A stretch of 64,000 nucleotides of DNA. Source: an uncultured Acidobacteriota bacterium (GTDB taxonomy: Bacteria > Acidobacteriota > JAAYUB01). Under the pieces are notes generated by a model, which worked only from the letters and a program-made list of their open reading frames with translations, ran no database searches and had not been told where the DNA came from. This document shows positions 1 to 64,000 of this stretch, piece by piece (position 1 is the stretch's first letter; each line of letters opens with the position of its first letter). The position numbers were made by a program, and so were the translations under genes. The DNA lies in the NCBI GenBank assembly GCA_964412195.1, contig CAYPNP010000003.1, positions 160,386 to 224,385 of the forward strand. The letters are read 5' to 3'.

Positions 1-702
1 TCTGTATGATACCGCCGCCACCGGCACAGGGTAGGTACCCCGACCGGCCGGGAGGGGCGCGAAGGATCCGCCGCTGGGATGATGGGAGTCCGCCGGTCAA
101 CTCCGTCTGATTCCGGTCAGCGTCTCGATCTCCTTCAGGCGGGGGAGGAGATGTTTGCCAGGGACGTGGATGGAATTGTGTCTCGCTCCCCCCGATCCCG
201 GCAGCTGGTCCCGCGCGCCCTGCCTGTCGGGGTACCTCCCGCCTGCCGGTGCTGACGCCGTGCTCGCTGAGAGGGCCTGTGCTCGTCATCATGCTCGACG
301 GATGACCGGTGACGGCTCGTGTTCGTCATCGTCATCGTAATCGTGCTCGTGATCGTACTCATGCTCGGCGATGCTCCCTCACCGCGAAGGCACCAGGTCT
401 GCCAAGCAGAATTCAGCACGGATGAACACGGATGCCCAATCCGATGCAGCCGGATCCATTCAATCGTGATTATGTCTGGCAAGAACATGTCCGACTGCCG
501 GTCCGAACCGGGATGAATAGACCGGGTCCGTGTGAATCGGTCCGTTATCCGTGTAGATCCGTGTTGAATCTCTGGTCATCCTTCACTGGAGCCATGTCAT
601 GCCAGGTTTCCCGTGGGTTGGCCTGACGGGAGTTTCCTCCGTCCGGCACGACCGACAGCGCCGGTTTTGGTACAATGATGCCAGTGATTTCATCCCGCGA
701 GG

Positions 703-1455
703 TTGCCCATGAGTCCAGTCGACGATGATGAGGCCGGGGAGATCGGCCGGCGGTTCCAGGAACTGACCAAATACCACCCGGGGCGGATGCCCGGCGGGCG
801 GCCCCGCCGCAAGGCGCCTCCGGAGCCCTTCAAATCGTATCCGGCCGCGGAGGCGGTCGTGGCACTCCCCCCCGGGCGGCCGGATCTCCGGCACGACCTG
901 TGGGAGGTGATGGAGCGCCGGCGCTCCCGACGGGACTATACGGGAGCGGATTTGCCGCTGGCGGACCTGGGGATGCTGCTGTGGGCCTGCCAGGGAGTGA
1001 CGGGCCGGATGCACGGCTACCGGTTCCGGACGGCCCCCTCCGCCGGGGCGCTTTACCCCATCGAGACCTACGTCTTTGCCCGCGCCGTGGCGGGCCTGGC
1101 GCCCGGCTTCTGGCACCTGGATGTGAAGGAGTGGCGCCTGGAGCTGGTCCGGGCAGGCGACCTGGCCTGGGAGCTGGCCGAGGCGGCGCTGGGGCAGGGG
1201 ATGGTGGCCCAGGCGGCGGCGACCTTCCTGTGGACGGCGGTGGTGGAGCGCTCCGCCTGGAAGTACGGCCAGCGCGCCTACCGGTACATCTACCTGGACG
1301 CCGCCCACATCGCCGCCCACCTCAGTCTGGCGGCTGAAGCCTTGGGCCTGGGCGGCTGCGCAATCGCCGCCCTCTACGACGACGAGGTGAACCGGCTGCT
1401 GGGCGTGGACGGCGTCGAGGAGACGATCCTGTACATGAGCGTCGTCGGCCGCTAG
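703..1455 (+). CDS. SagB/ThcOx-type nitroreductase-family dehydrogenase (standalone)
   Basis: 250-aa ORF with TTG start; nitroreductase-fold motifs RRSRRDY...GALYPIE typical of SagB-type dehydrogenases. Confidence 0.65.
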   Translation: MPMSPVDDDEAGEIGRRFQELTKYHPGRMPGGRPRRKAPPEPFKSYPAAEAVVALPPGRPDLRHDLWEVMERRRSRRDYTGADLPLADLGMLLWACQGVTGRMHGYRFRTAPSAGALYPIETYVFARAVAGLAPGFWHLDVKEWRLELVRAGDLAWELAEAALGQGMVAQAAATFLWTAVVERSAWKYGQRAYRYIYLDAAHIAAHLSLAAEALGLGGCAIAALYDDEVNRLLGVDGVEETILYMSVVGR

Positions 1456-1770
1456 GCCCCGCGCCGCTCCTCAACTCGTGGCCGAAACGGTGAAACGGCG
1501 AAACGGCGAAACGGCGAGGCGGATAAGATCATTCGCCACGGAGTTCACAGAGCAATCCATTTGACATTGGCCATTTGACAATTTTCATTGGTCATTTTCC
1601 AAACCCAATCCGATCGCGGGATCTGGCTTGAAATGAGAAGCGGCAATTGGCATTTGTCCAATGATAAACGGATTGCTCTGTGGCCTCTGTGTCGCTGTGG
1701 TGAATTCTGCCTGAAACTTTTCGCGGCGGAAGAGGTTTAACCGGTCGACGCAGACATTTCGGGAACGGAG

Positions 1771-2262
1771 GTGACCATGACCAAGCGTGTGATCCTGAGC
1801 GCCTTGCTCCTGCTGACCGGGCTGGCGGCCGTGGCGTCGGCCCAGGGCGAGGACCCGGCCTGGGGCGAGCAGCGGAAGGCCATCCTGCTGGGCGATCTGA
1901 AGGCCGGATTGAACCTGTCCGACGATCAGATGGCCGCGCTGGACGCCCTCTGCCTGGCCTACAAGGCGGAGGCCATCGCCAAGGCCCAGGAAATCGGCGA
2001 CATCCTCCTGCAGATCCGCGAATTGAGCCGCGACTGGCAGGCCAATTTCACGGCGATTGTCCACCTGCAGTTCGACCTCTACGTCAAGGAGTTCGAGCTG
2101 AACGAGCTGAAGCGGGCCCTCGCCGACGATGTGGGCGGAGTGCTGGCCGCGGAGCAGGCGGATGCGAAGCCCCTGGTGCTGCACGTCCTGGATGAGGCTT
2201 ATCGCCTCACGCCCAGGCGCCCGGGCCCGCGCACCGGGCAGGAAGGCGGCGACACCGACTGA
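1771..2262 (+). CDS. secreted hypothetical protein with LTxxQ-like motif (CpxP/Spy-like?)
   Basis: N-terminal signal peptide LLLLTGLAAVASAQG; helical, LSDDQ motif; function unknown. Confidence 0.45.
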   Translation: MTMTKRVILSALLLLTGLAAVASAQGEDPAWGEQRKAILLGDLKAGLNLSDDQMAALDALCLAYKAEAIAKAQEIGDILLQIRELSRDWQANFTAIVHLQFDLYVKEFELNELKRALADDVGGVLAAEQADAKPLVLHVLDEAYRLTPRRPGPRTGQEGGDTD

Positions 2263-2317
2263 GCCGGCGGAATCCCAGACGTTCTCCGGGCGGGCGCTCT
2301 CTGGCCCGCCCCTTTTT

Positions 2318-2497
2318 TTTCAAGCTGAACATTGAACATCGAACATTGAACATCGAACATCGAAGGAAAACCCGCGGCAGCAGGGTTTGAACGGACGAAA
2401 ACAGTCTGGAACGGCGGGGTACTTGCTCCAGTCTTCGAATCACTGGATCTACTTCAAAGTTCGATGTTCAATGTTCGATGTTCAATGTTCGCTTTGA
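2318..2497. repeat. inverted pair of CGAACAT heptamer arrays flanking about 90-bp core (MITE-like or hairpin)
   Basis: 2318-2362 aacattgaacatcgaacattgaacatcgaacatcgaa is the reverse complement of 2452-2497 ttcgatgttcaatgttcgatgttcaatgttcg. Confidence 0.7.
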
Positions 2498-2541
2498 CGA
2501 TCTGACTATCCAGCAAAACTCTTCTCTGGGATAATGGCGCC

Positions 2542-3462
2542 ATGGAACTCTACGGCGCCATCGACATCGGGACCAACTCCATCAAGGGTGTGCTGTTGGC
2601 CCGCGACTCCGCCGGCGGCTGGCGGGTGGTGGACGACCGCGTGGAGATCGCCAAGCTGGGGCAGGGGGTCCGGGAGACCGGCTGCCTCCGGGCCGAGGCC
2701 ATGGACCGGGCCGCCGCCGCCGTGGGCCGGCTGGCCGACGTCCTGCGCAGGGCGGGGGCGGGCCGCCTGGTGGCGGTGGGCACCATGGCCCTGCGGAACG
2801 CCGCCAACGCAGGGGAATTTTTAGAGCGGCTCCGAGCGGAATGCGGCCTTGAAGTCGAGGTGGTGTCTGGCGAGGAGGAGGCACGCCTCTCCTTCCTGGG
2901 CGCCGCGGGGGGACGGCCCGGCGCCGGCGGGCCGGTGGCCGTGACGGACATCGGCGGCGGCAGCACCGAGTTGATCCTCGGCCGCGGCGCCGCCCTCGAA
3001 TCGAAGGCGAGCCTGGACCTCGGCGCCCTGCACCTCACCGAGCGGTTCCTGCCCTCGGACCCGCCCGCGGAGGCCGAGGTGGAGGCCGCCCGGGCGCACG
3101 TGGGCGAAGCAGTCGCCGGCTTGCCAGTCCCGCCGGAAAACTCGCTCCTGGTGGCCATCGGCGGCACGGCCACCACCCTGGCGGCGGTCGTCCACCGGCT
3201 GGCCGCGTACGACGCCGCGATCGTCCATGGTACCGTGCTGGCGCGGGCGACGGTCGACGGCCTGATCGAGCGGTTCCGGAGCGTTCCCCTGGCGATGCGG
3301 CGGACCATCCCGGGCCTGCCGCCGGAGCGGGCCGACATCATCCTGGCGGGCAGCCTGATCCTGCGCGGCGTGATGGACCGGGTCGGCGCCGGCGAGGTGA
3401 CGGTCAGCGACTGGGGCCTCCGGCACGGCGTCATCCTCGATCGCTATACCCCTGTCAGTTGA
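2542..3462 (+). CDS. Ppx/GppA-family phosphatase (exopolyphosphatase / pppGpp phosphohydrolase)
   Basis: N-terminal AIDIGTNSIK actin-like ATPase motif of the Ppx/GppA family; 306 aa. Confidence 0.8.
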   Translation: MELYGAIDIGTNSIKGVLLARDSAGGWRVVDDRVEIAKLGQGVRETGCLRAEAMDRAAAAVGRLADVLRRAGAGRLVAVGTMALRNAANAGEFLERLRAECGLEVEVVSGEEEARLSFLGAAGGRPGAGGPVAVTDIGGGSTELILGRGAALESKASLDLGALHLTERFLPSDPPAEAEVEAARAHVGEAVAGLPVPPENSLLVAIGGTATTLAAVVHRLAAYDAAIVHGTVLARATVDGLIERFRSVPLAMRRTIPGLPPERADIILAGSLILRGVMDRVGAGEVTVSDWGLRHGVILDRYTPVS

Positions 3463-3469
3463 GTCGAGG

Positions 3470-3600
3470 CAGATCTCAATTTCCAGAACGCAAACTATTT
3501 GTTATTGGATATTGATTATTTGTTATTTGTTATATCCGAATTGTTTTCCATAGATTGATATAACCAATAACAATTAATCAATAATCATTAACAAATCTTC
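3470..3600. repeat. AT-rich imperfect palindrome (TTGTTAT/ATTGATT repeats) at convergent gene junction; probable bidirectional terminator or MITE-like
   Basis: Arms ttgttattggatattgattatttgttatttgttatat and atataaccaataacaattaatcaataatcattaacaa are near reverse complements; about 25% GC inside a 68% GC genome. Confidence 0.55.
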
Positions 3601-3622
3601 TGCTGATCCCCATTCCCCCGGT

Positions 3623-5530
3623 TCAACCTTTCCCATCCACCCGGGCCTTCCGTTCCTCCAGGTATTCCCAGCGCTCGTACGCGGCGGCCAGTTCCGCTTC
3701 CAGGTCTTGCAGACGGGAGTTGAAGGCGGCGACATCCCGGTTGGCGGTGCGGTACAGACCGGGGTCGACCAAAGCCCGGCAGACGCGCTCCTTCTCCGCT
3801 TCCAGCTCGTGGATCCTGTCCGGCAGGGCTTCCAATTCCCGCTCTTCCTTGTAGCTCATCCTGTTGTCCGGCGGCCGGGATTTGGGAGGCGGTTTTTTCG
3901 CAGGCGGCTTTTCGGCCACGGTTTCGGAAGTGTCCCTCTGACGAAGCCAGTCGTCGTATCCGCCCACGTATTCCTCGATCTTCCCATCCCCGGCAAACAC
4001 CAGGGTGCTGGTCACCACATTGTTCAGGAACGCCCTGTCGTGGCTGACCAGCAGCAGGGTGCCTTCGAATTCGAGGAGCACCTCCTCCAGCAGTTCGAGG
4101 GTTTCGATGTCCAGATCGTTGGTCGGCTCGTCGAGCACCAGCACGTTGGCCGGCTGGGTGAACAGGCGGGCCAACAGCAAGCGGCACCGTTCCCCGCCGG
4201 AGAGGCTCTTCACCTTGGCCCGCGCCTGTTCCGCGGAAAAGAGGAATCGCTGCAGGTAGCCGATCACGTGCTGGCTCACCCCCCGGATCGTCACCGTGTC
4301 GTGGCCGCCGGCCACGTTGTCGAACACGGATTTCTCGCTGTCCAGTTGATTACGCAACTGGTCAAAGTAAAGGACTTCCAGGTTGACTCCATGGCGGACG
4401 CTCCCCTTCTGCGGCGCGAGGTCGCCCAGCAACAGGCGCAGCAGCGTGGTTTTTCCGCAGCCGTTGGGCCCGATGATGCCCACCCGGTCCCGGCGCAGGA
4501 TGGTGGCGGAAAAATCGCGGATCATGGGCTTGTCGGCGTACTGGTAGGAAATGTGCTCCGCCTCGATGACCAGCTTGCCGGATCGCTGTCCGGACTGCAT
4601 GGCCATCCTGACTTGGCCGGGACGCTCCTGCCGCTGCCGCCGCTGTTCCCTCATCTTCATCAGGGCCCGGACGCGGCCCTCGTTCCGGGTGCGGCGGGCC
4701 TTGATGCCCTGGCGGATCCATTCCTCCTCGATGGCCAGCTTCTTGTCGAAGAGCCGGTTCTGGCTCTCTTCCGCGGCCAGGCTTTCCTCCTTGCGCCGGA
4801 GGAAGGTGGCGTAATCGCACGGCCAGTCGAACAGCCGGCCCCGGTCGATTTCCACGATCCGGCTGGCCAGCTTCTGCACGAGCACCCGGTCGTGGGTCAC
4901 CATCACGAGGGTGCCGCCGTATTCCGCCAGGAAGCTCTCCAGCCAGGCGATTGCGTCAATGTCCAGGTGGTTGGTGGGTTCGTCGAGCAGGAGGATGTCC
5001 GGCCCTGAAACCAGGGCTTGGGCCAGCAGGGTGCGACGCTTCAGCCCGGTGGACAGGGTCGTGAATTCCGTGTCGGCCGGCAGCGTCATGCGGGCGATGA
5101 CCGTGTCGACGCGGCGGTGGATTTCCCACCCTTGCTCCGCGTCCAGCTGATGGCTGAGGCGTTCCAGGCGGGCCATCAGCTTAAGTTCATCCCCGCGGTG
5201 CTCCGCCAGCAGGGCGCTGGTCTGATGGTAATCGGCCAGGAGCCGGCCTTTGGCGGCGAGCCCGGAGGTGACGATGTCGAAGACAGTGCCGGCGGTGCCG
5301 GTGGGGATCTCCTGGTCCAGGCGGGCGGTGGTGACACCCTGCCCGCGGCTGACGCTGCCGCTGTCCGGGACGATCTCCCCGTGGATCAGCTTCAACAGCG
5401 TGGTCTTGCCGCTGCCGTTGCGCCCCAGCAAGCAGACCCGCTCGTGGCGTTCGATGTGCATTTGGACGTGGTCCAGCAGCAGATGGCCGCCGTAGCCGAT
5501 GCACGCGTCTTTCACGCTGATGAGCGCCAT
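3623..5530 (-). CDS. ABC-F family ATPase (Uup/EttA-like; two ABC cassettes plus C-terminal coiled coil)
   Basis: Two Walker A motifs (GRNGSGKTTLL, GPNGCGKTTLL) and two LSGGE signatures; basic coiled-coil C-terminus; start MALISVKD chosen downstream of the ORF-track start. Confidence 0.85.
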   Translation of the reverse strand: MALISVKDACIGYGGHLLLDHVQMHIERHERVCLLGRNGSGKTTLLKLIHGEIVPDSGSVSRGQGVTTARLDQEIPTGTAGTVFDIVTSGLAAKGRLLADYHQTSALLAEHRGDELKLMARLERLSHQLDAEQGWEIHRRVDTVIARMTLPADTEFTTLSTGLKRRTLLAQALVSGPDILLLDEPTNHLDIDAIAWLESFLAEYGGTLVMVTHDRVLVQKLASRIVEIDRGRLFDWPCDYATFLRRKEESLAAEESQNRLFDKKLAIEEEWIRQGIKARRTRNEGRVRALMKMREQRRQRQERPGQVRMAMQSGQRSGKLVIEAEHISYQYADKPMIRDFSATILRRDRVGIIGPNGCGKTTLLRLLLGDLAPQKGSVRHGVNLEVLYFDQLRNQLDSEKSVFDNVAGGHDTVTIRGVSQHVIGYLQRFLFSAEQARAKVKSLSGGERCRLLLARLFTQPANVLVLDEPTNDLDIETLELLEEVLLEFEGTLLLVSHDRAFLNNVVTSTLVFAGDGKIEEYVGGYDDWLRQRDTSETVAEKPPAKKPPPKSRPPDNRMSYKEERELEALPDRIHELEAEKERVCRALVDPGLYRTANRDVAAFNSRLQDLEAELAAAYERWEYLEERKARVDGKG

Positions 5531-6057
5531 CCTGGGTGCGTCCTTCCTGGTTGCTTCCGCCGGAGAGTTGTCCGGCTCGTCCCACCGGATCCTCCCCGGA
5601 TCGGCGTTCCCGGACAAGATAATGCATTCCCACCCCGGCGCCAACGGAAAAACAAAAGGCCGGGCCTCCTCCGCCGGAAATCGTTGTCTCCGCGGAGCCG
5701 GTGTCGGGATCAGACGGAGTTGTCCGGCCCGCTCCCGCCCTCGAGGCGACTCCAGCCTTGCGCCCCTCCCGGCCGGTCGGGGTACCTCCCGTGTGCCGGG
5801 GGCGGCGTTGTCGCCTTCGACGGAAATGGCGCCCGCGTCCGGGATTGACTCTGCGATCTCTACGTCTCTGCGTGAATATACTTCGGGGCTCGAAGCCGGG
5901 GGCTTGGGACTCGGCAGACGTTGACAAACAGTAGTGGGGTCGAGACCCGAGCACCGAATCCCGAGACCCGATTACGAGCACGATAACGATTACGAGCACG
6001 AGCACGAGGAGGATCGGTGGATTTCTTTTTTCGAGGGAGCTGGACGGGGAAAAAAAT

Positions 6058-6110
6058 AGCGGCCGGCTTTTCTATCCCCCCTATAGCATAGAAAGGCCGG
6101 CCGCCTTGAG
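6058..6110 (-). terminator. rho-independent terminator (17-bp perfect stem plus T-run) on minus strand
   Basis: GCGGCCGGCTTTTCTAT...ATAGAAAGGCCGGCCGC inverted repeat; minus-strand reading is followed by TTTTTTTCCCC. Confidence 0.5.
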
Positions 6111-6397
6111 AGTTGGGAGAATAATGGTACGCTATCATTTTTTCGGAGCGGGCCGGTCCTGGCAAGCGACAAAAAGCGACAATATGCGACACGGGGCGAA
6201 ACAGCCTGATATCAAATCAGATAGTGACTTGAAAAACCCGCCGAAATATCGCCGGCGGAATTGATTTTTTCAGTCCAGCAGGCCAATGGACGACCGCTTT
6301 GTTGGACGAGGTTCGCCCCCGATGAACAATTGGGGGATCCAAAGATGTTTCCAAGGGAAATTTGGGATTGCTTCCGCCGATCCACCGACTCACCTAT

Positions 6398-7315
6398 TCA
6401 CCGATTCACCGACAACATCTCCCGCAGCGCCGGCTCCAGCTCCGGCCAGCGGAAGGCGTAGCCGGATTCCAGCAGGCGGCGGGGGCGGACATGCGCCCCG
6501 CCCAGCAGGGCCTCGTCGGCCATCTCGCCGAACAGGAGCCGCAGGGCGAAGGCGGGCACCGGCAGGGCCGCCGGCCGGCGCAGCACCCGGGCGAGGGTCC
6601 GGGTCCATTTGGTGTTGTCGGGGATTTCCGGCGCCACGGCGTTGACCGGTCCGTCCATCCCTTCCTGGCGGATCAAGTGTAGCACGATGCGCGGGATTTC
6701 CTCGAGCGCGATCCAGGGGACGGGCTGTCGGCCGTCGCCGATCCGCCCGCCCAGCCCCAGGCGGAAGACCGGCAGCAGGCGTGCCAGCGCGCCGCCGGCC
6801 GGACTCAGCACCATGCCGAAGCGCAGGTGAATTACCCGGATACCTGCGTCCCGGGCCGGATCGGCGGCGGTTTCCCAGGCGCGGCAGACGCGGGACAGGA
6901 ATCCCTCGCCGGGACGGCTGCCCTCGTCGACAGGCTCCTCCGGCGGGCGGCTGCCATAATAGCCGACGGCGGAGGCGGTCAGGAACAGGCGCGGCGGTTC
7001 CCGGAGCCGGAGCAGTGCCTGGGTGAGGGTCTGGGTGCCGGCGACGCGGCTGTGGAGGATCTCGTCCTTGTACCGCGCGCTCCAGCGGCGGCCGGCGATG
7101 CCGGCGCCGGCGAGGTGGATCACCACGTCGGCACCTTCCAACCGGTCGGGCTCCAGCCGGCCCTGGCCGGGGTCCCATGGGATCTCGTCCTGGGCGGCGG
7201 TCTCGGCGGGGCGGCGCACCAGCTTCACGCAGTGGATAGCTGGATCGAGGCCCGGCAGTTCCCGGACGAGGCAGGAGCCGATCAGGCCGGACGCGCCCGA
7301 AATCACGATCCGCAT
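6398..7315 (-). CDS. TIGR01777/YfcH-family NAD-dependent epimerase/dehydratase-fold protein (DUF1731 C-terminus)
   Basis: MRIVISGASGLIGSCL Rossmann motif; YfcH-like length and C-terminal region. Confidence 0.75.
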   Translation of the reverse strand: MRIVISGASGLIGSCLVRELPGLDPAIHCVKLVRRPAETAAQDEIPWDPGQGRLEPDRLEGADVVIHLAGAGIAGRRWSARYKDEILHSRVAGTQTLTQALLRLREPPRLFLTASAVGYYGSRPPEEPVDEGSRPGEGFLSRVCRAWETAADPARDAGIRVIHLRFGMVLSPAGGALARLLPVFRLGLGGRIGDGRQPVPWIALEEIPRIVLHLIRQEGMDGPVNAVAPEIPDNTKWTRTLARVLRRPAALPVPAFALRLLFGEMADEALLGGAHVRPRRLLESGYAFRWPELEPALREMLSVNR

Positions 7316-7512
7316 GACGACCTCCGGCAATCAAACCGCGAAGGCACAAAGGCCGGATAGGCGAACCAAACGCTGAACGTCCAACGTCGAACTCAGAACG
7401 CCGAACAGGAAAAACCGAATCCTAGGCAACAGCCCGGATTGACTTCGACGATCAGCGTTCGATGTTCAATGCTTGACGTTCGGATCCCAGTTCCGGTCAA
7501 ACAGGCCGGCAA

Positions 7513-7674
7513 TCACTCTACTGGTTCGAATTGATCCTTGCCCACGCCGCAGTCGGGGCAGACCCAGTCGTCGGGGAGCTTCTCGAAGGGCGTGCCCGGG
7601 GGAACGCCGTTGTCGGGGTCGCCGACGGCCGGATCGTAGACATAATTGCAGATGATGCAGACGTACTTCTTCAT
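7513..7674 (-). CDS. rubredoxin
   Basis: Hand-translated 53-aa [56 protein letters not shown] with CxxC...CPDCG iron site; RBS GGAGAAAGG; below the 60-aa cutoff of the ORF track. Confidence 0.85.
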
Positions 7675-7695
7675 CGGATTATCCTTTCTCCGGGC

Positions 7696-8907
7696 TCACG
7701 CCGGGGGGCAGATTTCCGCCAGCCGCCGAGCCAGCTCCAGTCCGAGGGCGTAGCACTTGGCGAGGTCATCCTCGTTGGGCACGTAGACGGCCATCACTCC
7801 GTCGGAGACCGGCTCTACGCCCATGTCCTTGAGCAATTCGTTGATCTGGGGCACCGCCTTGGGCGCCCAGCCGTAGGAACCGAACGCGGCTCCGAGGCGC
7901 CCCTTCGGCTTGAGCCCGCGCAGGTAGGTCAGCACGTCGGCCACAGTCGGGAACATCTGGCTGTTGAGGGTAGGCGAGCCCACCGCCAGGACGCCGGCCT
8001 CCAGCATCTCGGTGGCCACCTCGCTGCGGTGGCAGCCGCCCAGCGGCATCACCACCGGTTTGGCGCCACCCGCCTTGAGGCCGTCGGCGACCGCCCGGGC
8101 CATCCGGTCGGTGCTGCCCCACATCGTGTCGAACACCACCACCGCCTTCCGCGTGGGCGCCTGGGCGGCCCAGCGGGCGTAAAGCTCGAGGATCCGCTTC
8201 GGGTTGGCGCGCCACACCGGGCCGTGGTCCGGGGCGATCCGGCGGAAGTCGAGGCCGAGCTGGCCGACCTTTTCCAGCAGCTTCTGGACCAGGTTGGAGT
8301 ACGGCAGGAGGATGTTGGCGTAGTATTTGGCCGCTTCGTACTCCAGGACCCATGGGTCGACCTCGTCGTCGAAGCGCTGGCTGGTGGCCAGGTGCATGCC
8401 GAAGGCGTCCTGAGAGAAGAGCAGCTTCTCCTGTTCGAGGTAGGCGATCATGCTGTCGGGCCAGTGGAGCATGCGGGTCTCGTGGAAGAGCAGGGCGGTG
8501 TCTCCCAGCGGGATCCGGGTCCCATCCGCCACCGCCTCCACCGGCAGGTCGGGCCGGAAATGCTTCTGCAGCGCCTTGACGCCCATGGGCGAGGCGAAGA
8601 CCTTGTCGGGCCGGATGATGTCCATCACCTCCGGCAGGCAGCCGGTGTGGTCCAGCTCGGAATGGTTGGACACGATGTAGCGGACCAGCCGTGGATCGAC
8701 CACGGAGGCGATCCTGGCCAGCAGCTCCTCTTGGAATGGCTTCTTGACCGTGTCGATGAGGGTGACCGGGTCGCCCATCACCAGGAATGCGTTGTAGGTG
8801 GTGCCGCGCTCCGTCGCGTATCCGTGGAAGTCCCGGATGGCCCAGTCGATGGCGCCCACCCAGTAGACCCGGTCCGTGACGGGGATGGCTTTGAATACCT
8901 TTTCCAT
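7696..8907 (-). CDS. flavodiiron protein (FprA/ROO type: metallo-beta-lactamase-like diiron domain plus flavodoxin domain)
   Basis: 403 aa; diiron His/Asp ligand motif HSELDH-type; C-terminal flavodoxin-like region; RBS GGAGAG. Confidence 0.85.
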   Translation of the reverse strand: MEKVFKAIPVTDRVYWVGAIDWAIRDFHGYATERGTTYNAFLVMGDPVTLIDTVKKPFQEELLARIASVVDPRLVRYIVSNHSELDHTGCLPEVMDIIRPDKVFASPMGVKALQKHFRPDLPVEAVADGTRIPLGDTALLFHETRMLHWPDSMIAYLEQEKLLFSQDAFGMHLATSQRFDDEVDPWVLEYEAAKYYANILLPYSNLVQKLLEKVGQLGLDFRRIAPDHGPVWRANPKRILELYARWAAQAPTRKAVVVFDTMWGSTDRMARAVADGLKAGGAKPVVMPLGGCHRSEVATEMLEAGVLAVGSPTLNSQMFPTVADVLTYLRGLKPKGRLGAAFGSYGWAPKAVPQINELLKDMGVEPVSDGVMAVYVPNEDDLAKCYALGLELARRLAEICPPA

Positions 8908-9035
8908 TTCTTCAATACTCTCCGTTCAATTCACACACTCGACCGGGACGGACATCGGAAATCGGATTTCGGACATCGGCCTTTTACAGCCGATCCCCGA
9001 TGTCCGAAGTCCGATGTCCGACAATCGTGCCCGGG

Positions 9036-9581
9036 TTATGCCATCGCCGTGCCGCCGTCAAATCCCGTGCGCTCCTGCTCCCGGAACCAGGCGGCGGGAT
9101 CGGCCAGGAAGGCCTTCATCTCGGACAGGGCGGTGTGATGGCCCGTCTCTTCCTCGATCATCCGCTTGATGAATCCCTTTTCCACCTCCTCGGTGGCGGC
9201 CTTCAGCTGGTCCTCGTAGAAGCGGACCGAATTGAACTCGAAGGTGATGCCCACGTCGAGGGCCTCGAGGTCGCCGGTGCCGGCCTGGATGTTGTGGCCC
9301 TGGGCCGCGGCCAGGTCGCGGAACACCTTGCCGAGGTCGGCGTGGCCTTCGCCGAAGCTCTTCCACTCCTCGGACCAGGTGTGCTGGGTGTTCAGCTGCT
9401 CGTAGATCTTCATAATCCGCTGGACGTGGATGTCCTCGTCCTTCTTCAACATGGTGAATATCTTCACCCCGAGCTGGTTCTTGCAGGTGGTGATGGCCTT
9501 CTCGTAAAACGCCTTGCCCTTCTCCTCCATCTCGAGGGCGGTGCTCAGCATGGCCAGGGCGCGGTTGAAATGATGCGTCAT
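9036..9581 (-). CDS. rubrerythrin-family ferritin-like diiron protein (erythrin domain only), paralog D
   Basis: Two ExxH pairs (EEKGKAFY/DEDIH and EFNSVRFY/EETGHH) give a four-helix-bundle diiron signature. Confidence 0.7.
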   Translation of the reverse strand: MTHHFNRALAMLSTALEMEEKGKAFYEKAITTCKNQLGVKIFTMLKKDEDIHVQRIMKIYEQLNTQHTWSEEWKSFGEGHADLGKVFRDLAAAQGHNIQAGTGDLEALDVGITFEFNSVRFYEDQLKAATEEVEKGFIKRMIEEETGHHTALSEMKAFLADPAAWFREQERTGFDGGTAMA

Positions 9582-9593
9582 GGGATGACCTCC

Positions 9594-10094
9594 TTATGGT
9601 TTTTCCAGTTTCATCAACTCTTCGATCAGGGTGGTGATGTGGGACATCTCCTCCTGGATGATCTTGTCGACTTTGCCTCGGCCCCGGTCGACGGGGACCA
9701 TCTCCTTGATCCCGACATAGAAGGCGATGGACTCCTTCTCCAGGCCGATGGCCGTCTCGAGGATCTGGGCGAGGGATGTGCCGCGCGAGATCGTCTTGCC
9801 GGGGTCCTTGTCCGCGCGGAAGACGTGCTTGTCCACCCAGGCGCGGAGATACCTCAGCGCTTCCTGCCCGGGGTCGTTCAGCGTCTTGAACATGGCGTCG
9901 CCGATGAGGGACTTCCGGAGCGCCTGGAAGGTCATCTCGTGGACGTCCTCCATCGCGGCGAGCTTCTGCAGCAACTCGTTGGCCTGCGCCCCGACGGACT
10001 GGGCGGCGGCGGCCCGGTAGAACTTCGCGCCGTTGCGCTCGAATTGCTCGGCCATTTCAAAGATCTCGTCGGCATTCAGCAAACCGCTCATCAT
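9594..10094 (-). CDS. rubrerythrin-family ferritin-like diiron protein, paralog C
   Basis: ExxH pairs (ERNGAKFY/MEDVHE, LEKESIAFY/EEMSH); start MMSGLL chosen instead of the long N-terminal extension in the ORF track. Confidence 0.7.
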   Translation of the reverse strand: MMSGLLNADEIFEMAEQFERNGAKFYRAAAAQSVGAQANELLQKLAAMEDVHEMTFQALRKSLIGDAMFKTLNDPGQEALRYLRAWVDKHVFRADKDPGKTISRGTSLAQILETAIGLEKESIAFYVGIKEMVPVDRGRGKVDKIIQEEMSHITTLIEELMKLEKP

Positions 10095-10188
10095 AGCCTC
10101 CTTGTGCCAGGGTGCCGGGAACCGGCTGCCGGATCCCCTGGCCGGTTCCCGCCGCCCGAACGGGGCGGGCCGCTTCCCGGAAAGGTCT

Positions 10189-10641
10189 TCAGTTTTCGGG
10201 CTGGACAATCCGGTCGTACTCCAGCTCGAAACGCAGCTTGTGCTTGGCTTCCTCCTGGGCCAGCGCCAGCAGGGTCCGGCCAAGGGCCGGATCGGCGGCG
10301 CGATCGGCCATGTCGGTGTACAGCCGGTAGGCGGCCTTTTCCATCTTCATGGCCAGCACCAGGGCGTCCCCATAGGTCATATCCGGGGACGGATCGCCGA
10401 CGACGGTGTAGTCGGCGATCTTCAGGTCGAGGATCTTCTCGCGGGAGGGCTCCAGCGCCTGCCCCGCCTTGATCTGGAGCAGCTTGGCCTTGTGGCCCAG
10501 CTCCTCCCGGGCGAAATCCTCGAATGCCTGTTTCATCCAGGGTCGGTCCATTCTTTCGGCCAGCCCGTTGTAGAACACGGCCGAGGCGAGTTCCTTGCCG
10601 ATGGCGAAGTCCAGGATCTCGTCGACGGAGTTGAAATTCAT
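10189..10641 (-). CDS. rubrerythrin-family ferritin-like diiron protein, paralog B
   Basis: ExxH pairs (ELASAVFY/EELGHK, MEKAAYRLY/EEAKHK). Confidence 0.7.
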   Translation of the reverse strand: MNFNSVDEILDFAIGKELASAVFYNGLAERMDRPWMKQAFEDFAREELGHKAKLLQIKAGQALEPSREKILDLKIADYTVVGDPSPDMTYGDALVLAMKMEKAAYRLYTDMADRAADPALGRTLLALAQEEAKHKLRFELEYDRIVQPEN

Positions 10642-10653
10642 GGCGGCCCCGGG

Positions 10654-11151
10654 CTAGTACGGCCAGAACTGGTTGTCGTTCCAAACGCTTTCCTGCAGCG
10701 CCCGGTCCAGGGAGGCCAGCAGGTGGAGGTGGGTTTTCTCCCAATCGGCCAGCCACTGGTAAATTTCCTTCTCGACGGGATCGCCGGCGGTGGTCGCGCG
10801 GTCGGAGTAGAACCGCACGGCGCGGTCTTCCATGGCCATCGCGGCCGAGATCGCCGCCGCCTCGTAGCCCGCGGCGGCCACCTTGCCGCGGATCTCCCCG
10901 CTGATGACGGCCTCGGCGAAATCCTCGCCCTTGACGTGCTTGACGGGCTCAAACTGACCGCTTTTGCCCAGGCTCTTCATCTGGCGGGAGAGGATGTCGA
11001 TGTGGCTGTCCTCTTCCGCCGACATGGTCTGGAACACTTTTTTGATCGGGGCGCTGGTGGCTTCGCGGGCGTTGTGCTCGTAGAAGGCCTTGCCTTTCAT
11101 TTCCAGCAGGATCGCGCCTTTGAGGATCTCCATTGCCTTCGACTTGTCCAT
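10654..11151 (-). CDS. rubrerythrin-family ferritin-like diiron protein, paralog A
   Basis: ExxH pairs (EMKGKAFY/EEDSH, MEDRAVRFY/EKTHLH); start MDKSKAMEIL. Confidence 0.7.
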   Translation of the reverse strand: MDKSKAMEILKGAILLEMKGKAFYEHNAREATSAPIKKVFQTMSAEEDSHIDILSRQMKSLGKSGQFEPVKHVKGEDFAEAVISGEIRGKVAAAGYEAAAISAAMAMEDRAVRFYSDRATTAGDPVEKEIYQWLADWEKTHLHLLASLDRALQESVWNDNQFWPY

Positions 11152-11219
11152 GTGCCGTGCTCCTCTGCAAGTATTTGGGCCATTATAGCAGAGGCCGGCG
11201 CGGAGAGCCAACCGGGAAT

Positions 11220-11460
11220 TGCGGGCCGCGGCGTGCCCGGTAATTGATGCCCAATGACCGATGACCGGTGAACGATGACCGGCGACGGGCCATGCCGACT
11301 GCGAAATGGCATGCCTGCTTCATCGATATCGGAGTCGGTTTTCGCAGTCGATTCCAAGATCGGTTCCTGACGGCGATACCGATGCCTCCGGTCCCGAGCC
11401 CCCAGACCCGAGCCCCCAGATCCGATGTCCGACATCCGAATTCCGATGTCCGCACCGGTT
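11220..11460. repeat. intergenic heptamer arrays (CCGGTGA/CCGATGA family and CCGATGT/CCGAAGT family)
   Basis: ccaatgaccgatgaccggtgaacgatgaccggcgacggg and cccagatccgatgtccgacatccgaattccgatgtccg. Confidence 0.7.
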
Positions 11461-11505
11461 GCGGCGGAGCGGGGAATCCGCTACCATGGGGGCGGGAGCG
11501 GCACG

Positions 11506-12789
11506 ATGGAACACGACGAGATCCTGCACTGGCTGACAGAGACCGGCGAAGCGGCGCTGGAGCAGCTCTGGCGCCGGGCCGACGAAGTCCGGCGCCGGCA
11601 CGTCGGCGACGCGGTCCACCTGCGCGGGCTGGTGGAGTTCTCCAACCACTGCGCCCGGCAGTGCGGGTACTGCGGCATCCGGGCCGGCAACACCCGGCTG
11701 GCGCGCTACCGGATGAGCGCCGACGAGATCCTGGAGTGCGCCCGGCTGGCCGCCCGGCTGGGCTACGGCACGGTCGTCCTGCAGTCCGGCGAGGACCCCG
11801 GCACCCGGCGCGCCTGGATGGCGGACGTGGTCCGGCGGATCCGCGCGGAAACGGGGCTGGCGGTGACGCTCAGCCTGGGTGAGCGCAGCGACGCCGACCT
11901 GCGGGCGTGGCGCGAGGCCGGCGCCGGCCGGTACCTCCTGCGGTTCGAGACCTCCAACCCGGTTCTCTTCCGGAAGATCCACCCGCCCCGGCGCGGCCGC
12001 GGGAGCGACCGGATCGCCCTGCTGCGTCGGTTGCGAGGCCTCGGCTACGAGGTCGGCAGCGGGGCCATGATCGGTATCCCCGGCCAGACGTACGGTGACC
12101 TCGCCCGGGACCTCGAGCTGTTCAGGGAGCTGGACCTGGACATGATCGGAGTCGGGCCGTTCCTCCCTCATCCTGCTACGCCTCTGGGTCAACCAGAGGA
12201 CGCGGGGACGGGGGGACGGGGAGACGGGGGGACGAGCCGGATCGAACATCGAACATCGAACATTGAACATCGAACATCGAACTCAATCCGCGATCCGCAC
12301 TCCGCAAACCGGGAACTCACCACAAAGGCACAAAGAACACAAAGACAAGATTGGGATTCCAATTCGAAATCCGCGATCCGCAATCCGAGATCCGATGTCC
12401 GAGATCCGATGTCCGAAGATCGCACTCCGCATTCCGCACTCCGCACTCCGCATGATTCCGAACAGGTTCCCAACTCGGAATTGATGACCTACAAGGTGGT
12501 GGCGCTGGCCCGGCTGATCTGTCCGGACGCCAACATCCCCAGCACCACGGCGCTGGCCACGGTCAACCGGGAGTCCGGACGCGAGCTGGGTCTGCAGCGG
12601 GGCGCCAATGTCGTCATGCCCAACCTGACGCCGCCGCGCTACCGGGCCGGTTACGAAATCTACCCGGCCAAGGCCTGCCTCCAGGAAACGCCGGAGCAAT
12701 GCCACGGCTGCCTGCTGGCGCGCATCGCGTCCATCGGCCGGACCGTGGGCGAGGGGCCGGGGGAGTCTCCCCGATTCAGGAAGCGGTGA
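11506..12789 (+). CDS. radical SAM protein of the HydE/BioB/ThiH family carrying an in-frame insertion of about 97 codons of heptamer-repeat origin (function may be disrupted)
   Basis: EFSNHCARQCGYCGIR CX3CX2C radical SAM motif; HydE-like C-terminus ICPDANIPSTTALAT...GANVVMPNLTP; start MEHDEIL chosen because the first 27 codons of the ORF lie in repeat DNA. Confidence 0.65.
   Translation: MEHDEILHWLTETGEAALEQLWRRADEVRRRHVGDAVHLRGLVEFSNHCARQCGYCGIRAGNTRLARYRMSADEILECARLAARLGYGTVVLQSGEDPGTRRAWMADVVRRIRAETGLAVTLSLGERSDADLRAWREAGAGRYLLRFETSNPVLFRKIHPPRRGRGSDRIALLRRLRGLGYEVGSGAMIGIPGQTYGDLARDLELFRELDLDMIGVGPFLPHPATPLGQPEDAGTGGRGDGGTSRIEHRTSNIEHRTSNSIRDPHSANRELTTKAQRTQRQDWDSNSKSAIRNPRSDVRDPMSEDRTPHSALRTPHDSEQVPNSELMTYKVVALARLICPDANIPSTTALATVNRESGRELGLQRGANVVMPNLTPPRYRAGYEIYPAKACLQETPEQCHGCLLARIASIGRTVGEGPGESPRFRKR
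12190..12480. repeat. intragenic repeat module: CGAACAT, CCGAGAT/CCGATGT, CACAAAG and CACTCCG heptamer arrays inserted in frame in the radical SAM gene
   Basis: atcgaacatcgaacatcgaacattgaacatcgaacatcgaac translates as IEHRTSNIEHRTSN; ccgagatccgatgtccgagatccgatgtccga; cgcactccgcattccgcactccgcactccgca. Confidence 0.8.
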
Positions 12790-12794
12790 GACAC

Positions 12795-12945
12795 TGGATC
12801 GTCTCTCTCGTGTGAATTGATTCAATTGCGGATTGCGGATTGCGAATTGAACGGATTGCGGATTTCGGATTGCGGATTGAAACCTAGGCTTGTCTTTGTG
12901 TCCTTTGTGCCTTCGTGGTGAGTTCCCGGCTTGCGGCTTGAGGTT
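12795..12945. repeat. GCGGATT heptamer array plus CTTTGTG array, inverted relative to the intragenic module
   Basis: ttgcggattgcggattgcgaattgaacggattgcggatttcggattgcggatt; 12893-12930 is the reverse complement of 12311-12350. Confidence 0.7.
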
Positions 12946-12950
12946 TTCCA

Positions 12951-13826
12951 GTGATCTGGCTGCCGCTGGCGCTTCTGTGCGCCTTCTCCCTGGCCACCAG
13001 CGACGCCCTGGTGAAGAAGTTGTTCCCGAGCCGGGACGCCGTCGCCGTGGCCTGGCTGCGCCTGTTGCCGGGGATTCCGCTGCTCTGGACCCTGGTGGCG
13101 CTGCATCGACCGCCGGTGCCCGGACCTGACTTCTACTGGGCCACCGCCCTCGCCGTGCCGCTGGACACCTTCGCGCTGGTCCTCTACATCCGGGCAATCC
13201 AGTCCTCGCCGCTGAGCCTGACCCTGCCGCTGCTCGCATTAACTCCGGCGCTGCTCCTGGTCATCCCCGCCGCGCTCCTGGGGGAACGGCTCTCTCCCGC
13301 CGGCGCCGCGGGCGTCCTGCTGATCAGCCTGGGCTGCTACGCCCTGAACATCGGCTCGGCCCGCTGCGGATTGCTCGAGCCGCTGCGGGCGCTGGCACGC
13401 GAGAAGGGCGCCCGGCTCATGCTGGCGGTGGCGGTGATCTACGGCTGCACCTCCACCCTGGGCAAGATCGGCGTCACCGCGGCCAGCCCGCTGCTCTTCG
13501 GCGCGGCCTACTTCACCGCCATGGGCGCGCTGGTGACGCCGTTCGCGCTGGCGGGAAGGCGGCGGGCCGCCCTGGCGGCGGTCCGGCAGGAGCTGGGGAC
13601 GTCGCGGGCGCTGCTACCCGGCCTGGCGTACGGCGCCATGATCGTGTTCCACATGTTGGCGCTGAGCCTGGCCCCGGTGGCCTACATGATCGCGGTCAAG
13701 CGGCTCAGCCTGCTGATCGGGGTCCTGTACGGCCGCTTCCTGTTCGGCGAGGGGCGCTTCCGCGAACGGATCGCCGGCGCGGTACTGATGCTCGCCGGCG
13801 TCCTGCTCATCGGCCTCTTCCCCTGA
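12951..13826 (+). CDS. EamA/DMT-superfamily transporter
   Basis: About 10 predicted transmembrane helices; duplicated EamA-like halves; GTG start. Confidence 0.7.
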   Translation: MIWLPLALLCAFSLATSDALVKKLFPSRDAVAVAWLRLLPGIPLLWTLVALHRPPVPGPDFYWATALAVPLDTFALVLYIRAIQSSPLSLTLPLLALTPALLLVIPAALLGERLSPAGAAGVLLISLGCYALNIGSARCGLLEPLRALAREKGARLMLAVAVIYGCTSTLGKIGVTAASPLLFGAAYFTAMGALVTPFALAGRRRAALAAVRQELGTSRALLPGLAYGAMIVFHMLALSLAPVAYMIAVKRLSLLIGVLYGRFLFGEGRFRERIAGAVLMLAGVLLIGLFP

Positions 13827-13856
13827 CGCCGACCGCCTTCGGGCAGCGCGGCACCC

Positions 13857-15230
13857 CTAGCCCCGTCGCGGCCGGAATCCGTACTTCTCCATCTTGTAGC
13901 GCAGGTTCTTCTCGCTGATGCCCAGCGTCTCGGCGGCCCGGGTCTGGACCTGGCCGGCGTCCTCCAGCGCCTGCCGGATGCGGGCCTTCTCCAGGGCCTC
14001 CACGGCCTCCGGCAGGGGCATCTGCCGGATCTGCTCCTCCAGCGCATCGCCCGCCGCCGGCTTCAGACCGGGGAAATCCTCCGGCTGCAGCAGGGAGGAA
14101 CGGGTCAGCACCATCGCCCGCTCGACCAGGTTCTCCAGCTCGCGGACGTTGCCGGGGAAGTCGAATCCCATCAGCAGGTGGAGGGCGTCCCGGCTGATGC
14201 CCGTGACCGGGCCGGGGGCGCTGCGGGCGTACTTGCGGATGAAATGGTCCACCAGGGCGGGGATGTCTTCCTTGCGCTCCCGCAGCGGGGGCAGGGCCAG
14301 GGTGATGATGTTCAGGCGGTAATACAGGTCGCTGCGGAAGCGGCCCTCGGCGGCCAGGCGGGCCAGGTCCTGGTTGGTGGCGGTGATGAGGCGGAAGTCC
14401 GCCGGGATGTCCTGGTTGCTGCCGAGGCGCTGTATGATCCGCTCCTGGAGCACCCGCAGCAGCTTGACCTGCAGCCCGGCGGAGATCTCGCCGACCTCGT
14501 CCAGGAACAGCGTCCCCCCGGCGGCTTCCTCGAAACGCCCGATCCGGCGGCGGTCGGCGCCGGTGAACGCCCCCCTTTCGTGGCCGAAGAGCTCGCTTTC
14601 CAGCAGATTCTCGTTGAGGGCGGCGCAGTTCACCGCCACCATCCGGCCGCCGGCGCGGGCCGAGGCCTGGTGGATCGCCCGGGCCACCAGCTCCTTGCCG
14701 GTACCGCTCTCGCCCAGGATCAGGACGGTCGCGCTGGATTGGGCCGCCCGCAGGGCCAGGTTGACCAGCTCCTCCATGGCGTGGCTCTGGAAGAGGATCC
14801 CATCGAAACCGGCGCGGGGGGCGAGCTGCTCCTTGAGGCGGACGTTTTCCTCCAGGATGGTCTTCTGGCGGAGCAGGTTGCGGACCTTGATCTCCACCTC
14901 GTCCAGGTCGAGGGGCTTGGTCAGGTAGTCGGCGGCGCCCTTCTTCATGATCTCCACGGCCCGCTGCACCGAGCTGAAGGCGGTGAACAGCACGAAGGGA
15001 GTCTGTGGGTACTCATGACGGACGAACTCGAGGATCTCCTCGCCGGTCCCGTCCCCCAAGCGGAAGTCCGAGAGCACCAGGTCGGTCCGCTCCTCCTTCA
15101 GCTGAGCCTTGGCTTCGGCCACGGAGGCGGCGCCGCGGGCCCGGTAGCCCAGGTCGCGCAGGTGATCCACCAGCAGTCCGCGCTGGTTCGCTTCATCGTC
15201 CACCACGAGCAGGTTGAAGTCGCTTTCCAT
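13857..15230 (-). CDS. sigma54-dependent response regulator (NtrC/AtoC family: REC plus AAA+ plus Fis HTH)
   Basis: LLVVDDE receiver; GESGTGKE Walker A; GAFTGA sigma54-contact motif; C-terminal Fis-type HTH. Confidence 0.9.
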   Translation of the reverse strand: MESDFNLLVVDDEANQRGLLVDHLRDLGYRARGAASVAEAKAQLKEERTDLVLSDFRLGDGTGEEILEFVRHEYPQTPFVLFTAFSSVQRAVEIMKKGAADYLTKPLDLDEVEIKVRNLLRQKTILEENVRLKEQLAPRAGFDGILFQSHAMEELVNLALRAAQSSATVLILGESGTGKELVARAIHQASARAGGRMVAVNCAALNENLLESELFGHERGAFTGADRRRIGRFEEAAGGTLFLDEVGEISAGLQVKLLRVLQERIIQRLGSNQDIPADFRLITATNQDLARLAAEGRFRSDLYYRLNIITLALPPLRERKEDIPALVDHFIRKYARSAPGPVTGISRDALHLLMGFDFPGNVRELENLVERAMVLTRSSLLQPEDFPGLKPAAGDALEEQIRQMPLPEAVEALEKARIRQALEDAGQVQTRAAETLGISEKNLRYKMEKYGFRPRRG

Positions 15231-15236
15231 CCGGAA

Positions 15237-17333
15237 CTATCCTTCTCCGTCGATTTGAGTCGCCGGCGCCGCCGGAGTTCTTTCTCCGGGCGGATCCTCC
15301 AGGAGGTCGGAGGCAGGGACCGTCACCGTGACCACGGCCCCGCCGCCGGGCCGGTTGGCCAGGGCCAGCTGCCAGCCGTGGGCCTTCAAGATTTCCGCAC
15401 TCAGGCTCAGACCGAGCCCCGTCCCCTGGCGGCGCGTGGTGTAGAACGGTTCCAGGGCCCGCTGCAGCGCCTCGGGGGTGAACCCCGGCCCCGTGTCGGC
15501 CACCTCCAGACGCAGGCGGCTGTCTTCCCTCACCCACCCCAGGGTGATCTCGCCGCCGCCGTCGAGGTTGTCGATGGCGTTCTGAACGAGGTTGATCAGC
15601 ACCCGGAAGAGCTGGTCCTCGTCGGCTGAAAGTCGCAAGGAAACCTCCGCCGATTCCACCTGGAGGCGGATCCCGAGGCGTTCTGCAGTTTCGATGAACA
15701 TCGCCCGGACGCGCTCCAGCAGGGGCGGAAGCGCCACCGGCTCCCGGTGGAGCTGGACCGGCCGGGCGTAGATCAGGAGGTCCTCCACCAGCCGGTTGAG
15801 CCGGCGGGACTCCTCGTCCAGGACCGCCAGGGCGTTGCGGTTCCGCTCGTCCGCCACCGGATCCAGCCGCCGGCGCAACGTCTGCACCGACATGGAAAGG
15901 GCGTTGAGCGGGTTGCGGATCTCGTGGGCCACCGCCGCCACCAGCCGGCCGAGCGCCGCCAGGTGCTCCTCCCGGTGGCTTCTGTTTTCCAGCGCCTTCT
16001 GGCGGGTGACGTCCCGCAGCAGCAGCAGGCGCGCCGGCGGACCTCCGGGTTCTTCCGGGAACGCCTGGCAGCTGGCCAGGAAGAGCCGGTCCCGCCAGGA
16101 CAGGTAGACCGCCTCCGCCGGCGCCGCGGCGTCCTCCGACCGGCAGTCTTCCAAGGCGCCGGTCAGGGCGTGCGGCAGGGCGTCGCCGGCGCGGAGGCCC
16201 AGCTCGGACTCGGCCCGCGGGTTGGCCCGGAGGATGCGCCCGGTCTCATCGACCACCAGCAGGGACTCCACCATCCGCTGGGTGATCCGGTCGGACATGG
16301 ACAGGCTGCGGGCGTAGCGCGAGCGCAGGAACCGGTAGTTCTGGGCCGTGAAAATCAGGCCGAAGAGGATCCCGCCGCCGAGCAGGAGCGCCAGGCTCAT
16401 CCCGGCGTCCCGCCAGGCCAGCTCCCGCAGCCGGTCGTGGTAAAACGTGAGGTCCACGCCCACCCGGAACAGCGCCCGGTACCCCTCCTCCAGCTCGAAC
16501 GGCACCGCCCCTTCCAGCACCTCCCGGCCGCGATGGGTGGTGAAGCGGAAGGTCCGGCGGTTTTCGGCGAAAGCCTCGCGAAGCTCGGGCACGCTGCCGA
16601 TGGAGGCGACCTCCTCCACGCCCGGGGTGGCGCTGATGGGGCCGTCCTCGTCCTGGATGACCGCGTAGACGATGGAAGGGTTGCCGGCCAGGCGGGCCAG
16701 GGCCGGGCCCAGGCCGACCCGCTGCCGGTAGCGGTCGAGCTGCTCCGCCGGGGCAGTCACGACGATGGCGCCACCGCCCGGCCGCGCCACGGCGACGGCG
16801 AACCGGCGGCCTCCTCCGAACCGGGCTTCGCGAAAACCGATGACCAGGTCCGGGACGGTCCCGTCCAGGATGGGGCCGAGGATGTTCCGCCGCTCGGCCG
16901 TTTCCTCGCCGGATCCCGCGGGCGGGGGATCTCCGCTGGACAGGACGCGTCGGCCGTCCCGGTCGAAGAGATGAATCCGCTGGAGGTCGAACCGGGCCGC
17001 GACCGCTCCCAGCCGGGAGGCGGACAGGGGGCCTTCCCCGTCGAGGTGGGCGACGAAGCGGGCGGAAGCGAGCAGCCGGCGGGCGATCTCTTCCTGCAGC
17101 GCGTCGTAGGCGCCCAGGGAGGCCGTGGCGCTTTGGATCAGGGGCTCGGTCAGAACGGCCACGTTGTCCTGGAGGAGCCGCCGCAGTTCCCGCTCCGTGT
17201 TGCGGTAGTCGGAATACCCGTTCCAGGCCAGCAGCAGGGCGAGCGCCAGAAGGCCGGCCGAGGGGAGGATCCACCCGGCCGGGCGGGAGCCGTTCCCCCG
17301 CGGCGTCAGTGGGCGCTGGGTTCGGGCTGCCAT
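15237..17333 (-). CDS. sensor histidine kinase with about 290-aa periplasmic domain, PAS, HisKA and HATPase_c
   Basis: H-box AHEIRNPLN; N and G boxes (LVQNAIDN, GTGLGLS); two transmembrane segments; start MAARTQRPL is uncertain and the ORF-track start at 17960 is rejected. Confidence 0.75.
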   Translation of the reverse strand: MAARTQRPLTPRGNGSRPAGWILPSAGLLALALLLAWNGYSDYRNTERELRRLLQDNVAVLTEPLIQSATASLGAYDALQEEIARRLLASARFVAHLDGEGPLSASRLGAVAARFDLQRIHLFDRDGRRVLSSGDPPPAGSGEETAERRNILGPILDGTVPDLVIGFREARFGGGRRFAVAVARPGGGAIVVTAPAEQLDRYRQRVGLGPALARLAGNPSIVYAVIQDEDGPISATPGVEEVASIGSVPELREAFAENRRTFRFTTHRGREVLEGAVPFELEEGYRALFRVGVDLTFYHDRLRELAWRDAGMSLALLLGGGILFGLIFTAQNYRFLRSRYARSLSMSDRITQRMVESLLVVDETGRILRANPRAESELGLRAGDALPHALTGALEDCRSEDAAAPAEAVYLSWRDRLFLASCQAFPEEPGGPPARLLLLRDVTRQKALENRSHREEHLAALGRLVAAVAHEIRNPLNALSMSVQTLRRRLDPVADERNRNALAVLDEESRRLNRLVEDLLIYARPVQLHREPVALPPLLERVRAMFIETAERLGIRLQVESAEVSLRLSADEDQLFRVLINLVQNAIDNLDGGGEITLGWVREDSRLRLEVADTGPGFTPEALQRALEPFYTTRRQGTGLGLSLSAEILKAHGWQLALANRPGGGAVVTVTVPASDLLEDPPGERTPAAPATQIDGEG

Positions 17334-17902
17334 CGGATGGTTTCCGGGATCGAGTAGTCCGCGGGGAGGTCGGCCTTGCCGAGGCCGGCTTGCAGCAGCT
17401 TGCCCTCCAGGCGCAGGTTCTGGCCGCCGCCCTGGAGCAGGTACCACCGGATCAGGCTGCCGCCCGTGCGGGACCAGGTGAAGAAGATGGTCAGCCGCCG
17501 GCCGTCCTCGAGGGAGTACTGGGCCGGGGCAGACACGGGGAACTTGCCGTCCAGTTCCTTCTGCTGCTCCTTGGGAAGGCCGGGAATGTCCGACGCTTTC
17601 CTGACCAGCCGGGTTTCCGAATCCGGCGGCAGGCGGAGGGCCGTGTTCATGCTGCCACGGAGGGATTCCGCAAGCTTCTGGAGCTGGCGCTGCTGGTGGC
17701 GGGCCTGGAACCGGTCGTCGATGCCGTCGCCGTCCTGGTCCACGTAAGGCTGGGAGTCCCAGCCGCCCCGGTACTGCCCCCCGCCGTGCGAACCGCCCCC
17801 CCCGCCCCCGCCCCCGCGGCGCCCCTGGCCCGGAAGGTCCGCCACGGCCGTCCCGAGCAGGGCCACCATCACCAGGATTTGAGGGAAACTTCGTCTCATC
17901 AT
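17306..17902 (-). CDS. periplasmic accessory protein of the two-component system (DUF4390-like?)
   Basis: Signal peptide MMRRSFPQILVMVALLGTAVA; Gly-rich linker; overlaps the kinase start. Confidence 0.5.
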   Translation of the reverse strand: MMRRSFPQILVMVALLGTAVADLPGQGRRGGGGGGGGSHGGGQYRGGWDSQPYVDQDGDGIDDRFQARHQQRQLQKLAESLRGSMNTALRLPPDSETRLVRKASDIPGLPKEQQKELDGKFPVSAPAQYSLEDGRRLTIFFTWSRTGGSLIRWYLLQGGGQNLRLEGKLLQAGLGKADLPADYSIPETIRWQPEPSAH

Positions 17903-18248
17903 GCCTCCCCGATCTTACCATTGAATGGATTCGCAATAAAGGTGCCAGTCTGGAGTCCATCCGCGCCGCCGGTGCGCGACGGCGGAAATCCCCGTCCGGC
18001 GGAAGGTTCGGCGGGGGCGGTCGGGCGCTGGAGGACCTACGGCGGGTTCCGTTTCGGCAAAATGGACGAATGCGGGGGGCAGAAAAGTCGAATTTTCATC
18101 TCATTTAAAATCAATTAAATACGGGGTTGATGCGGGCGAACGCACGGTCGCCGTGCGATTTTGCCCCCCGATCCGGCCTCTATCGGGCGATGGCGCAACT
18201 AACTCGTATATTTCTAAATTTCAATGAATTAAGTTGTATATGACAGAT

Positions 18249-18264
18249 TGGCACGGGCGGTGCA
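18249..18264 (+). promoter_or_regulatory. sigma54 -24/-12 promoter TGGCACG-N4-GTGCA
   Basis: tggcacgggcggtgcaa fits the TGGCACG-N4-TTGCA consensus, about 40 nt upstream of the ATG at 18307 and next to a divergent sigma54 activator gene. Confidence 0.55.
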
Positions 18265-18306
18265 ATACAGGGCGGCGTGCAAGAGAAAATTTCTTGGAGG
18301 TGTTCG

Positions 18307-19218
18307 ATGAAACGTTCTTATCTCACCCTGATCCTGATGGCGTTGATGGGCTCGGGCGCATTCCTGGCCGCACAAACCGGCCCGATCCACCTGGATCCCT
18401 CCCAGTTGCACCATTTTGAGGGCATGGTCGCCTCGATCCAGGCCGCGCCGGGCCATGGCACTCCCCTCTTCGTCCTGCGGACCGCGGACGGCGGCGAGGT
18501 GACCTTCCAGACCGGTCCGTACTGGTTCTTCGACGTGGCCGGCTTCATCCTGGCGGAAGGGGACGATGTGACCGTGGACGCGTTTGCTTCCATCGATCCT
18601 GCCATTTCTTTATATTACGCCGCGCGCATCCAGAATTTGGACACCGGCGCGCTGGTCGTCCTGCGCGATGATGCGGGCGTGCCCCAGTGGACCGGCGGGC
18701 GGCAGTTCGGAGGGCAGGGGAACGGCGGCCCGTCCGGCCAGAACCCCGGCAACGGCAGCGGCGGTGAAGGCGGGCAGGGCCAAGGGAACCCCGGAGGCGC
18801 CGGCGATTCCGGCGGCGGCTCGGGTAACGGTTCCTGCGACGGCTCCGGGCGGGGCGGGGCGCGCGGCAACGGACAGGGCGGCGACGAAAACGGCCCGTCC
18901 GGCCCGGCCGGCTATGCTCTCGAGAATATCCAGGTGGTGACGGGCACGGTGGCCGTCACGTCCCTGGCGCTGGGACAGAAAGACTCCTCGTTCATCCTGA
19001 TGGACGGTTCCGGCGCTGCCTGGGATATCCGTGTCGGCCCGATCTGGTTCCTCGCGGCCAACGGCTTCACCCTCAGCGTCGGCGACGGCGTGGAGGCCAC
19101 CGTGGCCAGCCGCGCTTCCGACCCGCTGCATCTCTTCGCCCTGCAGATCCGGAACCTGACCACCGGCGCCACCATCGTCCTGCGGGATGACAACGGCTTC
19201 CCGCTGTGGCGGCGCTGA
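18307..19218 (+). CDS. secreted protein with two tandem homologous domains of about 90 aa joined by a Gly/Asn-rich linker
   Basis: RBS GGAGG then ATG; signal peptide; internal duplication FQTGPYWFFDVAGF...LVVLRDDAGVPQW and RVGPIWFLAANGF...IVLRDDNGFPLW. Confidence 0.6.
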   Translation: MKRSYLTLILMALMGSGAFLAAQTGPIHLDPSQLHHFEGMVASIQAAPGHGTPLFVLRTADGGEVTFQTGPYWFFDVAGFILAEGDDVTVDAFASIDPAISLYYAARIQNLDTGALVVLRDDAGVPQWTGGRQFGGQGNGGPSGQNPGNGSGGEGGQGQGNPGGAGDSGGGSGNGSCDGSGRGGARGNGQGGDENGPSGPAGYALENIQVVTGTVAVTSLALGQKDSSFILMDGSGAAWDIRVGPIWFLAANGFTLSVGDGVEATVASRASDPLHLFALQIRNLTTGATIVLRDDNGFPLWRR

Positions 19219-19280
19219 CCCGTTTGAAAACGTCCCTGACGAGTAAGATCGTGCATAGAGAAATCCAAAGGAGGAAGACC

Positions 19281-19691
19281 ATGAAAAAGATCCTGGCAAT
19301 CCTGAGTGTGATGATGGTGTTCGGAATCGCGGCCCTGGCGGGCGATGCGCCGGCGGCGGCCCCGGCCCAGACCCAGGCGGCGGTGCAGACCCCGGCCCAG
19401 GCGCAGACCCAGGCCGTCGCGCAGGCGCAGGCCAAGGCCCGGCAGGGCACCCGGTACGTCGACGCCAACGGCAACGGGGTGTGCGACAACTTCGACAACG
19501 GGACGCCGCAGGGGCGGATAAACCGGGGCGGCCAGGGCAAGGCCGGCCAGGGGGCCGGAAACGGCGTCAAGGCCCGGGACGGTTCCGGCAGCGGTCAGCG
19601 CCACGGGTGGGGCAAGGGTGGCGGCGCCGGACGCGGCACCGGCCAGGGCGGCGGCCAGCGGCTCCGCGACGGTTCGTGCGGGAAGCGGTAG
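19281..19691 (+). CDS. small secreted Gly/Gln-rich protein
   Basis: RBS AAAGGAGGAAGACC then ATG; signal peptide MKKILAILSVMMVFGIAALA; low-complexity QAQ and GQG repeats. Confidence 0.5.
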   Translation: MKKILAILSVMMVFGIAALAGDAPAAAPAQTQAAVQTPAQAQTQAVAQAQAKARQGTRYVDANGNGVCDNFDNGTPQGRINRGGQGKAGQGAGNGVKARDGSGSGQRHGWGKGGGAGRGTGQGGGQRLRDGSCGKR

Positions 19692-19840
19692 GCGCGCTGA
19701 CGCAGCGGAACACTTCAGCCACGGTTCTCAAAACCCCGTCCTTCCGGACGGGGTTTTCTTATTGCGAGAGAATGCCGAATCGAAAAAAAAAGGCTTGCAA
19801 TATTCTGAGCATATGCTCATAATAAGGTCCGGAGGTTGCG

Positions 19841-20245
19841 ATGCCCAGGCCCTGCTGCCGGAAACGGATATCCGCAGAACCGCTGCTGCCGGTGTTTCAG
19901 CCGGCGGGAATCCCCGCGGCCAGCCTGTCCGAAGTGGTCCTGACCCTGGACGAGTTCGAGGCGGTCCGCCTGGTGGACCTGCTGGGGCTCTACCAGGAGG
20001 AAGCCGCGGCGTGGATGAACGTCTCCCGGCCCACCGCCGGGCGGGTGCTGGAGCGGGCCCGCCGGAAGATCGCCGACGCGCTGGTCCACGGCCGGATCCT
20101 GCGGATCGAGGGGGGCGCCGTGGAACGGTTCCCGGAGAACCCGGCGGAATGCCCCCGCTGCCACTGCCCCCTGCTGCCGGGGGAGAAACCGGCCGGGGCC
20201 TGCCTGCGGTGCCGGCGGCGGGGCGGCGGGCAAAGGAACACCTGA
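19841..20245 (+). CDS. DUF134 (UPF0251) family predicted DNA-binding protein
   Basis: LTLDEFEAVRLVDLLGLYQEEAAAWMNVSRPTAGRVLERARRKIADAL sigma region-4-like HTH; C-terminal CPRCHCP...CLRCRRR cysteine cluster; RBS GGAGG. Confidence 0.7.
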   Translation: MPRPCCRKRISAEPLLPVFQPAGIPAASLSEVVLTLDEFEAVRLVDLLGLYQEEAAAWMNVSRPTAGRVLERARRKIADALVHGRILRIEGGAVERFPENPAECPRCHCPLLPGEKPAGACLRCRRRGGGQRNT

Positions 20246-20267
20246 AATGCGGAAAGGAGATCGAACA

Positions 20268-20678
20268 ATGAATGTTTGCGTACCCATCAACCAGGACGAA
20301 GGACTGAACAGCCCGGTGTGCGGCCATTTCGGCTCCGCGCCGGCTTTTCTGCGGGTCGATACGGAGTCCGGTTCCTGCGAAGTCATCTCGAACAACAACA
20401 GCCATCATGCCCACGGCATGTGCCAGCCGCTCCAGGCGCTGGCGGGGGCCTCACCCGACGCGATCATTGTCGGGGGCATCGGCATGGGCGCGCTGCTCAA
20501 GCTCAACGCCGCCGGGATCCGTGTCTTCCTGGCCGTCGCGCCGACCGTGGCGGAGAACCTGGCCGCCCTGCGGGAGGGCCGGCTGTCGGAGGCCCGTCCG
20601 GAGACGTCCTGCGGTCATCACGGCCACGGCGGGGAGCATGCCCACGGCGGCGGCTGCGGCCACGGCGGGCACCACTGA
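20268..20678 (+). CDS. NifX/NifB-type dinitrogenase FeMo-cofactor-binding-domain protein with His/Gly-rich C-terminal tail
   Basis: MNVCVPINQDEGLNSPVCGHFGSAPAF start of the Nitro_FeMo-Co fold; tail CGHHGHGGEHAHGGGCGHGGHH; RBS GGAAAGGAG. Confidence 0.75.
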   Translation: MNVCVPINQDEGLNSPVCGHFGSAPAFLRVDTESGSCEVISNNNSHHAHGMCQPLQALAGASPDAIIVGGIGMGALLKLNAAGIRVFLAVAPTVAENLAALREGRLSEARPETSCGHHGHGGEHAHGGGCGHGGHH

Positions 20679-20703
20679 TTTCCTCTTCGACTGGAGGTCC
20701 GGG

Positions 20704-21084
20704 ATGGAAGGCGAGACCCACTGGCAGTGGCGCCTGCGGAAGGCGCGGGAGCTGGCCGCGGCGCTGGAGCCCACCCGCTTCGGGGTGCGGGCCCTCTACC
20801 TGATCGGCAGCACGAAGAACGTCACCGCCGGCCCCGAGAGCGACCTCGACCTGGTGGTGCATTTCGCCGGGACCGGGGAACAGCGCGCGGACCTGCTGGA
20901 CTGGTTCCGGGACTGGGACGCGCGGCTGGTGGCGGAGAACGAGGCGCGCACCGGACGGCGCTGTGACACCATCCTGGACCTCCACCTGGTCAACGACGAG
21001 GAAGTCGCCCGCCGCGGCGGCTTCGCCGTGCGGATCGGCGCGGTGGACGATCCCGCCTGGCCCCTCCCCCTGGGGGGAAATTAA
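20704..21084 (+). CDS. nucleotidyltransferase-domain protein (minimal Pol-beta-type NTase)
   Basis: GS...DLDL motif LYLIGSTKNVTAGPESDLDLVVHF; RBS GGAGGT. Confidence 0.65.
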   Translation: MEGETHWQWRLRKARELAAALEPTRFGVRALYLIGSTKNVTAGPESDLDLVVHFAGTGEQRADLLDWFRDWDARLVAENEARTGRRCDTILDLHLVNDEEVARRGGFAVRIGAVDDPAWPLPLGGN

Positions 21085-21099
21085 TCTCAGCTCAAAGTA

Positions 21100-21235
21100 C
21101 GCCGGGCAAACCATTTGTCATTTGTCATTGGCCAATTGCCATTTTCCATTTTTCCTTAACGGCCGGATCCTGACTCCGATTTTCTGAAATGAACAATGAC
21201 AACTGGCAAATGGCAAATGACAAATGGATTGCTTA
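21100..21235. repeat. AT-rich palindromic ATTTGTC/ATTGGCC heptamer element at convergent junction
   Basis: gtcatttgtcattggccaattgccatttt ... aacaatgacaactggcaaatggcaaatgacaaatgg, inverted arms; the same family recurs at 1555-1608. Confidence 0.65.
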
Positions 21236-21262
21236 CCGGACTTTGCGACTTTGCAGTGGACG

Positions 21263-22144
21263 TTACAGAAGAGTACGGGTAGCGGTAGAGGGATCGTCGA
21301 GGTCCAGCCGGACCAGCGCCAGCTCCGGCCCGTCGTGGGCGGCCGACAGGCAGGCCGTCCGCCCGACAGACTCCCGCCATGAACCCGTTAAGCGCGCCGA
21401 CTCGTGGACGTGCCCGTGCAGGGTCAGCATCGGCTGGCGCTTCTCGATGAACCGGCGGATGGCGATGCTGCCCACGTGGACGTCCAGCGGCGCGTGGTCC
21501 ACCATCTTCCCGTCCAGCGCGGCCCGGTCCAGCGCCGTGTCGTAGGGCGGGGCGTGGAACAGCCACACCGCGCGGGACTGGTCGGCGCCGCCGGCCAGCT
21601 CCTGCAGGTCGCGGGCGATGGTGCGCTGCTCGACCTCGTGCGGGTCCGCCGGGACCGTGCGGAAGCCTTCGTCCGGCGGGACGCAGCCCGGGTCCACGAA
21701 GCGCGACACGTCGTAGCGCTCCCAATCCTTGAGCTGGAACGGTGTGGGGGGGACGTAGGCGTAGCCATACACCCGGACTGCTCCCAGATCGAACTGCCGG
21801 GCGTGGGCGTATTCCCAGAGCCCTTCCGACTCCAGGTCCCGGATGGCGGGCTCCTCGCCGCGGGCGTCGTCGTTGCCCAGGATCAGGAACAGCCGGGGAT
21901 AGGCGCTTTCCAGCGCCAGGCGGAGCCGCTCCAGCTCTTGGGCGAGGAAATCCCGGATGAAGTGGTCGCCCTCCGGCAGGCCCGCCGCGGCAAAGAGGCC
22001 GGAGGGCAGCAGGTCGCCGCCGAGGAACACTGCCGCCGGCCGCTCCGCCTCTACGGCGGCAAAGAGTTTGCGGTAGCGGTCCACCCGCCCGTGCAGATCG
22101 GAAACGAAGAGAGCTTTTGTCACCCGGCCACCTCGCCGATTCAA
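21263..22144 (-). CDS. metallophosphoesterase (calcineurin-like)
   Basis: FVSDLHG, GGDLL, GNDD, GHVHE phosphoesterase motifs. Confidence 0.75.
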   Translation of the reverse strand: MNRRGGRVTKALFVSDLHGRVDRYRKLFAAVEAERPAAVFLGGDLLPSGLFAAAGLPEGDHFIRDFLAQELERLRLALESAYPRLFLILGNDDARGEEPAIRDLESEGLWEYAHARQFDLGAVRVYGYAYVPPTPFQLKDWERYDVSRFVDPGCVPPDEGFRTVPADPHEVEQRTIARDLQELAGGADQSRAVWLFHAPPYDTALDRAALDGKMVDHAPLDVHVGSIAIRRFIEKRQPMLTLHGHVHESARLTGSWRESVGRTACLSAAHDGPELALVRLDLDDPSTATRTLL

Positions 22145-22548
22145 AGCGGGTATGCAAGAACACCCAGTTTTTGAAAATCCTTCTGATTGAATGTCGCGAC
22201 GGCATCAGTCCCGGACAGCAGTGCGTTGGCGGCGACATAGGCGTCAGCGAATTCGCCGCCGCTGTTCCGGGCCAACTCCAGTGCCTTGATCACCAGGTCC
22301 TCGTCGGTCACCGTCATCCCGGGGAAGGCCAGGATCCGCTCCAGTACGTCTACTACCCGGTCCGGTTTCTGCTTGTAGGCCGACCGCAGGGTCCAGGCCA
22401 ATTCGAAGCAGACCGGCGGTCCAGTGATCAGCTCGATCTGACCGCCCTCCGCGTCCAGGAACAACCGGGTGGCCTTCTCGTGCTGACCCTGGTCGTCCCG
22501 GGTGAAAAAGCGCAGGAACACGTTTGTGTCGACGAACACCTTCTTCAT
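22141..22548 (-). CDS. PIN-domain toxin VapC
   Basis: MKKVFVDTNVFLRFF with conserved acidic residues; overlaps the downstream gene by 4 nt. Confidence 0.8.
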   Translation of the reverse strand: MKKVFVDTNVFLRFFTRDDQGQHEKATRLFLDAEGGQIELITGPPVCFELAWTLRSAYKQKPDRVVDVLERILAFPGMTVTDEDLVIKALELARNSGGEFADAYVAANALLSGTDAVATFNQKDFQKLGVLAYPL

Positions 22549-22550
22549 CG

Positions 22551-22778
22551 CTAGCCTCGCGACTTCCGGCTCGCGGCCCGGATCATCAGCTCCTTCTCCC
22601 GGGGATTGGATTTTCCGAGGAAGCCCTTCAGGGAGAGAAAGCTCTCGGTCGGCCGGATGAGAATGCCATGCTCCCCGACTTCAATGATCACCCGGTCGTG
22701 GGGCTTGATGCCGACGGCGTTCCGGGCCTCGACGGGCAGAGTGACCTGACCTTTGGACGACACCTTGGAATATTTCAT
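22551..22778 (-). CDS. AbrB/MazE/SpoVT-family antitoxin (VapB)
   Basis: 75 aa; swapped-hairpin motif KGQVTLPVEARNAVGIKPHDRV; 2 nt upstream of vapC. Confidence 0.75.
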   Translation of the reverse strand: MKYSKVSSKGQVTLPVEARNAVGIKPHDRVIIEVGEHGILIRPTESFLSLKGFLGKSNPREKELMIRAASRKSRG

Positions 22779-22880
22779 CGTTACTTCTCCCTGTTTTCTT
22801 TACTGTGTCATCAAGGTAAAGATAACACGGAAATGAAAAGATTTCAAGGGAAGGTCGGATTCGATGATGAGACGTGCCGT

Positions 22881-23423
22881 TCAGCGCAGGAGGGACGGCT
22901 GCTCGCCGAGGCGCTCGCCGGCCATCCGCAGGGTGCGGTCCAGGGACTCGGCCGGATCGATCAGCAGGCGGAAAGCCAGGCGGGCGAAGGGATTGGCGAT
23001 GGAGCCGCGCTCGGTGAGAGTCAGGCGGCTGCCGCCGGGGGTGGGGGCGATCTCCACGCTGCGGCAGCCGGTGACAACACCGTCCTCGTCGCAGATGCGG
23101 CGGACCAGCCGGCAGGGCGGCACGGACTCGAGAGTCTCCAGGGTGATGGTCCGCCCGTTGCGGTAGACCTCCCGCACCAGGGCGTGGCCGGAGGCGTCGC
23201 AGACATCTTCGACCCGCTGCAGGTCGGTGCGCCAGCAGGGACCGGAGCTCTCGTCGGTGAACATCTTCCACAGCACCTCGGGATTCTGTCGAAAGGAGGC
23301 GCTGCGAACGGCGGTGTACTCGCCGGGCATGGACGCGCCGATGGCGGCCGTCAGCAGGACCACGGCGGCGATGCCCAGGCTGGCGCCCAGCACCCATCGT
23401 ATGGTAATCACGCGGTCGGACAT
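22881..23423 (-). CDS. membrane-anchored SRPBCC (polyketide cyclase/START-like) domain protein
   Basis: N-terminal transmembrane helix then about 150-aa region with SRPBCC-like pattern; start MSDRVITIRW chosen with RBS GAGGAG. Confidence 0.45.
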   Translation of the reverse strand: MSDRVITIRWVLGASLGIAAVVLLTAAIGASMPGEYTAVRSASFRQNPEVLWKMFTDESSGPCWRTDLQRVEDVCDASGHALVREVYRNGRTITLETLESVPPCRLVRRICDEDGVVTGCRSVEIAPTPGGSRLTLTERGSIANPFARLAFRLLIDPAESLDRTLRMAGERLGEQPSLLR

Positions 23424-23539
23424 GACCGGAAGTTTCTTCTCCTCTTCGGCTCCCGCGCCTCCCGGGGGGCACGACAAAGGCGGGATTATACGCCTCGTTT
23501 TCCAAAAATCAAGTAGGAGGATTGGCATGAATTATGACC

Positions 23540-23930
23540 GGTGAGGGGTGACGGGTGACGGGTGACCGATAACCGGTGCCGTCGCTGTTCGTGCTCGTAA
23601 TCGTAATCGAAACAATGAATTACACACAGAATCGCAGATTCCGCGGCGTTTTCATGAGCAATGCGTTGCCACAAGCAAGCGGGAAGTACCCTGCCGGTCG
23701 GGGTACCTCCATCCTGCCGGTTTTGAGGTCGTGCCCGTTGAGCGGGATCGTTCTGATGGTCGTGTACGCAGCTGGATCTCGGGTCTCGGGACTCGGGGCT
23801 TGGAATCAGGGCTCCGGATCCAGCCCCAAGCCCCCGGTCTCCTGTACTGAGCTCCGAGCCCCGAGCCCCGAGCCTCCAGCCTCGAACCCCGAGTCCCCAA
23901 ACCCGAGCCTCGTGGTAGAATACGCCGGCC
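23540..23930. repeat. composite intergenic repeat region: CCGGTGA array, CGTAATC array, TCGGGGTACCTCC core and CCCGAGC array
   Basis: gtgacgggtgacgggtgaccgataaccggtg; gtgctcgtaatcgtaatcg; 23698-23710 tcggggtacctcc; ccgagccccgagccccgagcc. Confidence 0.75.
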
Positions 23931-23960
23931 GGCCGACGGGCCGCGGAAGGAGAGAACGCG

Positions 23961-25139
23961 ATGAAACGGGTCGTGGTGAAGGCACAGGCGGTGAAGAAGG
24001 TCCGCAACTACTACCTCTGGGTGTACGCCGACGAGGTCCAGGAGCGGCCGAAGCAGGGCTACCCCGGCGAGGTGGTCGCTGTGGTCGCCCCCGACGGGAC
24101 GCCGCTCGGCGCCGCCTTCCACCATCCCGAGGCCCGCATCGCCCTGCGCCTGTTCCACCCCGCGCCGGTGCTGCCCGACGCGGCCTTCTGGCGCCACAAG
24201 CTGGAGCAGGCCGTCACCCGGCGAAGCCCGCTGCGGGCCGAGACCGACGCCCTGCGGCTGGTCTACGCCGAGGGCGACTACCTGCCGGGCCTGATCGTGG
24301 ACGACTTCGCCGGCCACCTGGTGCTGCAGAGCCGCTGCGCCGGCATCGAGGCCGTCAAGCCGCTGCTGGTGGGCCTGCTGGCGGACCTGTGCGCGCCGAA
24401 GTCCATCTACGAGCGCAGCGACGTGCCCGCCCGAGCGGAGGAGGGGCTGCCGCTCACCCGCGGGCAACTTCGGGGCGAGACGCCGGCGCGGGTCGAGGTC
24501 CGCGAGAACGGCCGCCGCTTCCTCGTGGATATCCGGGAAGGCACCAAGACCGGCTACTTCACCGACCAGCGCGACGCCCGTCGCCACATCGCCGGGCTGA
24601 TCCAGCCGGGCATTCGGGTGCTGGACGCCTTCAGCTACACCGGCGGCTTCGGGATCTACACGGCTACGGCCGGCGCCCGGGCAACGGCGGTGGACAAGGA
24701 CGAGGCCGCCCTGGCTCTGGCGCGGGAAAACGCGGCCCTCAACGGGGTGGCCGACCGGTTCGAGACGGTGGCGGCGGACCTGTTCGCGTGGCTCCCGGCG
24801 CAGGCCGCCGCCGGGACGCGCTTCGACCTCATTTGCATCGACCCGCCGGCCCTGATCAAGTACAAGAACCAGGCCGCCAAGGGCCGGGGCCTCTTCCTGG
24901 ACCTGGTGCGGCCCTGCCTGCGGATGCTCGGGGCGGGGGGGCGGCTGCACGTGTCCAGCTGCGCCTACCATATGGGTGGGGACCTGCTGCGCGAGGCCAT
25001 CCGGATCGCCGCCGGCGAAACCGGCAAGCGGCTGCTCACCATCGGCGAAACCGTCCAGGCCCCCGATCATCCATACTCCCTGCAGATGCCGGAGACGCTG
25101 TACCTGAAGGGCTACACGTTGCAAATTGCCAGCGAATAA
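23961..25139 (+). CDS. class I SAM-dependent rRNA methyltransferase, RlmI/YccW-like (PUA plus MTase)
   Basis: 392 aa; RlmI-like architecture; SAM motif VLDAFSYTGGFG; DPP catalytic motif ICIDPPAL. Confidence 0.75.
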   Translation: MKRVVVKAQAVKKVRNYYLWVYADEVQERPKQGYPGEVVAVVAPDGTPLGAAFHHPEARIALRLFHPAPVLPDAAFWRHKLEQAVTRRSPLRAETDALRLVYAEGDYLPGLIVDDFAGHLVLQSRCAGIEAVKPLLVGLLADLCAPKSIYERSDVPARAEEGLPLTRGQLRGETPARVEVRENGRRFLVDIREGTKTGYFTDQRDARRHIAGLIQPGIRVLDAFSYTGGFGIYTATAGARATAVDKDEAALALARENAALNGVADRFETVAADLFAWLPAQAAAGTRFDLICIDPPALIKYKNQAAKGRGLFLDLVRPCLRMLGAGGRLHVSSCAYHMGGDLLREAIRIAAGETGKRLLTIGETVQAPDHPYSLQMPETLYLKGYTLQIASE

Positions 25140-25418
25140 GATGGCTCGATAATGCGGAGTGCGGAGTGCGGAATGTGGAGTGCGCGCAGTAGAGAAGTTG
25201 TCACTCGAAATCCGAGTCGAGTCAGGCAGTTGCGTTTTCCACCGGATGGATGGTGCTCCTGACAGATACTCTAGATTTAATTCCCGCTTTGCACTCCGCA
25301 TTCCGCACTCCGCACTCCGCATTATGGGAGATCCCATCAACCGCCGATTCGTGGTGAATTGACATCCTGCAAGATTTTCGGTAGAGTGCGGCCTGCAAAA
25401 TCGACGAGGTGAGACGCC

Positions 25419-25888
25419 ATGCCAACCTACATGATCCAGAGCACCCTGGACCGGCTGCGCATCCGGTTGCAGGACATCCAGAAGGAGAAATACGACGTCG
25501 CCAAGGAGCTGCAGCAGGCGGCCGGCCACGGCGACTTTTCCGAGAACGCCGAGCTGGACGCGGCTCGCGAGAAGAAGGAAATGCTGGCCCTCGAGGAGCT
25601 GCGCATCAAGGGCTGGCTCAGCGAGGCCCAGCTCATCGAGCACCTCAAGCTGCCGCCCGACGTGGTCACCGTGGGCAAGAAGCTGAAGGTCCAGGACCTC
25701 GACACCGGAGAGGAGCAGACCTTCGCCATCCTGGGCGAGATGGACAAGTGGGAAGGGATGCCGGTGCTGTCCATCACCGCGCCTTTGGCCGCCGGGCTGC
25801 TCAACAAGAAGAAGGGGCGCACGGCGGAAGTGCAGCTGCCCCGCCAGGTCAAGCGCTACAAGATCCTCGAGTTGGAAAACCTGTTCGG

Positions 25889-25892
<4 letters not shown>
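25419..25892 (+). CDS. greA: transcription elongation factor GreA
   Basis: N-terminal coiled coil with GDFSENAELDAAREK; C-terminal FKBP-like domain; 157 aa. Confidence 0.8.
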
Positions 25893-28714
<2,822 letters not shown>

Positions 28715-28900
28715 TTGCGAATTGCGAATTGCGAATTGAGTCCGTGCTTACTCGAAAATAGAAACTTCCGATCGTACTCGTCGATCGTAATCGTGCTCGT
28801 AATCGTAATCGTAATCGCAACAATCAATTACACGCAGAGACGCAGAGTCCGCAGAGACAATCCCTAACGCGGATGAACACGGATTCCCGCCGATCCGGCC
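28715..28900. repeat. composite repeat: GCGAATT array, CGTAATC array, CGCAGAG array
   Basis: ttgcgaattgcgaattgcgaattg; cgtgctcgtaatcgtaatcgtaatcg; cacgcagagacgcagagtccgcagagac; homologous to the module at 23580-23650. Confidence 0.75.
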
Positions 28901-29057
28901 GGTAAGCCTGAACTCCGAAAGTTGTAATACTTTCATCTCCGGTTGTGTGCATTGGAACATTTTCACTCGTGCTCAAATCGAAATCACGGTAGGAATAAAT
29001 CAGGGAGAGATTGGCCGATCTTTCGGTCTCCGCTGTATAATATAATGGGGGTGTCAG

Positions 29058-29273
29058 ATGAAAAGAGAATTCAGCGTGATCATCGAAAGGGATCGCAAGG
29101 GATTGTTCATCGCATCCGTTCCAGAATTGAAAGGATGTTTCACTCAAGCCAAATCATTGGATACATTGATGAAAAGGGTGCGGGAGGCCATCGAATTGTG
29201 CCTTGAAGTGGAAGGCGAGCCAATCACCGCGGTCGATTTCATCGGCGTTCAGCGGGTGGCCATCGGTTCATGA
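29058..29273 (+). CDS. HicB-family antitoxin (UPF0150)
   Basis: 71 aa; FSVIIERDRKGLFIASVPELKGCFTQAKSLDTLMKRVREAIELCLE HicB/UPF0150 pattern; low local GC. Confidence 0.7.
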   Translation: MKREFSVIIERDRKGLFIASVPELKGCFTQAKSLDTLMKRVREAIELCLEVEGEPITAVDFIGVQRVAIGS

Positions 29274-29494
29274 CCAGGATGCCCCGAATCACCGGCAAGA
29301 CCCTGGTGCGGGCGCTCGGAAAAGCCGGTTTCCTGGTGATCCGGACGAAGGGTAGCCACCATTACCTCAGTCATCCGGACGGCCGTTGGGTTGTGGTGCC
29401 TGTCCACACCCGGGAGAATTTAGGCCCCGGTTTGATCTCCAAAATAATCCACATCTGCGACTTGTCTATGGGGGAGTTACGCAAACTTCTGTAG
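29270..29494 (+). CDS. HicA-family mRNA interferase toxin (YcfA-like)
   Basis: 74 aa; ITGKTLVRALGKAGFLVIRTKGSHHYLSHPDGRWVVVPVH HicA signature; 4-nt overlap with hicB. Confidence 0.75.
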   Translation: MTRMPRITGKTLVRALGKAGFLVIRTKGSHHYLSHPDGRWVVVPVHTRENLGPGLISKIIHICDLSMGELRKLL

Positions 29495-29615
29495 TTTCAG
29501 TGTCCCGTCGTTCTGACAGGTTCCTGTCACTCTCTTCAGTCACCTCGTGGGGCGGTATAGTCGGTGCGATTCTCGCGATTGAGCCAGGTCTACTGGCGGG
29601 GAAACGATCGAAGTT

Positions 29616-30278
29616 GTGAAACGCCAATACCTGGGAGATTCCAAGGACAGCTTCAAGTGGGACTACCACGACTTCCTGGCGGCGGCGCTGGGCCTGCCCC
29701 GGCTGCACGTGGCGCTCATGCTCACGCCGGACGACGGGGGCACGGACGGCCGGTCGGACCCGGCGCGGTTCCCCGCCCGCGCGCCGGTGCTGGACTTCTG
29801 CCGGGACCTGCGGGCCCGCCGGGACATCGGAAGAATTACCGGCCTGCCGGAGCGAACGGGCGCGCCGTACCGATTGACGTTGCACCGGGGCGAATCACTC
29901 TTCACCGGGACGGATCGGACCGGGTACTTTTCCGGCTTCGACGGGGATGGGGGCGCGCTGGTCTTCCTCGATCCGGACAACGGCTTCGAGCCGGAACGGT
30001 CCTGCTCGGACAAGCACGTGCGCTACGGCGAGGTGGCGCGAGTCCTGGAGCAGCTGTCCGAGGATTCCGTCGTCAGCGTGTTTCAGCACTTCCGGCGGGT
30101 GTCGTTCCCGGACGATTTCGCCCGGATCCGGCATAGACTGGGAGCGATCCATTCCACCGCGGTCTGTTGGCACTCGCTGATGTTCGTGGCGGCAGGCAGG
30201 TCGGAGCGGGCGATCCGGCGGGTGGCCGCGGCGAACCGGGACTACGCGCGGCGGCACCCGGTCCGGGTGCTGGTCTAG
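29616..30278 (+). CDS. uncharacterized 220-aa protein adjacent to HicBA
   Basis: GTG start; no recognised motif; acidic DxD-containing core (FLDPDNGFE); high-GC codon bias supports coding. Confidence 0.45.
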   Translation: MKRQYLGDSKDSFKWDYHDFLAAALGLPRLHVALMLTPDDGGTDGRSDPARFPARAPVLDFCRDLRARRDIGRITGLPERTGAPYRLTLHRGESLFTGTDRTGYFSGFDGDGGALVFLDPDNGFEPERSCSDKHVRYGEVARVLEQLSEDSVVSVFQHFRRVSFPDDFARIRHRLGAIHSTAVCWHSLMFVAAGRSERAIRRVAAANRDYARRHPVRVLV

Positions 30279-30389
30279 ACCCGGCACCCGACATCAAGCC
30301 ATGACGGAACTATGACTCCCTCGCGCTTGACTCTGCTGGGCGCGCAAGTATAATCAAAACAACAGAATCTCGAAAAGGGATCTTAAGGC

Positions 30390-31238
30390 ATGCTCCCCGT
30401 CGCCGGCGAGTTGTGGGGCCTCCCGATTTACAGTTACGGCCTGGCCGTGTCGGTGGCCCTGCTCGTCTGCCTGCCGCTGGCCTGGCGGATCCGGGAGCGC
30501 GCCGGGCTCACGCCGGGTGACCTGCTGAATCTCTGCCTGCTGGGAATCGCGTCGCTGCTGTTCGTCCCCAAGCTCTGGACCATGATCCTGGCCCGGGATT
30601 TCAGCCCGGGGGCGTGGCGCCTGCTGCTATCGCCTTGGCGGCAGGAGGGCTTCGCGCTTGGGCCCGTGGCCGTCGTCGCCGCGCTGGGCTGGGCGGCTTA
30701 CGGCCGGTGGAAGCGGATCCCGCTCCTGCCCGCCATCGACGCCTTCCTGCCGGTGCTGCTGCTGGGCCTGGCGATCCAGCGCCTCGGATGCTTCCTGGCC
30801 GGCTGCTGCTACGGCCGGCCCACCGGGTTGCCCTGGGGCATCCGTTTCCCGGCGGACTCCCCGGCCGGCCGAGCCTTTCCGGGCGAGGCCGTCCACCCCA
30901 CCCAGTTGTACTACCTGCTGGTGTTCCTGTTGGTGGCGGGCCTGTTGTGGCTGGGGCGGGGATTCCTCCGGCGGCAGGGTGCGGCCACGGCCGCCGGTCT
31001 CCTGGGCACGGGAATCGCCTTTGTCGCCATTACCACCCTGCGCGGTGACCTGGAGCCGGGAGCCCGCTCCCTGGCTGCCATGGCCTCCCCGCTGGTGGCG
31101 CTCGGGCTCGCCGTCGCGGGCCTGGTCCTGGGCGCATGCATCGCCTGGCAAAAATACCGGAACGATCGGAAGTCGGAATCCACCGCTGGCCGGAACCGTC
31201 CGCCGCCAGCCTTGAACTCAGGGAGGAGGAACCCATGA
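30390..31238 (+). CDS. lgt: prolipoprotein diacylglyceryl transferase
   Basis: Lgt signature region GCCYGRPT...HPTQLY; multiple transmembrane helices. Confidence 0.85.
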   Translation: MLPVAGELWGLPIYSYGLAVSVALLVCLPLAWRIRERAGLTPGDLLNLCLLGIASLLFVPKLWTMILARDFSPGAWRLLLSPWRQEGFALGPVAVVAALGWAAYGRWKRIPLLPAIDAFLPVLLLGLAIQRLGCFLAGCCYGRPTGLPWGIRFPADSPAGRAFPGEAVHPTQLYYLLVFLLVAGLLWLGRGFLRRQGAATAAGLLGTGIAFVAITTLRGDLEPGARSLAAMASPLVALGLAVAGLVLGACIAWQKYRNDRKSESTAGRNRPPPALNSGRRNP

Positions 31239-33304
31239 AAAACGCGTGGCAGATCGCTCTCCTGATCGCCTTCGCCGCGGCGATCCCCTACATCGGATCG
31301 GGCTGCTCCAGCACGTCGTCCGGCAAGCTGGGCAACAGCGCGGCCATCTATCCGGACGGCAGCGGGCGCATGACCCTCTGGATGGGCGGCACCAAGCCCG
31401 CGGTGATCGATGAGTGGGAGACAGAAACGGTGTCCGGTTCCTACTCGTTCGTCGACTACCACCAGGACGACGCCACTTACGACGTCACCGCCCGGATCAC
31501 GGCCGTTGGACTGACTCCCGCAGGTGTCGGCGGGGTAGGCATCCTGCAGTTTCCCTCCGACGCCTCCGGTTTCAGCGCCACCTACAACGACTACCAAGGG
31601 CATTCCGGAACGCTGACGGTGACGGCGGGCCTGGCCTCGGTGCCGATCACCCCCACCCGCACCCTGACGGCCGAGGCCGGCCAGCAGCTCGTGGTCGTCC
31701 AGGTCCCGCCCGCACTGGTGCCGGAAAACGGTCAGCCCGAGAAGTGGTATGAGAACCAGCTCAACTTCACCGTCAATCCCACTCGGACGATCCAAGTCAA
31801 GGCGGTCATGGCGGCCACGGTGAGCCAAGGCGGAACCCTCTACTACCTGCCGGTGTGCCCGGTGGTCTCCTCGCTGGCGGACGTGCCGGCCATGGACATC
31901 GAGCTGGGCAACGGGCCGAAGGAATTCCGGTTCCCCCACCTCCAGGACCTGCCCCACCCCGGCGGCATCCAGGTCTACGACGTGAAGCACGACCAGGTGT
32001 ACGCGGCGCGCTACTTCCCGCGGCTGGGCTACACCCCGGGCACCAGCACCGAGGGGCTCGGCTTCGTCAACACCGGCAGCCAGGCGATCCAGGCCACGTT
32101 CCAGGCCTACGATGCCGCGGGGAATTCGGCGGGGACGTCGGCGCCCATGACGTGGCCGGCGCAGAACCAGGGGGCCTACCAGGCGGAGGGGGTGCTCGGG
32201 TTGACTCAGGCCACCGACGGCTGGGTGGAGGCGCGGCTGTCGCGCGGGGAGATGCTGGGCTTCTTCCTCACCCAGTGGTTCCCGGGCGGGGTCCTGTCCG
32301 GCCTGGATGGCGCCAGCGTGTTCACCCGGGCCATGACCCGGGGGATCATCCCGCGGATCCAGATGCTGAACGGGTACTCCACCGAGGTGCGGATCGTCAA
32401 CACCAGCGGAATGGGCTACAATGTGGGTTATCAACGGATCCCCGGCACCGCGTTCGGCTTTTGCGGCAGCCTGCCCATTCCGGCCCGCGGGATGGCGACG
32501 GCGGATCTGGCAGGCTGCGGCGCGTACGACGGCGCCTTATTCCTCGAGGGCACCAGCCAGTTCATCGCGAACGCCACGATCCGCTACGGGAACGACTGCC
32601 TCAGCTCGGTCAATGTCATACCCTTTGAGGAGGCCGCCGAGTCGCTCTACGCCCCGCACATCGTCCTCTTCCCGGGAATATATTTCACCTCGATCAACCT
32701 GTACAACACGGCAGCGACTGATGCCACGGTCCAGATCAGCCCCTTCAACGCCGACGGCACGCCCATGGCCAGCCCATTCAACACGACCATTGAAGGCCAG
32801 CATGTCGTGACCTTGACCGACACCCAGCTGGGCCTGCCGGCGGGGGTCAACAGCGACGGCTGGCTGAAGGTCACGTCGCCCGGCAAGCCCCTCATCGGGT
32901 GCATCACCTTCGGCGACCCGACGAACCACCGGTACGAGTCCACCTTGCCTCTGCAGCGCGAGGGGACCACCGATTTCTATTACGCCCAGGTGGCCACCGG
33001 CGACGTCGGCGGGGTGGTCTACGGCACCGGCATCGCCATCGTCAATCCGAGCGAAACCGCGTCAGTCCAGGTCACCATCGAGGTGCACAGGAGCGACGGC
33101 TCGTCCAACGGCAACCAGGTGGTCCGCACCCTGGCGCCCAAGGAGAAGTACGTCCGCCAGCTGTCGCAGATCGAGGGCATCGGCGCCCTGCAGAACCAGG
33201 CCAGCGGCTACATCCACGTTTCGGCCACCGGGCCGGTCCTGTCGTTCGAGCTGTTCTTCGACCAGAGCGTGAACTTCCTGAGCGCCGTCGAGGCGCAGCA
33301 CTGA
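31235..33304 (+). CDS. large secreted lipoprotein (689 aa), beta-rich, function unknown
   Basis: RBS GGGAGGAGG then ATG; signal peptide with lipobox-like IGSGC; ATGA overlap with the lgt stop. Confidence 0.6.
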   Translation: MKNAWQIALLIAFAAAIPYIGSGCSSTSSGKLGNSAAIYPDGSGRMTLWMGGTKPAVIDEWETETVSGSYSFVDYHQDDATYDVTARITAVGLTPAGVGGVGILQFPSDASGFSATYNDYQGHSGTLTVTAGLASVPITPTRTLTAEAGQQLVVVQVPPALVPENGQPEKWYENQLNFTVNPTRTIQVKAVMAATVSQGGTLYYLPVCPVVSSLADVPAMDIELGNGPKEFRFPHLQDLPHPGGIQVYDVKHDQVYAARYFPRLGYTPGTSTEGLGFVNTGSQAIQATFQAYDAAGNSAGTSAPMTWPAQNQGAYQAEGVLGLTQATDGWVEARLSRGEMLGFFLTQWFPGGVLSGLDGASVFTRAMTRGIIPRIQMLNGYSTEVRIVNTSGMGYNVGYQRIPGTAFGFCGSLPIPARGMATADLAGCGAYDGALFLEGTSQFIANATIRYGNDCLSSVNVIPFEEAAESLYAPHIVLFPGIYFTSINLYNTAATDATVQISPFNADGTPMASPFNTTIEGQHVVTLTDTQLGLPAGVNSDGWLKVTSPGKPLIGCITFGDPTNHRYESTLPLQREGTTDFYYAQVATGDVGGVVYGTGIAIVNPSETASVQVTIEVHRSDGSSNGNQVVRTLAPKEKYVRQLSQIEGIGALQNQASGYIHVSATGPVLSFELFFDQSVNFLSAVEAQH

Positions 33305-33317
33305 GGATCCCGTCTGA

Positions 33318-33352
33318 CGGGGAGGGCCACCCGCGCGGACGGCCCTCCCCGC
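33318..33352 (+). terminator. stem-loop terminator after the lipoprotein gene
   Basis: GGGGAGGGCC-N12-GGCCCTCCCC perfect 10-bp stem. Confidence 0.5.
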
Positions 33353-33482
33353 GGATTTACGCCGGCAAGTTTCAGCATAAAATGTTGTATATCAACAAAT
33401 CATAAAATCCCTGAAAAGTTGTATCCGCCCGCATCAGGTGTCATCCAACCCCCGCAGAGTACTCTGAACCAAAGGAGGTTCC

Positions 33483-33941
33483 ATGAAAGCCAAGATGCTG
33501 ATGTCACTGGTTTTCCTGGCGGCGTTGGCCGTCCTGCCGCTCGGCAGTGACGCCAAATCCAAGGGGGCCGTGGCCAGTTCCGATAAATCGTCCGGCAAGA
33601 TCCTCGCCGAGAAGTGCACGTCCTGCGGAAAGAGCGTGCAGATGAAGCACCTGTCCGGGGACGAGTGGGAGATCCTGTGCCCCACCTGCAATCAGCCGAT
33701 GACCATGACCAAGCTTGCGGCCAACAATTTCTCCGCCCGGTGCGAGGGCTGCCGCAAGGAGATCGCCCTGGAGAAGCAGCAAAACGGGACCATGATGCTG
33801 AAGTGCCCCGGCTGCGGTCACGAGATGGCCATGAAGTGCCCGGATTGCGGCGACAAAGGCACCCTGAAAGTCGCCAGCCTCTACGGCGGCACGACCCGCC
33901 TGGAGTGCGCCAATTGCCACAGGCAAGTCGACGTGAAGTAG
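33483..33941 (+). CDS. secreted cysteine-rich protein with six CxxC motifs (three zinc-ribbon-like pairs), paralog 1
   Basis: Signal peptide; CTSCGK, CPTCNQ, CEGCRK, CPGCGH, CPDCGD, CANCHR; RBS AAAGGAGG. Confidence 0.6.
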   Translation: MKAKMLMSLVFLAALAVLPLGSDAKSKGAVASSDKSSGKILAEKCTSCGKSVQMKHLSGDEWEILCPTCNQPMTMTKLAANNFSARCEGCRKEIALEKQQNGTMMLKCPGCGHEMAMKCPDCGDKGTLKVASLYGGTTRLECANCHRQVDVK

Positions 33942-33984
33942 CGTCGATCCGTCTCCAGCCCCGCGGAAAGCGCGGGGGCCGGCC

Positions 33985-34022
33985 GGGCTCATTGCGCCCG
34001 GCCATTTTTTTTACCTTCCTGG
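33985..34022 (+). terminator. rho-independent terminator
   Basis: GGCCGGGCTCATTGCGCCCGGCC followed by ATTTTTTTT. Confidence 0.7.
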
Positions 34023-34168
34023 GCGTGCCGCATGGCTGGAATCCCGGGTCCGAGCAAGGAGAAGGCCCCGTCGATAATAATCTTTCGAAAAGATATAGAT
34101 TTTGGGGATCCCTCCCGGCCGGCCTTCATCCAATGCCAACAGTTAACTCGGCTGCACAAGGAGGGGCT

Positions 34169-34621
34169 ATGAAGATCAATGCATGGAAGATCGTGTTGTT
34201 CACGTTGGCGATGGGGATCCTGGCGCTCGGGGGGGACTCCGGCCAGATCACACCAGTGGCTTCCCATTCCGCGGTGTCGGCCGTCCGGACCGAAAAGTGC
34301 CCGGACTGCGGCCAGACCATCAAGATGCGGCAGATCGACCACGAGACCTGGGAGTTCTTTTGCCCGAAGTGCGGGGAAGCGATGCGGACGGAGCCGACCA
34401 GCGTCAGCACCCTCACCGCGAGGTGCCCGTCCGGCGACATGGAAATCCGGCTGACCAGGGTGCGGAAAGACACAGTGAATTTCGAGTGTCCGGGGTGCAA
34501 GCACCTGATGGTCCTGAAATGCCCGGATTGCGGCCAGGGGGTGCTGAAGTATCAGAAGGTGTCCGGGGAATCCACCAGCGCGCAGTGCGCCAGTTGCCAC
34601 AAGGCGGTGGACGTGAAGTGA
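34169..34621 (+). CDS. secreted cysteine-rich CxxC-repeat protein, paralog 2
   Basis: RBS AAGGAGG; signal peptide; CPDCGQ, CPKCGE, CPGCKH, CPDCGQ, CASCHK; same C-terminus as paralog 1 (...VDVK); the ORF-track start at 33614 is rejected. Confidence 0.6.
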   Translation: MKINAWKIVLFTLAMGILALGGDSGQITPVASHSAVSAVRTEKCPDCGQTIKMRQIDHETWEFFCPKCGEAMRTEPTSVSTLTARCPSGDMEIRLTRVRKDTVNFECPGCKHLMVLKCPDCGQGVLKYQKVSGESTSAQCASCHKAVDVK

Positions 34622-34770
34622 ACCGGCCCGCCCGGCGGCGCGGCTGGAGAGGCACGGAAGGGCCGGGGTTTGCGCCCCGGCCCTCTTATTTCCGGTGGTT
34701 GCGGGCCGGGAGGGGCGATGTATAATGGGAGCTGTTCTCGATCAATCCTGCCCGCACCGGATGGAAGCGC

Positions 34771-35892
34771 ATGGCCGGCGACAAGCCCCCCTCGATGGAC
34801 GAACCCGGCGGGGACCCCAACCTGCTCCGGGTTCTGTGGCGGGACCTGGTCCACGGCGATTTTGACCGGATGTTCCGCCGCGACCTGAAGGATTTTTACT
34901 ACTTCTATCTCGACGACGACCAGCGCCGCCGCCTGATGAACATGTCGCGCTTCAAGCAGGTGCTGTTCGTCCTGGGCTGGGTCGCACGGGAACTCTTCCT
35001 CCGTTTGGCGCCCGCCCGGCGGATCCTGTTGGTCGCCTGCCTGCTGGTTTTCCTCTGGGGGAGCGTCCGGGTCACCATGGGCGACACTCGCGTCACCATC
35101 GACCTCCGGATCCTCAGCTTCGCCGGCCTGCTCTTCGTCTTGATGCTGGAGCTGAAGGACAAGCTGCTGGCCCGCGACGAGCTGGCGGTGGGACGCGCCG
35201 TCCAGCTGGCCCTCCTGCCGGACCGGAACCCGGAACTGGCCGGCTGGTCCATCTGGCTCTACACGCGGCCGGCCAACGACGTCGGCGGTGACCTGGTGGA
35301 TTACCTGGCCCTCCCCGGCGGGCGCCTCGGGCTGATGCTCGGGGACGTGGCCGGCAAGGGGCTGGGGGCCGCCCTGCTGATGGCCAAGCTCCAGGCGACC
35401 CTGCGGGCGCTCGCCCCCGAGGCGGCGGCGCTGGGGGGGCTCGGCGGGCACCTCAACGCGATCTTCTGCCGCGACGGCCTGCCGAACCGCTTCGCCACGC
35501 TGGTCTACCTGGAGCTGCACCCCGGCTCGGGGACCGTCCACCTACTGAACGCCGGGCATCTCCCCCCGCTGGTCCTGGGCGCCGACGGCCCCTCGGAGAT
35601 GGAACCGGTGGCGCCTCCGCTGGGAATCCTGCCGGAGGCCGAGTATCCGGAACAGCGCCTGGTGATCGGCCCCGGCGACAGCCTGGTGGCGTACTCCGAC
35701 GGGGTGACCGACGCCCGCAACGCCGCCGGCGAGATGTTCGGCGACGACCGCCTGCGCGCCCTGCTGGCCGAATCGCGGGCGCTCGGCCCGGCCGACCTGG
35801 GCATGCGGCTGCTGTCGGAGATCCTGAAGTTCGCTGGCAACGAGCGCCTGCCCGACGACCTGTCGCTCATCATCCTGCAAAGACTGGACTAG
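34771..35892 (+). CDS. membrane-anchored PP2C-family Ser/Thr phosphatase (SpoIIE-type domain)
   Basis: N-terminal region with two transmembrane helices; PP2C motifs GGDLVDY, GDVAGKG, YSDGVTD. Confidence 0.8.
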   Translation: MAGDKPPSMDEPGGDPNLLRVLWRDLVHGDFDRMFRRDLKDFYYFYLDDDQRRRLMNMSRFKQVLFVLGWVARELFLRLAPARRILLVACLLVFLWGSVRVTMGDTRVTIDLRILSFAGLLFVLMLELKDKLLARDELAVGRAVQLALLPDRNPELAGWSIWLYTRPANDVGGDLVDYLALPGGRLGLMLGDVAGKGLGAALLMAKLQATLRALAPEAAALGGLGGHLNAIFCRDGLPNRFATLVYLELHPGSGTVHLLNAGHLPPLVLGADGPSEMEPVAPPLGILPEAEYPEQRLVIGPGDSLVAYSDGVTDARNAAGEMFGDDRLRALLAESRALGPADLGMRLLSEILKFAGNERLPDDLSLIILQRLD

Positions 35893-36132
35893 GTGAGTCG
35901 ATTCGGAGTGCGATTCCGGACCTCGGACCTCGGGTTTCGGACCTCGGCGGAACGCCCCACAACCGATCTTCGATAATTGACGCCGGCATCCACGGTTTGA
36001 TGCCCGATGTCCGACATCCGAAGTCCGATGTCCGAAACCCGCTGGATTCGGGATCATCAAGAAAAAACAGTTGACAGCATGGGGCCGGATCTGTAATATT
36101 CTTCGTTCTTGTCGACGAATTCTGGAGGAATC

Positions 36133-36339
36133 ATGTCCAAGGTTTGTGATATCTGCGGCAAAGGCCCCATGTTCGGGCACAACGTCAGCCACGCCCACAA
36201 CCTGACCAAGCGGCGCTTCAATCCGAACCTGCACAAGATGCGCGCCCAGGTCGGCGGCGACGTGAAGCGGATCCAGGTCTGCACCCGCTGCCTGCGCTCG
36301 GGCAAGGTGCAGAAACCGGTCGTCTCCCCCAAGCCGTAA
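36133..36339 (+). CDS. rpmB: 50S ribosomal protein L28
   Basis: [33 protein letters not shown] canonical L28 N-terminus; RBS GGAGG. Confidence 0.85.
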
Positions 36340-36480
36340 ACCATTCACCACAAAGACACAAAGAGCACAAAGAAATCCTTTCTGAGGTAAGCAGCTCAGA
36401 AAGGATTTGTGTTTTATTCAACGAGTGCATCTCGGCAGCTGCCTGCCTTTGTGTCCTTTGGGCCTTTGTGGTGAATCCTA
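36340..36480. terminator. rpmB terminator hairpin flanked by inverted CACAAAG heptamer arrays
   Basis: aaatcctttctgaggtaagcagctcagaaaggattt hairpin followed by tgtgtttt; caccacaaagacacaaagagcacaaag upstream and its inverse ctttgtgtcctttgggcctttgtggtg downstream. Confidence 0.65.
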
Positions 36481-38643
36481 CTGGCGGTTTTTTTCGACGC
36501 GCTCGACGTCCCGCACATTCTTGATGGACTTGATCGTCCGGATGATCTTGGCCAGGTGGTCGAGGTCGCGGATGTCCAGCGACACTTGGAAGACACCCTC
36601 CATTTTCGACGTCGCATGAGCGCGGAAGTCACGGATGTTCACGTCCATCTTGGTGATCTTGTTGGAGATGTCGGCGATCATGCCCTTCCGGTCGTCGGTA
36701 TAGATCAGCAGGGCAATGGGGTAGGTCTCGTCCTTGACCTGCTTGCCCCAGGAGACCTCGATCCGCTTCTCGGGGTTGTTGAGGAGCCGCTCGATGTTGG
36801 CGCAGGTTTTGGTGTGGACGATGATGCCGCGGCCGCGGGAGATGTAGCCGACGATCTCCTCTCCCGGGATCGGGCTGCAGCACTTGGCGCGGCTGATCAG
36901 GATGTTGCTCATGCCGCTGACCTCGAACTTGGCTGCGCCGAGGTGCAGGGCGTCCCTGACCTTCTGCTTGAGCGCGGCCACGGCGGTCTTGTCCTCGGGC
37001 TCCTCGACGGTGGTCTGCAGCAGGTTTTCCAGAAAGCTGCGGGCCGACATCTTGCCGAAGCCGATCTGGGCGTACAGGTCCTCTTCCTTGTGCTGGCCGG
37101 CGTCCTGCAGCTGTTCCGCGAACTTGGGGTGCCCGAGCACGTTCTTGAGCGATACCTTGAAGCGCTGGGCCTCCTTCTCCAGCATCTTGCGGCCCAGCTC
37201 GACGGCCTGCTGGCGCTCGTACTTGTTGAGCCACTGCCGGACCTTGTTCCGCGCCTTGGCGGTCTTGAGGAACGCCAGCCAGTCCCGGCTGGGGTGGCGG
37301 TTCTTGTCGGTGACGATTTCGACGATCTCGCCGTTGCGGAGCTGGTACTTCAGCGGGACGATCCGGCCGTTGACCTTGGCCTGGGTGCAATGGTGGCCGA
37401 TGTCGGTGTGGATGTCGTAGGCAAAGTCCACCGGCGTGGCGCCCTTGGGCAGGGTTACGACGCGGCCCTTGGGGGTGAAGGCGTAGACCTCCTCCGGGAA
37501 GAGGTCGATCTTGAGGGAGGTCATGAAGTCGTGCGGGTCCTGCTCCTTGTGCCACTCCAGCAGATGGCGCAGCCAGGTGAACCGCTGGTCGCCCTCGTCC
37601 TCGGTGTACTTGCCCTCCTTGTACATCCAGTGCGCCGCGATGCCTTCCTCGGCGATGCGGTGCATCTCCTCGGTCCGGATCTGGATCTCGAAGGGGATGC
37701 CCGACTCGTGCATCACCGTGGTGTGCACCGACTGGTAGCCGTTGGGGCGGGGCATGGAGATGTAGTCCTTGAACCGGCCCGGCACCAGTCGCCAGTAGCT
37801 GTGGGCGATGCCGAGGATGCCGTAGCAGTCCTTGACCGTCCCGGTGATGATCCGCAGGGCCAGGAAGTCGTAGACCTCATCGAAGGAGATCTTCTGGCGC
37901 TTCATCTTGGCAGAGATGCTGGAGACGCGCTTGATCCGGCTCTGGAACCGGACGTCGGGCACCTGGTCGTCGAGGAGCTTCCGCAGCTTCGCCTCGGCGT
38001 CCTTCAGCACGCGCTCGCCGGCGGCGCGGCGCTTCTCGATCAGGGCGATGACCTCCTGGTACTTCTCCGGCTCGAGGTGGTAGAAAGCCAGGTCTTCCAG
38101 CTCGCCCTTGATCTTGCCCATGCCCAGCCGGTTGGCCAGGGGCACGTAAATGTCCAGCGTCTCCCGGGCGATGCGCTCTTTCTGGTCCGGCCGCAGGTGC
38201 TGCAGGGTGCGCATGTTGTGGAGCCGGTCGGCCAACTTGACCAGGATGACCCGCAGGTCGTTGGCCATGGCCAGGAGCAGCTTGCGGAAGTTCTCCGCCT
38301 GGCGGTGCTCGGTGGAGGTGAAGGGGATCTGGCTGATCTTGGTGACGCCGTCCACGATGGCGGCCACGTCATCGCCGAAGAACTTCCGCAGGGTGTCGAC
38401 GTCGGTGATGGTGTCCTCGACCACGTCGTGCAGCAGGCCGACGGAGACCGAGACCACGTCCAGCCCCATGTCGGCGAGGATGTGGGCCACCTCCAGCGGA
38501 TGGGTCAGGTACGGCTCGCCGTTCTTGCGGAACTGGTTGGCGTGCTCCCGGGCCGAGAACACGTAGGCCCGGCGGAGGAGTTCGACGTCGGCCTTGGGAT
38601 AGTTCTTCTGGACGGTTTCCGCGATGTCTTCGATGCGGATCAT
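36478..38643 (-). CDS. relA: bifunctional (p)ppGpp synthetase/hydrolase RelA/SpoT (Rel)
   Basis: 721 aa; HD hydrolase domain (HPLEVAHILADMGLD...HD), synthetase domain, TGS and ACT-like C-terminus. Confidence 0.9.
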   Translation of the reverse strand: MIRIEDIAETVQKNYPKADVELLRRAYVFSAREHANQFRKNGEPYLTHPLEVAHILADMGLDVVSVSVGLLHDVVEDTITDVDTLRKFFGDDVAAIVDGVTKISQIPFTSTEHRQAENFRKLLLAMANDLRVILVKLADRLHNMRTLQHLRPDQKERIARETLDIYVPLANRLGMGKIKGELEDLAFYHLEPEKYQEVIALIEKRRAAGERVLKDAEAKLRKLLDDQVPDVRFQSRIKRVSSISAKMKRQKISFDEVYDFLALRIITGTVKDCYGILGIAHSYWRLVPGRFKDYISMPRPNGYQSVHTTVMHESGIPFEIQIRTEEMHRIAEEGIAAHWMYKEGKYTEDEGDQRFTWLRHLLEWHKEQDPHDFMTSLKIDLFPEEVYAFTPKGRVVTLPKGATPVDFAYDIHTDIGHHCTQAKVNGRIVPLKYQLRNGEIVEIVTDKNRHPSRDWLAFLKTAKARNKVRQWLNKYERQQAVELGRKMLEKEAQRFKVSLKNVLGHPKFAEQLQDAGQHKEEDLYAQIGFGKMSARSFLENLLQTTVEEPEDKTAVAALKQKVRDALHLGAAKFEVSGMSNILISRAKCCSPIPGEEIVGYISRGRGIIVHTKTCANIERLLNNPEKRIEVSWGKQVKDETYPIALLIYTDDRKGMIADISNKITKMDVNIRDFRAHATSKMEGVFQVSLDIRDLDHLAKIIRTIKSIKNVRDVERVEKNRQ

Positions 38644-38699
38644 GGGGATCCCTCACAATACCTTGATGATGATACCGTTTCAGGCCCCAAGTTTCAACC

Positions 38700-38900
38700 T
38701 TCAAACGCTCGAAGAGGGGCTCGGGACTCGGGGCTCGGGATTCGAGGCTTGGGTCTGGGTGCATCGTATTCCAAACCCAAACCCTGCATATCGATCTCCG
38801 CATACTCAACTCCGACATATTCCAACCCCAACCTCCAACCCCGAGCCCCGAGTCCCGAGCCCCGAACCCCGAGTCCCGAGACCCGCCTCGACTCCTCATG
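38700..38900. repeat. CCCGAGC/CCCGAGT heptamer arrays in inverted orientation around an AT-richer core
   Basis: gggctcgggactcggggctcgggattcgagg ... ccccgagccccgagtcccgagccccgaaccccgagtcccgagacc. Confidence 0.75.
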
Positions 38901-38981
38901 TGACGCAGCCCACAGCCGCCCCTCTTTTCCCTTGCCGGGGCCCGGTTCGGCGCTATAATTGAGCCCTCAGGAACAACCGGC

Positions 38982-40157
38982 ATGAAGATCCTTTTCCTCA
39001 GCGCATACCTCCCCGGCCGCGGGCTCCACGGCGGCAGCAGCCGCATCTTCGAGATCTTCCACCACCTGCACCGCTTCCACGAGCTGACGCTGGTCTCCTT
39101 CAAGAACCGCAACGACGACGACTCCCGCATCAATGAGCTCAAGCAGATGTGCGCCAAGCTGCACATCGTCTCCATGCCGGAGAAGCGCCCCTTCTACTGG
39201 TTCCCCTTCGAGCCTTTCATCGACTACGTCTCAGACGATTTCCGCAGCCGGCTCGGCAAGGTCCTGAAGAAAGAAAAGTTCGACCTGGTCCAGTTTGAGT
39301 ACGTCCAGACCGGGATCTATCGACGCCACATCCCGGCGGGCGTCCCGTGCCTCCTGACCGAGCACGAGGTCAACTTCCTGGCCCACCGCAAGAACATCCC
39401 CTTCCTGCACAGCCCGTTCCAGAAGCTCAAGACCTACTACGACTCCCTCCAGCTCATGAAGCGGGAGCTGGAGATCATGCAGACCATGGACAAGGTCATC
39501 TGCATGAACCAGCCGGAGGCCGAGGCCCTGCGGGACTACCTGCCCGAGGAGCGGCTGGCGGTCCTGCCGCACGGCGTCGACACCACCTACTTCCAGCCCG
39601 TGGCTGACCCGCCGCCGGAGCCCTTCTCGCTGGGCTTCTTCGGCGCCTACCACCACTACCCCAACATCGACGCGGTGTTTTACTTCGTCGACAAGATCTT
39701 CCCCCAGATCAAGGAGCGCGTGCCCGAGGCCCGGTTCTACATCATCGGCATCCACCCGCCGCCGGAGATCGTGGCCCTCGGCGAGCGCCCGGACATCACC
39801 GTCACCGGCTTCGTCCCCGACATCCGGCCCTGGCTGGCCCGCTGCCAGGTGATCATCGCGCCGATCCGGCAGGGCCTGGGCATGCGGGTCAAGATGCTGG
39901 AGGCCATGGCCATGGCCAAGCCGCTGGTGGCCACCGACCTGGCCTGCGCCGGCCTGGACATCGTGGACGGCCAGCACGGCATGATCGCCAACACCGACGA
40001 GAGCTTCGCCGAGAGCGTCTGCTACTTGCTGCAGGACCGGACCTGCGCCGAGGGGTTCGGGCGGGCCGCCCGGCAGCTGGTGGAGGAGAACTTCAACTAC
40101 ACCTCCGTCGGGAAGCGTCTCGAGGAACTCTACCTCTCGATGATCCACAAGAAATGA
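38982..40157 (+). CDS. GT4-family glycosyltransferase
   Basis: GT-B fold; C-terminal EX7E-like motif region (MRVKMLEAMAMAKPLVATD). Confidence 0.8.
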   Translation: MKILFLSAYLPGRGLHGGSSRIFEIFHHLHRFHELTLVSFKNRNDDDSRINELKQMCAKLHIVSMPEKRPFYWFPFEPFIDYVSDDFRSRLGKVLKKEKFDLVQFEYVQTGIYRRHIPAGVPCLLTEHEVNFLAHRKNIPFLHSPFQKLKTYYDSLQLMKRELEIMQTMDKVICMNQPEAEALRDYLPEERLAVLPHGVDTTYFQPVADPPPEPFSLGFFGAYHHYPNIDAVFYFVDKIFPQIKERVPEARFYIIGIHPPPEIVALGERPDITVTGFVPDIRPWLARCQVIIAPIRQGLGMRVKMLEAMAMAKPLVATDLACAGLDIVDGQHGMIANTDESFAESVCYLLQDRTCAEGFGRAARQLVEENFNYTSVGKRLEELYLSMIHKK

Positions 40158-40235
40158 GGCGGTCCCCTACCCGCAATTGGGGTTGAATCCCCAGTGGAAT
40201 TCCCGTATACTTCCGTCGATTTCGGCGAGGTGACC

Positions 40236-40559
40236 ATGCTGGACGCCAAGACCAAGAAGTATCTCCGCGGAAAGGCCAACGGCCTGTCGACGGCGGTGAC
40301 CGTGGGCAAGGAGGGCGTCACGGAGTCGGTCGCCGCCGAAATCGAGCGGACGGCCGAGACCGCGGAGCTGGTGAAAATCCGGCTCCTGCCGAGCGCGCCC
40401 GTGGACCGGAAGGAAGCCGAGCAGGCCCTGTCCGGGATGCTCCGCGGCGAGTTCGTCGGCGGCATCGGCCGGGTGCTCGTTTACTTCCTCCCGGGCAAGA
40501 ACCCCTCGCGCTACTTCCCGGCCGGCGGCGTGGCCGGCGGACGCACAGAGCATGATTGA
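40236..40559 (+). CDS. YhbY-family RNA-binding protein (CRM domain)
   Basis: KKYLRGKANGLSTAVTVGKEGVTESV...ETAELVKIRL YhbY pattern; GKxG motif. Confidence 0.7.
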   Translation: MLDAKTKKYLRGKANGLSTAVTVGKEGVTESVAAEIERTAETAELVKIRLLPSAPVDRKEAEQALSGMLRGEFVGGIGRVLVYFLPGKNPSRYFPAGGVAGGRTEHD

Positions 40560-41310
40560 CCAGCCCCGCCCCTGGTACATCAAGAAGCGTTTTTACGCCG
40601 GCGTCATCCTGCTGGTGCTGGCTCTGCTGCTGGCTTTCAATTACCACACCGTAAAGCAAACCCTCCGTGACACCGGGAAAAACGTGGTCGCCTACGCCGA
40701 GCACGGGAACCCGTGGCTCGGCGGCTTGATATTGGGCTTGGTGGGTGTTGGGGACTCATCGTTCCTCTCCCTCCCGGAGGGGAACGATTTTTTAATTGTC
40801 TTTTACTCCATCCACCGCCCCGAGATGATGCCCTATTTCGTGCTGGTCAGCGCCCTCGGGTCGCTGATCGGATCGCTCATGCTGTTCTACCTGGGACGCA
40901 AGGGGGGCGGCGCATTCCTCCAGAAGCGCTTCTCCCCGGAGAGCGCGGAGCGCATCCAGACCTGGTTCCACAAGTACGGCATCTGGGCCATCCTGGTCCC
41001 CTGCATCGTGCCGCCGCCCATGCCGTTCAAGCTGTTCGTGCTCTCGGCGGGGCTGCTGCACTTCCGCTATTCCCGCTTCATCCTGGCCACCACCATCGGC
41101 CGGATCATCCGCTACGGCATCTGGGGGGTGCTGGCGGTGCTCTTCAAGGATGACATCAAGTATTTCATGCAGCACCACCTGCTGAAGGTCGGCATCGTCA
41201 TCCTGGCCGTGCTGGCGCTGGGCTGCCTGGGTGGCTACTTTTACGCCCTGCGCAAGCGGCGCAGCCAGCGCGCCGGGGCCGCCGCCCCGACTCCCGCCGC
41301 GACGGAATAA
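40552..41310 (+). CDS. DedA/YqaA (VTT-domain) family membrane protein
   Basis: VTT-like core F/YxxxR...G motifs; five or six transmembrane helices; overlaps the yhbY end by 8 nt. Confidence 0.65.
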   Translation: MIDQPRPWYIKKRFYAGVILLVLALLLAFNYHTVKQTLRDTGKNVVAYAEHGNPWLGGLILGLVGVGDSSFLSLPEGNDFLIVFYSIHRPEMMPYFVLVSALGSLIGSLMLFYLGRKGGGAFLQKRFSPESAERIQTWFHKYGIWAILVPCIVPPPMPFKLFVLSAGLLHFRYSRFILATTIGRIIRYGIWGVLAVLFKDDIKYFMQHHLLKVGIVILAVLALGCLGGYFYALRKRRSQRAGAAAPTPAATE

Positions 41311-41317
41311 TCTCAAT

Positions 41318-41490
41318 CAATTGCGGATTGCGGATTGCGGATTGAGGATTGAACCGCAAACCGCGCAAAGGATGCAAAGCGGAATTCAACGCTGATCCAC
41401 GCAGATTGATTATGATCTGATATGATCATTTAACAGGTTTGGATCATAAAGATCATAAAATATCCGCGTGAATCTGCGTTGAATGAGATC
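41318..41490 (+). mobile_element. composite MITE-like dispersed element, copy 1: GCGGATT array, CAAAG-rich segment, about 100-bp AT-rich core with terminal inverted repeats
   Basis: Core ttcaacgctgatccacgcagattgattatgat...ggatcataaagatcataaaatatccgcgtgaatctgcgttgaat is homologous over its whole length to 55441-55545 (second copy, opposite orientation). Confidence 0.75.
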
Positions 41491-41570
41491 CGGATGGAAG
41501 ATGGGGAACGGCGGGATCCGCGACCGGGTCCCGGGGGTGTTCGACGACTTTCAGGGCGGTGGCAGCGGTC

Positions 41571-42548
41571 TCAGGGGACGCAGCCGACCAGGGACAGGTT
41601 GGCGGTGGAGTTGGTGCCGCCGCCCAGGTAGCAGAGGGTGAAATTTCCGTAACCGGAATTGGGCCGGTAGAGGTACCAATCCTCCCCTGTCCCGGAACCG
41701 GCGCTCAGCCGGGAATAATCGCCAATGATCTGTTTCGACGTCGAATCGACGGTGAGATAGGCTCCCATCGCTTCCCTGGTGACCCCTGCGTTTCCTGAAT
41801 TGCACGAGGCGGTGACCCTGGAGTTTGTCAGAGTGACGACGGCAGTAGAATCCGCCGCGTCAGCCTCCATGTAGATCCCCGCCGTCGTGGTGCTGGTATC
41901 GCTCGGGGCCCACTGCTGGGTTGCCACGATCTGGGTGTTGTATAGTTTCAGGTCGACCACGCCGACGGAGAAGATTCCCGCTCCGAAAGAAACACTCTGT
42001 TCCATCCGGATGGAGCAGTCCCGCAGCTCGGAAAAGTAGCAGCCGTCGTTGTAGATCGCCGCGGAAAAATTCACCCCGCCGTGCCCATGGTTGAGTTGGA
42101 GGCTCTCGATAGCGCCGCACCAGGTTCCGCTCAGCACCACGAGGGCGCCATAGGGAGGTGCTGCCTCCCCTCCGGTACGATAGAAGACTGTGTTGGTTGG
42201 ACCGTACCCGCGCAGGGTGGTATAGCTGGGTAGCGTGATGGGCCGGGTCAGCGTGTACGAGCCGGGCGCCACGAGGATCACGAAGCGGTTGACGTTTGTT
42301 GGAAACTGGGTGGCCACCCAGTCCGCGGCGTCGGCGGGATCGGTGAAATCGCCGCCCTGCTTCGCTACCACAACGATGCTCTCCAGGTTGAATTCGGAGG
42401 CGTCGAGATTGCCGGCCAGGATGTTGGCCAGGCAGACGCTGTCGGCCGCGTTCACCGCCCGGTCGGCGTTGACGTCGGCCCGGTTGCCGGCCGCGGCCGG
42501 GCCGGCGCACAGCATGATCACCGCGATCAGGGTCATAGCGTTTTTCAT
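41571..42548 (-). CDS. secreted right-handed beta-helix-like protein with N-terminal dockerin-like Ca-binding repeat, paralog 1
   Basis: Signal peptide; ADVNADRAVNAADSVCLANILAGNLD dockerin/EF-hand-like repeat; Thr/Ser/Gly/Asn-rich beta-helix-like body. Confidence 0.55.
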   Translation of the reverse strand: MKNAMTLIAVIMLCAGPAAAGNRADVNADRAVNAADSVCLANILAGNLDASEFNLESIVVVAKQGGDFTDPADAADWVATQFPTNVNRFVILVAPGSYTLTRPITLPSYTTLRGYGPTNTVFYRTGGEAAPPYGALVVLSGTWCGAIESLQLNHGHGGVNFSAAIYNDGCYFSELRDCSIRMEQSVSFGAGIFSVGVVDLKLYNTQIVATQQWAPSDTSTTTAGIYMEADAADSTAVVTLTNSRVTASCNSGNAGVTREAMGAYLTVDSTSKQIIGDYSRLSAGSGTGEDWYLYRPNSGYGNFTLCYLGGGTNSTANLSLVGCVP

Positions 42549-42882
42549 GGCGTGCTCCTAATGAAGGCCGAAAGATAATTCCACGGGAAAAGCCAACAAC
42601 CCCGCGTGGATGAAAAAGAATAATGGCGGCAACTTGTTCTCATCGTATTCTTCTGGACCGAGGATTTCAACCGGGGAAAATCAAAGAAATTCCCGGGTGG
42701 ATCGAAGGAGGAGGAGGGGAACGAGATCCGGGCCGCCGGTCGAATGAAAAATGCCGTTCCAGTTCCGGCGGACCCGGAATATGGGCGGGCGGACTTGGGA
42801 ACGAGTGTGGAAATCTCCCTGAACGCGTTGGATCTGGAATTGATCGTAGAACCCGTCAAGCCCGCAAGTGTCTGAATTCCGA

Positions 42883-43863
42883 TCAGGGTATGTTGCACAT
42901 GATCCGCGTTATTCCTTCTTCGAAATTTGTACAGTTGAGGAGATAACAGTAAGCCAGCCAAGCAGATCCGTCCTCATCCCGATAGAGATAGAATGCATCG
43001 CTTGTGAGGCGGGCCTGGGACCAGATAAATGAATATCTGGCGAGCAGACTTTCATCGACTCCATCAACGTTTAAGACAACTCCATAGGCGTACTTGTGGA
43101 GTTCAACAGTACTGCTCATGTTATGTGTCCTGATTTCCGAGTAGAACAACCGGACTTGCGCACCATGATATGCACCCTGAGCCTCCAGATAAACGCCCGC
43201 CACCGAATTATCGAGATCCTCCGGGGCGTCACTGCCCCCGGCATAGATGTAAGATCCGTTAATATCGATGTAACTCGTTCCCAATGAGTATATTGCAGCC
43301 CCGAAAGTGACGGAGCTGGATAAGGAGACGTCGCAATTCTCGATGCGGACAGTCGAGCTCAAAACATACACGGCCGCCGTGTTGGTCGTCCCTCCGGAGT
43401 CTTTTTGCAAGCTGAGATCCTCGATCGCGCTGTCGGTGGTGCTGTTCAACACGACGATGGCTCCAAAGGGCGGGCTCGGCGCGCCCCCGGTACGGATGAT
43501 GACCGTGTTCTTTCTCCCGTATCCCCGCAAGGTGGTGTAGCTCGGAAGCCAGACGGCCCGGGTCAGCAAGTATCCGCCGGGCGCCACAAGGATAACGAAG
43601 CGATGGGTGGCGGAGGGGGACTGCGCCGCCACCCAGTCGGCGGCGTCGGCGGGATTGGTGAAGTCGCCGCCCTGGGGCGCGACGACCACGACGTTCTCGA
43701 GGTTGAACTCGGAGGCGTCGAGGTTGCCGGCCAGGATGTTGGCGAGGCAGACGCTGTCGGCGGCGTTTACGGCCCGGTCGGCGTTGACGTCGGCCCGGTT
43801 GCCCGCCGCCGCCGGGCAGACGCAGAGCGGCAGCAAGGCGAGCAGGAACAGTGCATTTTTCAT
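42883..43863 (-). CDS. secreted beta-helix-like protein with N-terminal dockerin-like repeat, paralog 2
   Basis: Same N-terminal module; about 95% nucleotide identity to paralog 1 over about 110 bp; RBS AGGAGC; the ORF-track start at 43983 is rejected. Confidence 0.55.
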   Translation of the reverse strand: MKNALFLLALLPLCVCPAAAGNRADVNADRAVNAADSVCLANILAGNLDASEFNLENVVVVAPQGGDFTNPADAADWVAAQSPSATHRFVILVAPGGYLLTRAVWLPSYTTLRGYGRKNTVIIRTGGAPSPPFGAIVVLNSTTDSAIEDLSLQKDSGGTTNTAAVYVLSSTVRIENCDVSLSSSVTFGAAIYSLGTSYIDINGSYIYAGGSDAPEDLDNSVAGVYLEAQGAYHGAQVRLFYSEIRTHNMSSTVELHKYAYGVVLNVDGVDESLLARYSFIWSQARLTSDAFYLYRDEDGSAWLAYCYLLNCTNFEEGITRIMCNIP

Positions 43864-44165
43864 AGGGTGCTCCTTGACAGCCCGATGACCCCATTGCCGG
43901 GACCGGAAGTTGCCGGACCCGCAAGAGGTGGGTAGATATGGAAAACTTGGTTCCATTGTGGCCCCGTGGAGCGGCGATTGCAACAGGGGATAATCACAGA
44001 TTCTCAGGGAGGGATCAAAGGTGGCGGGACGCGGGGGATATGATCTTCAGGAGAAATGGAAACCCGTACCGGGGCGGGCCGGCCCGGACTACGGGAAGGT
44101 TGGATTCGGTGAACCGGCGGGGCTGTTGTATAATCGAAACGTTTTGATCCTGCGCGGGATGCCGG

Positions 44166-47100
44166 ATGCCGATGGCCAAACGGACCTGGAAACGGAAACT
44201 AACTCGGTTGTTTCTCCGCCTGATGCTCTACGTGGGCCTCCCGGTGGGGCTGCTGCTGGCGTTCATCCACACCCCGCTGGTCAAGTCACTCGTCTTTGAC
44301 GCCCTCAGCCGGTACGCCCTCAAGAAGTACTCCCTCCAGCTCACGGTCCGCTCCTGGGACTACTCGCTGCTCACGGGCTGGGTGAAGGCCCGCGACCTCA
44401 CCGTGTCCACGCCGCAGGGGGCCTTTTTCTGCCGGGTGCCGGCCGTGGACTTCCGCTTCTCGACCATGCAGCTGGTCCGGGGGGAGCTGCTGCCCCAGTC
44501 CCTCCGCCTGGACGGCGTGCAGCTGGTGCTGACCCTCCCCTCGGAGGAACTCAAGCTCCAATCGGAGGACAGCGGGCCCGTCGACATCCACTTCCGCCGG
44601 ATCGCCGTGCGCCGGGGCACCCTGCGCATCAAGGACCTGGAGATCCCCCTCGATTTCGACGCCGGCCGCTTCGACTGGGTCCTGTCCCGGTCCGGCGCCG
44701 ACCCCAACTACGGCCTGGACCTGTCCCTGCGCGATGCCGTCCTCCGCCAGGGGACGGGCCGGGTCGCCATCGACCGGCTGCAGGTGACCGGCGACTGGAC
44801 GCCGTCCCACGTGCTCCTCCACGACATCCAGATGGATTCCCCGCTGCTGGCCTGGCGGGGCAGCGGCGGCGTGGCCACCACCGGCACCGGGCGCTACCAT
44901 GTGGATGGCAAGGGCCGGATTCACTTGGCACGGCTGCGCGATGTCCTGCCGGCGCTGCCGGTGGAGCTGTCCGGGGACGTGGGCGTCAGCGTGCTGCTGG
45001 CGGGCGAGGGAGGCTCGCCTCCGCTGCTTTCCGGCATGGTCCAGGGGGAAGAGGTGTACCTCAACCGGCAGCGGATCCGGAGCCTCTCAGCCAAACTGTC
45101 CATGTCCGGGCCGGATTACTCCTGCGACGACCTGCACGTGGAGGTGGACCCGGACGGCACCCTGTCCGGCCGCCTGACGGTCTCGATGGCCGAGAAAAGG
45201 GTCCGGTTCTCCGCCCAGATGATGGACTTCGCCTTGGCCGTGTTCCGGACCGGCCGGTTTTTCGATCACCCGCTCGACGGGCTGGTGGAAGGCACCGTGG
45301 AAGGGGAGGTGCCCTTCAGCGGGCCTCCCTCGGTACGCTGGGACGGCCAGATCGCCGACCTGAGGGTCCTGCTCCCCAACGGCCGCGATTACTACCGCGG
45401 GGAGTTCATCCGCGGGCGGGTGTCCCTGGAGAAGGAGACCCTGCGCTTCGAGGTGGACCAGGCCCTGGGCGAGGGAGTTCTGGTGGACGGAGCCGGCCGG
45501 GTGGCCGGCGGGGAATTGTGGCTCGACCGGCTGAACGTGCAGGTCCCCATCCAGGAGGAGGCGCGCGATCTGATCGAACGGGTCGCCCGCCTCTCCCCCG
45601 GGCTGCTGGAAAAGCTCGAGGACATGACCATCCGCGGCCAGACCGAATTCACCGGCCGCCTGCACCTGAAGGGATCGTTTCCGGAGGTCAGCGGCACCCT
45701 CTCGGTCCGGGACATCGCCCTGGCCGGCGTGGGTTGGGACGAGGTCCGGCTTCCGTTCGACCTCGACCGGAACCGGATCCAGCTCCGGGATGCCCTCCTG
45801 CGGCGGGGCCAGAGCCGGGTTGACATGGATCTGGACCTGCGCCTGGAACCGGACACCCACCTGGATGCCGTCGATGCCCGCGTGCAGGACATGGATTGGG
45901 CGAAGGTCGAAAAGACCCTGAACTTCGTGGGCGTGGACTTCGGCGACGTGCACCCCGCCCGGCTGATCAGCGCCGACATTTCCGGCCGGCTGCGGCTGGC
46001 CCTCCCGGCCGGCGGTCCGTGGGAGGGCGAGTGGGCGCTGGCCGCTGACCATCTCTACCACAAGGGCGTGGGATTCGGCCGCCTCAGCGTCGATGGCCGG
46101 CTGGACGGCAAAACCGTCCGGCTGGAGCGGGTGACGCTGCAGGGCGATCAGGGCGAAGTCACCGGCCGCGGGGAATGGGACACGGAATCGGACCGCATCG
46201 GCGGGAGCGGGGAGATCCGCCGCCTGTCGCTCGACCGGATCGACGAGACCAGGAACGCAGGGCTGCAGGGCATGTTCGAGGGCACCTATCGCCTGCAGGG
46301 CACCCTCGCCAGGCCGGATCTGCAGGTCGAGGCAAGGTCCCCCAAGATCGCCTTCCAGGGCGAGTCCTTCGGCGATCTTCAGCTGAAAGGCCGCCTGATC
46401 GGCGAAACGGTGTCCTACAACCTGCGGGCCGTCTTCCGGCGGAACCTCTATCACGCTCTCGGCACCCTGACGCTGGGCGAGCACCCGGTCCTGGAGAGCA
46501 CCCTGCTGCTGGACGGGGTGAAAATCCGGCCGTTCCTGAGGCAGTTCCACTTCCCCCTGGCCCAGGAGATCCAGGGCACGGTGAAGGGCGAGATCATCGT
46601 CGTCTATCCCTTCGACCAGCCGGAGAAACTGGAGGTGGACGCCCGGCTCCAGGAGTTCGGCCTGCAATTCCGCCACCTGGACCTGAAAAGCACCCAGACG
46701 ATCTACGTGAAAGTAGCCAACCGGCGGCTGTCGCTGGACGGGGCGACGCTGCTGCTCAACGGCGACCCCGTCTCGATCCGCGGCAGCCTGGGCGTGTTTC
46801 CCCTGAGCAAGCTCCAGGTGGACCTCCAGGGCACGATCCGGGCGGACCTCCTGGAGCCGTTTTATCCGGACCTGCACCCCGGCGGCAAGCTGATCATCCA
46901 GAGCGCCATCCAGGGCGATCCGGCCAATCCGACGCTCTCGGGCCGGGCGGAGCTGAAAGACGCCTCCCTGAAGATCCGCTCGCCGGAGCTGACCCTTAGC
47001 AAGATCAACGGCGTTTTCGAGCTGTCCAGCCGGTCGATCCGGACGGAACGGGTGACGATCGACACGCCCTACGGGCCGGCGGTGCTGTCCGGGGAATGCC

Positions 47101-48089
47101 TCCTCAGGAACCTGGAGCCCGCCCGCTGGTCGGCCAACCTGACCGCCAACCGTCTCTATATCCCCTACCCGAAAGGGTTCATTTCCCAGGTGTCGACCTC
47201 GCTCCGGTTCCAGGGGCAGAACGGCGGACGGTCTCTCCTGTCCGGGGACGTCTGGATCGACAAATCCGCCCCGGCCGCCGAGCTGGACCTGCCCGGCTTC
47301 GCCGCCATGGTCTCCAGCCTGGGGATCGGTGGGGAGGACGGCGGCGGACCAACCCTGCCGGGATTGGTCCTGAACCTCAACGTCAAGGGGGACCGGTCGA
47401 TCCTGATCGAATCCAAGGCCATGGAGATCACCGGGAGCATCGACCTCCAGATCACCGGCTCCGTCGACGAGCCGGCCATCCGCGGGTCGCTCCTGGTGAA
47501 CAGCGGCGAGCTGAAGTTCAAGGTGAACCGCTTCCAGGTGGATCGGGGGGTGGTGTCGTTCGTCAATCCCTCCCGGATCGATCCGGAGATCAACCTGCAG
47601 CTCTCCTGCAACATCAAGGATTACCAGGTGATGATCACCCTGGAGGGAGCCGTCTCGCGGCTGCGGACGCGGTTCTCCTCGATCCCGAGCCTGCCCACCG
47701 TGGACGTGGTCCGGCTGATCACCACCGGCGAGCTGCCCTCGGGGTATTCCCACACCTCGCCGGAGTACCGCACCGCCGACACCACCGGGCTGCTCAGCCA
47801 GATGCTGTCCGAGACCGTGCGGGAGCGGCTCGGGCGGGTCATCGGCGTCGACACGTTCTCCGTGGACACCTCCGGTGTGGGCGCGGAAGCCTCAGGCAAG
47901 ACCCGCGTCACGGTGGGGGAGCAGGTCTCGCGCGACCTGTTCGTGACCTACTCCAAAAGCTTCTCCAGCGAGGAGGAGGACCTGATTTTCATCGAGTACC
48001 GGCTGTCCCCGCGGGTGACCGTCATGGCGTCGCGGGACGAGAAAGGATACTTCGGCTTGGACATCCGCTTCCGCAGAAAGATCCGGTAA
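44166..48089 (+). CDS. tamB: translocation and assembly module protein TamB (DUF490 family)
   Basis: 1307 aa; N-terminal transmembrane anchor; long repetitive beta region; C-terminal DUF490-like end ...YRLSPRVTVMASRDEKGYFGLDIRFRRKIR. Confidence 0.8.
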   Translation: MPMAKRTWKRKLTRLFLRLMLYVGLPVGLLLAFIHTPLVKSLVFDALSRYALKKYSLQLTVRSWDYSLLTGWVKARDLTVSTPQGAFFCRVPAVDFRFSTMQLVRGELLPQSLRLDGVQLVLTLPSEELKLQSEDSGPVDIHFRRIAVRRGTLRIKDLEIPLDFDAGRFDWVLSRSGADPNYGLDLSLRDAVLRQGTGRVAIDRLQVTGDWTPSHVLLHDIQMDSPLLAWRGSGGVATTGTGRYHVDGKGRIHLARLRDVLPALPVELSGDVGVSVLLAGEGGSPPLLSGMVQGEEVYLNRQRIRSLSAKLSMSGPDYSCDDLHVEVDPDGTLSGRLTVSMAEKRVRFSAQMMDFALAVFRTGRFFDHPLDGLVEGTVEGEVPFSGPPSVRWDGQIADLRVLLPNGRDYYRGEFIRGRVSLEKETLRFEVDQALGEGVLVDGAGRVAGGELWLDRLNVQVPIQEEARDLIERVARLSPGLLEKLEDMTIRGQTEFTGRLHLKGSFPEVSGTLSVRDIALAGVGWDEVRLPFDLDRNRIQLRDALLRRGQSRVDMDLDLRLEPDTHLDAVDARVQDMDWAKVEKTLNFVGVDFGDVHPARLISADISGRLRLALPAGGPWEGEWALAADHLYHKGVGFGRLSVDGRLDGKTVRLERVTLQGDQGEVTGRGEWDTESDRIGGSGEIRRLSLDRIDETRNAGLQGMFEGTYRLQGTLARPDLQVEARSPKIAFQGESFGDLQLKGRLIGETVSYNLRAVFRRNLYHALGTLTLGEHPVLESTLLLDGVKIRPFLRQFHFPLAQEIQGTVKGEIIVVYPFDQPEKLEVDARLQEFGLQFRHLDLKSTQTIYVKVANRRLSLDGATLLLNGDPVSIRGSLGVFPLSKLQVDLQGTIRADLLEPFYPDLHPGGKLIIQSAIQGDPANPTLSGRAELKDASLKIRSPELTLSKINGVFELSSRSIRTERVTIDTPYGPAVLSGECLLRNLEPARWSANLTANRLYIPYPKGFISQVSTSLRFQGQNGGRSLLSGDVWIDKSAPAAELDLPGFAAMVSSLGIGGEDGGGPTLPGLVLNLNVKGDRSILIESKAMEITGSIDLQITGSVDEPAIRGSLLVNSGELKFKVNRFQVDRGVVSFVNPSRIDPEINLQLSCNIKDYQVMITLEGAVSRLRTRFSSIPSLPTVDVVRLITTGELPSGYSHTSPEYRTADTTGLLSQMLSETVRERLGRVIGVDTFSVDTSGVGAEASGKTRVTVGEQVSRDLFVTYSKSFSSEEEDLIFIEYRLSPRVTVMASRDEKGYFGLDIRFRRKIR

Positions 48090-48098
48090 GGGGGGCGC

Positions 48099-50792
48099 GT
48101 GGTTCGTGCCCGACTCGCACTCTGGCTGTTGGTCGCCGCCGGGCTGCCCGTCCTGGCGGGCGGTCCGCCGCGGGCGGGCTCGGTCCGTTTCGAGTTCACG
48201 TCGGCCGATCCGGTATACCTCGGCCGGGACGACGTGGCCCGGGTGGCCGGCATACGGCCCGGCGATCCGGTCGGCCCCGACGACCTCCAGTACGCCATCC
48301 AGAACCTTTATGCGCTGAACGTGTTCCGGTCGGTGGAAGTCTATACCGACGACGCGGCGGCGCCACAGGTGGTGTTCCGGCTGGACCCATTCCCGATGGT
48401 GGACGGCCTGCGCTGGGAGGGCGTCCGCTCGATCAAGCGGCGGGAGCTGGCCCGGACAGCCAACGTCGTGCGGCGGATGCTGCTTACCGACGACATGTCG
48501 GACAGCATCCGCGCCAAGATCGTCGACCTCTATCAGGAGCAGGGTTTCCTGGACGCGTCGGCCAGCCTGAAGCTGCAGCCGGCTCCGCAGGGATACGACC
48601 TGACGGTGGCCGTGGACGAGGGGCGGCGCTACCGCTGCCGCCGGCCCGATGCGGAAATGCTGGACGGCCAGCTGCTGCCGGAGGCCCGCGCCCTCCTCGG
48701 GCGGCTGGTCAACCGCTTTTACGCGCGGCAGGCGCTGGACAAGGCCCAGAAGGAGATCCGCAAAATATACCAGCAGAAGGACTATCCCGCGATCCGGGTA
48801 GAGTATTTCATCGACCCCGACCCGGACGCCGCGACGGTCACTCCGGTATTCCTGCTCGACGTCGGCCCCCGACTCGGGGTGCGGGTGGAGGGGCACCGCG
48901 TCGGCCGCGACGACCTGCAGAAGACGCTGGCCATCTACCGGCTGGCCGATGTCTCGCCGTTCGCGGAGGAGATCAGCCGCGACGATCTGGCCTCCTTCCT
49001 GAAGAACGAAAACGTGCCGGTGGCGGCGGTCCGCTCGACCCGCCGGGCCGCCCCCGAAGGTGCCGGAGAGGAAATCGTGTTCACCGTGGAGAAGGGAGAG
49101 CGGCGCCGGGTCCCCCTCCGGGTGGAGGGCATCGAGGCCCTGTCGCGGCGGTCTGTCCTGCGAGGGGCGGACGTCCCCGACGAGCTGGGCGGCACGGACC
49201 CCGCCGTCCTCGCTCCGGTGAAGGGCCGGATCGAGAAGTACTATCAGCAGCGCGGCTACATGGACGCGGTGGTGAACTTCCAGGTGAGCCAGAAGCACGG
49301 GCAGGATCGGATCCTGGCCCAGGTCAGCGAAGGGGCGCTCCTCCGGCTGGGCGGGGTGGCGGTGATCACCGGGGACGTGGCCATGCCGGACGGCCTGGCG
49401 GACCGGCTGGGCGCCGACCGCGGCCAGCCGTTCACGGCCGACCTGGTGGAGAAGATCCGCGCCGAGGTCTCCGACCGGTTTTCGGCCGGGGGATACCTGG
49501 TGGAGAGCATCGAGGTGCGGCAGACCCGCAGCGGCGAACAGGTCGACCTGGAGGTCACCCCCCGCCTGGGCGGGCCGTATGAGCTGGACAACGTGGTGGT
49601 GATCGGGCGGTTTTCCACCCGGCCGTCGGTGATGCGGCGCCTGATTCCGCTTCAGGGGGACCGGCCGCTGGACATGAACGGCGTATACCGCGCCGAGAGC
49701 GGGCTGTACTCCTCCGGCATCTTCGAGAACGTGTCCATCGAGGTGCCGGCCGTCTATGGCCGGGAGAACGCCCGCAACGCCGTCTTCAACCTGCGGGAGG
49801 CGCCCCGGTTCACCTTCGGCTACGGCCTGGGCTACCAGGAGTGGGAAAAGGTGCGGGGCCTCGTGGAGATCAACGACGGCAACTTCCTGGGGCGCGGCTG
49901 GAACGCCGGCCTCCTCTTCCGCCTCAGCGAGAAGAAGGCGCTGGTACAGTTGTCCTTCTTCGACGAGCAGATCCTGCTGGGGAAATACCCCTTCACCCTG
50001 TCCATCTATGCCCTCCAGGAAGATCAGATTTCGTACAAGTCGCAGCAGCTGAGCATCTTCGCCCAGACCAGCAAGCCGCTCAATCCCATCTCCACTCTGT
50101 TCTTCCGGCTGGGATTCGAGAACATCAAGAACTACGACCTGCAGGCCAGCTACGATCCTTCCGAGCTCACCCGCGAGGAGGAGCCGTTGACCCTGACCTC
50201 CTTCTCCGTCAACTATCTGCGGGACACCCGCGACAGCCTGGTGGATCCGGAGAGGGGCACCGTCGGTTCGGTCTCGGTGGCGGTGGCGCCGAACATCTTC
50301 GGGGTGAACACCGGCTTCGTCAAGTTGTTCTGCCAGGAGCAGTACTACCGCATGCTGGTGGATTCGGTCGTCCTGGCCGCGTCGTTCCGGCTGGGCTGGA
50401 TCGCTCCCTTCGGCGGGGACGATCCGGTGCCCATCAGCGAGCGGTTCTTCGCCGGCGGCTCCAACACGCTGCGCGGCTTCGCCGTGGACCGCGCCGGGCC
50501 GCTGGATCCGGAAACCCACGAGCCGCTGGGCGGCAACGCCCTGGTGATCGGCAACCTGGAGCTCCGCTTCCCGATCTACAAGGTCGTCCAGGGAGCGGTG
50601 TTCTACGACGTCGGGAATGTGTTCGTCGACTTCGCGTCGGCGCGGTGGGAGGACGTCTCCCACTCGGTGGGGGCGGGCCTGCGGCTGAAGACGCCGTTCG
50701 GCCCGATCCGCCTGGATTTCGGCTACTCGCTGAAGGATCTGCCGTACGACAAGCGGAACCAGTTCTTCATCACCATCGGGAACCCATTCTGA
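48099..50792 (+). CDS. bamA: Omp85-family outer membrane protein assembly factor BamA (POTRA repeats plus beta-barrel)
   Basis: Signal peptide; multiple POTRA-like segments; C-terminal surface-antigen barrel with GNLELRFPI and terminal aromatic residue (F). Confidence 0.85.
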   Translation: MVRARLALWLLVAAGLPVLAGGPPRAGSVRFEFTSADPVYLGRDDVARVAGIRPGDPVGPDDLQYAIQNLYALNVFRSVEVYTDDAAAPQVVFRLDPFPMVDGLRWEGVRSIKRRELARTANVVRRMLLTDDMSDSIRAKIVDLYQEQGFLDASASLKLQPAPQGYDLTVAVDEGRRYRCRRPDAEMLDGQLLPEARALLGRLVNRFYARQALDKAQKEIRKIYQQKDYPAIRVEYFIDPDPDAATVTPVFLLDVGPRLGVRVEGHRVGRDDLQKTLAIYRLADVSPFAEEISRDDLASFLKNENVPVAAVRSTRRAAPEGAGEEIVFTVEKGERRRVPLRVEGIEALSRRSVLRGADVPDELGGTDPAVLAPVKGRIEKYYQQRGYMDAVVNFQVSQKHGQDRILAQVSEGALLRLGGVAVITGDVAMPDGLADRLGADRGQPFTADLVEKIRAEVSDRFSAGGYLVESIEVRQTRSGEQVDLEVTPRLGGPYELDNVVVIGRFSTRPSVMRRLIPLQGDRPLDMNGVYRAESGLYSSGIFENVSIEVPAVYGRENARNAVFNLREAPRFTFGYGLGYQEWEKVRGLVEINDGNFLGRGWNAGLLFRLSEKKALVQLSFFDEQILLGKYPFTLSIYALQEDQISYKSQQLSIFAQTSKPLNPISTLFFRLGFENIKNYDLQASYDPSELTREEEPLTLTSFSVNYLRDTRDSLVDPERGTVGSVSVAVAPNIFGVNTGFVKLFCQEQYYRMLVDSVVLAASFRLGWIAPFGGDDPVPISERFFAGGSNTLRGFAVDRAGPLDPETHEPLGGNALVIGNLELRFPIYKVVQGAVFYDVGNVFVDFASARWEDVSHSVGAGLRLKTPFGPIRLDFGYSLKDLPYDKRNQFFITIGNPF

Positions 50793-51448
50793 TGCGCAGG
50801 AAGACTCTTACCCTATGGCGGACGGTGTGGCTGGCGGCCCTGCTGGCGGCGGGCGGTGGCGCGGCGGGCGCGGCCGGGCTGTCGCTGCGGGACCGGGTCG
50901 TGGCCGACGTGGCGGGGGAGCCCGTCACCCTCCGCCAGGTGCTCATCCTGGCCAGCCTGGAAGCCGGCCGGAAGGTCGACCCGTCGGAAGGGGGGCTCGT
51001 GGCGGCCGCGGTCCAGCGGGAGATCACCCAGGTCATCATCATGCGGGACATCGCCCGGAATCCGTCCTACGAGGAGGAGAAACCCGACGAGGCCGCGATG
51101 CGGCAAGCCCTCGAGCAGAAGTGCGGCGGGCCGGAGGCATTGCGCCGGCTGCAGGAGGAGCTCCAGCTGAAAGACGAGACGCTCGAGAGCTTCCTGCAGC
51201 GGCAGGCCCTGGCGGTCGCCTTTGTCCGGCTGCATTTCAATCCGTTCGTCTATGTGTCCGAGGAGGAGGCCCGGAAATACTATGCGGAGGTGTTCCTGCC
51301 CCGCCTCGGCGCCGGCGCCGCGCCGCCGGACTTTGAGAGCGTGCAGGCGAAAATCGTGGAGATCCTGCAGCAGCGCAAGATCAACGCCGAGTTCGACCAG
51401 TGGCTGGAGCGGCAGAGGAAGGAACTTCGAGTCAAGATCATTGAATGA
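50792..51448 (+). CDS. periplasmic protein downstream of bamA (SurA-N/Skp-like chaperone?)
   Basis: ATGA overlap with the bamA stop; signal peptide; helical; position equivalent to skp in Omp85 operons. Confidence 0.45.
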   Translation: MRRKTLTLWRTVWLAALLAAGGGAAGAAGLSLRDRVVADVAGEPVTLRQVLILASLEAGRKVDPSEGGLVAAAVQREITQVIIMRDIARNPSYEEEKPDEAAMRQALEQKCGGPEALRRLQEELQLKDETLESFLQRQALAVAFVRLHFNPFVYVSEEEARKYYAEVFLPRLGAGAAPPDFESVQAKIVEILQQRKINAEFDQWLERQRKELRVKIIE

Positions 51449-51560
51449 TTGCGAATTTCGAATTGCGAATTGCGGATTGTGGATTGCGGATTGCGGATTT
51501 TAAATTTCAAATCCTCAAACTCTTTTTCTCTGAATCCACCCCGTCCACCCGTCCACCCCG
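51449..51560. repeat. GCGAATT/GCGGATT heptamer array plus CCACCCG array
   Basis: tgcgaatttcgaattgcgaattgcggattgtggattgcggattgcggatt; ccaccccgtccacccgtccaccccgtccactctgtccacccggtcc. Confidence 0.75.
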
Positions 51561-51587
51561 TCCACTCTGTCCACCCGGTCCTCCGCT

Positions 51588-51628
51588 TCAAGATAAAGCC
51601 CCGGATCCCAACAGGAATCCGGGGCTTC
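51588..51628. terminator. bidirectional stem-loop terminator between convergent genes
   Basis: GCCCCGGATCCCAACAGGAATCCGGGGC hairpin with T-rich flank on the minus-strand reading. Confidence 0.55.
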
Positions 51629-51679
51629 GGAATTTCAACCGGCCGGCGGACTGGCTCGGACCACACTACCGGTTGAATG

Positions 51680-52459
51680 TCACCGCTGCAGCTTCTTGAC
51701 GTCCGCGTCGGTGAGCAGTTCGTTGGTCACGCCGAGGCAGAGCACCCGGGTGCGCACCTGGGTCTCGGCGATCCGCTTTTCCACCGCGGTCTGCACGAAG
51801 CCCTTCAGCAGCACCTTGTTGCCCTTCACGATGATGTGGATCGGGGGCAGCGCCCGGTTCGCGTAGCGCTCGAATCCGGGGTAGCCGTAGATCGCCCGGG
51901 CGGCGGCGGCCCGGATGGCGTCGTCGGACTGGGACAGCGGCAGCACCTCGATCTGGTTGTCGATCTGCCGGACGCCCGGCACGTCCTCGACCCGCTTCTC
52001 GTAGTCGGACTTGCGCCAGGGCTCGCGGGCGTAGCCGGTCAGGGTGACCACGCCGTTGACCACCCGGCCGTCCACCCAGTCGAAGATGTCGTAGAGGGCG
52101 TAGTTCCGGATGGCCTTGCCCACCTCGTCGGCGATGGCCTGGTCGCCCAGGTTCGACGGAGTGATGGTCACGTTGTCCACCACTTGCTGGATGTCGTCCA
52201 CGCCGTCCGTGGTCTCCTTCACCTGCCGGTGGGCGGCGAGGGTGGGGACGGCGCCGGACAGGGTGACCACGCCGTCGGCGACGGTCACCGTGACGTTGGC
52301 TCCCTTCAGATCCAGCTTGGCGATGCGGCGTTCGACGATGGACTTGATGGTGTCGTCGGACAGGCTGGCCTGCTTGTTCTGGGCCAGGGCGGGCAGGCTG
52401 AAGATGGCGATCGCGGTCAATCCAAAGAGCAGTAGCTGGGTGATGTTTCGTTTGAACAT
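51680..52459 (-). CDS. BON-domain periplasmic protein (OsmY-like, three BON repeats)
   Basis: Signal peptide; repeated VxVxVxxGVVTLxGxV BON motifs. Confidence 0.8.
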   Translation of the reverse strand: MFKRNITQLLLFGLTAIAIFSLPALAQNKQASLSDDTIKSIVERRIAKLDLKGANVTVTVADGVVTLSGAVPTLAAHRQVKETTDGVDDIQQVVDNVTITPSNLGDQAIADEVGKAIRNYALYDIFDWVDGRVVNGVVTLTGYAREPWRKSDYEKRVEDVPGVRQIDNQIEVLPLSQSDDAIRAAAARAIYGYPGFERYANRALPPIHIIVKGNKVLLKGFVQTAVEKRIAETQVRTRVLCLGVTNELLTDADVKKLQR

Positions 52460-52584
52460 GGTGTCCTCCTCATTCGTCAGAAACCATTGGACGCCGATTC
52501 GGCGTCATTGGTTCAAGATTTCGTAGATGGGCAAAGGTTTCACCGCCTCCGGCGGCCGGGAGCGGCGGAGGAAAGCCTTTCCGA

Positions 52585-54873
52585 TCAAGGGGTAAGCTTC
52601 AGCAGGACCACGCCGTGGGCGGGCACCGTGACCTCCAGCCCGCCGGTGGCCCGTCCCAGGCCCTTCTGCCGCCAGAGGTCCCGGGCGGCGGCTGCCTCGG
52701 GCAAGCCGGCGGCAGCGAAAGGCAGGCGGTAGGCGGCCGCCTTCGCCCCCAGGTTGAAGATCCCCACCGCCGTGCCGCCGTCCGCCAGCTCCTTCACCCA
52801 CACCTGGATGTCTCCCTGCCGGATCTTTGGGACGGCCTGTTTCCCCAGGGGGTCCTGGTCCAGGGCCAGCACCTCGTCGTTGGTCAGGAGGTTGAGGGTG
52901 AACGGGTCGAGCCGGGTCAGGTCGCAGCCGATCAGGAGGGGCGCCGACAAAAGGCACCAGAGGCTGATGTGGGCGTACTGCTCGTCGGGGGTGAGCCGGG
53001 TGGGGTGCAGGCTGGGGCCCCAGCCGACCCAGCCCACCACCAGCATGTCGGGGTCGTTCCAGTGCCCGGGGCCGGCGAACGGGGCGTTCTCCACCTGCGC
53101 GAAGCCGATGTCGCGCATGCTCTCCCAGCTGTCGGTGATATCGCCGGTGGTCCGCCAGAGGTTCCCGCCGACGGAGGCGCCCCATTCCCAGACCTTGCCC
53201 ATGCCGTACTGGCACAGGCTGTAGACGATGTCGCGGCCGGCTTCGTCGAGGGCGGCGCGCATGACCCGGTAGGGCGCCTGCAGCTCCGGCAGGGACTGGT
53301 CCCTGGCGATCTTCTCGTAGGAGCACCAGTCGTACTTCAGGTAGTCGACGCCCCACGCGGCGAACGAGCGGGCGTCGTTCCGCTCGTGCTGCCAGCTGGC
53401 CGTGTAGCCGCCGCAGGTGAGCGGCCCCGGCGAGCTGTAGATGCCGAACTTCAGCCCCAGGGCGTGGAGCTGGTCCCCCATCGCCTTCATGTCGGGGAAC
53501 TTCTCGTTGGTGAGGATGTTGCCGGCGGGGTCGCGCTTCGGCCGGTCCGAGTCCCCCTTGATTTCCCAGCCGTCGTCCACGTTGATGAAGGACCAGCCGT
53601 GGTCGAGCAGGCCCATCTCCCGGAAGACCCGGGCGCTGGCCAGCACCTTCTCCTGGTCCACCGCCAGGCCCCAGCAGTTCCAGCTGTTCCAGCCCATGGG
53701 CGGGGTGAGGGCGATGCGGTCGCCGATCTCCAGCCGGATGGTTTTCCGGGCCCGGCCGTACCGGTTCTGGGCGGTGAGGGCCACCGGATAGGACCCGGCT
53801 TTTTCCACCTTGCCGCGGATGATGCCGGTCTTCTTGTCGATGCGCAGGCCTTTGGGCAGGTGCTTGGCGGAAAAGGACATGGGGCGCTCGCCGGTGGCGG
53901 GCACGGCGAAGAGGAAGGGGCGGCCCGGCCGGGCGCCGTAGACCGCGGGGCCGTTGATCCGCGGCTCGTCGGGCGGCAGGGGCGTCAGGATGTAAGGCAC
54001 TTCCTCCGTGATGGAGACCGTCTCGGCCGTGCCGTCGAAGGCGAAATCGTAGTGGATGACGAAGGTCTGGAACGGCTCCAGGAGGTCCACTTTGAGCGGC
54101 ATGGACGCCCCCGGCTTCAGGTCCACCGGCGTGAGCTTCTCCATGACCACTTTCCCGTCACAAGGGGTCTCCGCCCGGATGCGCAGGGTGCCGGCCAGGG
54201 GGTGGTTGCCGCTGGTGTTGCGGGCGGAGAACTCTTTCGCCACCCGTCCGGCGACGTGGATGAAGGGCTGCCGGGCGCAGTCGACGTCGAGGTAGTCGGA
54301 CAGGGCCACCATGCGCAGGTGGGCGGTGCCCGACCAGAGGCCGCCCTGGCCGCCTTCGTCGTAGACGCGGACGGCGAGGACGTTCTCCTGGTCCCAGCGC
54401 AGGCGGGGGTCGTCGGGCGGGAGGATGTAGACGCGCTCCACGTTCCACAGGCTGGAGTCCGCCTTGAGGAAACCGGTGTCCGCCGGAGTTGAGGCCGGCA
54501 CGACCTTCCCGTTGACGCCGAACAGTGCGCCGTTGAGGTAGGATTGGTCGAAATTATTGATCTTGCCCAGGCAGAGGCGCAGGCCGTCCTGCAGGCGGGC
54601 CCGCTCCTTCAGGTGCGCCGGGAGGGTGAACCGCAGGCGGAACCAGGCGAAGCCGTCCAGCTTCTCGTAGCCCTGGTCCTCCCAGATCTTGTCCACCCGG
54701 ATGGGGACCCAGGCGGCGTCGTCGAACTCCGGCGCCGCCCAGGCCGGGTTGTCGCCGGGCTGGAACTTCCAGCCCTCGGTCAGGGGGATCGCTTCCTCGG
54801 CGGCCTTGGGAAGCCCGGTCGCGGCGGCCAACAGCAGGGCGAGGAGGACGCAGGTGCGTACGGCAGGGTGCAT
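52585..54873 (-). CDS. secreted GH27-family alpha-galactosidase with N-terminal accessory domains
   Basis: TPPMGWNSWNCWG and DYLKYDWC GH27 catalytic motifs; signal peptide. Confidence 0.8.
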   Translation of the reverse strand: MHPAVRTCVLLALLLAAATGLPKAAEEAIPLTEGWKFQPGDNPAWAAPEFDDAAWVPIRVDKIWEDQGYEKLDGFAWFRLRFTLPAHLKERARLQDGLRLCLGKINNFDQSYLNGALFGVNGKVVPASTPADTGFLKADSSLWNVERVYILPPDDPRLRWDQENVLAVRVYDEGGQGGLWSGTAHLRMVALSDYLDVDCARQPFIHVAGRVAKEFSARNTSGNHPLAGTLRIRAETPCDGKVVMEKLTPVDLKPGASMPLKVDLLEPFQTFVIHYDFAFDGTAETVSITEEVPYILTPLPPDEPRINGPAVYGARPGRPFLFAVPATGERPMSFSAKHLPKGLRIDKKTGIIRGKVEKAGSYPVALTAQNRYGRARKTIRLEIGDRIALTPPMGWNSWNCWGLAVDQEKVLASARVFREMGLLDHGWSFINVDDGWEIKGDSDRPKRDPAGNILTNEKFPDMKAMGDQLHALGLKFGIYSSPGPLTCGGYTASWQHERNDARSFAAWGVDYLKYDWCSYEKIARDQSLPELQAPYRVMRAALDEAGRDIVYSLCQYGMGKVWEWGASVGGNLWRTTGDITDSWESMRDIGFAQVENAPFAGPGHWNDPDMLVVGWVGWGPSLHPTRLTPDEQYAHISLWCLLSAPLLIGCDLTRLDPFTLNLLTNDEVLALDQDPLGKQAVPKIRQGDIQVWVKELADGGTAVGIFNLGAKAAAYRLPFAAAGLPEAAAARDLWRQKGLGRATGGLEVTVPAHGVVLLKLTP

Positions 54874-54924
54874 GGCTTCTCCTTCTCTTTCATCCCCCCG
54901 GGGGGGTATGCCAGTTAGATTGGC

Positions 54925-55398
54925 TCAACGGGCGGCCAGGATCCGGGCCAGGTCCTTTTCCAGTGACTGCTTCGGGGCCTCCACGATGCGGCCGATCTCC
55001 CGGCCGGACTGGAAGAAGAGGAATGTGGGCACCCGCTCGATGCCCATGCCCGCCGTGAGCCCGTCGGGATCCTGCTTGGAACGGTCGACGGCGATCCAGT
55101 GCACGCGGGACTCCGGCACGCGCAGGCGGTCCAGGAGCTTCATCAGCTTCGGGACCTGCTCCAGGCTGTCGTCGCACCAGGAGCCGAACACGGCGTAGAC
55201 CTCCAGCTCGGCGGGCAGGGCGGGGAAATCCTTCAGCGCCGCCTCTTCGGGCGCGTAGGCGTCGAAGCGCTCCTGGTAGGGCGGGAGCTGGGCCAAGATC
55301 TCCGCGCGGGGCAGCTCGCCCTCCAGCAGCGGCAGATCCGTCGCCAGGACCGCCCCCCCCAGCATCATCAAGGCCAACAACAAAGCAGATATTCTCAT
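54925..55398 (-). CDS. secreted thioredoxin-fold protein with monothiol WCDDS motif
   Basis: Signal peptide; VFGSWCDDS in place of WCxxC; start MRISALLL with RBS GGAGG. Confidence 0.55.
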   Translation of the reverse strand: MRISALLLALMMLGGAVLATDLPLLEGELPRAEILAQLPPYQERFDAYAPEEAALKDFPALPAELEVYAVFGSWCDDSLEQVPKLMKLLDRLRVPESRVHWIAVDRSKQDPDGLTAGMGIERVPTFLFFQSGREIGRIVEAPKQSLEKDLARILAAR

Positions 55399-55439
55399 TT
55401 GTTCTCCTCTCCGTGTCCTCCGTGCCTCCGTGGCCCGAT

Positions 55440-55630
55440 CCATTCAACGCAGATCCACGCTGATCTATTATGATTAATTAGGATCATTTAAAAGGTCTGG
55501 ATCATAAATGATCTTAAAAAGTCTGCGTCCATCTGCGTCGAATTCCCCTTTGCGTCCTTCGCGCCTTTGCGGTTCGATTCGAAATTCGCAATTCGCAATC
55601 CGCAATCCGCAATCCGCAATCCGCAATCCC
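55440..55630 (-). mobile_element. composite MITE-like dispersed element, copy 2 (inverted relative to copy 1)
   Basis: ttcaacgcagatccacgctgatctattatgattaattaggatcatttaaaaggtctggatcataaatgatcttaaaaagtctgcgtccatctgcgtcgaat followed by cgcaatccgcaatccgcaatccgcaatcc. Confidence 0.75.
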
Positions 55631-55633
55631 CAA

Positions 55634-56785
55634 TCAGAGGGAGCGCTCTAAAATCTCTGCCAATTCAGCCGGGGTCAGCGCCACCGGATTGCCCTGCATG
55701 CTGCTGGCCACCCGGGCGCGGTCCACCAGCGTGGGGATGTCGGTGGCGGTGACTCCGTAGGAGCGCAGGGGCGGGATCCGCAGGTCCCGGCACAGGCCGT
55801 CCACCCAGGCGATGGCCTTGGCGGCGCCGGGCGCCTGGCCGGTCAGGAGCCGGCCGAGCGAATCCATCCGGCGCAAGGCGTCGCTGCCGGGATCCCGCTC
55901 CCGCAGCGCCCGGTGGTTGGCTTCCAGCACCCGCGGCAGCAGCCGGGCGCACGCGGCGCCGTGGGGCGCCGGAAACATGCCGCCGAGGGGCGCCGCCAGG
56001 CCGTGCACCGCCCCCAGCCGGGCGTTGGCCAGGGCCATCCCGCCCTCGAGGCTCGCCAGGGAGAGGTCCTCGCGGGCGGCCGCGTCGTAACCGTCGAGGC
56101 AGGCGCGGCGCAGGCTGCGGGACACCCGGGGGATGCCGTCGCGGCACAGCCCGTCGACGAGCGGATTGGGGCGGTTGCAGAGGAACGGCTCCACCAGTTG
56201 AGTCAGGGCGTCTAGGCCGGTGCTGGCGGTGATCTCCGGGGGCAGGCCGTAGGTCAGTTCGGGGTCCACCAGGGCCACCCGGGGCAGCATCAGCGGGCTG
56301 CGCAGGCTGACCTTGACTTTGTGCTCCGGCGAGGCAAGCACGGCGTTGCGGGTGGCTTCCGATCCGGTGCCAGCGGTGGTCGGGACGGCAATCAGGGGAA
56401 CGGATGGCTTGACCAGCGGCCGGCCCTGGCCGACGACTTCGAGATACTCGAGCGGATCGCCGCCGTTGGCCAGCAGGGCCGCGACCGCTTTGGCCGTGTC
56501 CAGCGCGCTGCCGCCGCCGAAGCCGATGACCAGGTCGGTCCCTTCCGCGTCGGCCTGCGCCAGCGCCGTCCGGACCGTGTTCACCGACGGCTCGCCGGCG
56601 GACGAGAACACGGCGGCGGGCAGGCCGGCCTCCCGGAGCAGGGCCAGGAGCCGGCCGGCCCGGTCCGGCGAGGCGCCCGTGACCACCAGCGGCTTCCGCC
56701 CGAGGGAAGCGGCCAGCGGCCCGATTTCCTTCAAAGAGCCGGCCCCGAACAGGATCCGTTGCGCGGTGGCGAATTCGAATGGCAT
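55634..56785 (-). CDS. iron-containing (group III) alcohol dehydrogenase
   Basis: GGGSALDTAK NAD-binding motif; conserved His metal ligands; 383 aa. Confidence 0.85.
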   Translation of the reverse strand: MPFEFATAQRILFGAGSLKEIGPLAASLGRKPLVVTGASPDRAGRLLALLREAGLPAAVFSSAGEPSVNTVRTALAQADAEGTDLVIGFGGGSALDTAKAVAALLANGGDPLEYLEVVGQGRPLVKPSVPLIAVPTTAGTGSEATRNAVLASPEHKVKVSLRSPLMLPRVALVDPELTYGLPPEITASTGLDALTQLVEPFLCNRPNPLVDGLCRDGIPRVSRSLRRACLDGYDAAAREDLSLASLEGGMALANARLGAVHGLAAPLGGMFPAPHGAACARLLPRVLEANHRALRERDPGSDALRRMDSLGRLLTGQAPGAAKAIAWVDGLCRDLRIPPLRSYGVTATDIPTLVDRARVASSMQGNPVALTPAELAEILERSL

Positions 56786-56786
56786 G

Positions 56787-57098
56787 TTACCCCCAGCCGG
56801 CGTCGTCCGGAAACACGTTGGCGTATTTCACACTGGTGCGCGGCTCGGCCATCATCCCGGCCACGGCGTCGCGCCAGGCGGGATAGTGGGCCGTCTCCTT
56901 GTGGCGGGCGGCGTCCTCTGGGGTGCGGTAGACCTCCACCAGCAGGAAGCGGGCCGGGTCGCCGGCCTGCTGCAGCACGTCGAACCGGGCCACCCCCGGC
57001 TCGCGGCGGCTGGCCCGCGCGTTGGCCAGGGTGGCCTCGCAAAAGGCGTCGATGCTGTCGGCTTTCACGTGGACATTAACCATGACGATGAACATCAT
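56787..57098 (-). CDS. ABM-domain (antibiotic biosynthesis monooxygenase / quinol monooxygenase-like) protein
   Basis: 103-aa ferredoxin-like fold pattern [14 protein letters not shown]...[23 protein letters not shown]. Confidence 0.65.
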
Positions 57099-57099
57099 G

Positions 57100-57290
57100 C
57101 CTCCTCGGACCGGTGACGGATGACCGGTGACCGATCATGCTCACTCAAAAATAGAGAGCTTTCAACCAGCTTCGTGCTCGTGCTCGTATGGTACTCGTAA
57201 TCGTACTCGGGCCCGACGATCTGATCGATGACCGTTGACCGGTCACCCGTCATCCGTCATCGGTCATCTGTCACCGGTCCGGTTTCCCCA
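57100..57290. repeat. CCGGTGA/CCGATGA arrays (inverted pair) flanking a CGTGCTC/CGTAATC array
   Basis: ggtgacggatgaccggtgaccgatc ... cgtgctcgtgctcgtatggtactcgtaatcgtactcg ... gaccggtcacccgtcatccgtcatcggtcatctgtcaccggtcc. Confidence 0.75.
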
Positions 57291-58677
57291 TCGCGCTCCG
57301 CCGGAAGCCGTACAGGAAATAGATCAGCAGCCCGATCGCCATCCAGCCCAGGAACCGGTACCAGGTGATGAGCGGCAGGCTCAGCATCAGATAGGCGCAC
57401 AGGACGATGCCCAGCGCCGGCAGCACGGGGAAGAGCGGCACGAGGAAGGGGCGGTGGATGTCCTTCCGGGTGTAGCGCAGGACGATCACGCCGGCGCAGA
57501 CGATGATGAAGGCGAAGAGCGTGCCGATGGAGCACAGCTCCGCAGAGACGTCGATGGGGGTCATCGCCGCGAAAGCCGCTACGATGCAGCCGGTGAGAAT
57601 CGTGCTGAAGATCGGGGTCTTGAACCGGGCGTGGACGTTGGAGAGGAAGGGCGGCAGGAGACGGTCCCGCGACATGGCGAACAGGATGCGCGGCTGACCC
57701 AGCAGCAGCACCAGCAGGACGCTGGTGATGCCGGCGATGGCGCCCACACTGATCAGGGCCGACGCCCAGGGCAGGTCCAGCCGGTTGAGCACCAGCGCCA
57801 CTGGGTCGGCCACGTCGAGCTCCTTGTACGGGACGACTCCCGTCATGATGGCGGCGACGACCACGTAGAGCACCGTGGCCACGACCAGCGAGCCCATGAT
57901 CCCGATGGGCATGTCGCGTTGCGGATTGATGGCCTCCTCCGCGGTGGTGGAGACAGCGTCAAACCCCACGTAGGCCAGGAAGACGATGGCCGCCGCGGTC
58001 ATCACCCCCGCGAAGCCGAACGGCATGAACGGGTGCCACTTGGCCGGGTCCACATGCCACACCGCCAGCAGGATGAAGAAGAGGATCACGAAGATCTTGA
58101 CCAGGACGATCCCGAGGTTGACCCGGCTGCTCTCCTTGATCCCGCGGACCAGCAGCGCCGTCAGCAGCAGGACGATGGCCACCGCCGGCAGGTTGAAAAG
58201 CCCGGGGGTTTTGTCCCAGGGCGAGGCGACGAGGGCCTGCGGCAGCTGGATGCCCACCCCTGCCTGGAGCATGTTGACGAAGTAAGCGCTCCAGCCGGTG
58301 GACACCAGGACGGCGGCCACCATGTACTCCAGGATCAGGTCCCAGCCGATGATCCAGGCGAAGATCTCGCCCAGCGTGGCGTAGCCGTACGTGTAGGCGC
58401 TGCCGGCCACCGGGATCATGGCCGCCAGTTCGGCGTAGCACAGGGCGGAGCAGGCGCAGGCGGCCGCGGCGATGGCGAACGAGAGGATGATGCCCGGGCC
58501 GGCGTTCTTGGCCGCCTGGACGCCGGGCAGGACGAAGATGCCCACCCCGATGATGCAGCCGATGCCGATGGCCACCAGGTCCACGGCCCGCAGCGTCTTT
58601 TTGAGCCGGTGCCCCTCCTCCTGGGTTTCCTCGAGCAGGACCGCCAGCGGCTTGGTCCGGAGCAGGGGGTGGTTCAT
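57271..58677 (-). CDS. APC-superfamily amino acid permease
   Basis: 12 transmembrane helices; APC signature region AIGIGCIIGVGIFVLPG; start MNHPLL. Confidence 0.85.
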   Translation of the reverse strand: MNHPLLRTKPLAVLLEETQEEGHRLKKTLRAVDLVAIGIGCIIGVGIFVLPGVQAAKNAGPGIILSFAIAAAACACSALCYAELAAMIPVAGSAYTYGYATLGEIFAWIIGWDLILEYMVAAVLVSTGWSAYFVNMLQAGVGIQLPQALVASPWDKTPGLFNLPAVAIVLLLTALLVRGIKESSRVNLGIVLVKIFVILFFILLAVWHVDPAKWHPFMPFGFAGVMTAAAIVFLAYVGFDAVSTTAEEAINPQRDMPIGIMGSLVVATVLYVVVAAIMTGVVPYKELDVADPVALVLNRLDLPWASALISVGAIAGITSVLLVLLLGQPRILFAMSRDRLLPPFLSNVHARFKTPIFSTILTGCIVAAFAAMTPIDVSAELCSIGTLFAFIIVCAGVIVLRYTRKDIHRPFLVPLFPVLPALGIVLCAYLMLSLPLITWYRFLGWMAIGLLIYFLYGFRRSAMGKPDR

Positions 58678-58781
58678 TCTGAAATCCTCCACTGAGCGTA
58701 ATCAGGATCGTCGGATGATTTTTCAATTATACAGGCTTTCCCGCCCCATCGGTAGAGGCAGGCAACCGGGAAGATCCGGTC

Positions 58782-60884
58782 TCAACGATGAATTTGAGCT
58801 CGGAGGATGGATAGGTCCACACTGCCTACTTTCCCATCCTGATCAAGATCTGCTTCTCCTTGGCTGACGTCTTCGGGAAAGTTGCCATTTTCAGACAGGA
58901 TGGCGCTGAGCAGCGCCAGGTCGGTGTCATCCACCGAACCGTCATGATTTAAATCTCCGGCTGGGATTTCAGACCAGGCGAACACCCCGTCTAGTGTTCC
59001 GGCATATACGGTTTTTGGAGGATTGGGATCGAAGGCCAGGAAGATGACATTCGATTCCGTAAGCCCTTGGTTCATGGCAGCCCAGGTTTGGCCTCCGTTC
59101 AGGCTTTGGTACATACCCTGTTCGTAGGTCCCAGCATAGACATGGCTCGGATCAGTAGGATCAAGGGTCACGTAACGGCCGAGGACATTCGTGCTCTGCC
59201 AGGAGGTTCCCCCGTCGGTGCTTTTGAAAAGCCACGAGGTGGTCCCGGCATAGAGTTCCCTTGTGTTCAATGGATTGATCGCAATGGAGCGAACCCGAAG
59301 AGACAAGAATCTGAGGTAATTCCAATTGATCCCGCCATCCGTGCTCTTGTAGAGGCCGCTGTCCGTTCCGGCATAAAGAGTGGATGGAGAATTCGGATCT
59401 GCAACGATCTCCCAGACGCTCAAATTTCCAAGACCGGAATTGATGGGTGTCCAAGTATATCCGCCATCGGGGCTTTTCCAAATTCCTGTGCCATCCGTAC
59501 CAATGTAAAGGATCTCCGGATCGACTGGATCGACAGCCAAACAAAGAATAAATCTCTCAGCATACGACAGGGAAGCCCACGTTGCTCCCTCATCTTCGCT
59601 CTTCAACAATTCATTCCCCATGCTTGCATATGTGGTGTTGTTCCTGGGATCATGGAGGGCATCCTGGTGGTGGATGAGGTCATACATGAAGTTCCCCGCG
59701 TGTCGGAGATTAATGTGCACCAATTTCCAATGGTTGCCCCTATCGTGGCTGAGAAACACGCCCGTATGATTCGTCGCCAATACAAAACCGGGGCGAGTGA
59801 CCTCGCAGGAAATTCCGAATACATCATCCAGCACGTAGCAACTTTCTCTCAAGCCGCGGTTCAAGGAGGTCCAATTTTCCCCACCATCATCGGATCGAAA
59901 CACTCCGGCGCCGCATGTTCCAGCAAAGATGACATTCGGTGAGTTCTGATCGATGACGATTTTCATCACAGCGGTATTCTGATAGCCCAGATTGATCTCC
60001 TGCCAGCTAAGACCTCCATCGAAGCTCCTATAAAATCCCTTCGTCGTACCCATGAATAGAAGATTCGGGGAGGTGGGGGAGACGGCCAGGGTCTGGATAG
60101 ACCCAGGGAACTCTTCCTGGATGGACTCGAAGGAATCCCCCCAATCGTAACTCCGGTTCAACCATGAAGTATCGGATCCTCTTGCGAAATATAGGATGTT
60201 GGGAGAAGAGGGATCGGCCACCAATGTCCATAAACTGTGCTGGATGTCATCGAACGTGATTCCGCCATCACGGCTACGACAGATCCTGTACAGACCACCG
60301 GCATAGATGGTGGAGGGATGAGTGGGCAAGATGCTGAGTGAAAGGATCTCAGCCGCATAGCTCTCATGGCTTGGAGCGCATAATGACCAAGTGAAGCCTC
60401 CGTCCGTACTTTTTTGGAGATTGAAACTAGTTGCAGCGTACACATGGCCGTTATCTGGGTCCACCGCGAGATCGTAGATCGAGGCGGCGATTCGTTGAGG
60501 TGTCGTGATGAACCAACTCTCCCCTCGATCCGTGCTCTTGAGCACATAACCTTGGGAAGCTGCCGCGTAGAGAATAGATGGATCCGTCGGATCATAAGCG
60601 AGGGCGAAAATATTGTGGAGAGGCGCCTCGTCCATCAGCGGCGTCCAATGCCATCCTCCATCCATCGACCGAAAGACTCCGCCTTCCGCGCACGGAGACG
60701 TGGTCAGATCGGCTGTTGCGGCCAGCAGCTCGCGTGAATTGAATGGATTCACTGCCATCGCCCGGATGATCAGATTCGGCGGGCCGGTCCTGGTCCACAC
60801 GCGATTTCCAGCGATCAGCGTGAACGGCGAAGAAACCAACCAGAGGAATAATAATGCGCGGGAATAAGTTGATGGCAGCCTCAT
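58782..60884 (-). CDS. secreted BNR/Asp-box (Sxdxgxxw) repeat beta-propeller protein with C-terminal type I dockerin
   Basis: More than 10 S-x-D-G-G-x-(T/S)-W motifs (STDGGFTW, SDDGGENW, SPDGGYTW, STDGGINW, STDGGTSW); C-terminal GDLNHDGSVDDTDLALL...DLDQDGKVGSVDLSIL; markedly lower GC than the surrounding DNA. Confidence 0.7.
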   Translation of the reverse strand: MRLPSTYSRALLFLWLVSSPFTLIAGNRVWTRTGPPNLIIRAMAVNPFNSRELLAATADLTTSPCAEGGVFRSMDGGWHWTPLMDEAPLHNIFALAYDPTDPSILYAAASQGYVLKSTDRGESWFITTPQRIAASIYDLAVDPDNGHVYAATSFNLQKSTDGGFTWSLCAPSHESYAAEILSLSILPTHPSTIYAGGLYRICRSRDGGITFDDIQHSLWTLVADPSSPNILYFARGSDTSWLNRSYDWGDSFESIQEEFPGSIQTLAVSPTSPNLLFMGTTKGFYRSFDGGLSWQEINLGYQNTAVMKIVIDQNSPNVIFAGTCGAGVFRSDDGGENWTSLNRGLRESCYVLDDVFGISCEVTRPGFVLATNHTGVFLSHDRGNHWKLVHINLRHAGNFMYDLIHHQDALHDPRNNTTYASMGNELLKSEDEGATWASLSYAERFILCLAVDPVDPEILYIGTDGTGIWKSPDGGYTWTPINSGLGNLSVWEIVADPNSPSTLYAGTDSGLYKSTDGGINWNYLRFLSLRVRSIAINPLNTRELYAGTTSWLFKSTDGGTSWQSTNVLGRYVTLDPTDPSHVYAGTYEQGMYQSLNGGQTWAAMNQGLTESNVIFLAFDPNPPKTVYAGTLDGVFAWSEIPAGDLNHDGSVDDTDLALLSAILSENGNFPEDVSQGEADLDQDGKVGSVDLSILRAQIHR

Positions 60885-61243
60885 GATTCTTTTCTTTCCT
60901 GGAATGATACTGAAATGAAACGAATGGGATTATATCAGATAAGGGAACACAGGAGAGGTGTCAGGCTCTTTCACGACCCCGAGGCCGGCAGGCGGTCAGT
61001 ACCGGCAGGCGTAAGCCGCCGGCGGGCAGCGTAGCTCGCGACGTCCCGGCGCGTGTGGGCGGAAACGGCGAAGCGGCGGTGGGGCGACACGGTGAAACGC
61101 AGCAAAACAGGCCAGAGGTCAGTACCGGCGGGCGTCAGAGGCTGTGCCGCACTGGCTGGTTGGCCCTGCGGGCCCTCCGGCCGTTGCGACATTATCGCAC
61201 CCGCCTCGGGCGAAGAGGGAACAGGATCGCTCGGAGGGAGGCT

Positions 61244-61948
61244 TCACAGGTGCTTCAGCCCGTCGTCGGGCGGCTCCTTCCGGGACAGCAGGTGCTCCTC
61301 CAGGATCCGGCGGGCCACGCCGCGGCCGCCCAGGCCGAAGGCGATGGCCAGGCCCATCATGACCGCGCCGAAGGCGATGGCGAAGGCCGTGGTGACGATG
61401 GCGCTGGCGATCTGGAGTTGCTCCAGGGCCATGGCGAAGGCCAGGATGGTGATGAGATACCGTACCAGGGTGCCCAAGGTGTGAGGCGATGGGACGTGGG
61501 CGTTCACCGCGGCCAGGAGGGCGGCCCGGGAGAGGAAGTTGCCGATCAGGAAGCCGGCCAGCAGGATGAGCAGGGCGGAGAAAATCCGGGGCAGGTAGAG
61601 AAAGAATCCGCTGATGAGTTCCTGGAAGAACTCCAGGTGGAGCGCGCTGACGCCCGACATGAAGAAGGTCAGGAACACCAGCCAGAACACCAGCCGACCG
61701 GCCAGCCGCGTCGGCGGGGACTGAATGTCGGCCCGCGCCAGCATCTGGGTGAAGCCGGCGTCCGAGCAGCGGCGGTCGAACCGGGCGGCTTTCAGGAGCA
61801 TGTGGATGATCTTGGAGAGGATCCAGGCGATCACCACCCCGGCCGCGATGATGAGCGCCGCCGCCAGCACCCCCGGCAGGAAATGGGCGACTCCGGCGGA
61901 AAAGTCCCGCCAGACCGCTTGCAGAACTTCCATGATGGTCGTGGCCAT
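61244..61948 (-). CDS. integral membrane protein (conserved transmembrane helix repeats; MscS-N-terminal-like)
   Basis: Five or six hydrophobic helices; no catalytic motif. Confidence 0.45.
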   Translation of the reverse strand: MATTIMEVLQAVWRDFSAGVAHFLPGVLAAALIIAAGVVIAWILSKIIHMLLKAARFDRRCSDAGFTQMLARADIQSPPTRLAGRLVFWLVFLTFFMSGVSALHLEFFQELISGFFLYLPRIFSALLILLAGFLIGNFLSRAALLAAVNAHVPSPHTLGTLVRYLITILAFAMALEQLQIASAIVTTAFAIAFGAVMMGLAIAFGLGGRGVARRILEEHLLSRKEPPDDGLKHL

Positions 61949-61961
61949 GGCTGCCTCCTGG

Positions 61962-63227
61962 TCAGGAATCCCATCGATCGATGAGGTCCTGTTTTTGGCG
62001 TTCGTACTCCTGGCAGAGGTTCTCCAGGATCTGCTCGACCTCGCCCGCCCCGGCCGTTTCCGTCTCGAGGACGAAGGAGGCGGTCCGGCCCAGGTAGAGC
62101 GGCGTGAGGGACTTCAGCAGGTGGTCGCGGTGGATCACCCGCCGGTGGTGGGCGACGGCGAAGTCGTAGATGGTCCGCACCCACAGCTCGGGGGAGTAGC
62201 GGAAGCCGCCGTCGGGCGCCGCGGCGAGCTCCCGGATCCCGGCGAGGGTCGCCGGGTCGAGGATCCGGGCCCAGATCGATTCGAGTTCCGCCAGGCCGGC
62301 GCGGAACCGCTCCAGCATCCGCCCCACGTTCACCGCCACCGGCTCCAGGCCGACGGTGAACTCGAAGCCGTACACCGGCACCGTCTCGGAGCCCCGCACC
62401 GCCTTCCAGCGGGATTGTTCCGTTTCCATCAGCTGGAAGACCGCGCCGACGACCTGCATGAGCATGGCGCTCAGGTCCACGGAGGGGTCCTTGGCGTCGT
62501 GGATCTTCGCCCCGAGGAACGACTGGCACGTCTGGAAGCCGCCGGTGATGGCCGTAGTCGTCATCCAGATGTCGATCCCGAAACGGGCCACGTCGGTGTG
62601 CCAGACGTCCTGGTCCAGCCAGTGGCGGGCCAGCCGGCCGGAGAAACCGAAGTCGCCCCCGATGGGCTGGCGCACCCGCTGGCCGTACAGCGCCCGGGTC
62701 AGGGGATAGACGATGCTGTTGGTGATGGTGCCGTCGTACTTGTGCCGGTGGTACAGCGGGGCCACGAAATCCATGCCTTCCCGAAGGAGCGGGCTCAGCA
62801 GCAGGTCCAGCCATTCCGGGGTGACGCTCCGCAGGTCGGCGTCGAGGACGGCGCAGGCCGACGCGTCCAGCTCGGCGGCGATCCGGAACACCGTCCGCAG
62901 GGCGCTACCCTTGCCGGGAAGCCCGTGGTACGGCGTGATGATCTTGTGGATGGGGTGGAGGGGGTGGGCGGTCAGGAGGGGGCGGTACTCCTGGATGGCC
63001 GTGCGGCGGACGACTTCCGGGGTGTCGTCGCGGGAGCCGCCGTCCGAGTTCACCAGGATGGCGCGCCGGTCCGGAAAGTACTTGGCCAGCCCGGCGTTGA
63101 TCGCGCGGACCACCTGGGCGATGGTGCCGGCGTTGTTGTAGCTGGGGACGCCCACGACGATGTCGGCGCGTCGGATCCGCCGGACCTCCTTCCGGGCGTC
63201 GTCGTTCAGAGGAAAATCATCGCGCAT
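61962..63227 (-). CDS. GT-A fold glycosyltransferase of the glucosyl/mannosyl-3-phosphoglycerate synthase (GT81/GT78-like) type
   Basis: IVVGVPSYNNAGTIAQVV; DAD motif (DADL); QPIGGDFGF and FGIDIW regions resembling the MGS/GpgS family. Confidence 0.55.
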   Translation of the reverse strand: MRDDFPLNDDARKEVRRIRRADIVVGVPSYNNAGTIAQVVRAINAGLAKYFPDRRAILVNSDGGSRDDTPEVVRRTAIQEYRPLLTAHPLHPIHKIITPYHGLPGKGSALRTVFRIAAELDASACAVLDADLRSVTPEWLDLLLSPLLREGMDFVAPLYHRHKYDGTITNSIVYPLTRALYGQRVRQPIGGDFGFSGRLARHWLDQDVWHTDVARFGIDIWMTTTAITGGFQTCQSFLGAKIHDAKDPSVDLSAMLMQVVGAVFQLMETEQSRWKAVRGSETVPVYGFEFTVGLEPVAVNVGRMLERFRAGLAELESIWARILDPATLAGIRELAAAPDGGFRYSPELWVRTIYDFAVAHHRRVIHRDHLLKSLTPLYLGRTASFVLETETAGAGEVEQILENLCQEYERQKQDLIDRWDS

Positions 63228-64000
63228 CCTGACTCTCCCAGACGGGCTTGTCCGACCACCCGGCGGATGCCCACTCCTCCAGCAGGCCGAGGACCGCCTG
63301 GTTCCATCCGTCCGGGCCGATCCCGGGCGCCTGCCGGGCGGCCGGCAGTTCCCGGACCAGCTCGGGATGGCACCCGCCGTCCGGGCGTCGGACGATGACG
63401 GCGCGGCCGACCGCCCGCAGCATCGGCAGGTCGTTGGGGCTGTCGCCCAGTCCGGCGGTGAGGATCGGGCCGAACCGGCGCCGCAGCAGGTGGTCCAGCA
63501 CCGCCACGGCCCGCCCCTTGTCTGAACCGCCGGACAGGTGGAGGAACCGGCCGCCCGAACTCACGGTCAAGCCCAGCCGGCGGGCTTCTTCCTCGACGGC
63601 GCGGCGGGCGCCGGGAGTGTCGGGCGTCACGCTGAACGGCTCGTCGAATTCGCGCCGCTTGGCCCGCCGGGCTTCCGCCACGGACAGGCCGCAGGCGGAG
63701 GCGACCGCCCGGGGCGACATGTCCTGGAATCCCGTCAGCTTCAGGCCGGTGGTCCGCTGGATGTCCCGCAGCCGCCGGATCAGGGAGCGGTGCGGCACGC
63801 CCAGGGACACCTTGAGCCAATCCGCGACCGGGATGCCGTCCCACCAAGGCTGGCGCGCGTCGCCCGCCGGCAGGTAAATGGCGCCGCCGTTCTCGATGAT
63901 GAACGGATGGTAGATTTCCAGCCGCTGCTGGACGACCTCGACCTCCGCCCGCGTCTTGCTCGTGCAAAGGACCAGCACGACCGGCCGGCTGCGGATCCTC
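63217..64000 (-). CDS. HAD-IIB phosphatase, mannosyl-3-phosphoglycerate phosphatase/YedP-like (partial; N-terminus beyond window end)
   Basis: LVLCTSKTRAEV aligns with YedP VILCSSKTSAEM; GLGDSPNDLPML HAD motif III; reading frame is open to the window edge and no DxDGT motif is visible. Confidence 0.65.
   Translation of the reverse strand, partial: RIRSRPVVLVLCTSKTRAEVEVVQQRLEIYHPFIIENGGAIYLPAGDARQPWWDGIPVADWLKVSLGVPHRSLIRRLRDIQRTTGLKLTGFQDMSPRAVASACGLSVAEARRAKRREFDEPFSVTPDTPGARRAVEEEARRLGLTVSSGGRFLHLSGGSDKGRAVAVLDHLLRRRFGPILTAGLGDSPNDLPMLRAVGRAVIVRRPDGGCHPELVRELPAARQAPGIGPDGWNQAVLGLLEEWASAGWSDKPVWESQDAR

Follow-up and report, generated by a model that had tools for sequence, protein, structure and literature searches.

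The heptanucleotide tandem arrays scattered through the window, the 64,000-nucleotide stretch of DNA analysed here, are a new example, in an Acidobacteriota-like genome, of a known class of simple sequence repeats (STRR or 'long SSR'), a repeat type recognised since 1990. Newly described are the G-rich-first polarity of the inverted pairs that they form, their abutment on stop codons in the sense orientation, the turnover of unit and copy number at sites that are kept, and a block read in frame within a hydE-like gene. What might explain this architecture? We favour a combination of replication slippage and template switching that copies arms in inverted orientation, with the arrays kept to harmless sites by selection, an account to which we give about an even chance of being right.

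The lag-7 census (at least 3 units, at least 11/14 lag matches) found 31 period-7 arrays in the window, compared with 4.8±2.2 in the block shuffles that served as null, and the period-7 enrichment claimed in the first-pass annotation is upheld. Under a strict census (4 units, 85%) there are 16 arrays at period 7, two each at periods 6 and 8, and none at periods 4, 5 and 9-13 (range 0-2 for all periods of 4-15 other than 7); the shuffles contained none. The preference for 7 is strong, with a minor shoulder at 8-9, and metagenome loci without the seed family gave 68 strict-census arrays of period 7, 14 of period 8 and 6 of period 9. In 976 kb of control loci drawn from other phyla, the same census counted 7 arrays. 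That 7 is not a multiple of three leaves the period unexplained, as periods 4, 5, 8 and 10 are equally frame-breaking and yet rare even in non-coding DNA. Tandem Repeats Finder agrees with the annotated sites at almost every coordinate (Table 1). The division into ten heptanucleotide families fares less well, since three of them do not have period 7: CGTAATC/CGTGCTC is a hexamer, TCGTAA, with period 6/12/18, CACAAAG has period 8-9 and CCACCCG 9/17. Nor are the families separate sets, since GCGGATT, CCGATGT and CACTCCG form one continuous, single-register TCCG-N3 run at 12370-12447, and CGAACAT and CGGACAT are a single base apart. The window nevertheless has at least four unit types that are unrelated: N3-CGGA, CCATTTG/TTATTTG, CACAAAG and TCGTAA.

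Of 9,573 intergenic bases, 994 (10.4%) are in period-7 arrays, versus 230 (0.4%) of 54,427 coding bases, and 164 of these 230 belong to the hydE block. Depletion from coding sequence is therefore strong, as annotated, but it is not strict, since stop codons are touched or contained by arrays at 28712, 51446, 55634 and 57271. Arrays in "nearly all" intergenic regions was likewise too strong a statement: among the 38 regions of at least 50 bp, a strict period-7 array is present in 16, and some short-period array in about 21. (ATTGCGG)n often starts 0-6 nt past a stop codon and is then sense-oriented, as seen in the window, a Bacteroidales contig and viral contigs. Each of the window's five intergenic ATTGCGG-family arrays has a sense stop codon no more than 35 nt ahead of it; arrays within 5 nt of a stop at metagenome loci are sense-strand in 12 cases and antisense in none, and those within 10 nt at viral loci are divided 24 to 5. 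The opening array of a block is often found at a stop or no more than 6 nt from it, with the G-rich strand as the mRNA sense strand. The five convergent gaps measuring 50 bp or more all carry arrays, one inverted pair (38709-38891) is situated between two -35 boxes, and at a viral locus (L234) arrays occupy the gaps of co-directional genes, stopping just short of the start codons. The flanking genes are housekeeping genes (uvrA, relA, rpmB, a permease, a methyltransferase).

Table 1. Repeat arrays and inverted pairs in the window, with folding z and the Tandem Repeats Finder calls at period 7 (or 14/21).
Position	Strand	Feature	z	Tandem Repeats Finder	Context
1530..1712		Composite hairpin; outer CACAGAG-type arms, inner CCATTTG/CATTGG arrays	-5.0		(CGAAACGG)4 ahead of it at 1483-1517
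2320..2497		Inverted pair (GAACATY)6 / (RATGTTC)6, 72-nt spacer	-12.8	2327-2364, 2453-2491	Before -10 box of next gene
3490..3603		AT-rich inverted pair (TTATTTG/TTATTGG)n / (CAATAAC)n	-8.1		Between convergent genes
5941..6008		(CGAGACC)4, then hexamer array (ACGAGC/CGATTA)n			Found by Tandem Repeats Finder
7369..7480		Degenerate inverted pair, GAACRTC family	-2.9
8949..9023		Inverted pair (CGGA-N3)4 / (TCCG-N3)4, 8-nt spacer	-9.1	8949-9021	Co-directional genes
11246..11452		Unpaired (GATGACC)5, (CCCGAGCCCCCAGA)2.4, (CCGATGT)4.6		11246-11282, 11421-11452	Upstream of hydE
12198..12455	+	All-array block		12241-12282, 12365-12453	In hydE-like radical-SAM gene; in frame, stop-free
12822..12943		(ATTGCGG)~8, then (CTTTGTG)3 + GTGGTGAG	-11.2	12825-12879	35 nt past hydE stop
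21093..21245		Inverted pair (CCATTTG/TCATTTG)n / (CAAATGR)n; among few with C-rich arm first	-7.9	21111-21227	Between convergent genes
23535..23609		(GGTGACG)4.6, then hexamer (TCGTAA)2.5		23535-23566	Divergent intergenic region
23773..23909		Inverted pair (CTCGGGR)n / (CCCGAGC)n	-5.1	23777-23909	Ends beside candidate -10 box TAGAAT of downstream gene (by eye; absent from promoter scan)
25149..25325		Inverted pair (GCGGAGT)4.6 / (GCACTCC)4.4, 97% complementary, mirrored variant order	-10.5	25153-25184, 25291-25321	Between methyltransferase-gene stop and uvrA promoter
28712..28738	+	(ATTGCGA)3.6		28714-28738	Begins within uvrA stop codon (TGATTGCGA...)
28770..28858		Hexamer array (ATCGTA)7.7 + (ACGCAGAG)3.2
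35912..36037		Inverted pair (CGGACCT)4.4 / (GATGTCC)5.3	-2.7	35917-36035
36343..36476		Hairpin element, arms ATTCACCAC(AAAGR)3 / (CTTTGKG)3GTGGTGAAT	-7.8		Fills entire gap between convergent rpmB and relA
38709..38891		Inverted pair (GGGRCTC)n / (CCCGAGY)n	-7.0	38716-38885	Between divergent relA and glycosyltransferase promoters
41317..41500		(ATTGCGG)4.6, then 35-nt-arm hairpin	-7.2	41320-41351	9 nt past stop codon
51446..51581		(ATTGCGR)7.4, then 9-nt array (TCCACCCCG)5.3		51448-51499	Begins in stop codon TGA
55444..55637		Second ~190-nt composite element copy, reverse orientation	-4.7	55583-55635	(AATCCGC)7.6 abuts minus-strand Fe-ADH gene stop
57106..57281		Inverted pair (GGTGACC/GATGACC)n / (GGTCAYC)n; hexamer array (TCGTRC)n in loop, 57172-57209	-6.6	57108-57279	Right arm overlaps permease gene end

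Inverted pairing was correctly recognised at first pass, as was the ability of the pairs to form long hairpins: 15 pairs in the window fold, with z from -2.7 to -12.8. Dispersed arrays recombining with one another, also suggested at first pass, were not seen. The G-rich arm lies 5' in 126 pairs versus 13 for all sets together, with counts of 87 versus 7 and, in viral contigs, 39 versus 6; AT-rich units (CCATTTG) do not obey this polarity, which counts against it as a rule. Mismatches between arms are of the G.U type in 20 cases and of the A.C type in 18, giving no RNA wobble signature. These near-equal counts argue against strong selection on RNA pairing, and arm complementarity probably arises at the DNA level rather than through RNA selection. 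The order of unit variants is mirrored between the arms at 25149 and 25291; in a unit-order shuffle test, however, the mean z is 1.3, with 20 of 121 pairs at or below 5%, and the mirrored-order signal is moderate, not universal. Arm lengths are correlated (r=0.23, p=0.005).

The hydE block is the one intragenic block, a coding exception to the intergenic placement. It is composed of (GGACGGGG)4, (ATCGAAC)6, (CACAAAGR)3 and an 84-nt in-phase TCCG-N3 run, and encodes heptapeptide repeats (IEHRTSN and others), in keeping with the earlier proposal that coding arrays are tolerated only in groups of three. Heptapeptide repeats also occur in the same HydE loop of homologues. Positions 12295-12387 of the block are complementary to the post-stop block, with arms of 65 nt at 85% and 31 nt at 84%. 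Such pairing is found both in the window and at a second locus, L186, although the paired module differs, CACAAAGR in the former and GGAACTCAG in the latter.

The nearest relatives of the window genome are Acidobacteriota MAGs from anaerobic digesters, and in related genomes array sites are kept while unit or copy number has changed. L003 and L005 (87% nucleotide identity) have a nested block in common, with identical unit order and different copy numbers: GGGAGAC is present 3 versus 17 times, and GGAGATA/TATCTCC 6-8 versus 3/3 times, so both arms changed together. After uvrA, the window has ATTGCGA where these two relatives have GGAGTTA/GGAGATA, and the TCGTAA-type array is kept at the same site in both. 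The blocks at relA/rpmB and relA/glycosyltransferase are missing from relatives, the latter intergenic region measuring 338 bp in the window versus 112 bp. Beyond the relatives, ATTGCGG recurs as the identical unit in a Bacteroidales contig of 41% GC, in contigs whose GC ranges over 41-73% and in 72 viral stretches, and some metagenome loci carry TGACCAA. Across loci, the GGA columns of non-seed arrays vary as much as other columns.

In the explanation that we prefer, replication slippage with an optimum near 7-8 nt would add and remove units, and intramolecular template switching (quasi-palindrome correction, which we infer from the patterns) would copy whole arms inverted and keep them alike, generating nested, hairpin-capable blocks. 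Purifying selection would spare these blocks only at harmless sites: after stops, between convergent genes and between divergent promoters. The tolerant HydE loop could be viewed as one further permitted site, in which only in-frame, stop-free versions would survive. A symmetric DNA-level process predicts 50:50 polarity, and a strand-specific filter is thus an added assumption; it might act at the transcript level, by avoiding exposed C-rich RNA, or as a transcription-linked expansion bias, and would set the G-first polarity. Slippage alone does not explain the recurrence of ATTGCGG in Bacteroidales, across 41-73% GC and in viral contigs, nor a TCGTAA-type array conserved after uvrA in three species. 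Transcribed blocks are predicted to have a REP-like 3' stem-loop effect, probably as a barrier or insulator where genes end; sequence-specific regulation is less likely.

Might the arrays instead be binding platforms for a protein that binds single-stranded nucleic acid or DNA and has a footprint of 7 nt, acting where genes end at their 3' side or in the gaps that separate them? On mRNA, candidates would include cold-shock-domain, CsrA-like or HutP-like proteins, and on DNA a ribbon-helix-helix protein, by comparison with the omega heptads. Sense-strand bias and stop abutment are expected of an RNA-level site, and such a role would suit the identical unit across phyla and viral contigs, the one register that TCCG holds through three "families", the array kept after uvrA in three species and the viral L234 arrays that fill co-directional gaps; binding of S1, Csp or CsrA has been proposed by MacGregor for TAACTGA repeats (PMC4679880). 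We regard the platform as possible but doubtful, because the window has several unrelated unit types, units are swapped at orthologous sites, loci share no conserved core (GGA/CGGA enrichment reaches only z~2), one pair lies in the presumably untranscribed spacer between two -35 boxes, and no candidate protein is linked to the arrays. A mobile origin, in which each block would be a miniature, non-autonomous element (MITE- or REPIN-like) that has repeat-rich terminal inverted repeats and inserts between genes, is unlikely. Blocks missing from relatives at two sites, the presence of a ~190-nt composite element twice (at 41311-41500 and, reversed, at 55444-55633), arrays in viral contigs and recurring GAATTCACCAC...GTGGTGAATTC-like termini (1530-1712, on the outer arms, 12311/12930, 36343-36476 and L185) could be read in that way. 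However, target-site duplications were not found at the two insertion sites compared with relatives, copies are unequal in length and module content, no linked transposase was noticed in the window, and copy-number change in otherwise collinear blocks fits slippage better. Moreover, in hydE about 330 nt of essential coding sequence lies between the two arms, an arrangement that a single insertion cannot produce.

The suggestion that the inverted pairs act as transcription terminators or attenuators is improbable, even though many pairs directly follow stop codons, convergent regions consistently carry arrays and the T-rich arm at 36343-36476 could lengthen the U tract of a real terminator. In the window pairs, loops of 8-110 nt and stems after which no U tract was found ruled out intrinsic terminators, and a terminator scan of the window gave no excess over shuffles, its strong matches being separate hairpins (2288, 33981, 34659). 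Canonical terminators lie beside a pair (2288-2311, preceding the pair within 2263-2541) or nested inside one (36373-36408, bidirectional), and the pair at 38709-38891 is between divergent promoters. Contingency loci, in which copy number switches neighbouring genes on and off (phase variation), are very improbable. Copy numbers do differ among related genomes, and Haemophilus hmw expression is reported to be controlled by a 7-bp repeat (PMC12721329), but the arrays follow stops rather than lying between -35/-10 boxes or in 5' coding DNA, and their neighbours are housekeeping genes; Rehm et al. concluded likewise for Xanthomonas (PMC4692102). Sequencing or assembly artefacts have a negligible probability. 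Short-read contigs do tend to end in arrays, and one MAG shows stretches of N at precisely these places, but two independent Logan assemblies are 100% identical across 36982-42157 and reproduce the three arrays inside base for base, so these are no assembly artefact, and the architecture recurs in other MAGs and in more than 120 metagenome and 72 viral stretches.

Like REP/BIME and REPIN sequences, the window blocks are hairpin-forming repeats dispersed between genes, often within 3' untranslated regions, but a REP is a fixed palindrome of 20-40 nt that RAYT transposases mobilise, whereas the window arms are variable tandem arrays. The operators of the omega (RHH) repressor of Inc18 plasmids consist of 7-10 contiguous 7-bp heptads, direct or inverted, with one dimer on each; unlike the window arrays, they comprise a single defined heptad, WATCACW, found at three promoters on one plasmid, and are neither genome-wide nor post-stop. 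Cyanobacterial STRRs (short tandemly repeated repetitive sequences) form several heptanucleotide families per genome, dispersed intergenically. The window resembles them in both respects and differs in phylum and units, although the TGACCAA of some metagenome loci is identical to STRR2. Rehm et al. (2015, PMC4692102), in whose paper the Calothrix/Nostoc STRR heptamers are cited, described Xanthomonas GGGAATC at 186 loci with 70-75 convergent inverted pairs; these and the Nostoc GGGGA(C/T)T arrays have 2-26 units and are about 90% intergenic. The Xanthomonas arrays lie a mean of 28 nt from the upstream ORF, with the coding strand G-rich downstream of genes, differ in length and sequence among related species, and have flanking genes with no functional theme. 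Intergenic placement near the upstream ORF, a G-rich sense strand, inverted pairs and variability between relatives are all shared with the window. However, Xanthomonas and Nostoc have one unit type per genome, read as G-quadruplex-forming, whereas the window has several, and nested multi-unit hairpins and an in-frame hydE block are not described by Rehm et al. G-quadruplexes were rejected for the window, since most units (ATTGCGG, CGGACAT, GCGGAGT) lack G tracts, and the shared architecture cannot depend on their formation.

Heptanucleotides were the most abundant long SSRs in the survey of Mrazek, Guo and Shah (2007), with polymerase slippage proposed; as described in PMC4679880, the survey agrees with the window in period 7 and non-coding location, and that description does not extend to inverted pairing, polarity or stop abutment. 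Geobacter metallireducens has 4 or 5 tandem heptanucleotides, GGACCGG at 49 sites and MTYCTGA at 15, many in inverted pairs and proposed as regulator binding sites (Aklujkar et al. 2009, PMC2700814); unlike in the window, copy number is fixed, each class has one consensus and some are intragenic. TAACTGA direct repeats present an identical heptamer in Beggiatoaceae, Cyanobacteria and Bacteroidetes (MacGregor 2015, PMC4679880), and share with the window arrays their intergenic, gene-oriented position and recurrence across distant phyla, but they lie mostly just upstream of start codons, with one indirect repeat in 170 sets. Borg tandem repeats have longer units, in multiples of three within genes, and are carried on archaeal extrachromosomal elements, unlike those of the window; they are reported to evolve fast and to yield disordered repeat peptides inside genes (PMC9879509), which are comparable to the hydE block.

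Why do tandem heptanucleotide units recur in the gaps between the genes of an acidobacterium, arranged by rules that also hold in other phyla and in viral contigs? The record of heptanucleotide arrays in bacteria goes back to 1990, and we know of no accepted reason for the period of seven, nor for any function of such arrays. In the 2007 survey by Mrazek, as summarised in PMC4679880, heptanucleotides were the commonest long simple repeat. The array observation made here is itself real and striking. The arrays belong to that known class (STRRs, or long SSRs), displaying tandem units, bias to one period, bias to non-coding DNA, dispersal and variation at loci between genomes, and what is new is their occurrence in an Acidobacteriota-like lineage. 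The value of the window is that it exposes general array rules, with constraints that narrow the options: units that do not form G-quadruplexes, a multi-phylum distribution, and the lack of an RNA wobble signature.

Tandem Repeats Finder returned 133 rows in the 64-kb window (65% G+C), a large share of them with period 7 or its multiples 14 and 21, and rows of these periods fall where the first-pass annotation had listed arrays. In a strict census of self-matches at lag p (at least four units, at least 85%), 16 arrays had period 7, two had period 6, two period 8, one period 14 and none periods 4, 5, 9-13 or 15; block shuffles of the window gave no array, and the enrichment at period 7, set beforehand as a refuting check, is thus borne out. 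A looser rule (at least three units, at least 11 of 14 lag matches) found 31 period-7 arrays versus 4.8 ± 2.2 in shuffles. By Tandem Repeats Finder and the lag-7 census alike, the arrays consist of 7-nt units set head to tail in at least three to four copies. Ten heptamer families had been proposed; the period-7 units were confirmed, but three of the ten have other periods, namely TCGTAA/TCGTGC (period 6), CACAAAG (period 8-9) and TCCACCCCG (period 9). The GC-rich families overlap, with TCCG recurring at exact 7-nt spacing through 12370-12447 across units first separated as GCGGATT, CCGATGT and CACTCCG, and CGAACAT and CGGACAT are a single substitution apart. Enrichment of a universal conserved core (GGA or CGGA plus a variable spacer) was weak (z~2), with variation flat across the columns of arrays outside the ATTGCGG/ATTGCGA (ATTGCGR) seed family, so the in-phase TCCG run stays a local observation. 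Units are dispersed within the window, ATTGCGG occurring at 5-6 loci, the CGGACAT type at 4-5 and CCCGAGC at 4-5.

An artefact of assembly, the other refuting check, is ruled out by Logan contigs of SRR12489243 and SRR12489244, independently assembled and 100% identical to window 36982-42157, which reproduce three arrays exactly. Copy-number comparison through such assemblies found contigs that were identical or terminated within an array; one Logan contig stops 32 nt past the Fe-ADH gene, within an (ATTGCGG)n array. In L004, a related metagenome-assembled genome (MAG), runs of N at 15579-15678 and ~18527-18626 lie exactly at its relatives' array-rich intergenic regions. Heptamer arrays interrupt or mask assemblies built from short reads, and in at least one MAG they fall together with N-run gaps.

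On a gene map drawn from codon statistics and corrected by synteny and Pfam, period-7 arrays occupy 994 of the 9,573 intergenic bases (10.4%) versus 230 of the 54,427 coding bases (0.4%), 164 of those 230 being one block in hydE. The initial claim that nearly all intergenic regions carry such arrays was too broad: of the 38 regions that reach 50 bp, only 16 have a strict period-7 array and about 21 have a short-period array of any kind. By type, arrays occur in all five convergent regions, three to four of five divergent ones and about 11 of 28 co-directional ones.

Most arrays form arms of imperfect inverted repeats; the arms measure 24-65 nt, are 71-97% complementary and lie 8-110 nt apart, and one inverted pair spans 519 nt. 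The inverted pairing noticed at first stood up to folding: all 15 pairs folded give long hairpins, with z of -2.7 to -12.8 against dinucleotide shuffles. Arms mirror each other in the order of their unit variants, a single GCGGAAT unit being third in both arms of 25149/25291. Shuffling unit order lowered the match in 121 informative pairs (mean z 1.3), with 20 of the 121 at or below 5% where about 6 were expected, and arm lengths correlate weakly (r=0.23, p=0.005). Arm mismatches in the sense transcript comprise 20 of G.U type, 18 of A.C type and 41 others; because there is no G.U excess, the complementarity looks like the outcome of a DNA-level process or of recent copying rather than of selection for pairing in the RNA.

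Arrays also take part in composite elements. One of ~190 nt combines (ATTGCGG)n and (CGCAAAGG)n with a hairpin whose arms repeat ACGCWGATCC every 10 nt and flank an AT-rich palindrome, GATCAT, and both its copies begin 0-9 nt downstream of a stop codon. The stretch 1530-1712 resembles 21093-21262, and termini resembling GAATTCACCAC...GTGGTGAATTC are found at 1530-1712, 12311/12930 and 36343-36476, as well as in the related locus L185. As a loose pattern the terminal motif TGTGGTGAAT has 30 matches in the window against 30 expected, and only matches with 0-1 mismatch at element ends are meaningful. These elements possess inverted arms; comparison with relatives at two insertion sites showed no target-site duplication, and a pair of similar copies in the window exists for only one element type. 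A MITE reading could fit the composite elements of ~130-190 nt, and leaves the arrays themselves unexplained. Separately, a dispersed ~40-nt motif, CCC..GCCGGTCGGGGTACCTCC..TGCCGG, is present in four copies versus 0.7 expected, always in array-rich intergenic regions, and is absent from all 258 loci compared.

Positions of the composite element, the hexamer arrays and the dispersed motif
Feature	Sequence	Position	Remark
~190-nt composite element	window	41311-41500	reverse of 55444-55633
~190-nt composite element	window	55444-55633	opposite orientation to 41311-41500
TCGTAA/TCGTGC array	window	323-367	hexamer
TCGTAA/TCGTGC array	window	5969-6008	hexamer
TCGTAA/TCGTGC array	window	23595-23609	hexamer
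TCGTAA/TCGTGC array	window	28770-28817	hexamer
TCGTAA/TCGTGC array	window	57172-57209	hexamer
TCGTAA/TCGTGC array	relative L003	~19100-19210	6/7/13-nt in relatives
TCGTAA/TCGTGC array	relative L005	~19670-19760	6/7/13-nt in relatives
TCGTAA/TCGTGC array	relative L185	3735-3775	6/7/13-nt in relatives
CCC..GCCGGTCGGGGTACCTCC..TGCCGG motif	window	31-47	minus strand
CCC..GCCGGTCGGGGTACCTCC..TGCCGG motif	window	223-239	plus strand
CCC..GCCGGTCGGGGTACCTCC..TGCCGG motif	window	5773-5789	plus strand
CCC..GCCGGTCGGGGTACCTCC..TGCCGG motif	window	23694-23710	plus strand

The inverted pairs obey a polarity. Among heptamer pairs no more than 300 nt apart in the window, the RelA loci and the listed metagenome loci, the 5' arm has more G than C in 87 and more C than G in 7 (p~1e-18); the ratio is 42 to 7 without the seed family, 39 to 6 in favor of the G-rich arm first in the viral set, and 126:13 for all sets together. 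Because a hairpin is identical from either strand, this polarity is an intrinsic 5'-to-3' property, and most pairs that depart from it are of AT-rich units, CCATTTG among them. Arrays also abut stop codons. All five intergenic ATTGCGG-family arrays of the window lie downstream of a stop codon in sense orientation, those at 28712, 51446 and 55634 sharing the A of TGA or directly adjoining it. Among 57 (ATTGCGR) arrays of at least three units in the listed metagenome loci, 12 begin within 5 nt of a same-strand long-ORF stop and none shows the antisense arrangement at that distance, and in the viral set 24 sense versus 5 antisense arrays have a stop within 10 nt. For other units beside stops the G-rich strand is the sense strand in 45 of 60 informative cases (two ties excluded), a count that spurious ORFs may inflate.

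Polarity and stop proximity are both features of the GGGAATC arrays of Xanthomonas, where Rehm et al. (PMC4692102) attributed them to G-quadruplexes. The arrays studied here have the same architecture: closeness to the upstream ORF, a G-rich strand that is the coding strand, and convergent inverted pairs. Whereas Xanthomonas has one unit, interpreted as G-quadruplex-forming, most units in the window cannot form the structure (four or more runs of three or more G), ATTGCGG, CGGACAT, GCGGAGT, GGTGACC and GAACATC having at most two consecutive G and only GGGGCTC and GGACGGGG possessing the necessary runs. The architecture is therefore independent of G-quadruplex formation, holding for other units in at least two phyla and in viral contigs, and most units in the window fall outside the explanation given for Xanthomonas.

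How widely is one unit shared? A metagenome scan for (ATTGCGR)3 found at least 120 stretches, with 41-73% G+C among the matches listed (80 loci), and IMG/VR viral contigs gave 72. One locus of 41% G+C, L121, is from Bacteroidales, encoding an M48 peptidase 85% identical to a named Bacteroidales protein, and its array begins 4 nt past a stop codon. The listed metagenome loci hold 68 strict period-7 arrays of non-seed units in 653 kb, with a peak at 7 and a shoulder at 8-9, at a density ~15 times that of the control RelA loci of other phyla; since loci with ATTGCGR are also rich in other units, heptamer richness is a property of whole genomes rather than of single loci. A literature search for the ATTGCGG array sequence found no paper in the library searched. 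In the viral contig locus L234 (62% GC, 479-7176) and in L229, (GATTGCG)n arrays reach ~22 units; such arrays in IMG/VR contigs fill short co-directional gaps from the stop codon to nearly the next start codon, and other purine-rich units, such as GAAGGCT, show similar gap filling.

Closer relatives show how fast the arrays change. At 36478-38643 (minus strand) the window encodes a RelA/SpoT protein 71-72% identical to those of three Acidobacteriota MAGs from anaerobic digesters (L003-L005) and at most 51% identical to others; gene order is kept with these relatives over window 25.4-51.4 kb, and they carry heptamer arrays too. Related loci show a peak at period 7 as well. The RelA loci of other phyla (n=58, 976 kb) contain 7 strict period-7 arrays versus 16 in the 64-kb window. 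The convergent relA/rpmB gap is 138 nt in the window, entirely one hairpin element, versus ~16-20 nt in relatives, and the relA/glycosyltransferase gap is 338 nt versus 112 nt. Downstream of uvrA an array begins at or in the stop codon in the window, L003 and L005, made of ATTGCGA in the window versus GGAGTTA/GGAGATA in the other two, and next to it a TCGTAA-type array is conserved in all three; unlike the heptamer units, this hexamer keeps the same position 3' of uvrA in three species. L003 and L005 (87% nucleotide identity) have in common a nested block in a convergent region whose layers, from outermost to innermost, are (AGTGAAC)n, (GGAGATA)n and the unpaired arrays (GGGAGAC)n and (AACCCCG)n, with (TATCTCC)n and (GTTCACT)n closing it. 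Unit order is identical and copy numbers differ, GGGAGAC having ~3 versus 17 and GGAGATA with its partner TATCTCC 6-8 versus 3 and 3. L004 is unusable as a close comparison, its array regions being runs of N. From these comparisons, arrays come and go, change in size and give way to others over the time that separates related species, and paired arms tend toward joint change.

The coding exception lies in ORF 11506-12789, which encodes a HydE-type radical-SAM maturase. An array-only insert of ~255 nt (~85 aa) at 12198-12455, in frame and stop-free, with its C-rich strand in the sense direction, stands between GVGPFLPHPATPLG and QVPNSELMTYK. Since three heptamers make 21 nt, or seven codons, arrays are read as heptapeptide repeats: (ATCGAAC)6 encodes IEHRTSNIEHRTSN, and the window's heptapeptide is IEHRTSN. 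Four HydE homologues of close relatives (72-83% identity) and a protein of a Sumerlaeota MAG have inserts of different length in the same loop, among them NPQSAIR repeats from (AATCCGC)3, and most HydE proteins (~350 aa) have none. Real proteins can thus contain heptapeptide repeats translated from arrays. In the window and in locus L186 alike, a block inside hydE is complementary to one just past its stop codon, through differing paired modules (CACAAAGR x3 versus GGAACTCAG x2), and in L185 the corresponding hairpin is entirely downstream of hydE. Because 330 nt of essential coding sequence lie between the arms, a single insertion is ruled out, and templated copying between neighboring sequences can produce the arrangement. 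Stop-free C-rich arrays also open spurious long ORFs opposite real genes, e.g., 12283-13239 on the minus strand, which might be annotated as genes and introduce false 'repeat proteins' into databases. Array orientation within coding regions was set aside as confounded by such antisense ORFs in GC-rich DNA.

What, then, could the arrays be? Terminators, as first suggested, are not supported: intrinsic (Rho-independent) terminators have a stem that is short and GC-rich, a loop of 3-8 nt and a U tract, the loops of array hairpins measure 8-110 nt with no U tract behind them, and a scan gave no excess over shuffles. Clear terminators are separate from arrays (2288-2311, 33981-34003, 34659-34684), with one nested in an element (36373-36408). 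Predicted promoters in the window likewise lie outside arrays, the pair 38709-38891 sitting exactly between the divergent -35 boxes of relA and the glycosyltransferase gene. Phase variation is equally unsupported, as the arrays come after stop codons, not in a promoter spacer or at the 5' coding end of a surface or virulence gene, and their neighbors include uvrA, relA, rpmB, a permease and methyltransferases. CRISPR arrays, with repeats of 23-50 nt and unique spacers, differ from these contiguous 7-nt units. Rfam 15 at gathering thresholds had no match in the window, and by inspection no array consensus unit there matches the omega-type RHH operator heptad WATCACW. Provision of stop codons in all three frames is not a general array function, as ATTGCGG, the commonest unit, has no stop triplet on either strand.

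The main rival to a mutational origin is that the arrays bind a protein whose footprint is 7 nt. Such a protein would account for one unit recurring across phyla and for the sense-strand rules, polarity and stop abutment, but units turn over at orthologous sites, many of them are unrelated, and no core is conserved. In the mutational origin that we propose as the simplest account consistent with these data, slippage would generate heptanucleotide microsatellites, template switching would copy arms in inverted orientation and homogenize them, selection would confine arrays to harmless sites, and an additional strand-specific filter would set the G-first polarity. That filter might keep C-rich, Rho-accessible RNA from being exposed in transcribed gaps, since a G-rich arm placed first would let the C-rich arm pair on emergence; alternatively, it might be a transcription-linked expansion bias in which the G-rich strand is the non-template strand. 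It is also conceivable, though we think it improbable, that the arrays are a transcript-polar, cross-phylum signal, in which post-stop G-rich heptads such as (AUUGCGG)n load a conserved single-stranded-RNA-binding protein with a 7-nt footprint, of cold-shock-domain type or similar, coupling translation termination to RNA fate or Rho access. If true, such an RNA-binding platform would explain the 7-nt period, the polarity, the stop abutment, the unit common to Acidobacteriota, Bacteroidales and phage-like contigs, and the carriage of arrays by phages of array-bearing hosts.

At L005 15950-16340 an insertion of ~400 nt, absent from L003, interrupts the nested repeat block; it has a long inverted repeat of its own (GCGCCTGGCTATT...AATAGCCAGGCGC) and is possibly a small mobile element in its own right. 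The stretch 58000-61000 of the window has 57-60% GC versus 65%, its flanks are without arrays, and its 700-aa minus-strand ORF (58782-60884), of atypical codon usage, was possibly acquired horizontally. Window 41571-44165, a lower-GC stretch with two minus-strand ORFs, and 28900-29615 are missing from the syntenic regions of L003-L005, the latter containing a small gene pair (29054-29499) that, judged by eye, looks like a HicAB-type toxin-antitoxin module.

Follow-up and report, generated by a model that had tools for sequence, protein, structure and literature searches.

The 13-mer loci and the palindromic element

The DNA analysed here (the window, 64 kb, from a MAG with an NCBI contig of 314 kb) has about 65% G+C and is ordinary chromosome: it encodes RelA/SpoT, BamA, TamB, Lgt, uup/ABC-F and rubrerythrins, as well as a UvrA that was assigned by eye. 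The 13-mer TCGGGGTACCTCC is found exactly at 227-239, 5777-5789 and 23698-23710, always on the forward strand. No match arose in 100 dinucleotide-preserving shuffles (0 expected vs. 3 exact copies observed), which confirms the view of the preliminary description that its presence at three loci is non-random. A fourth copy, TCGGGGTACCTAC, which has one mismatch and lies on the reverse strand at 31-43, had been overlooked. All four copies are followed on the 3' side by TGCCGG at a constant spacing of 4 nt and preceded by C(C)KGCC(K)G, giving the common frame C(C)KGCCKG-TCGGGGTACCTMC-NNNN-TGCCGG. The similarity between the loci reaches far past the 13-mer itself: window 8-115 (reverse strand) and 5705-5812 (forward strand) are 78% identical over 108 nt, and the segments 218-275, 5768-5825 and 23689-23746 form a 58-nt family. 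Together with the fixed TGCCGG spacing, these matches bear out the earlier claim of conserved flanks.

The 13-mer is embedded in an arm of ~45 nt with the order CGCGCCCCTCCCKGCCGG-TCGGGGTACCTCC-NNNN-TGCCGGTGCTGAC, and each arm contains two CCTCCC..TGCCGG sub-repeats and the invariant GCCGGTCGGGGTACCT. At window 14-271, two inverted arms close an imperfect palindrome of ~240-260 nt; as a pattern, the ends of the element are GTCAGCACCGG...GGAGGTACCCCGACCGGCAGGGAGGGGCGCG. The 13-mer is the best-conserved part of the inverted ends of an element and no free-standing site. Its location within inverted repeats is consistent with the possibility, raised earlier, that it is bound by a protein or takes part in a hairpin. 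The copies in the window are as follows:

14..271, forward strand: full-length palindromic element (RNA fold, profile search and half-element alignment)
14-61: left arm of the full element, with the reverse-complement core at 31-43
about 100-107 and about 168-178: interior of the full element, ACTCCGTC and GGATGGAATTG, respectively, mutually pairing
212-256: right arm of the full element, with the 13-mer at 227-239, TGCCGG at 244-249 and the terminus TGCTGAC at 250-256
257-271: short extension of the full element, GCCGTGCTCGCTGAG
5705..5823, forward strand: copy B, a solo half-element (alignment and profile search)
5712-5722: interior motif of copy B, AGACGGAGTTG
5760-5789: arm of copy B, GCGCCCCTCCCGGCCGG and the 13-mer, followed by CGTG, TGCCGG (5794-5799) and the extension
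23689..23746, forward strand: copy D, a terminal fragment consisting of CCCTGCCGG, the 13-mer, ATCC, TGCCGG, TTTTGAG and GTCGTGCCCGTTGAGCGGG

As a single strand, the full copy folds into one rod (-143.9 kcal/mol, z -4.7, RNA fold vs. shuffles), and its interior is symmetric, ACTCCGTC pairing with GGATGGAAT. Its sequence, including the left flank, is also present in two independent Logan assemblies (L042 and L043); Logan assemblies independently reproduce window copies A/C and D, and copy D is identical in Logan contig L001. Copy B comprises exactly one half of the element: it matches the reverse complement of window 8-115 at 78% identity and stops at the position that corresponds to the centre of the palindrome. 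Copy D, which is 83% identical to window 218-275, is made up only of an arm and an extension of ~16 nt (RYCGTGCYC...), and the sequence upstream of it bears no resemblance to the element.

An alignment of seven half-elements (the known set is about 7, from about 3 lineages) shows the element to be an inverted dimer of a ~115-nt unit, the two halves of which have diverged. Conserved in this unit are the blocks GGAYGGARTTG, CGCGCCCCTCCCKGCCGGTCGGGGTACCTCC and TGCCGG. The alignment columns are 64% identical on average, but the 13-mer and the bases around it are invariant, and conservation is far higher in the arms than in the interior, the pattern expected of transposase-binding ends. The right end carries the conserved ~16-nt extension, so that the termini are asymmetric and the exact ends uncertain.

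The element is not coding, because the copies share no open reading frame and the indels between them, a 5-nt deletion in the right arm and a 30-40-nt indel at the centre, are not multiples of three. A known RNA of Rfam 15 was rejected, since the whole window gave no match at gathering thresholds; in E-value mode, positions 1-700 and 5500-6400 gave only miRNA-precursor hairpin matches of about 20 bits, on both strands. A scan of the window found no tRNA or tmRNA. On these results, both a known RNA and a coding sequence are rejected. An intrinsic terminator was also rejected, as neither arm is followed by a T-run and the genes on the two sides of the window copy are transcribed divergently. Reading the arm as a sigma-54 or sigma-70 promoter was dismissed by eye, there being no TGGCAC-N5-TTGC.

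Copies in related contigs and the occupancy of orthologous sites

A pattern of 19 specified bases was searched for in 241 million metagenome records and in 185,579 GTDB species representatives. Three of the metagenome records (L018, L026 and L027) are true relatives. The species representatives gave 10 single matches in unrelated taxa, all of them chance, so that the lineage is without representation among them. The one match in IMG/VR, inside a coding region, was again due to chance, and blastn with the L018 element found no match among PLSDB plasmids. The element family is rare and lineage-restricted. The nearest named proteins belong to Aminicenantes/Acidobacteria MAGs, at 59-69% identity.

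L018 and L026 carry the full palindrome with perfect 31-bp inverted arms, located between a sulfatase gene and a sigma-54 activator gene at a locus unrelated to those of the window. In L018 the arms reach about 45 nt with an internal 4-nt mismatch, while the arms of the window copy are imperfect, and the element folds as one rod with a z of -9.1. Its size is 234 nt, compared to about 258 nt in the window, both below ~600 bp. The L027 copy is interrupted by the contig end and lies upstream of an unrelated gene, which by eye looks PhzF-like. Short-read assemblies are broken by the element: L026 ends in an arm and L027 begins inside the element. With the three window loci and these two loci in other contigs, copies are found at unrelated intergenic sites.

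A 10-bp direct repeat, ATCTTGCGCG, flanks the 234-nt element of L018 on both sides, at 11554-11563 and 11798-11807; an equally long shared word occurred in 3 of 5000 shuffles of the two 60-nt flanks. The repeat encloses the palindrome alone and leaves the neighbouring array outside. The full copy in the window (14-271) has no recognisable flanking duplication, and a target duplication is visible at one insertion only, that of L018, and L049 shares it in a degenerate state.

Singlets occur alongside inverted doublets, and the elements are intergenic and hairpin-forming, features that recall a REP/REPIN-type repeat mobilised by a RAYT (an IS200/IS605-like Y1 transposase), with the solo arms as REP singlets and the palindrome as a REPIN doublet. 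We regard this origin as highly improbable. Four single arms folded as DNA gave z values of -0.9 to +0.8 vs. shuffles, with inconsistent structures, and a REP-like unit was rejected because single arms fold no better than shuffles. Arms of 45 nt that lie about 150 nt apart are also much larger than REPINs, and the scanned window ORFs contain no Y1_Tnp match. The 10-bp flanking duplication in L018 is a further objection, as Y1 transposition is not known to make a target duplication.

At two of the three window loci, close relatives lack the element at the orthologous site. Upstream of uup/ABC-F, copy B is absent from four contigs (L032-L035, Uup 82-86% identical). The uup spacers of these contigs and of the window have in common a terminator-like hairpin, GTGTCGC repeats and a GGAATGCATTATCTTGTCCGGG motif; between these landmarks each of the four contigs has different arrays, and none has copy B. 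The sequence GGGAATGCATTATC near copy B was considered as the second half of a palindrome and rejected, being a conserved uup upstream motif present in all relatives. In the GSDH/nitroreductase spacer, the palindrome is absent from L038-L040 (97% identical protein) and L041 (88%), all of which keep the CGTAATC/GATGACCGGTGAC arrays and a TTACACGCAGAGACGC module; in the window genome (L042) it has a CTCGAAAATCGAG motif on one side and the array on the other. The spacer at the L018 locus is short in L044, L048 and L050 (82-83% identical) and contains neither palindrome nor array. All of these ‘empty’ sites are too diverged to separate precise insertion from loss.

The contig L049 (81% identical protein) shares the L018 flanks, with 85.5% identity over 400 aligned columns, and has suffered a clean 169-nt deletion by which one arm and the interior are gone and a solo arm is left. 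This solo arm parallels window copies B and D in a decay series. Both direct repeats of L018 are kept in L049 in diverged, degenerate form. The insertion is shared by the two contigs and so is old; because of this it does not demonstrate recent mobility.

Could the arms be cis-regulatory sites selected by the host? The element would then be the operator of a regulator, or a structured or anti-Shine-Dalgarno RNA, and the neighbouring genes would be affected through its arms (CCCCUCCC, UACCUCC) or through the GGAGG complements of these. The CCUCC motifs of the arms do resemble the anti-Shine-Dalgarno sequence of 16S rRNA, and the element folds significantly better than shuffles. In addition, the 13-mer and its flanks are unchanged in all arms of three lineages while the interior diverges, and the four arms that lie by a gene start (the right arm in the window, copy D, the left arm of L018 and L027) all face the gene, by our reading. 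However, distances of about 100 to as much as 450 nt separate the element from the start codons, copy B has the antisense orientation relative to uup, and the neighbours (nitroreductase, ABC-F, RNA methyltransferase, sigma-54 activator and the gene beside L027) are functionally unrelated. The same genes do without the element in close relatives. Alignment folding, based on two sequences only, the sole full copies, revealed no compensatory changes, no Rfam family matched, and promoter and terminator scans returned nothing specific to the element. Taken together, we consider a regulatory role selected by the host to be unlikely.

The spacers that were compared contain other conserved segments. 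The sequence ACCATTATTCTCCCAACTCTCAAGGCGGCCGGCCTTTCTATGCTATAGGGGGGATAGAAAAGCCGGCCGCTATTTTT (6044-6130, reverse strand) is almost identical in all relatives (L032 9085-9165, L033 300-380, L034 1-90 and L035 960-1040), the rest of the spacer being unalignable. It consists of a short single-stranded leader, a strong hairpin and a T-run, has no real Rfam match, and may represent either a small RNA or a conserved terminator that follows the epimerase gene; it is preceded by decamer repeats, GTGTCGCATTTTGTCGC (6164-6191). Short motifs conserved in all relatives precede uup (GGGAATGCATTATCTTGTCCGGG, 5590-5625, reverse strand) and the nitroreductase gene (TTTTGGTACAATG..CCAGTGATTT, 661-700), and these are probably real promoters or leaders within hypervariable spacers.

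Heptamer arrays and a second modular repeat family

CGTAATC/CGTGCTC arrays are found near the 13-mer loci at 323-367, 5969-6008 (reverse strand) and 23589-23609, and CCCGAGC arrays at 5941-5971 and 23849-23909. The arrays that had been reported close to the 13-mer are thus present, those of the CGTAATC/CGTGCTC type 90-190 nt from each of the three loci and those of the CCCGAGC type at two. The modules without the core, which contain AATTACAC and AAAATAGA and lie at 28715-28900 and 57100-57290, are real as well. The CGTAATC arrays form part of a second family (family 2), which has the architecture CTCGAAAATAGA-(TCGTRMTCG)n-TTACACGCAGAG and is mostly without the 13-mer; the palindrome is found within or beside its copies. 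With its spacer, and with TTACACGCAGAGRCGC as the 3' module, it can be written CTCGAAAATAGA-N10-25-(TCGTRMTCG)n-TTACACGCAGAGRCGC, and the longer form of its modules is CTTACTCGAAAATAGA-N10-25-(TCGTRMTCG)n-AACAATCAATTACACGCAGAGRCGCAGAG, with TCGTAA/TCGTGC as the array units. In the window it is represented by:

275..370, forward strand: family-2 array of TCGTCA/TCGTAA/TCGTGC units with GATGACCGGTGAC embedded, separate from the palindrome
5849..6035, reverse strand: family-2 copy beside copy B, with CTCGAAAAAAGA at 6035-6024, a TCGTGC/TCGTAA array at 6008-5969, GGGCTCG/CCCGAGC arrays and then ATTCACGCAGAGACGTAGAGATCGCAGAG at 5877-5849
23535..23645, forward strand: family-2 copy beside copy D, with a GGTGACG array, CGTGCTCGTAATCGTAATCG and AAACAATGAATTACACACAGAATCGCAGAT
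28745..28860, forward strand: most complete family-2 copy, with CTTACTCGAAAATAGAAAC, a (TCGTAA/TCGTGC) array and CAACAATCAATTACACGCAGAGACGCAGAGTCCGCAGAG, without the 13-mer
57139..57215, forward strand: partial family-2 copy, with CTCAAAAATAGAGAG and a TCGTGC/TCGTAC array, without the 13-mer

The partial copy at 57139-57215 is flanked by inverted GGTGACC arrays, and the module at 28745-28860 has a near-identical counterpart at a non-orthologous site, L049 12000-12060. Outside the window, family-2 copies are found in L018, L027 (1068-1140), L038 (twice, at 9540-9700 and at about 7422 on the reverse strand), L041 (twice, at 6680-6810 and at about 4480 on the reverse strand) and L049. The unique modules are near-identical between non-orthologous loci, and at least eight places in the window and the related contigs have family 2 without the 13-mer. 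Conserved unique end modules, a variable tandem array and many loci mark family 2 as a mosaic repeat.

The preliminary description had counted five copies of one composite element in 64 kb. Profile searches of the window with nhmmer recovered four arms at three loci and no further copies, and the element profile had no match at the core-less loci 28715-28900 and 57100-57290; the count of five had conflated two families. The earlier interpretation is therefore partly supported: the 13-mer is the conserved core of a dispersed repeat, but the union of arrays and core in one composite element was not borne out.

The association between the two is nevertheless real. Only five loci in the window have CGTAATC arrays, and all three 13-mer loci are among them (roughly p = 1e-3, a hypergeometric estimate that assumes about 45 spacers); the copy of L018 and L049 is also 25 nt from a family-2 module. 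If the palindrome were an optional module of a single BIME/BOX-like mosaic with the CGTAATC arrays, AAAATAGA and ACACGCAGAG, the composite would spread together, and a CGTAATC-type array and an AAAATAG-like motif do occur within about 30-190 nt at the three window loci and in L018/L049. The L018 genome is otherwise array-poor, and L044 and L050 are without both palindrome and array at the L018 locus, as joint spreading would have it. We find such a common origin distinctly unlikely, however, given the copies of family 2 that have no 13-mer, the orthologous arrays of L038-L041 that persist where the palindrome is absent, and the L018 direct repeat, which surrounds the palindrome only. Moreover, the order and orientation of palindrome and array are different at every locus: at window 14-271 the palindrome lies between an AAAAT motif and the array, in L018 it lies 5' of the AAAAT motif, and copies B and D are about 50 nt 3' of a ACACGCAGAG module in opposite orientations. 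Because the order is variable, arrays occur without the palindrome and the L018 duplication excludes the array, we read the association as an insertion preference or as a shared tolerance of certain spacers. Arrays and palindrome are accordingly classed as separate families.

The arrays are a general property of this DNA. TRF detected about 25 array-bearing loci of period 6-9 in the 64 kb, in almost every spacer, and the spacers of the relative L032 are filled with arrays in the same manner. Arrays of 6-8 nt with many different units occupy nearly every intergenic spacer of the window (for example 2320-2372/2445-2497, 21093-21151/21187-21245, 38709-38759/38841-38891 and 8942-8979/8997-9021). 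By reading, most units contain a single CpG (CGAACAT, CGGACAT, CGGATTG, CGAGCCC, CGTAATC, CGCACTC), and arrays are frequently paired with their own reverse-complement array 35-500 nt away. Array content differs even between genomes with 97% identical neighbouring proteins. An inverted pair of CACGGAT-type repeats and their inverse (ATCCGTG) at 415-450 and 520-570, upstream of the nitroreductase gene, is present in L041 (6940-7050, 88% identical protein) and absent from L038 (97%). On a larger scale, inverted ATTGCGR/YCGCAAT arrays at 51446-51505 and 55577-55636, 83% complementary over 60 nt and 4.07 kb apart, bracket three genes, which encode a BON-domain protein, an alpha-galactosidase and a thioredoxin-like protein.

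Arrays also occur inside a gene. The heptamer/octamer arrays GGACGGGG, ATCGAAC, CGAGATC and CGCACTC at 12190-12460 are in-frame and stop-free within the radical-SAM gene 11425-12789 (forward strand), where they encode an additional low-complexity loop, about 85 residues long, between ...PHPATPLG and ELMTYKVVALARL.... In L032, the orthologous gene (2432-3643, reverse strand) carries at this position a different insertion, one of about 60 residues (2770-2946). An excerpt of PMC9879509 describes tandem repeats that create disordered regions in Borg elements, of which these in-frame arrays are reminiscent. Elsewhere in the window, a 300-nt direct repeat with 74% identity (42105-42404 and 43420-43719) lies in adjacent reverse-strand ORFs (41571-42548 and 42883-43983) that have no Pfam match and are probably tandem paralogues.

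Origin of the element and comparison with known systems

With moderate confidence, we favour a MITE-like non-autonomous transposable element that has the 13-mer in its terminal inverted repeats. The element is small and non-coding, has terminal inverted repeats, and exists as dispersed copies whose insertion is polymorphic among relatives. A transposase acting in trans, with its gene elsewhere in the genome, would bind the arms, probably at their tandem CCTCCC..TGCCGG sub-repeats and invariant core, and the element would insert into intergenic DNA and make a target duplication of ~10 bp. The element seems to insert preferentially within or beside the CTCGAAAATAGA-(CGTAATC)n modular repeats. 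Decay by central deletion would follow from the instability of long palindromes: internal deletion may have produced the half-element (copy B), the solo arm (L049) and the end fragment (copy D). Effects on neighbouring genes, for example through a hairpin in the transcript, would be secondary. A Pfam scan of about 37 window ORFs revealed no transposase, integrase or RAYT gene, and the precomputed Pfam tags of a Logan contig cover about ten further genes at 13.9-23.4 kb. About 390 kb of related loci contain no larger element with the same ends.

The nearness to the arrays could also be read in terms of another function: instead of being a selfish MITE, the palindrome would serve in a lineage-specific system by which heptamer arrays are built, targeted or remodelled. 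Its hairpin could be, for example, a landing or priming site for an array-generating or array-targeting enzyme, and the constant adjacency to CTCGAAAATAGA-(CGTAATC)n modules would then be mechanistic. We hold this to be very unlikely.

On the MITE-like interpretation, the 13-mer loci should be annotated as copies or remnants of one small palindromic repeat rather than as regulatory sites, and the arrays handled as a family of their own. Should mobility be confirmed, the element would represent a MITE family of an uncultured and poorly known lineage, notable for its apparent preference for another repeat family and for the clear decay series from palindrome to solo arm. The array-filled context, with fast-evolving 6-8-nt arrays in nearly every spacer, is more unusual than the 13-mer.

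For comparison we use the generally known features of MITEs, REP/REPIN/BIME and BOX sequences. Bacterial MITEs (e.g. Correia of Neisseria, Nezha, Chunjie) are the closest known kind. Like them, the element is 100-300 nt long and non-coding, with long terminal inverted repeats and the potential to form a hairpin over its whole length; it is intergenic and dispersed, present or absent among close relatives, accompanied by truncated derivatives, and flanked by a direct repeat at the best-preserved copy. In contrast to MITEs, it has asymmetric termini, one of which carries a 16-nt extension, and it is an inverted dimer of a ~115-nt unit, where MITEs have a unique core between short inverted repeats. 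It also differs in the very few copies so far, in the apparent preference for sites in or near another repeat family, in a target duplication seen at one insertion and in a parent insertion sequence or transposase not found in the scanned sequence.

With the REP/REPIN/BIME sequences of Enterobacteria and Pseudomonas the element shares the singlet and inverted-doublet forms, the intergenic location and the mosaic with other short motifs. Unlike in these, the arms are not self-complementary, the element is far larger, there is a flanking duplication, and the scanned ORFs include no RAYT. The BOX element of Streptococcus pneumoniae, boxA-(boxB)n-boxC, resembles family 2 and not the palindrome: both have a unique 5' module, variable tandem units and a unique 3' module, and both are dispersed and intergenic. 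The tandem unit of family 2 measures 6-7 nt, however, vs. 45 nt in BOX, and its end modules give no sign of pairing.

Among repeats of similar period, the cyanobacterial STRR are intergenic heptamer arrays. The TAACTGA repeats of Beggiatoaceae are intergenic heptamer arrays according to an excerpt of PMC4679880, and an excerpt of PMC4692102 mentions heptameric repeats in Xanthomonas and Nostoc. As in those systems, short arrays with a period of about 7 fill the intergenic regions across the lineage, but here the units are many with none dominant, and arrays are often paired in inverted orientation. Being non-repetitive, the 13-mer element is distinct from such arrays. It is most likely a new family, in an uncultured lineage, of a known kind, the MITEs.

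Follow-up and report, generated by a model that had tools for sequence, protein, structure and literature searches.

An operon of four diverged rubrerythrin-family diiron proteins, a flavodiiron protein and a rubredoxin in an uncultured Acidobacteriota bacterium

The locus described here, found in a window of 64,000 nucleotides (the whole stretch of DNA that was analysed), consists of six minus-strand genes, E1-E2-E3-E4-FDP-Rd, which run from 11151 to 7513 and form a single operon with one promoter. Its first four genes encode genuine diiron four-helix-bundle proteins that each represent a distinct, ancient subfamily within the TM1526/PF1190 branch (COG1633-type, archaeoferritin-type) of the Pfam family PF02915, and the last two encode a flavodiiron protein (FDP) and a rubredoxin (Rd). 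The locus is very probably an oxidative-stress operon. That its erythrins would act as rubredoxin-fed peroxide/O2 reductases is the reading of these sequences that we tentatively favour, and the whole account, which combines the operon, the rubredoxin-fed mechanism and a graded battery of enzymes, is put forward as possible rather than probable.

Gene map and transcription unit

The six ORFs lie at the coordinates given by a sequence-only reading of this DNA, and the same six genes appear in independent gene calls on metagenome contigs of the same population. The features are the following.

11182 to 11211, minus strand: extended -10 promoter of the sigma-70 type (TTGGCT-18 nt-TATAAT, with TG), located about 30 nt ahead of the start codon of E1
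10654 to 11151, minus strand: E1, 165 aa, erythrin-only diiron protein whose C-terminus is a W-x-D-N-x-F-W-P tail
10189 to 10641, minus strand: E2, 150 aa, erythrin-only diiron protein, starting 12 nt past E1
10095 to 10188, minus strand: E2-E3 intergenic region, 94 nt, GC-rich, containing the E3 ribosome-binding site AAGGAGG
9594 to 10094, minus strand: E3, 166 aa, erythrin-only diiron protein
9036 to 9581, minus strand: E4, 181 aa, erythrin-only diiron protein extended by one C-terminal helix, 12 nt past E3
8942 to 9027, no strand assigned: heptamer-repeat palindrome (CGGACAT-type units) within the spacer between E4 and FDP
7696 to 8907, minus strand: FDP, 403 aa, class-A flavodiiron protein
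7513 to 7674, minus strand: Rd, 53 aa, rubredoxin, 21 nt past the FDP gene

The start of E3 was placed at an ATGATG preceded by AAGGAGG, and the upstream TTG of a mechanical ORF of 229 aa was rejected. The ORFs of the four erythrins are intact and their GC3 (0.84-0.91) is typical for local genes. The extended -10 promoter ahead of E1 is the sole promoter-like site between 7300 and 11500, and the TGCTATAAT element is conserved in three relatives (L084, L087 and L006) at an equal distance from the start codon. Since the single promoter is kept in relatives and no terminator-like sites were found between the six genes, these would constitute one transcription unit. The fold of the E2-E3 region (-49 kcal/mol) is no better than that of shuffled sequences (z -0.99), and the region has no T tract. 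Upstream of 11151, where PerR, Fur or OxyR boxes had been envisaged, no operator of these types is recognisable. No NAD(P)H:rubredoxin oxidoreductase gene is present in the operon, and no SOR or PerR gene lies within or beside it.

The spacer between E4 and FDP, 128 nt long and filled with repeats as had been noticed earlier, contains two inverted runs of heptamers (8949-8980 and 8989-9020), predicted to form a long RNA hairpin of -62.5 kcal/mol (z = -5.3) that has no T tract. A palindrome of the same kind occupies the same position in L084, an 85% relative, and is not present in L087. The hairpin would be a lineage-specific insertion that would at most modulate the relative mRNA levels of the two operon halves.

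Diiron sites, divergence and relatives of the encoded proteins

All four erythrins score above the gathering cut-off of PF02915 Rubrerythrin (22.8 bits), with 63.2 bits for E1, 58.0 for E2, 30.6 for E3 and 34.8 for E4 (E-values 5e-7 to 4e-17). Each contains E-x6-Y...ExxH twice, and in a four-way alignment the six ligands, which are the E of helix A, the ExxH of helix B, the E of helix C and the ExxH of helix D, are invariant together with both E+7 tyrosines; the two ExxH pairs first noticed by eye in these 150-181-aa proteins are borne out. Within each family's own set of homologues the diiron ligands are kept in 92-100% of the sequences. In the case of E1, 119-120 of 120 homologues retain E17, E47/H50, E108 and E138/H141 as well as Y24/Y115, and the ligands are conserved in 120-131 of 131 homologues for E2, 119-120 of 120 for E3 and 75-76 of 76 for E4. 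The ligands are under strict selection in all four subfamilies. Helix A of E3 carries an additional family-conserved ExxE (E16/E19), of which E16 is kept in 113 of 120. E1 has more than 500 genomic relatives, E2 685 representatives at E<=1e-10, and E3 1198 homologues. The AlphaFold model of E1 is a four-helix bundle (pLDDT 86.9), and the pLDDT of the E4 model is 87.2.

The pairwise identity among E1-E4 amounts to 19-25% in the four-way alignment and to 17-22% between the families of an NJ tree. In this tree the E1, E2, E3 and E4 families form four separate clades (bootstrap 100, 71, 100 and 100, respectively), each paralogue belonging to a large family of its own that extends to other lineages. 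On account of this low identity and of the four clades, E1-E4 are ancient paralogues and not recent duplicates, and the phylogeny named in advance as a check agrees with what the sequence-only reading had claimed.

The best matches of the erythrins among PDB sequences are 1vjx, 2fzf and 2oh3, with E-values from 1.7e-6 to 6.7e-4, or 8e-7 when the E1 profile is the query. The closest solved relative is PF1190 (2fzf) for E2 (E 7e-4) and TM1526 (1vjx) for E3 (E 5.6e-6) and for E4, in the latter case by sequence (E 1.7e-6) and by fold; in the tree, TM1526 falls with E3 at a bootstrap of 73 and PF1190 with E2 at one of 55. The E1 model fits bacterioferritins and Dps-like proteins equally well as 2fzf, and the identity of E1-E4 to PF1190 and TM1526 is only 18-28%. 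In sequence and fold, E1-E4 are closest to the branch formed by archaeoferritin (PF1196), PF1190 and TM1526, with which they share the minimal length, the doubled E-x6-Y/ExxH motif and the absence of a rubredoxin domain. Unlike these proteins, E1 (W-DN-FWP tail) and E4 (extra helix) possess C-terminal extensions of their own, and a linkage to Rd or FDP, as in the E1-E4 operon, is not known for the archaeal and Thermotoga maritima proteins.

In the classical rubrerythrin (D. vulgaris Rbr), a seventh carboxylate, provided by an ExxE in helix C, swaps with a His on redox change. This seventh Glu is absent from all four E families, in which position +3 from the helix-C Glu is Ala or Ser. Furthermore, E1-E4 match neither the RUBY_RBDX nor the Rubredoxin domain, they have no Cys4 domain (0, 0, 0 and 1 Cys, respectively), and no classical rubrerythrin chain was matched in the PDB at E<=1 (E1, E2) or E<=5 (E3, E4). 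An identity as classical two-domain rubrerythrins is ruled out by the missing Cys4 domain and seventh Glu. The earlier label "rubrerythrin-like" is therefore right as to PF02915 membership, but it has to be narrowed to the TM1526/PF1190 branch, two hallmarks of the classical protein being missing.

Bacterioferritins share with E1-E4 the six-ligand diiron site, match the E1 model in fold, and are known to include tandem genes for distinct subunits, hetero-oligomeric Bfr among them. Unlike E1-E4, they are members of PF00210 and carry a haem-binding Met immediately after the helix-B Glu. In E1-E4 this E+1 residue is D, E, L, V or another, never predominantly Met, and none of the four matches Pfam Ferritin PF00210 at E<=0.01; their identity to an E. 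coli Bfr sequence is only 13-18%. Encapsulin-associated ferritin-like cargo (EncFtn/EncB) was also rejected, the best scores of the erythrins being 29.1 against 90 bits (EncB_fam) and 23.1 against 125 bits (TIGR04535).

The FDP consists of an ODP domain (residues 39-229), which is the metallo-beta-lactamase-like diiron domain of flavodiiron proteins, and of Flavodoxin_1 (257-387), with no further Pfam domains in its 403 aa. Its translation carries the HSELDH, HWPDS, SQDAFG and APDHGP motifs and has the ligand pattern H-x-E-x-D-H...H...D...H, which identifies it as a class-A flavodiiron protein. A NorV equivalog (anaerobic NO reductase flavorubredoxin) was rejected on scores of 387.3 against 635 bits (PRK11921) and 304.4 against 711 bits (PRK05452). 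Rd possesses two CxxC pairs (CIIC and CPDC) and matches PF00301 (90.1 against 23 bits) and the NCBIfam rubredoxin equivalog NF045768 (107.1 against 90); both proteins are what the sequence-only reading had taken them for.

Operon variants and proposed function

Related operons combine the same genes with Tpx (thiol peroxidase) and CMD (AhpD-like CMD protein).

Window and L084: E1-E2-E3-E4-FDP-Rd
L087: E1-E2-Tpx-E3-E4-FDP-Rd
L005: E1-E2-Tpx-E4-CMD-FDP-Rd
L006: E1-E2-Tpx-E4-CMD-Rd
L090: E1-E2-CMD-FDP-Rd

All variants begin with E1-E2 and end with Rd; Tpx, CMD, E3, E4 and FDP are variable. Elsewhere, E4 orthologues (52-58%) are found amid desulfoferrodoxin, classical rubrerythrins, Rd, flavin reductase and peroxiredoxin, with MsrAB at the L096/L097 locus only, and E2 and E3 orthologues (51-57%) neighbour Rbr, Trx, Tpx, Dfx, ferritin and Fe-SOD. 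The modular Tpx/CMD variants and these oxidative-stress islands make a role in oxidative-stress defence, as first supposed, well supported, and the islands, with their SOR, Prx, SOD, rubrerythrin and ferritin genes, strengthen together with the Tpx/CMD insertions the suggestion of a detoxification battery. The supposed rarity of the array holds for the exact four-in-a-row layout, which is confined to a small clade, but not for multi-erythrin oxidative-stress clusters, which recur in metagenomic anaerobes.

In the model we propose, Rd would be recharged by an oxidoreductase encoded elsewhere and would pass its electrons to FDP, which would convert O2 to water (or NO to N2O). Acting in trans, this Rd would also feed electrons to the erythrin diiron centres, at which H2O2, and perhaps also O2 or organic peroxides, would be reduced to water. 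The erythrins would be "split" rubrerythrins with the rubredoxin module on a polypeptide of its own, and differences in substrate, affinity or partner among the four subfamilies would make them a graded battery. In L006, Rd is retained in the operon although FDP is absent within 14.5 kb, and Tpx and CMD are thiol-based, which makes the erythrins the likely clients of Rd. The working model resembles the case of ferriperoxin, a rubrerythrin relative without a rubredoxin domain that works as a peroxidase on electrons from a separate reductase acting in trans (PMC3317640). Ferriperoxin and sulerythrin, the "aerobic-type" rubrerythrins (PMC3317640, PMC5114695), are erythrin-only like E1-E4; unlike them, they belong to the classical rubrerythrin lineage and come mostly from aerobes, and neither matched E1-E4 in PDB sequence searches.

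Several observations run against the rubredoxin-fed reading. The seventh carboxylate is missing and classical rubrerythrin is unmatched, and the E-x6-Y/ExxH six-ligand site is that of bacterioferritin and of the ferroxidase archaeoferritin (PMC3401498). The linkage to Rd is not general: E1 is solitary in 78 of 80 genomes, in which no Rd lies within 7 kb of its orthologues, and no free Rd occurs within 5 kb of the E3 orthologues of L098 and L100, which follow a classical ferritin gene by 12 nt. To these may be added the lack of an oxidoreductase gene in the operon and of a recognisable PerR/Fur/OxyR-type operator.

It is less likely, but possible, that the erythrins are archaeoferritin-like ferroxidases. 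Triggered by O2 or H2O2, they would oxidise free Fe(II) at their diiron sites and retain the resulting Fe(III), perhaps forming assemblies as iron is loaded; they would remove Fenton-active iron and leave the oxidants to FDP, Rd and Tpx, and Rd would serve FDP only or aid the later reductive release of stored iron. Pyrococcus furiosus PF1196, which has the same two E-x6-Y/ExxH motifs, is a ferroxidase that passes from monomer to ferritin-like oligomers on iron loading, and PF1190 is more than 30% identical to it (PMC3401498). PF1190 and TM1526 being the closest solved relatives, the six-ligand site without the rubrerythrin-specific Glu, the fold of the E1 model and the ferritin-linked E3 genes of L098 and L100 all favour such a role. 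On the other hand, ferroxidase activity has been shown within this group for PF1196 only, and the transfer of function from PF1190 and TM1526 is weak because E1-E4 are no closer to them than to one another. Furthermore, a pure ferroxidase needs no electron donor, whereas L006 keeps Rd without FDP, and it is hard to see why a single operon should hold four different iron sinks.

We regard as improbable a hetero-oligomeric ferritin-like assembly of E1-E4, which was the second idea of the sequence-only reading, or of the pairs E1/E2 and E3/E4. E1 and E2 are always adjacent at the operon head in this clade, the E3-E4 gap is only 9-12 nt wherever both occur, and hetero-oligomeric bacterioferritins exist (PDB 9iig; PMC6529640). 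One NCBI contig of a close relative even carries an in-frame E3-E4 fusion of 351 aa, in which the stop codon has become Leu; this single 1.5-kb contig may contain a sequencing error. However, the E1-E2 spacing varies from 12 to about 98 nt, and each subfamily is found without the others: besides the solitary E1, L005 and L006 have E4 but no E3 orthologue, E4 lacks E1, E2 and E3 orthologues in L094-L097, where only a distant E3-like erythrin (26-30% identity) lies beside it, and L090 lacks both E3 and E4. An obligatory complex of all four subunits finds no support in these occurrences.

That the E genes encode diiron oxygenases or hydroxylases of the MiaE, Coq7 or aldehyde-deformylating type, or are unrelated chance neighbours of FDP-Rd, is very improbable: the ferritin-like fold is common to many oxygenases and weak matches to the MiaE-like protein 5ux1 (E 0.071) were obtained, but all four proteins exceed the PF02915 cut-off as minimal bundles without a substrate-binding extension, and several unrelated lineages repeat the linkage of E2, E3 and E4 to genes for peroxidase, SOR and SOD. 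Recent tandem amplification or pseudogene decay, suggested by the tandem arrangement only, is refuted by the ligand conservation and the four-clade tree, in addition to the low paralogue identity and the intact ORFs with local GC3.

Operons of rubredoxin, flavodiiron protein and rubrerythrin are known from anaerobes, such as rbo-rub-roo of Desulfovibrio and the rd-fprA-dsr type of Clostridium, and often include peroxiredoxin or SOR genes. The C. difficile rubrerythrin locus, as outlined in bioRxiv 10.1101/2024.09.17.613384, is a further example. Like them, the E1-Rd operon would have Rd co-transcribed with a class-A FDP and with PF02915 four-helix-bundle diiron proteins; unlike them, it has four erythrin-only subfamilies in place of classical rubrerythrin, and no SOR or PerR. 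In conclusion, the operon is a real but rather ordinary version of the gene clusters with which anaerobes defend themselves against oxygen and peroxide, and it would protect a strictly or mostly anaerobic bacterium from O2 and from the products of O2 reduction.

The operon and its surroundings

The minus strand from 11151 to 7513 carries six closely spaced ORFs which form one operon. E1 to E4 denote its four erythrin-only diiron proteins, FDP the flavodiiron protein and Rd the rubredoxin.

Genes of the operon
11151..10654, minus strand: E1, 165 aa
10641..10189, minus strand: E2, 150 aa
10094..9594, minus strand: E3, 166 aa, starting at ATGATG behind AAGGAGG
9581..9036, minus strand: E4, 181 aa
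8907..7696, minus strand: FDP, 403 aa, with ODP and flavodoxin domains
7674..7513, minus strand: Rd, 53 aa, passing the Pfam and NCBIfam equivalog cut-offs

The intergenic gaps, in order from E1 to Rd, are 12, 94, 12, 128 and 21 nt. All four E proteins score above the Pfam gathering threshold of PF02915 (Rubrerythrin), a search of the 64-kb window for other E paralogues found none, and FDP and Rd are both canonical, the former being a class-A enzyme. The six genes were recovered identically by independent gene calls on metagenome contigs of the same population (Logan assemblies of SRR12489243, SRR12489244 and SRR12489248). ORFs and domain matches confirm in full the six-gene locus described in the sequence-only reading. 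A 229-aa E3 beginning at a TTG is a mechanical extension of the ORF and was discarded in favour of the ATGATG start. Behind Rd lies a DUF1731/epimerase-family (SDR-type) gene (6398-7330, minus), which is also present in the related loci L084 (7986-8912) and L087 (5383-6243) and is missing from the operon versions of L005, L006 and L090.

The only sigma-70-like site within 7300-11500 is TTGGCT-18-TATAAT with an extended -10 TG (11211..11182), about 30 nt ahead of the E1 start, and TGCTATAAT is conserved at an equal distance upstream of E1 in L084, L087 and L006. The aligned upstream regions of six loci have in common only the extended -10 element and a short A-rich segment behind it; inspection by eye of this alignment revealed no PerR, Fur or OxyR-type operator, and a CAAATAATTTG palindrome occurs in L005 alone. 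A sigma-54 promoter was considered because a sigma-54-dependent response regulator (13857-15230, minus) lies 2.7 kb away together with a large ORF read as its histidine kinase (15237-17960, minus), an assignment based solely on a fragment on L085. The candidate, TGGCCC-N-TTGCA, overlaps the -10 region, but its spacing exceeds the proper one by a base and neither L084 nor L087 nor L006 conserves it; as no conserved sigma-54 promoter was found, a link between this regulator and the erythrin operon is unsupported.

No terminator-like site was found on the minus strand within 7300-11500, and the Rfam scan of the whole window gave no match. As an internal terminator or attenuator the E2-E3 spacer was rejected, its folding being no better than that of shuffled sequences (z -0.99), and so was the hairpin of the E4-FDP spacer, which is without a T tract. 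The latter is a heptamer-repeat palindrome (-62.5 kcal/mol, z -5.3); a comparable one occupies the same position in L084, whose E1 is 85% identical, but not in L087, and the repeat type is scattered across the window. The palindrome is therefore a young insertion and not a conserved regulatory part.

Intergenic tandem arrays of 4-9 heptamers occur throughout the window, with a unit sequence that varies by site; many are inverted pairs that would form long hairpins, and they are reminiscent of the STRR heptamer repeats of cyanobacteria.

Examples of heptamer arrays
2327-2364/2453-2490
8949-8979/8997-9021
12241-12282
12825-12879
21111-21151/21195-21227
25153-25184/25291-25321
35917-35947/35999-36035
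38839-38885
51448-51499
55583-55635

The radical SAM gene divergent from E1 (11425-12789, plus), which the regulator and kinase genes adjoin both in the window and in L084 (1-2304), carries between its conserved halves a heptamer-repeat-derived in-frame insert of about 70-85 aa (IEHRTSNIEHRTSN..., SAIRNPRSDVRDP..., approximately residues 262-345). Its L084 orthologue (2432-3643, minus; 72% identical) has a shorter, diverged insert in the same place. Repeats may have invaded the coding region and been tolerated there; alternatively, the gene may be mis-joined.

Four old families with intact diiron sites

In the four-way alignment of E1 to E4, whose pairwise identity is 19-25%, six ligands and two tyrosines are invariant. 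The ligands are a glutamate in helix A, ExxH in helix B, a glutamate in helix C and ExxH in helix D, with a Glu-to-ExxH spacing that is exactly 30 residues in either half of each protein, and the tyrosines lie seven residues past the first and third glutamates. Homologues were collected for E1 (at least 298), E3 (1198), E4 (75) and E2 (685 cluster representatives at E<=1e-10), and the eight positions are kept in 92-100% of the sequences of each family. The diiron sites recognized in the sequence-only reading are intact and under selection, and the lack of conserved ligands which that reading gave as a ground for its refutation is not seen. For E1 and E4, AlphaFold predicts four-helix bundles (pLDDT 86.9 and 87.2) in which the B-C crossover is long, and to which E4 adds a C-terminal helix.

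The four families are homologous (hhalign profile-profile probability 94-99%), and in a neighbour-joining tree with 100 bootstraps E1, E2, E3 and E4 each fall within their own family clade (support 100, 71, 100 and 100); the classical rubrerythrin and E. coli Bfr sequences of this tree serve as rough outgroups only. The families are 17-22% identical to one another, which does not exceed their 18-28% identity with the solved proteins PF1190 and TM1526, and the tree groups E3 with TM1526 (bootstrap 73) and E2 with PF1190 (bootstrap 55). E1 to E4 are therefore ancient paralogues gathered in one operon, not a local amplification, and they bear out the earlier view that the four are too diverged for recent duplicates.

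Each family also has features of its own. E3 alone shows a conserved ExxE in helix A (residues 16-19, window about 10038-10049), which may supply a further carboxylate to the metal site; its E16 is kept by 113 of 120 sequences. In 88 of 120, moreover, the helix-D glutamate is followed immediately by a Met (residues 149-152, about 9639-9650). The family alignments give E1 an invariant W-x-D-x-x-F-W-P tail past helix D (about 10654-10690), modelled at moderate confidence (pLDDT 66-78), and E4 a different conserved tail, DP..W.xE.E...DG.

By sequence, the best solved relatives are TM1526 (1vjx), PF1190 (2fzf) and a 'COG1633' protein (2oh3), with weaker matches to encapsulated ferritins, symerythrin and bacterioferritin; no classical rubrerythrin chain appeared among the PDB matches at E<=1 for E1 and E2 or at E<=5 for E3 and E4. 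In classical rubrerythrin an extra helix-C glutamate (ExxE) provides a seventh, redox-switching ligand. E1 to E4 differ from it by the absence of both the Cys4 domain (they contain 0-1 Cys) and this glutamate, in place of which all four families have Ala or Ser, and the haem-binding Met of bacterioferritin is likewise absent from all four. Their motif set is the same as that of the Pyrococcus furiosus archaeoferritin PF1196, the only biochemically characterised relative.

Linkage to oxidative-stress genes

The comparison with other genomes is the most telling line of evidence. In a scan of 185,579 species-representative genomes, E1 proved to have over 500 relatives, which belong to KSB1, Acidobacteriota, Bacteroidales, Desulfobacterales, Chlorobiota and other groups. 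Of the best 80 loci, 78 have E1 on its own amid housekeeping genes in lineage-specific synteny, and such neighbours are uninformative on its function. The cluster is shared by the other two only, both from Acidobacteriota MAGs (57-70% identity). These two loci, together with a partial synteny to L006, are the basis for placing the lineage in the Acidobacteriota, its own genome being absent from the best 80 loci. Metagenome contigs with closer E1 relatives complete the series.

Gene order of the operon in the window and its relatives (E1 identity in brackets; Tpx, thiol peroxidase; CMD, AhpD-like CMD protein)
Window and L084 (85%): E1-E2-E3-E4-FDP-Rd
L087 (65%): E1-E2-Tpx-E3-E4-FDP-Rd
L005: E1-E2-Tpx-E4-CMD-FDP-Rd
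L006: E1-E2-Tpx-E4-CMD-Rd, no FDP
L090: E1-E2-CMD-FDP-Rd

The operon is thus modular, with E1-E2 as its head, Rd as its tail, and Tpx, CMD, E3, E4 and FDP as exchangeable parts. Beyond this clade, the orthologues of E4 (52-58%) are found in large islands together with an FDP-like protein, a flavin reductase, Rd, two classical rubrerythrins, another erythrin, desulfoferrodoxin and peroxiredoxin, joined by MsrAB in the L096/L097 locus only. Orthologues of E2 (57%) and E3 (51%) accompany rubrerythrin, thioredoxin, Tpx, multihaem cytochromes, desulfoferrodoxin, ferritin and Fe-SOD.

Three observations may be added. In another lineage (L098 4483-5492; L100 4492-5492), 12 nt separate the E3 orthologue from a preceding classical ferritin gene within a desulfoferrodoxin-ferritin-E3-SOD run, a hint that E3-type erythrins may work with ferritin. 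In the Desulfobacterota-type islands, the gene before the E4 orthologue always encodes a conserved protein of 133-160 aa (L094 6551-6952; L095 6470-6952; L096/L097 6560-6973); it matches no firm Pfam family, a weak sub-threshold PNPOx_N match being all that was found. Finally, on a 1468-bp NCBI contig of a close relative, E3 and E4 (window 9036-10094) read as a single 351-aa protein, P0319, the E3 stop having become Leu and the 12-nt spacer keeping the frame (...MKLEKSLGGHPMTHHF...); this fusion is either natural or a sequencing error.

Function and significance

The repeated, independent linkage to oxidative-stress genes, and not the Pfam name alone, makes a role of the operon in O2/ROS defence very probable and supports the detoxification battery proposed from the sequence. 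The feeding of FDP by rubredoxin is a textbook pairing, and Rd would accordingly be the electron donor of FDP here. For the erythrins, we favour, tentatively, a function as 'split' rubrerythrins that would reduce H2O2 and/or O2 in an Rd-dependent manner, mainly because L006 keeps Rd in the absence of FDP, next to Tpx and CMD, which are thiol enzymes.

The main rival, to which we give a rather lower probability, is an archaeoferritin-like ferroxidase or iron-sequestration role. It draws on the six-ligand site with its missing seventh glutamate, on the ferritin-E3 adjacency of L098 and L100, and on the nearest characterised relative: PF1196, more than 30% identical to PF1190 with the same motif set, has ferroxidase activity as a monomer and forms ferritin-like oligomers during iron storage (PMC3401498). 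Ferriperoxin, a protein of the classical lineage devoid of a rubredoxin domain, acts as a peroxidase and is supplied in trans by a distinct reductase (PMC3317640), so that there are precedents for either activity among minimal erythrins. With the E1 and E4 models as queries, the fold search of the PDB returned generic ferritin-like matches (TM-score 0.55-0.69, all E-values >0.001), which do not tell peroxidase from ferroxidase.

Pairwise E1/E2 or E3/E4 complexes are possible, the latter finding some support in the 351-aa fusion, itself possibly an error of a short contig. An improbable extension would make the erythrins an Rd-gated, reversible iron sink of archaeoferritin-like subunits, possibly as E1/E2 and E3/E4 hetero-pairs: when O2 enters, they would take up labile Fe(II) in oxidised form, using up O2 or H2O2, and once anoxia is restored Rd would reduce the stored iron and release it. 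If true, this would be a new and widespread iron/oxidant buffering, in anaerobes without conventional ferritins in the operon, by four uncharacterised subfamilies of dozens (E4) to more than 1000 (E3) sequences each. Since each subfamily is also met without the rest, an obligatory four-subunit complex is unlikely, and the hetero-oligomeric assembly offered earlier as an alternative was mostly not borne out.

Operons combining Rd, FDP and rubrerythrin-family proteins are of a known kind in anaerobes, and no new kind of system is revealed here. What is unusual is the replacement of classical rubrerythrin by four proteins from four old, uncharacterised erythrin subfamilies, which the comparative series links to oxidative-stress clusters in several lineages. 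O2 defence in uncultured anaerobes, including Acidobacteriota, Desulfobacterota, KSB1, Bacteroidales and others, is mostly inferred from the genes of classical rubrerythrin, SOR and FDP. As the present locus and its relatives show, such defence clusters repeatedly include minimal diiron proteins of four subfamilies that are large, old and biochemically unexplored. The usual annotation of these proteins is no more specific than 'ferritin family protein' or 'rubrerythrin', and in one clade they are wired to Rd. The presence of four paralogues in one operon allows a comparison of how small changes near an identical six-ligand site tune reactivity, and the locus offers a testable entry point to the function, peroxidase or ferroxidase, of a large and neglected group of proteins.
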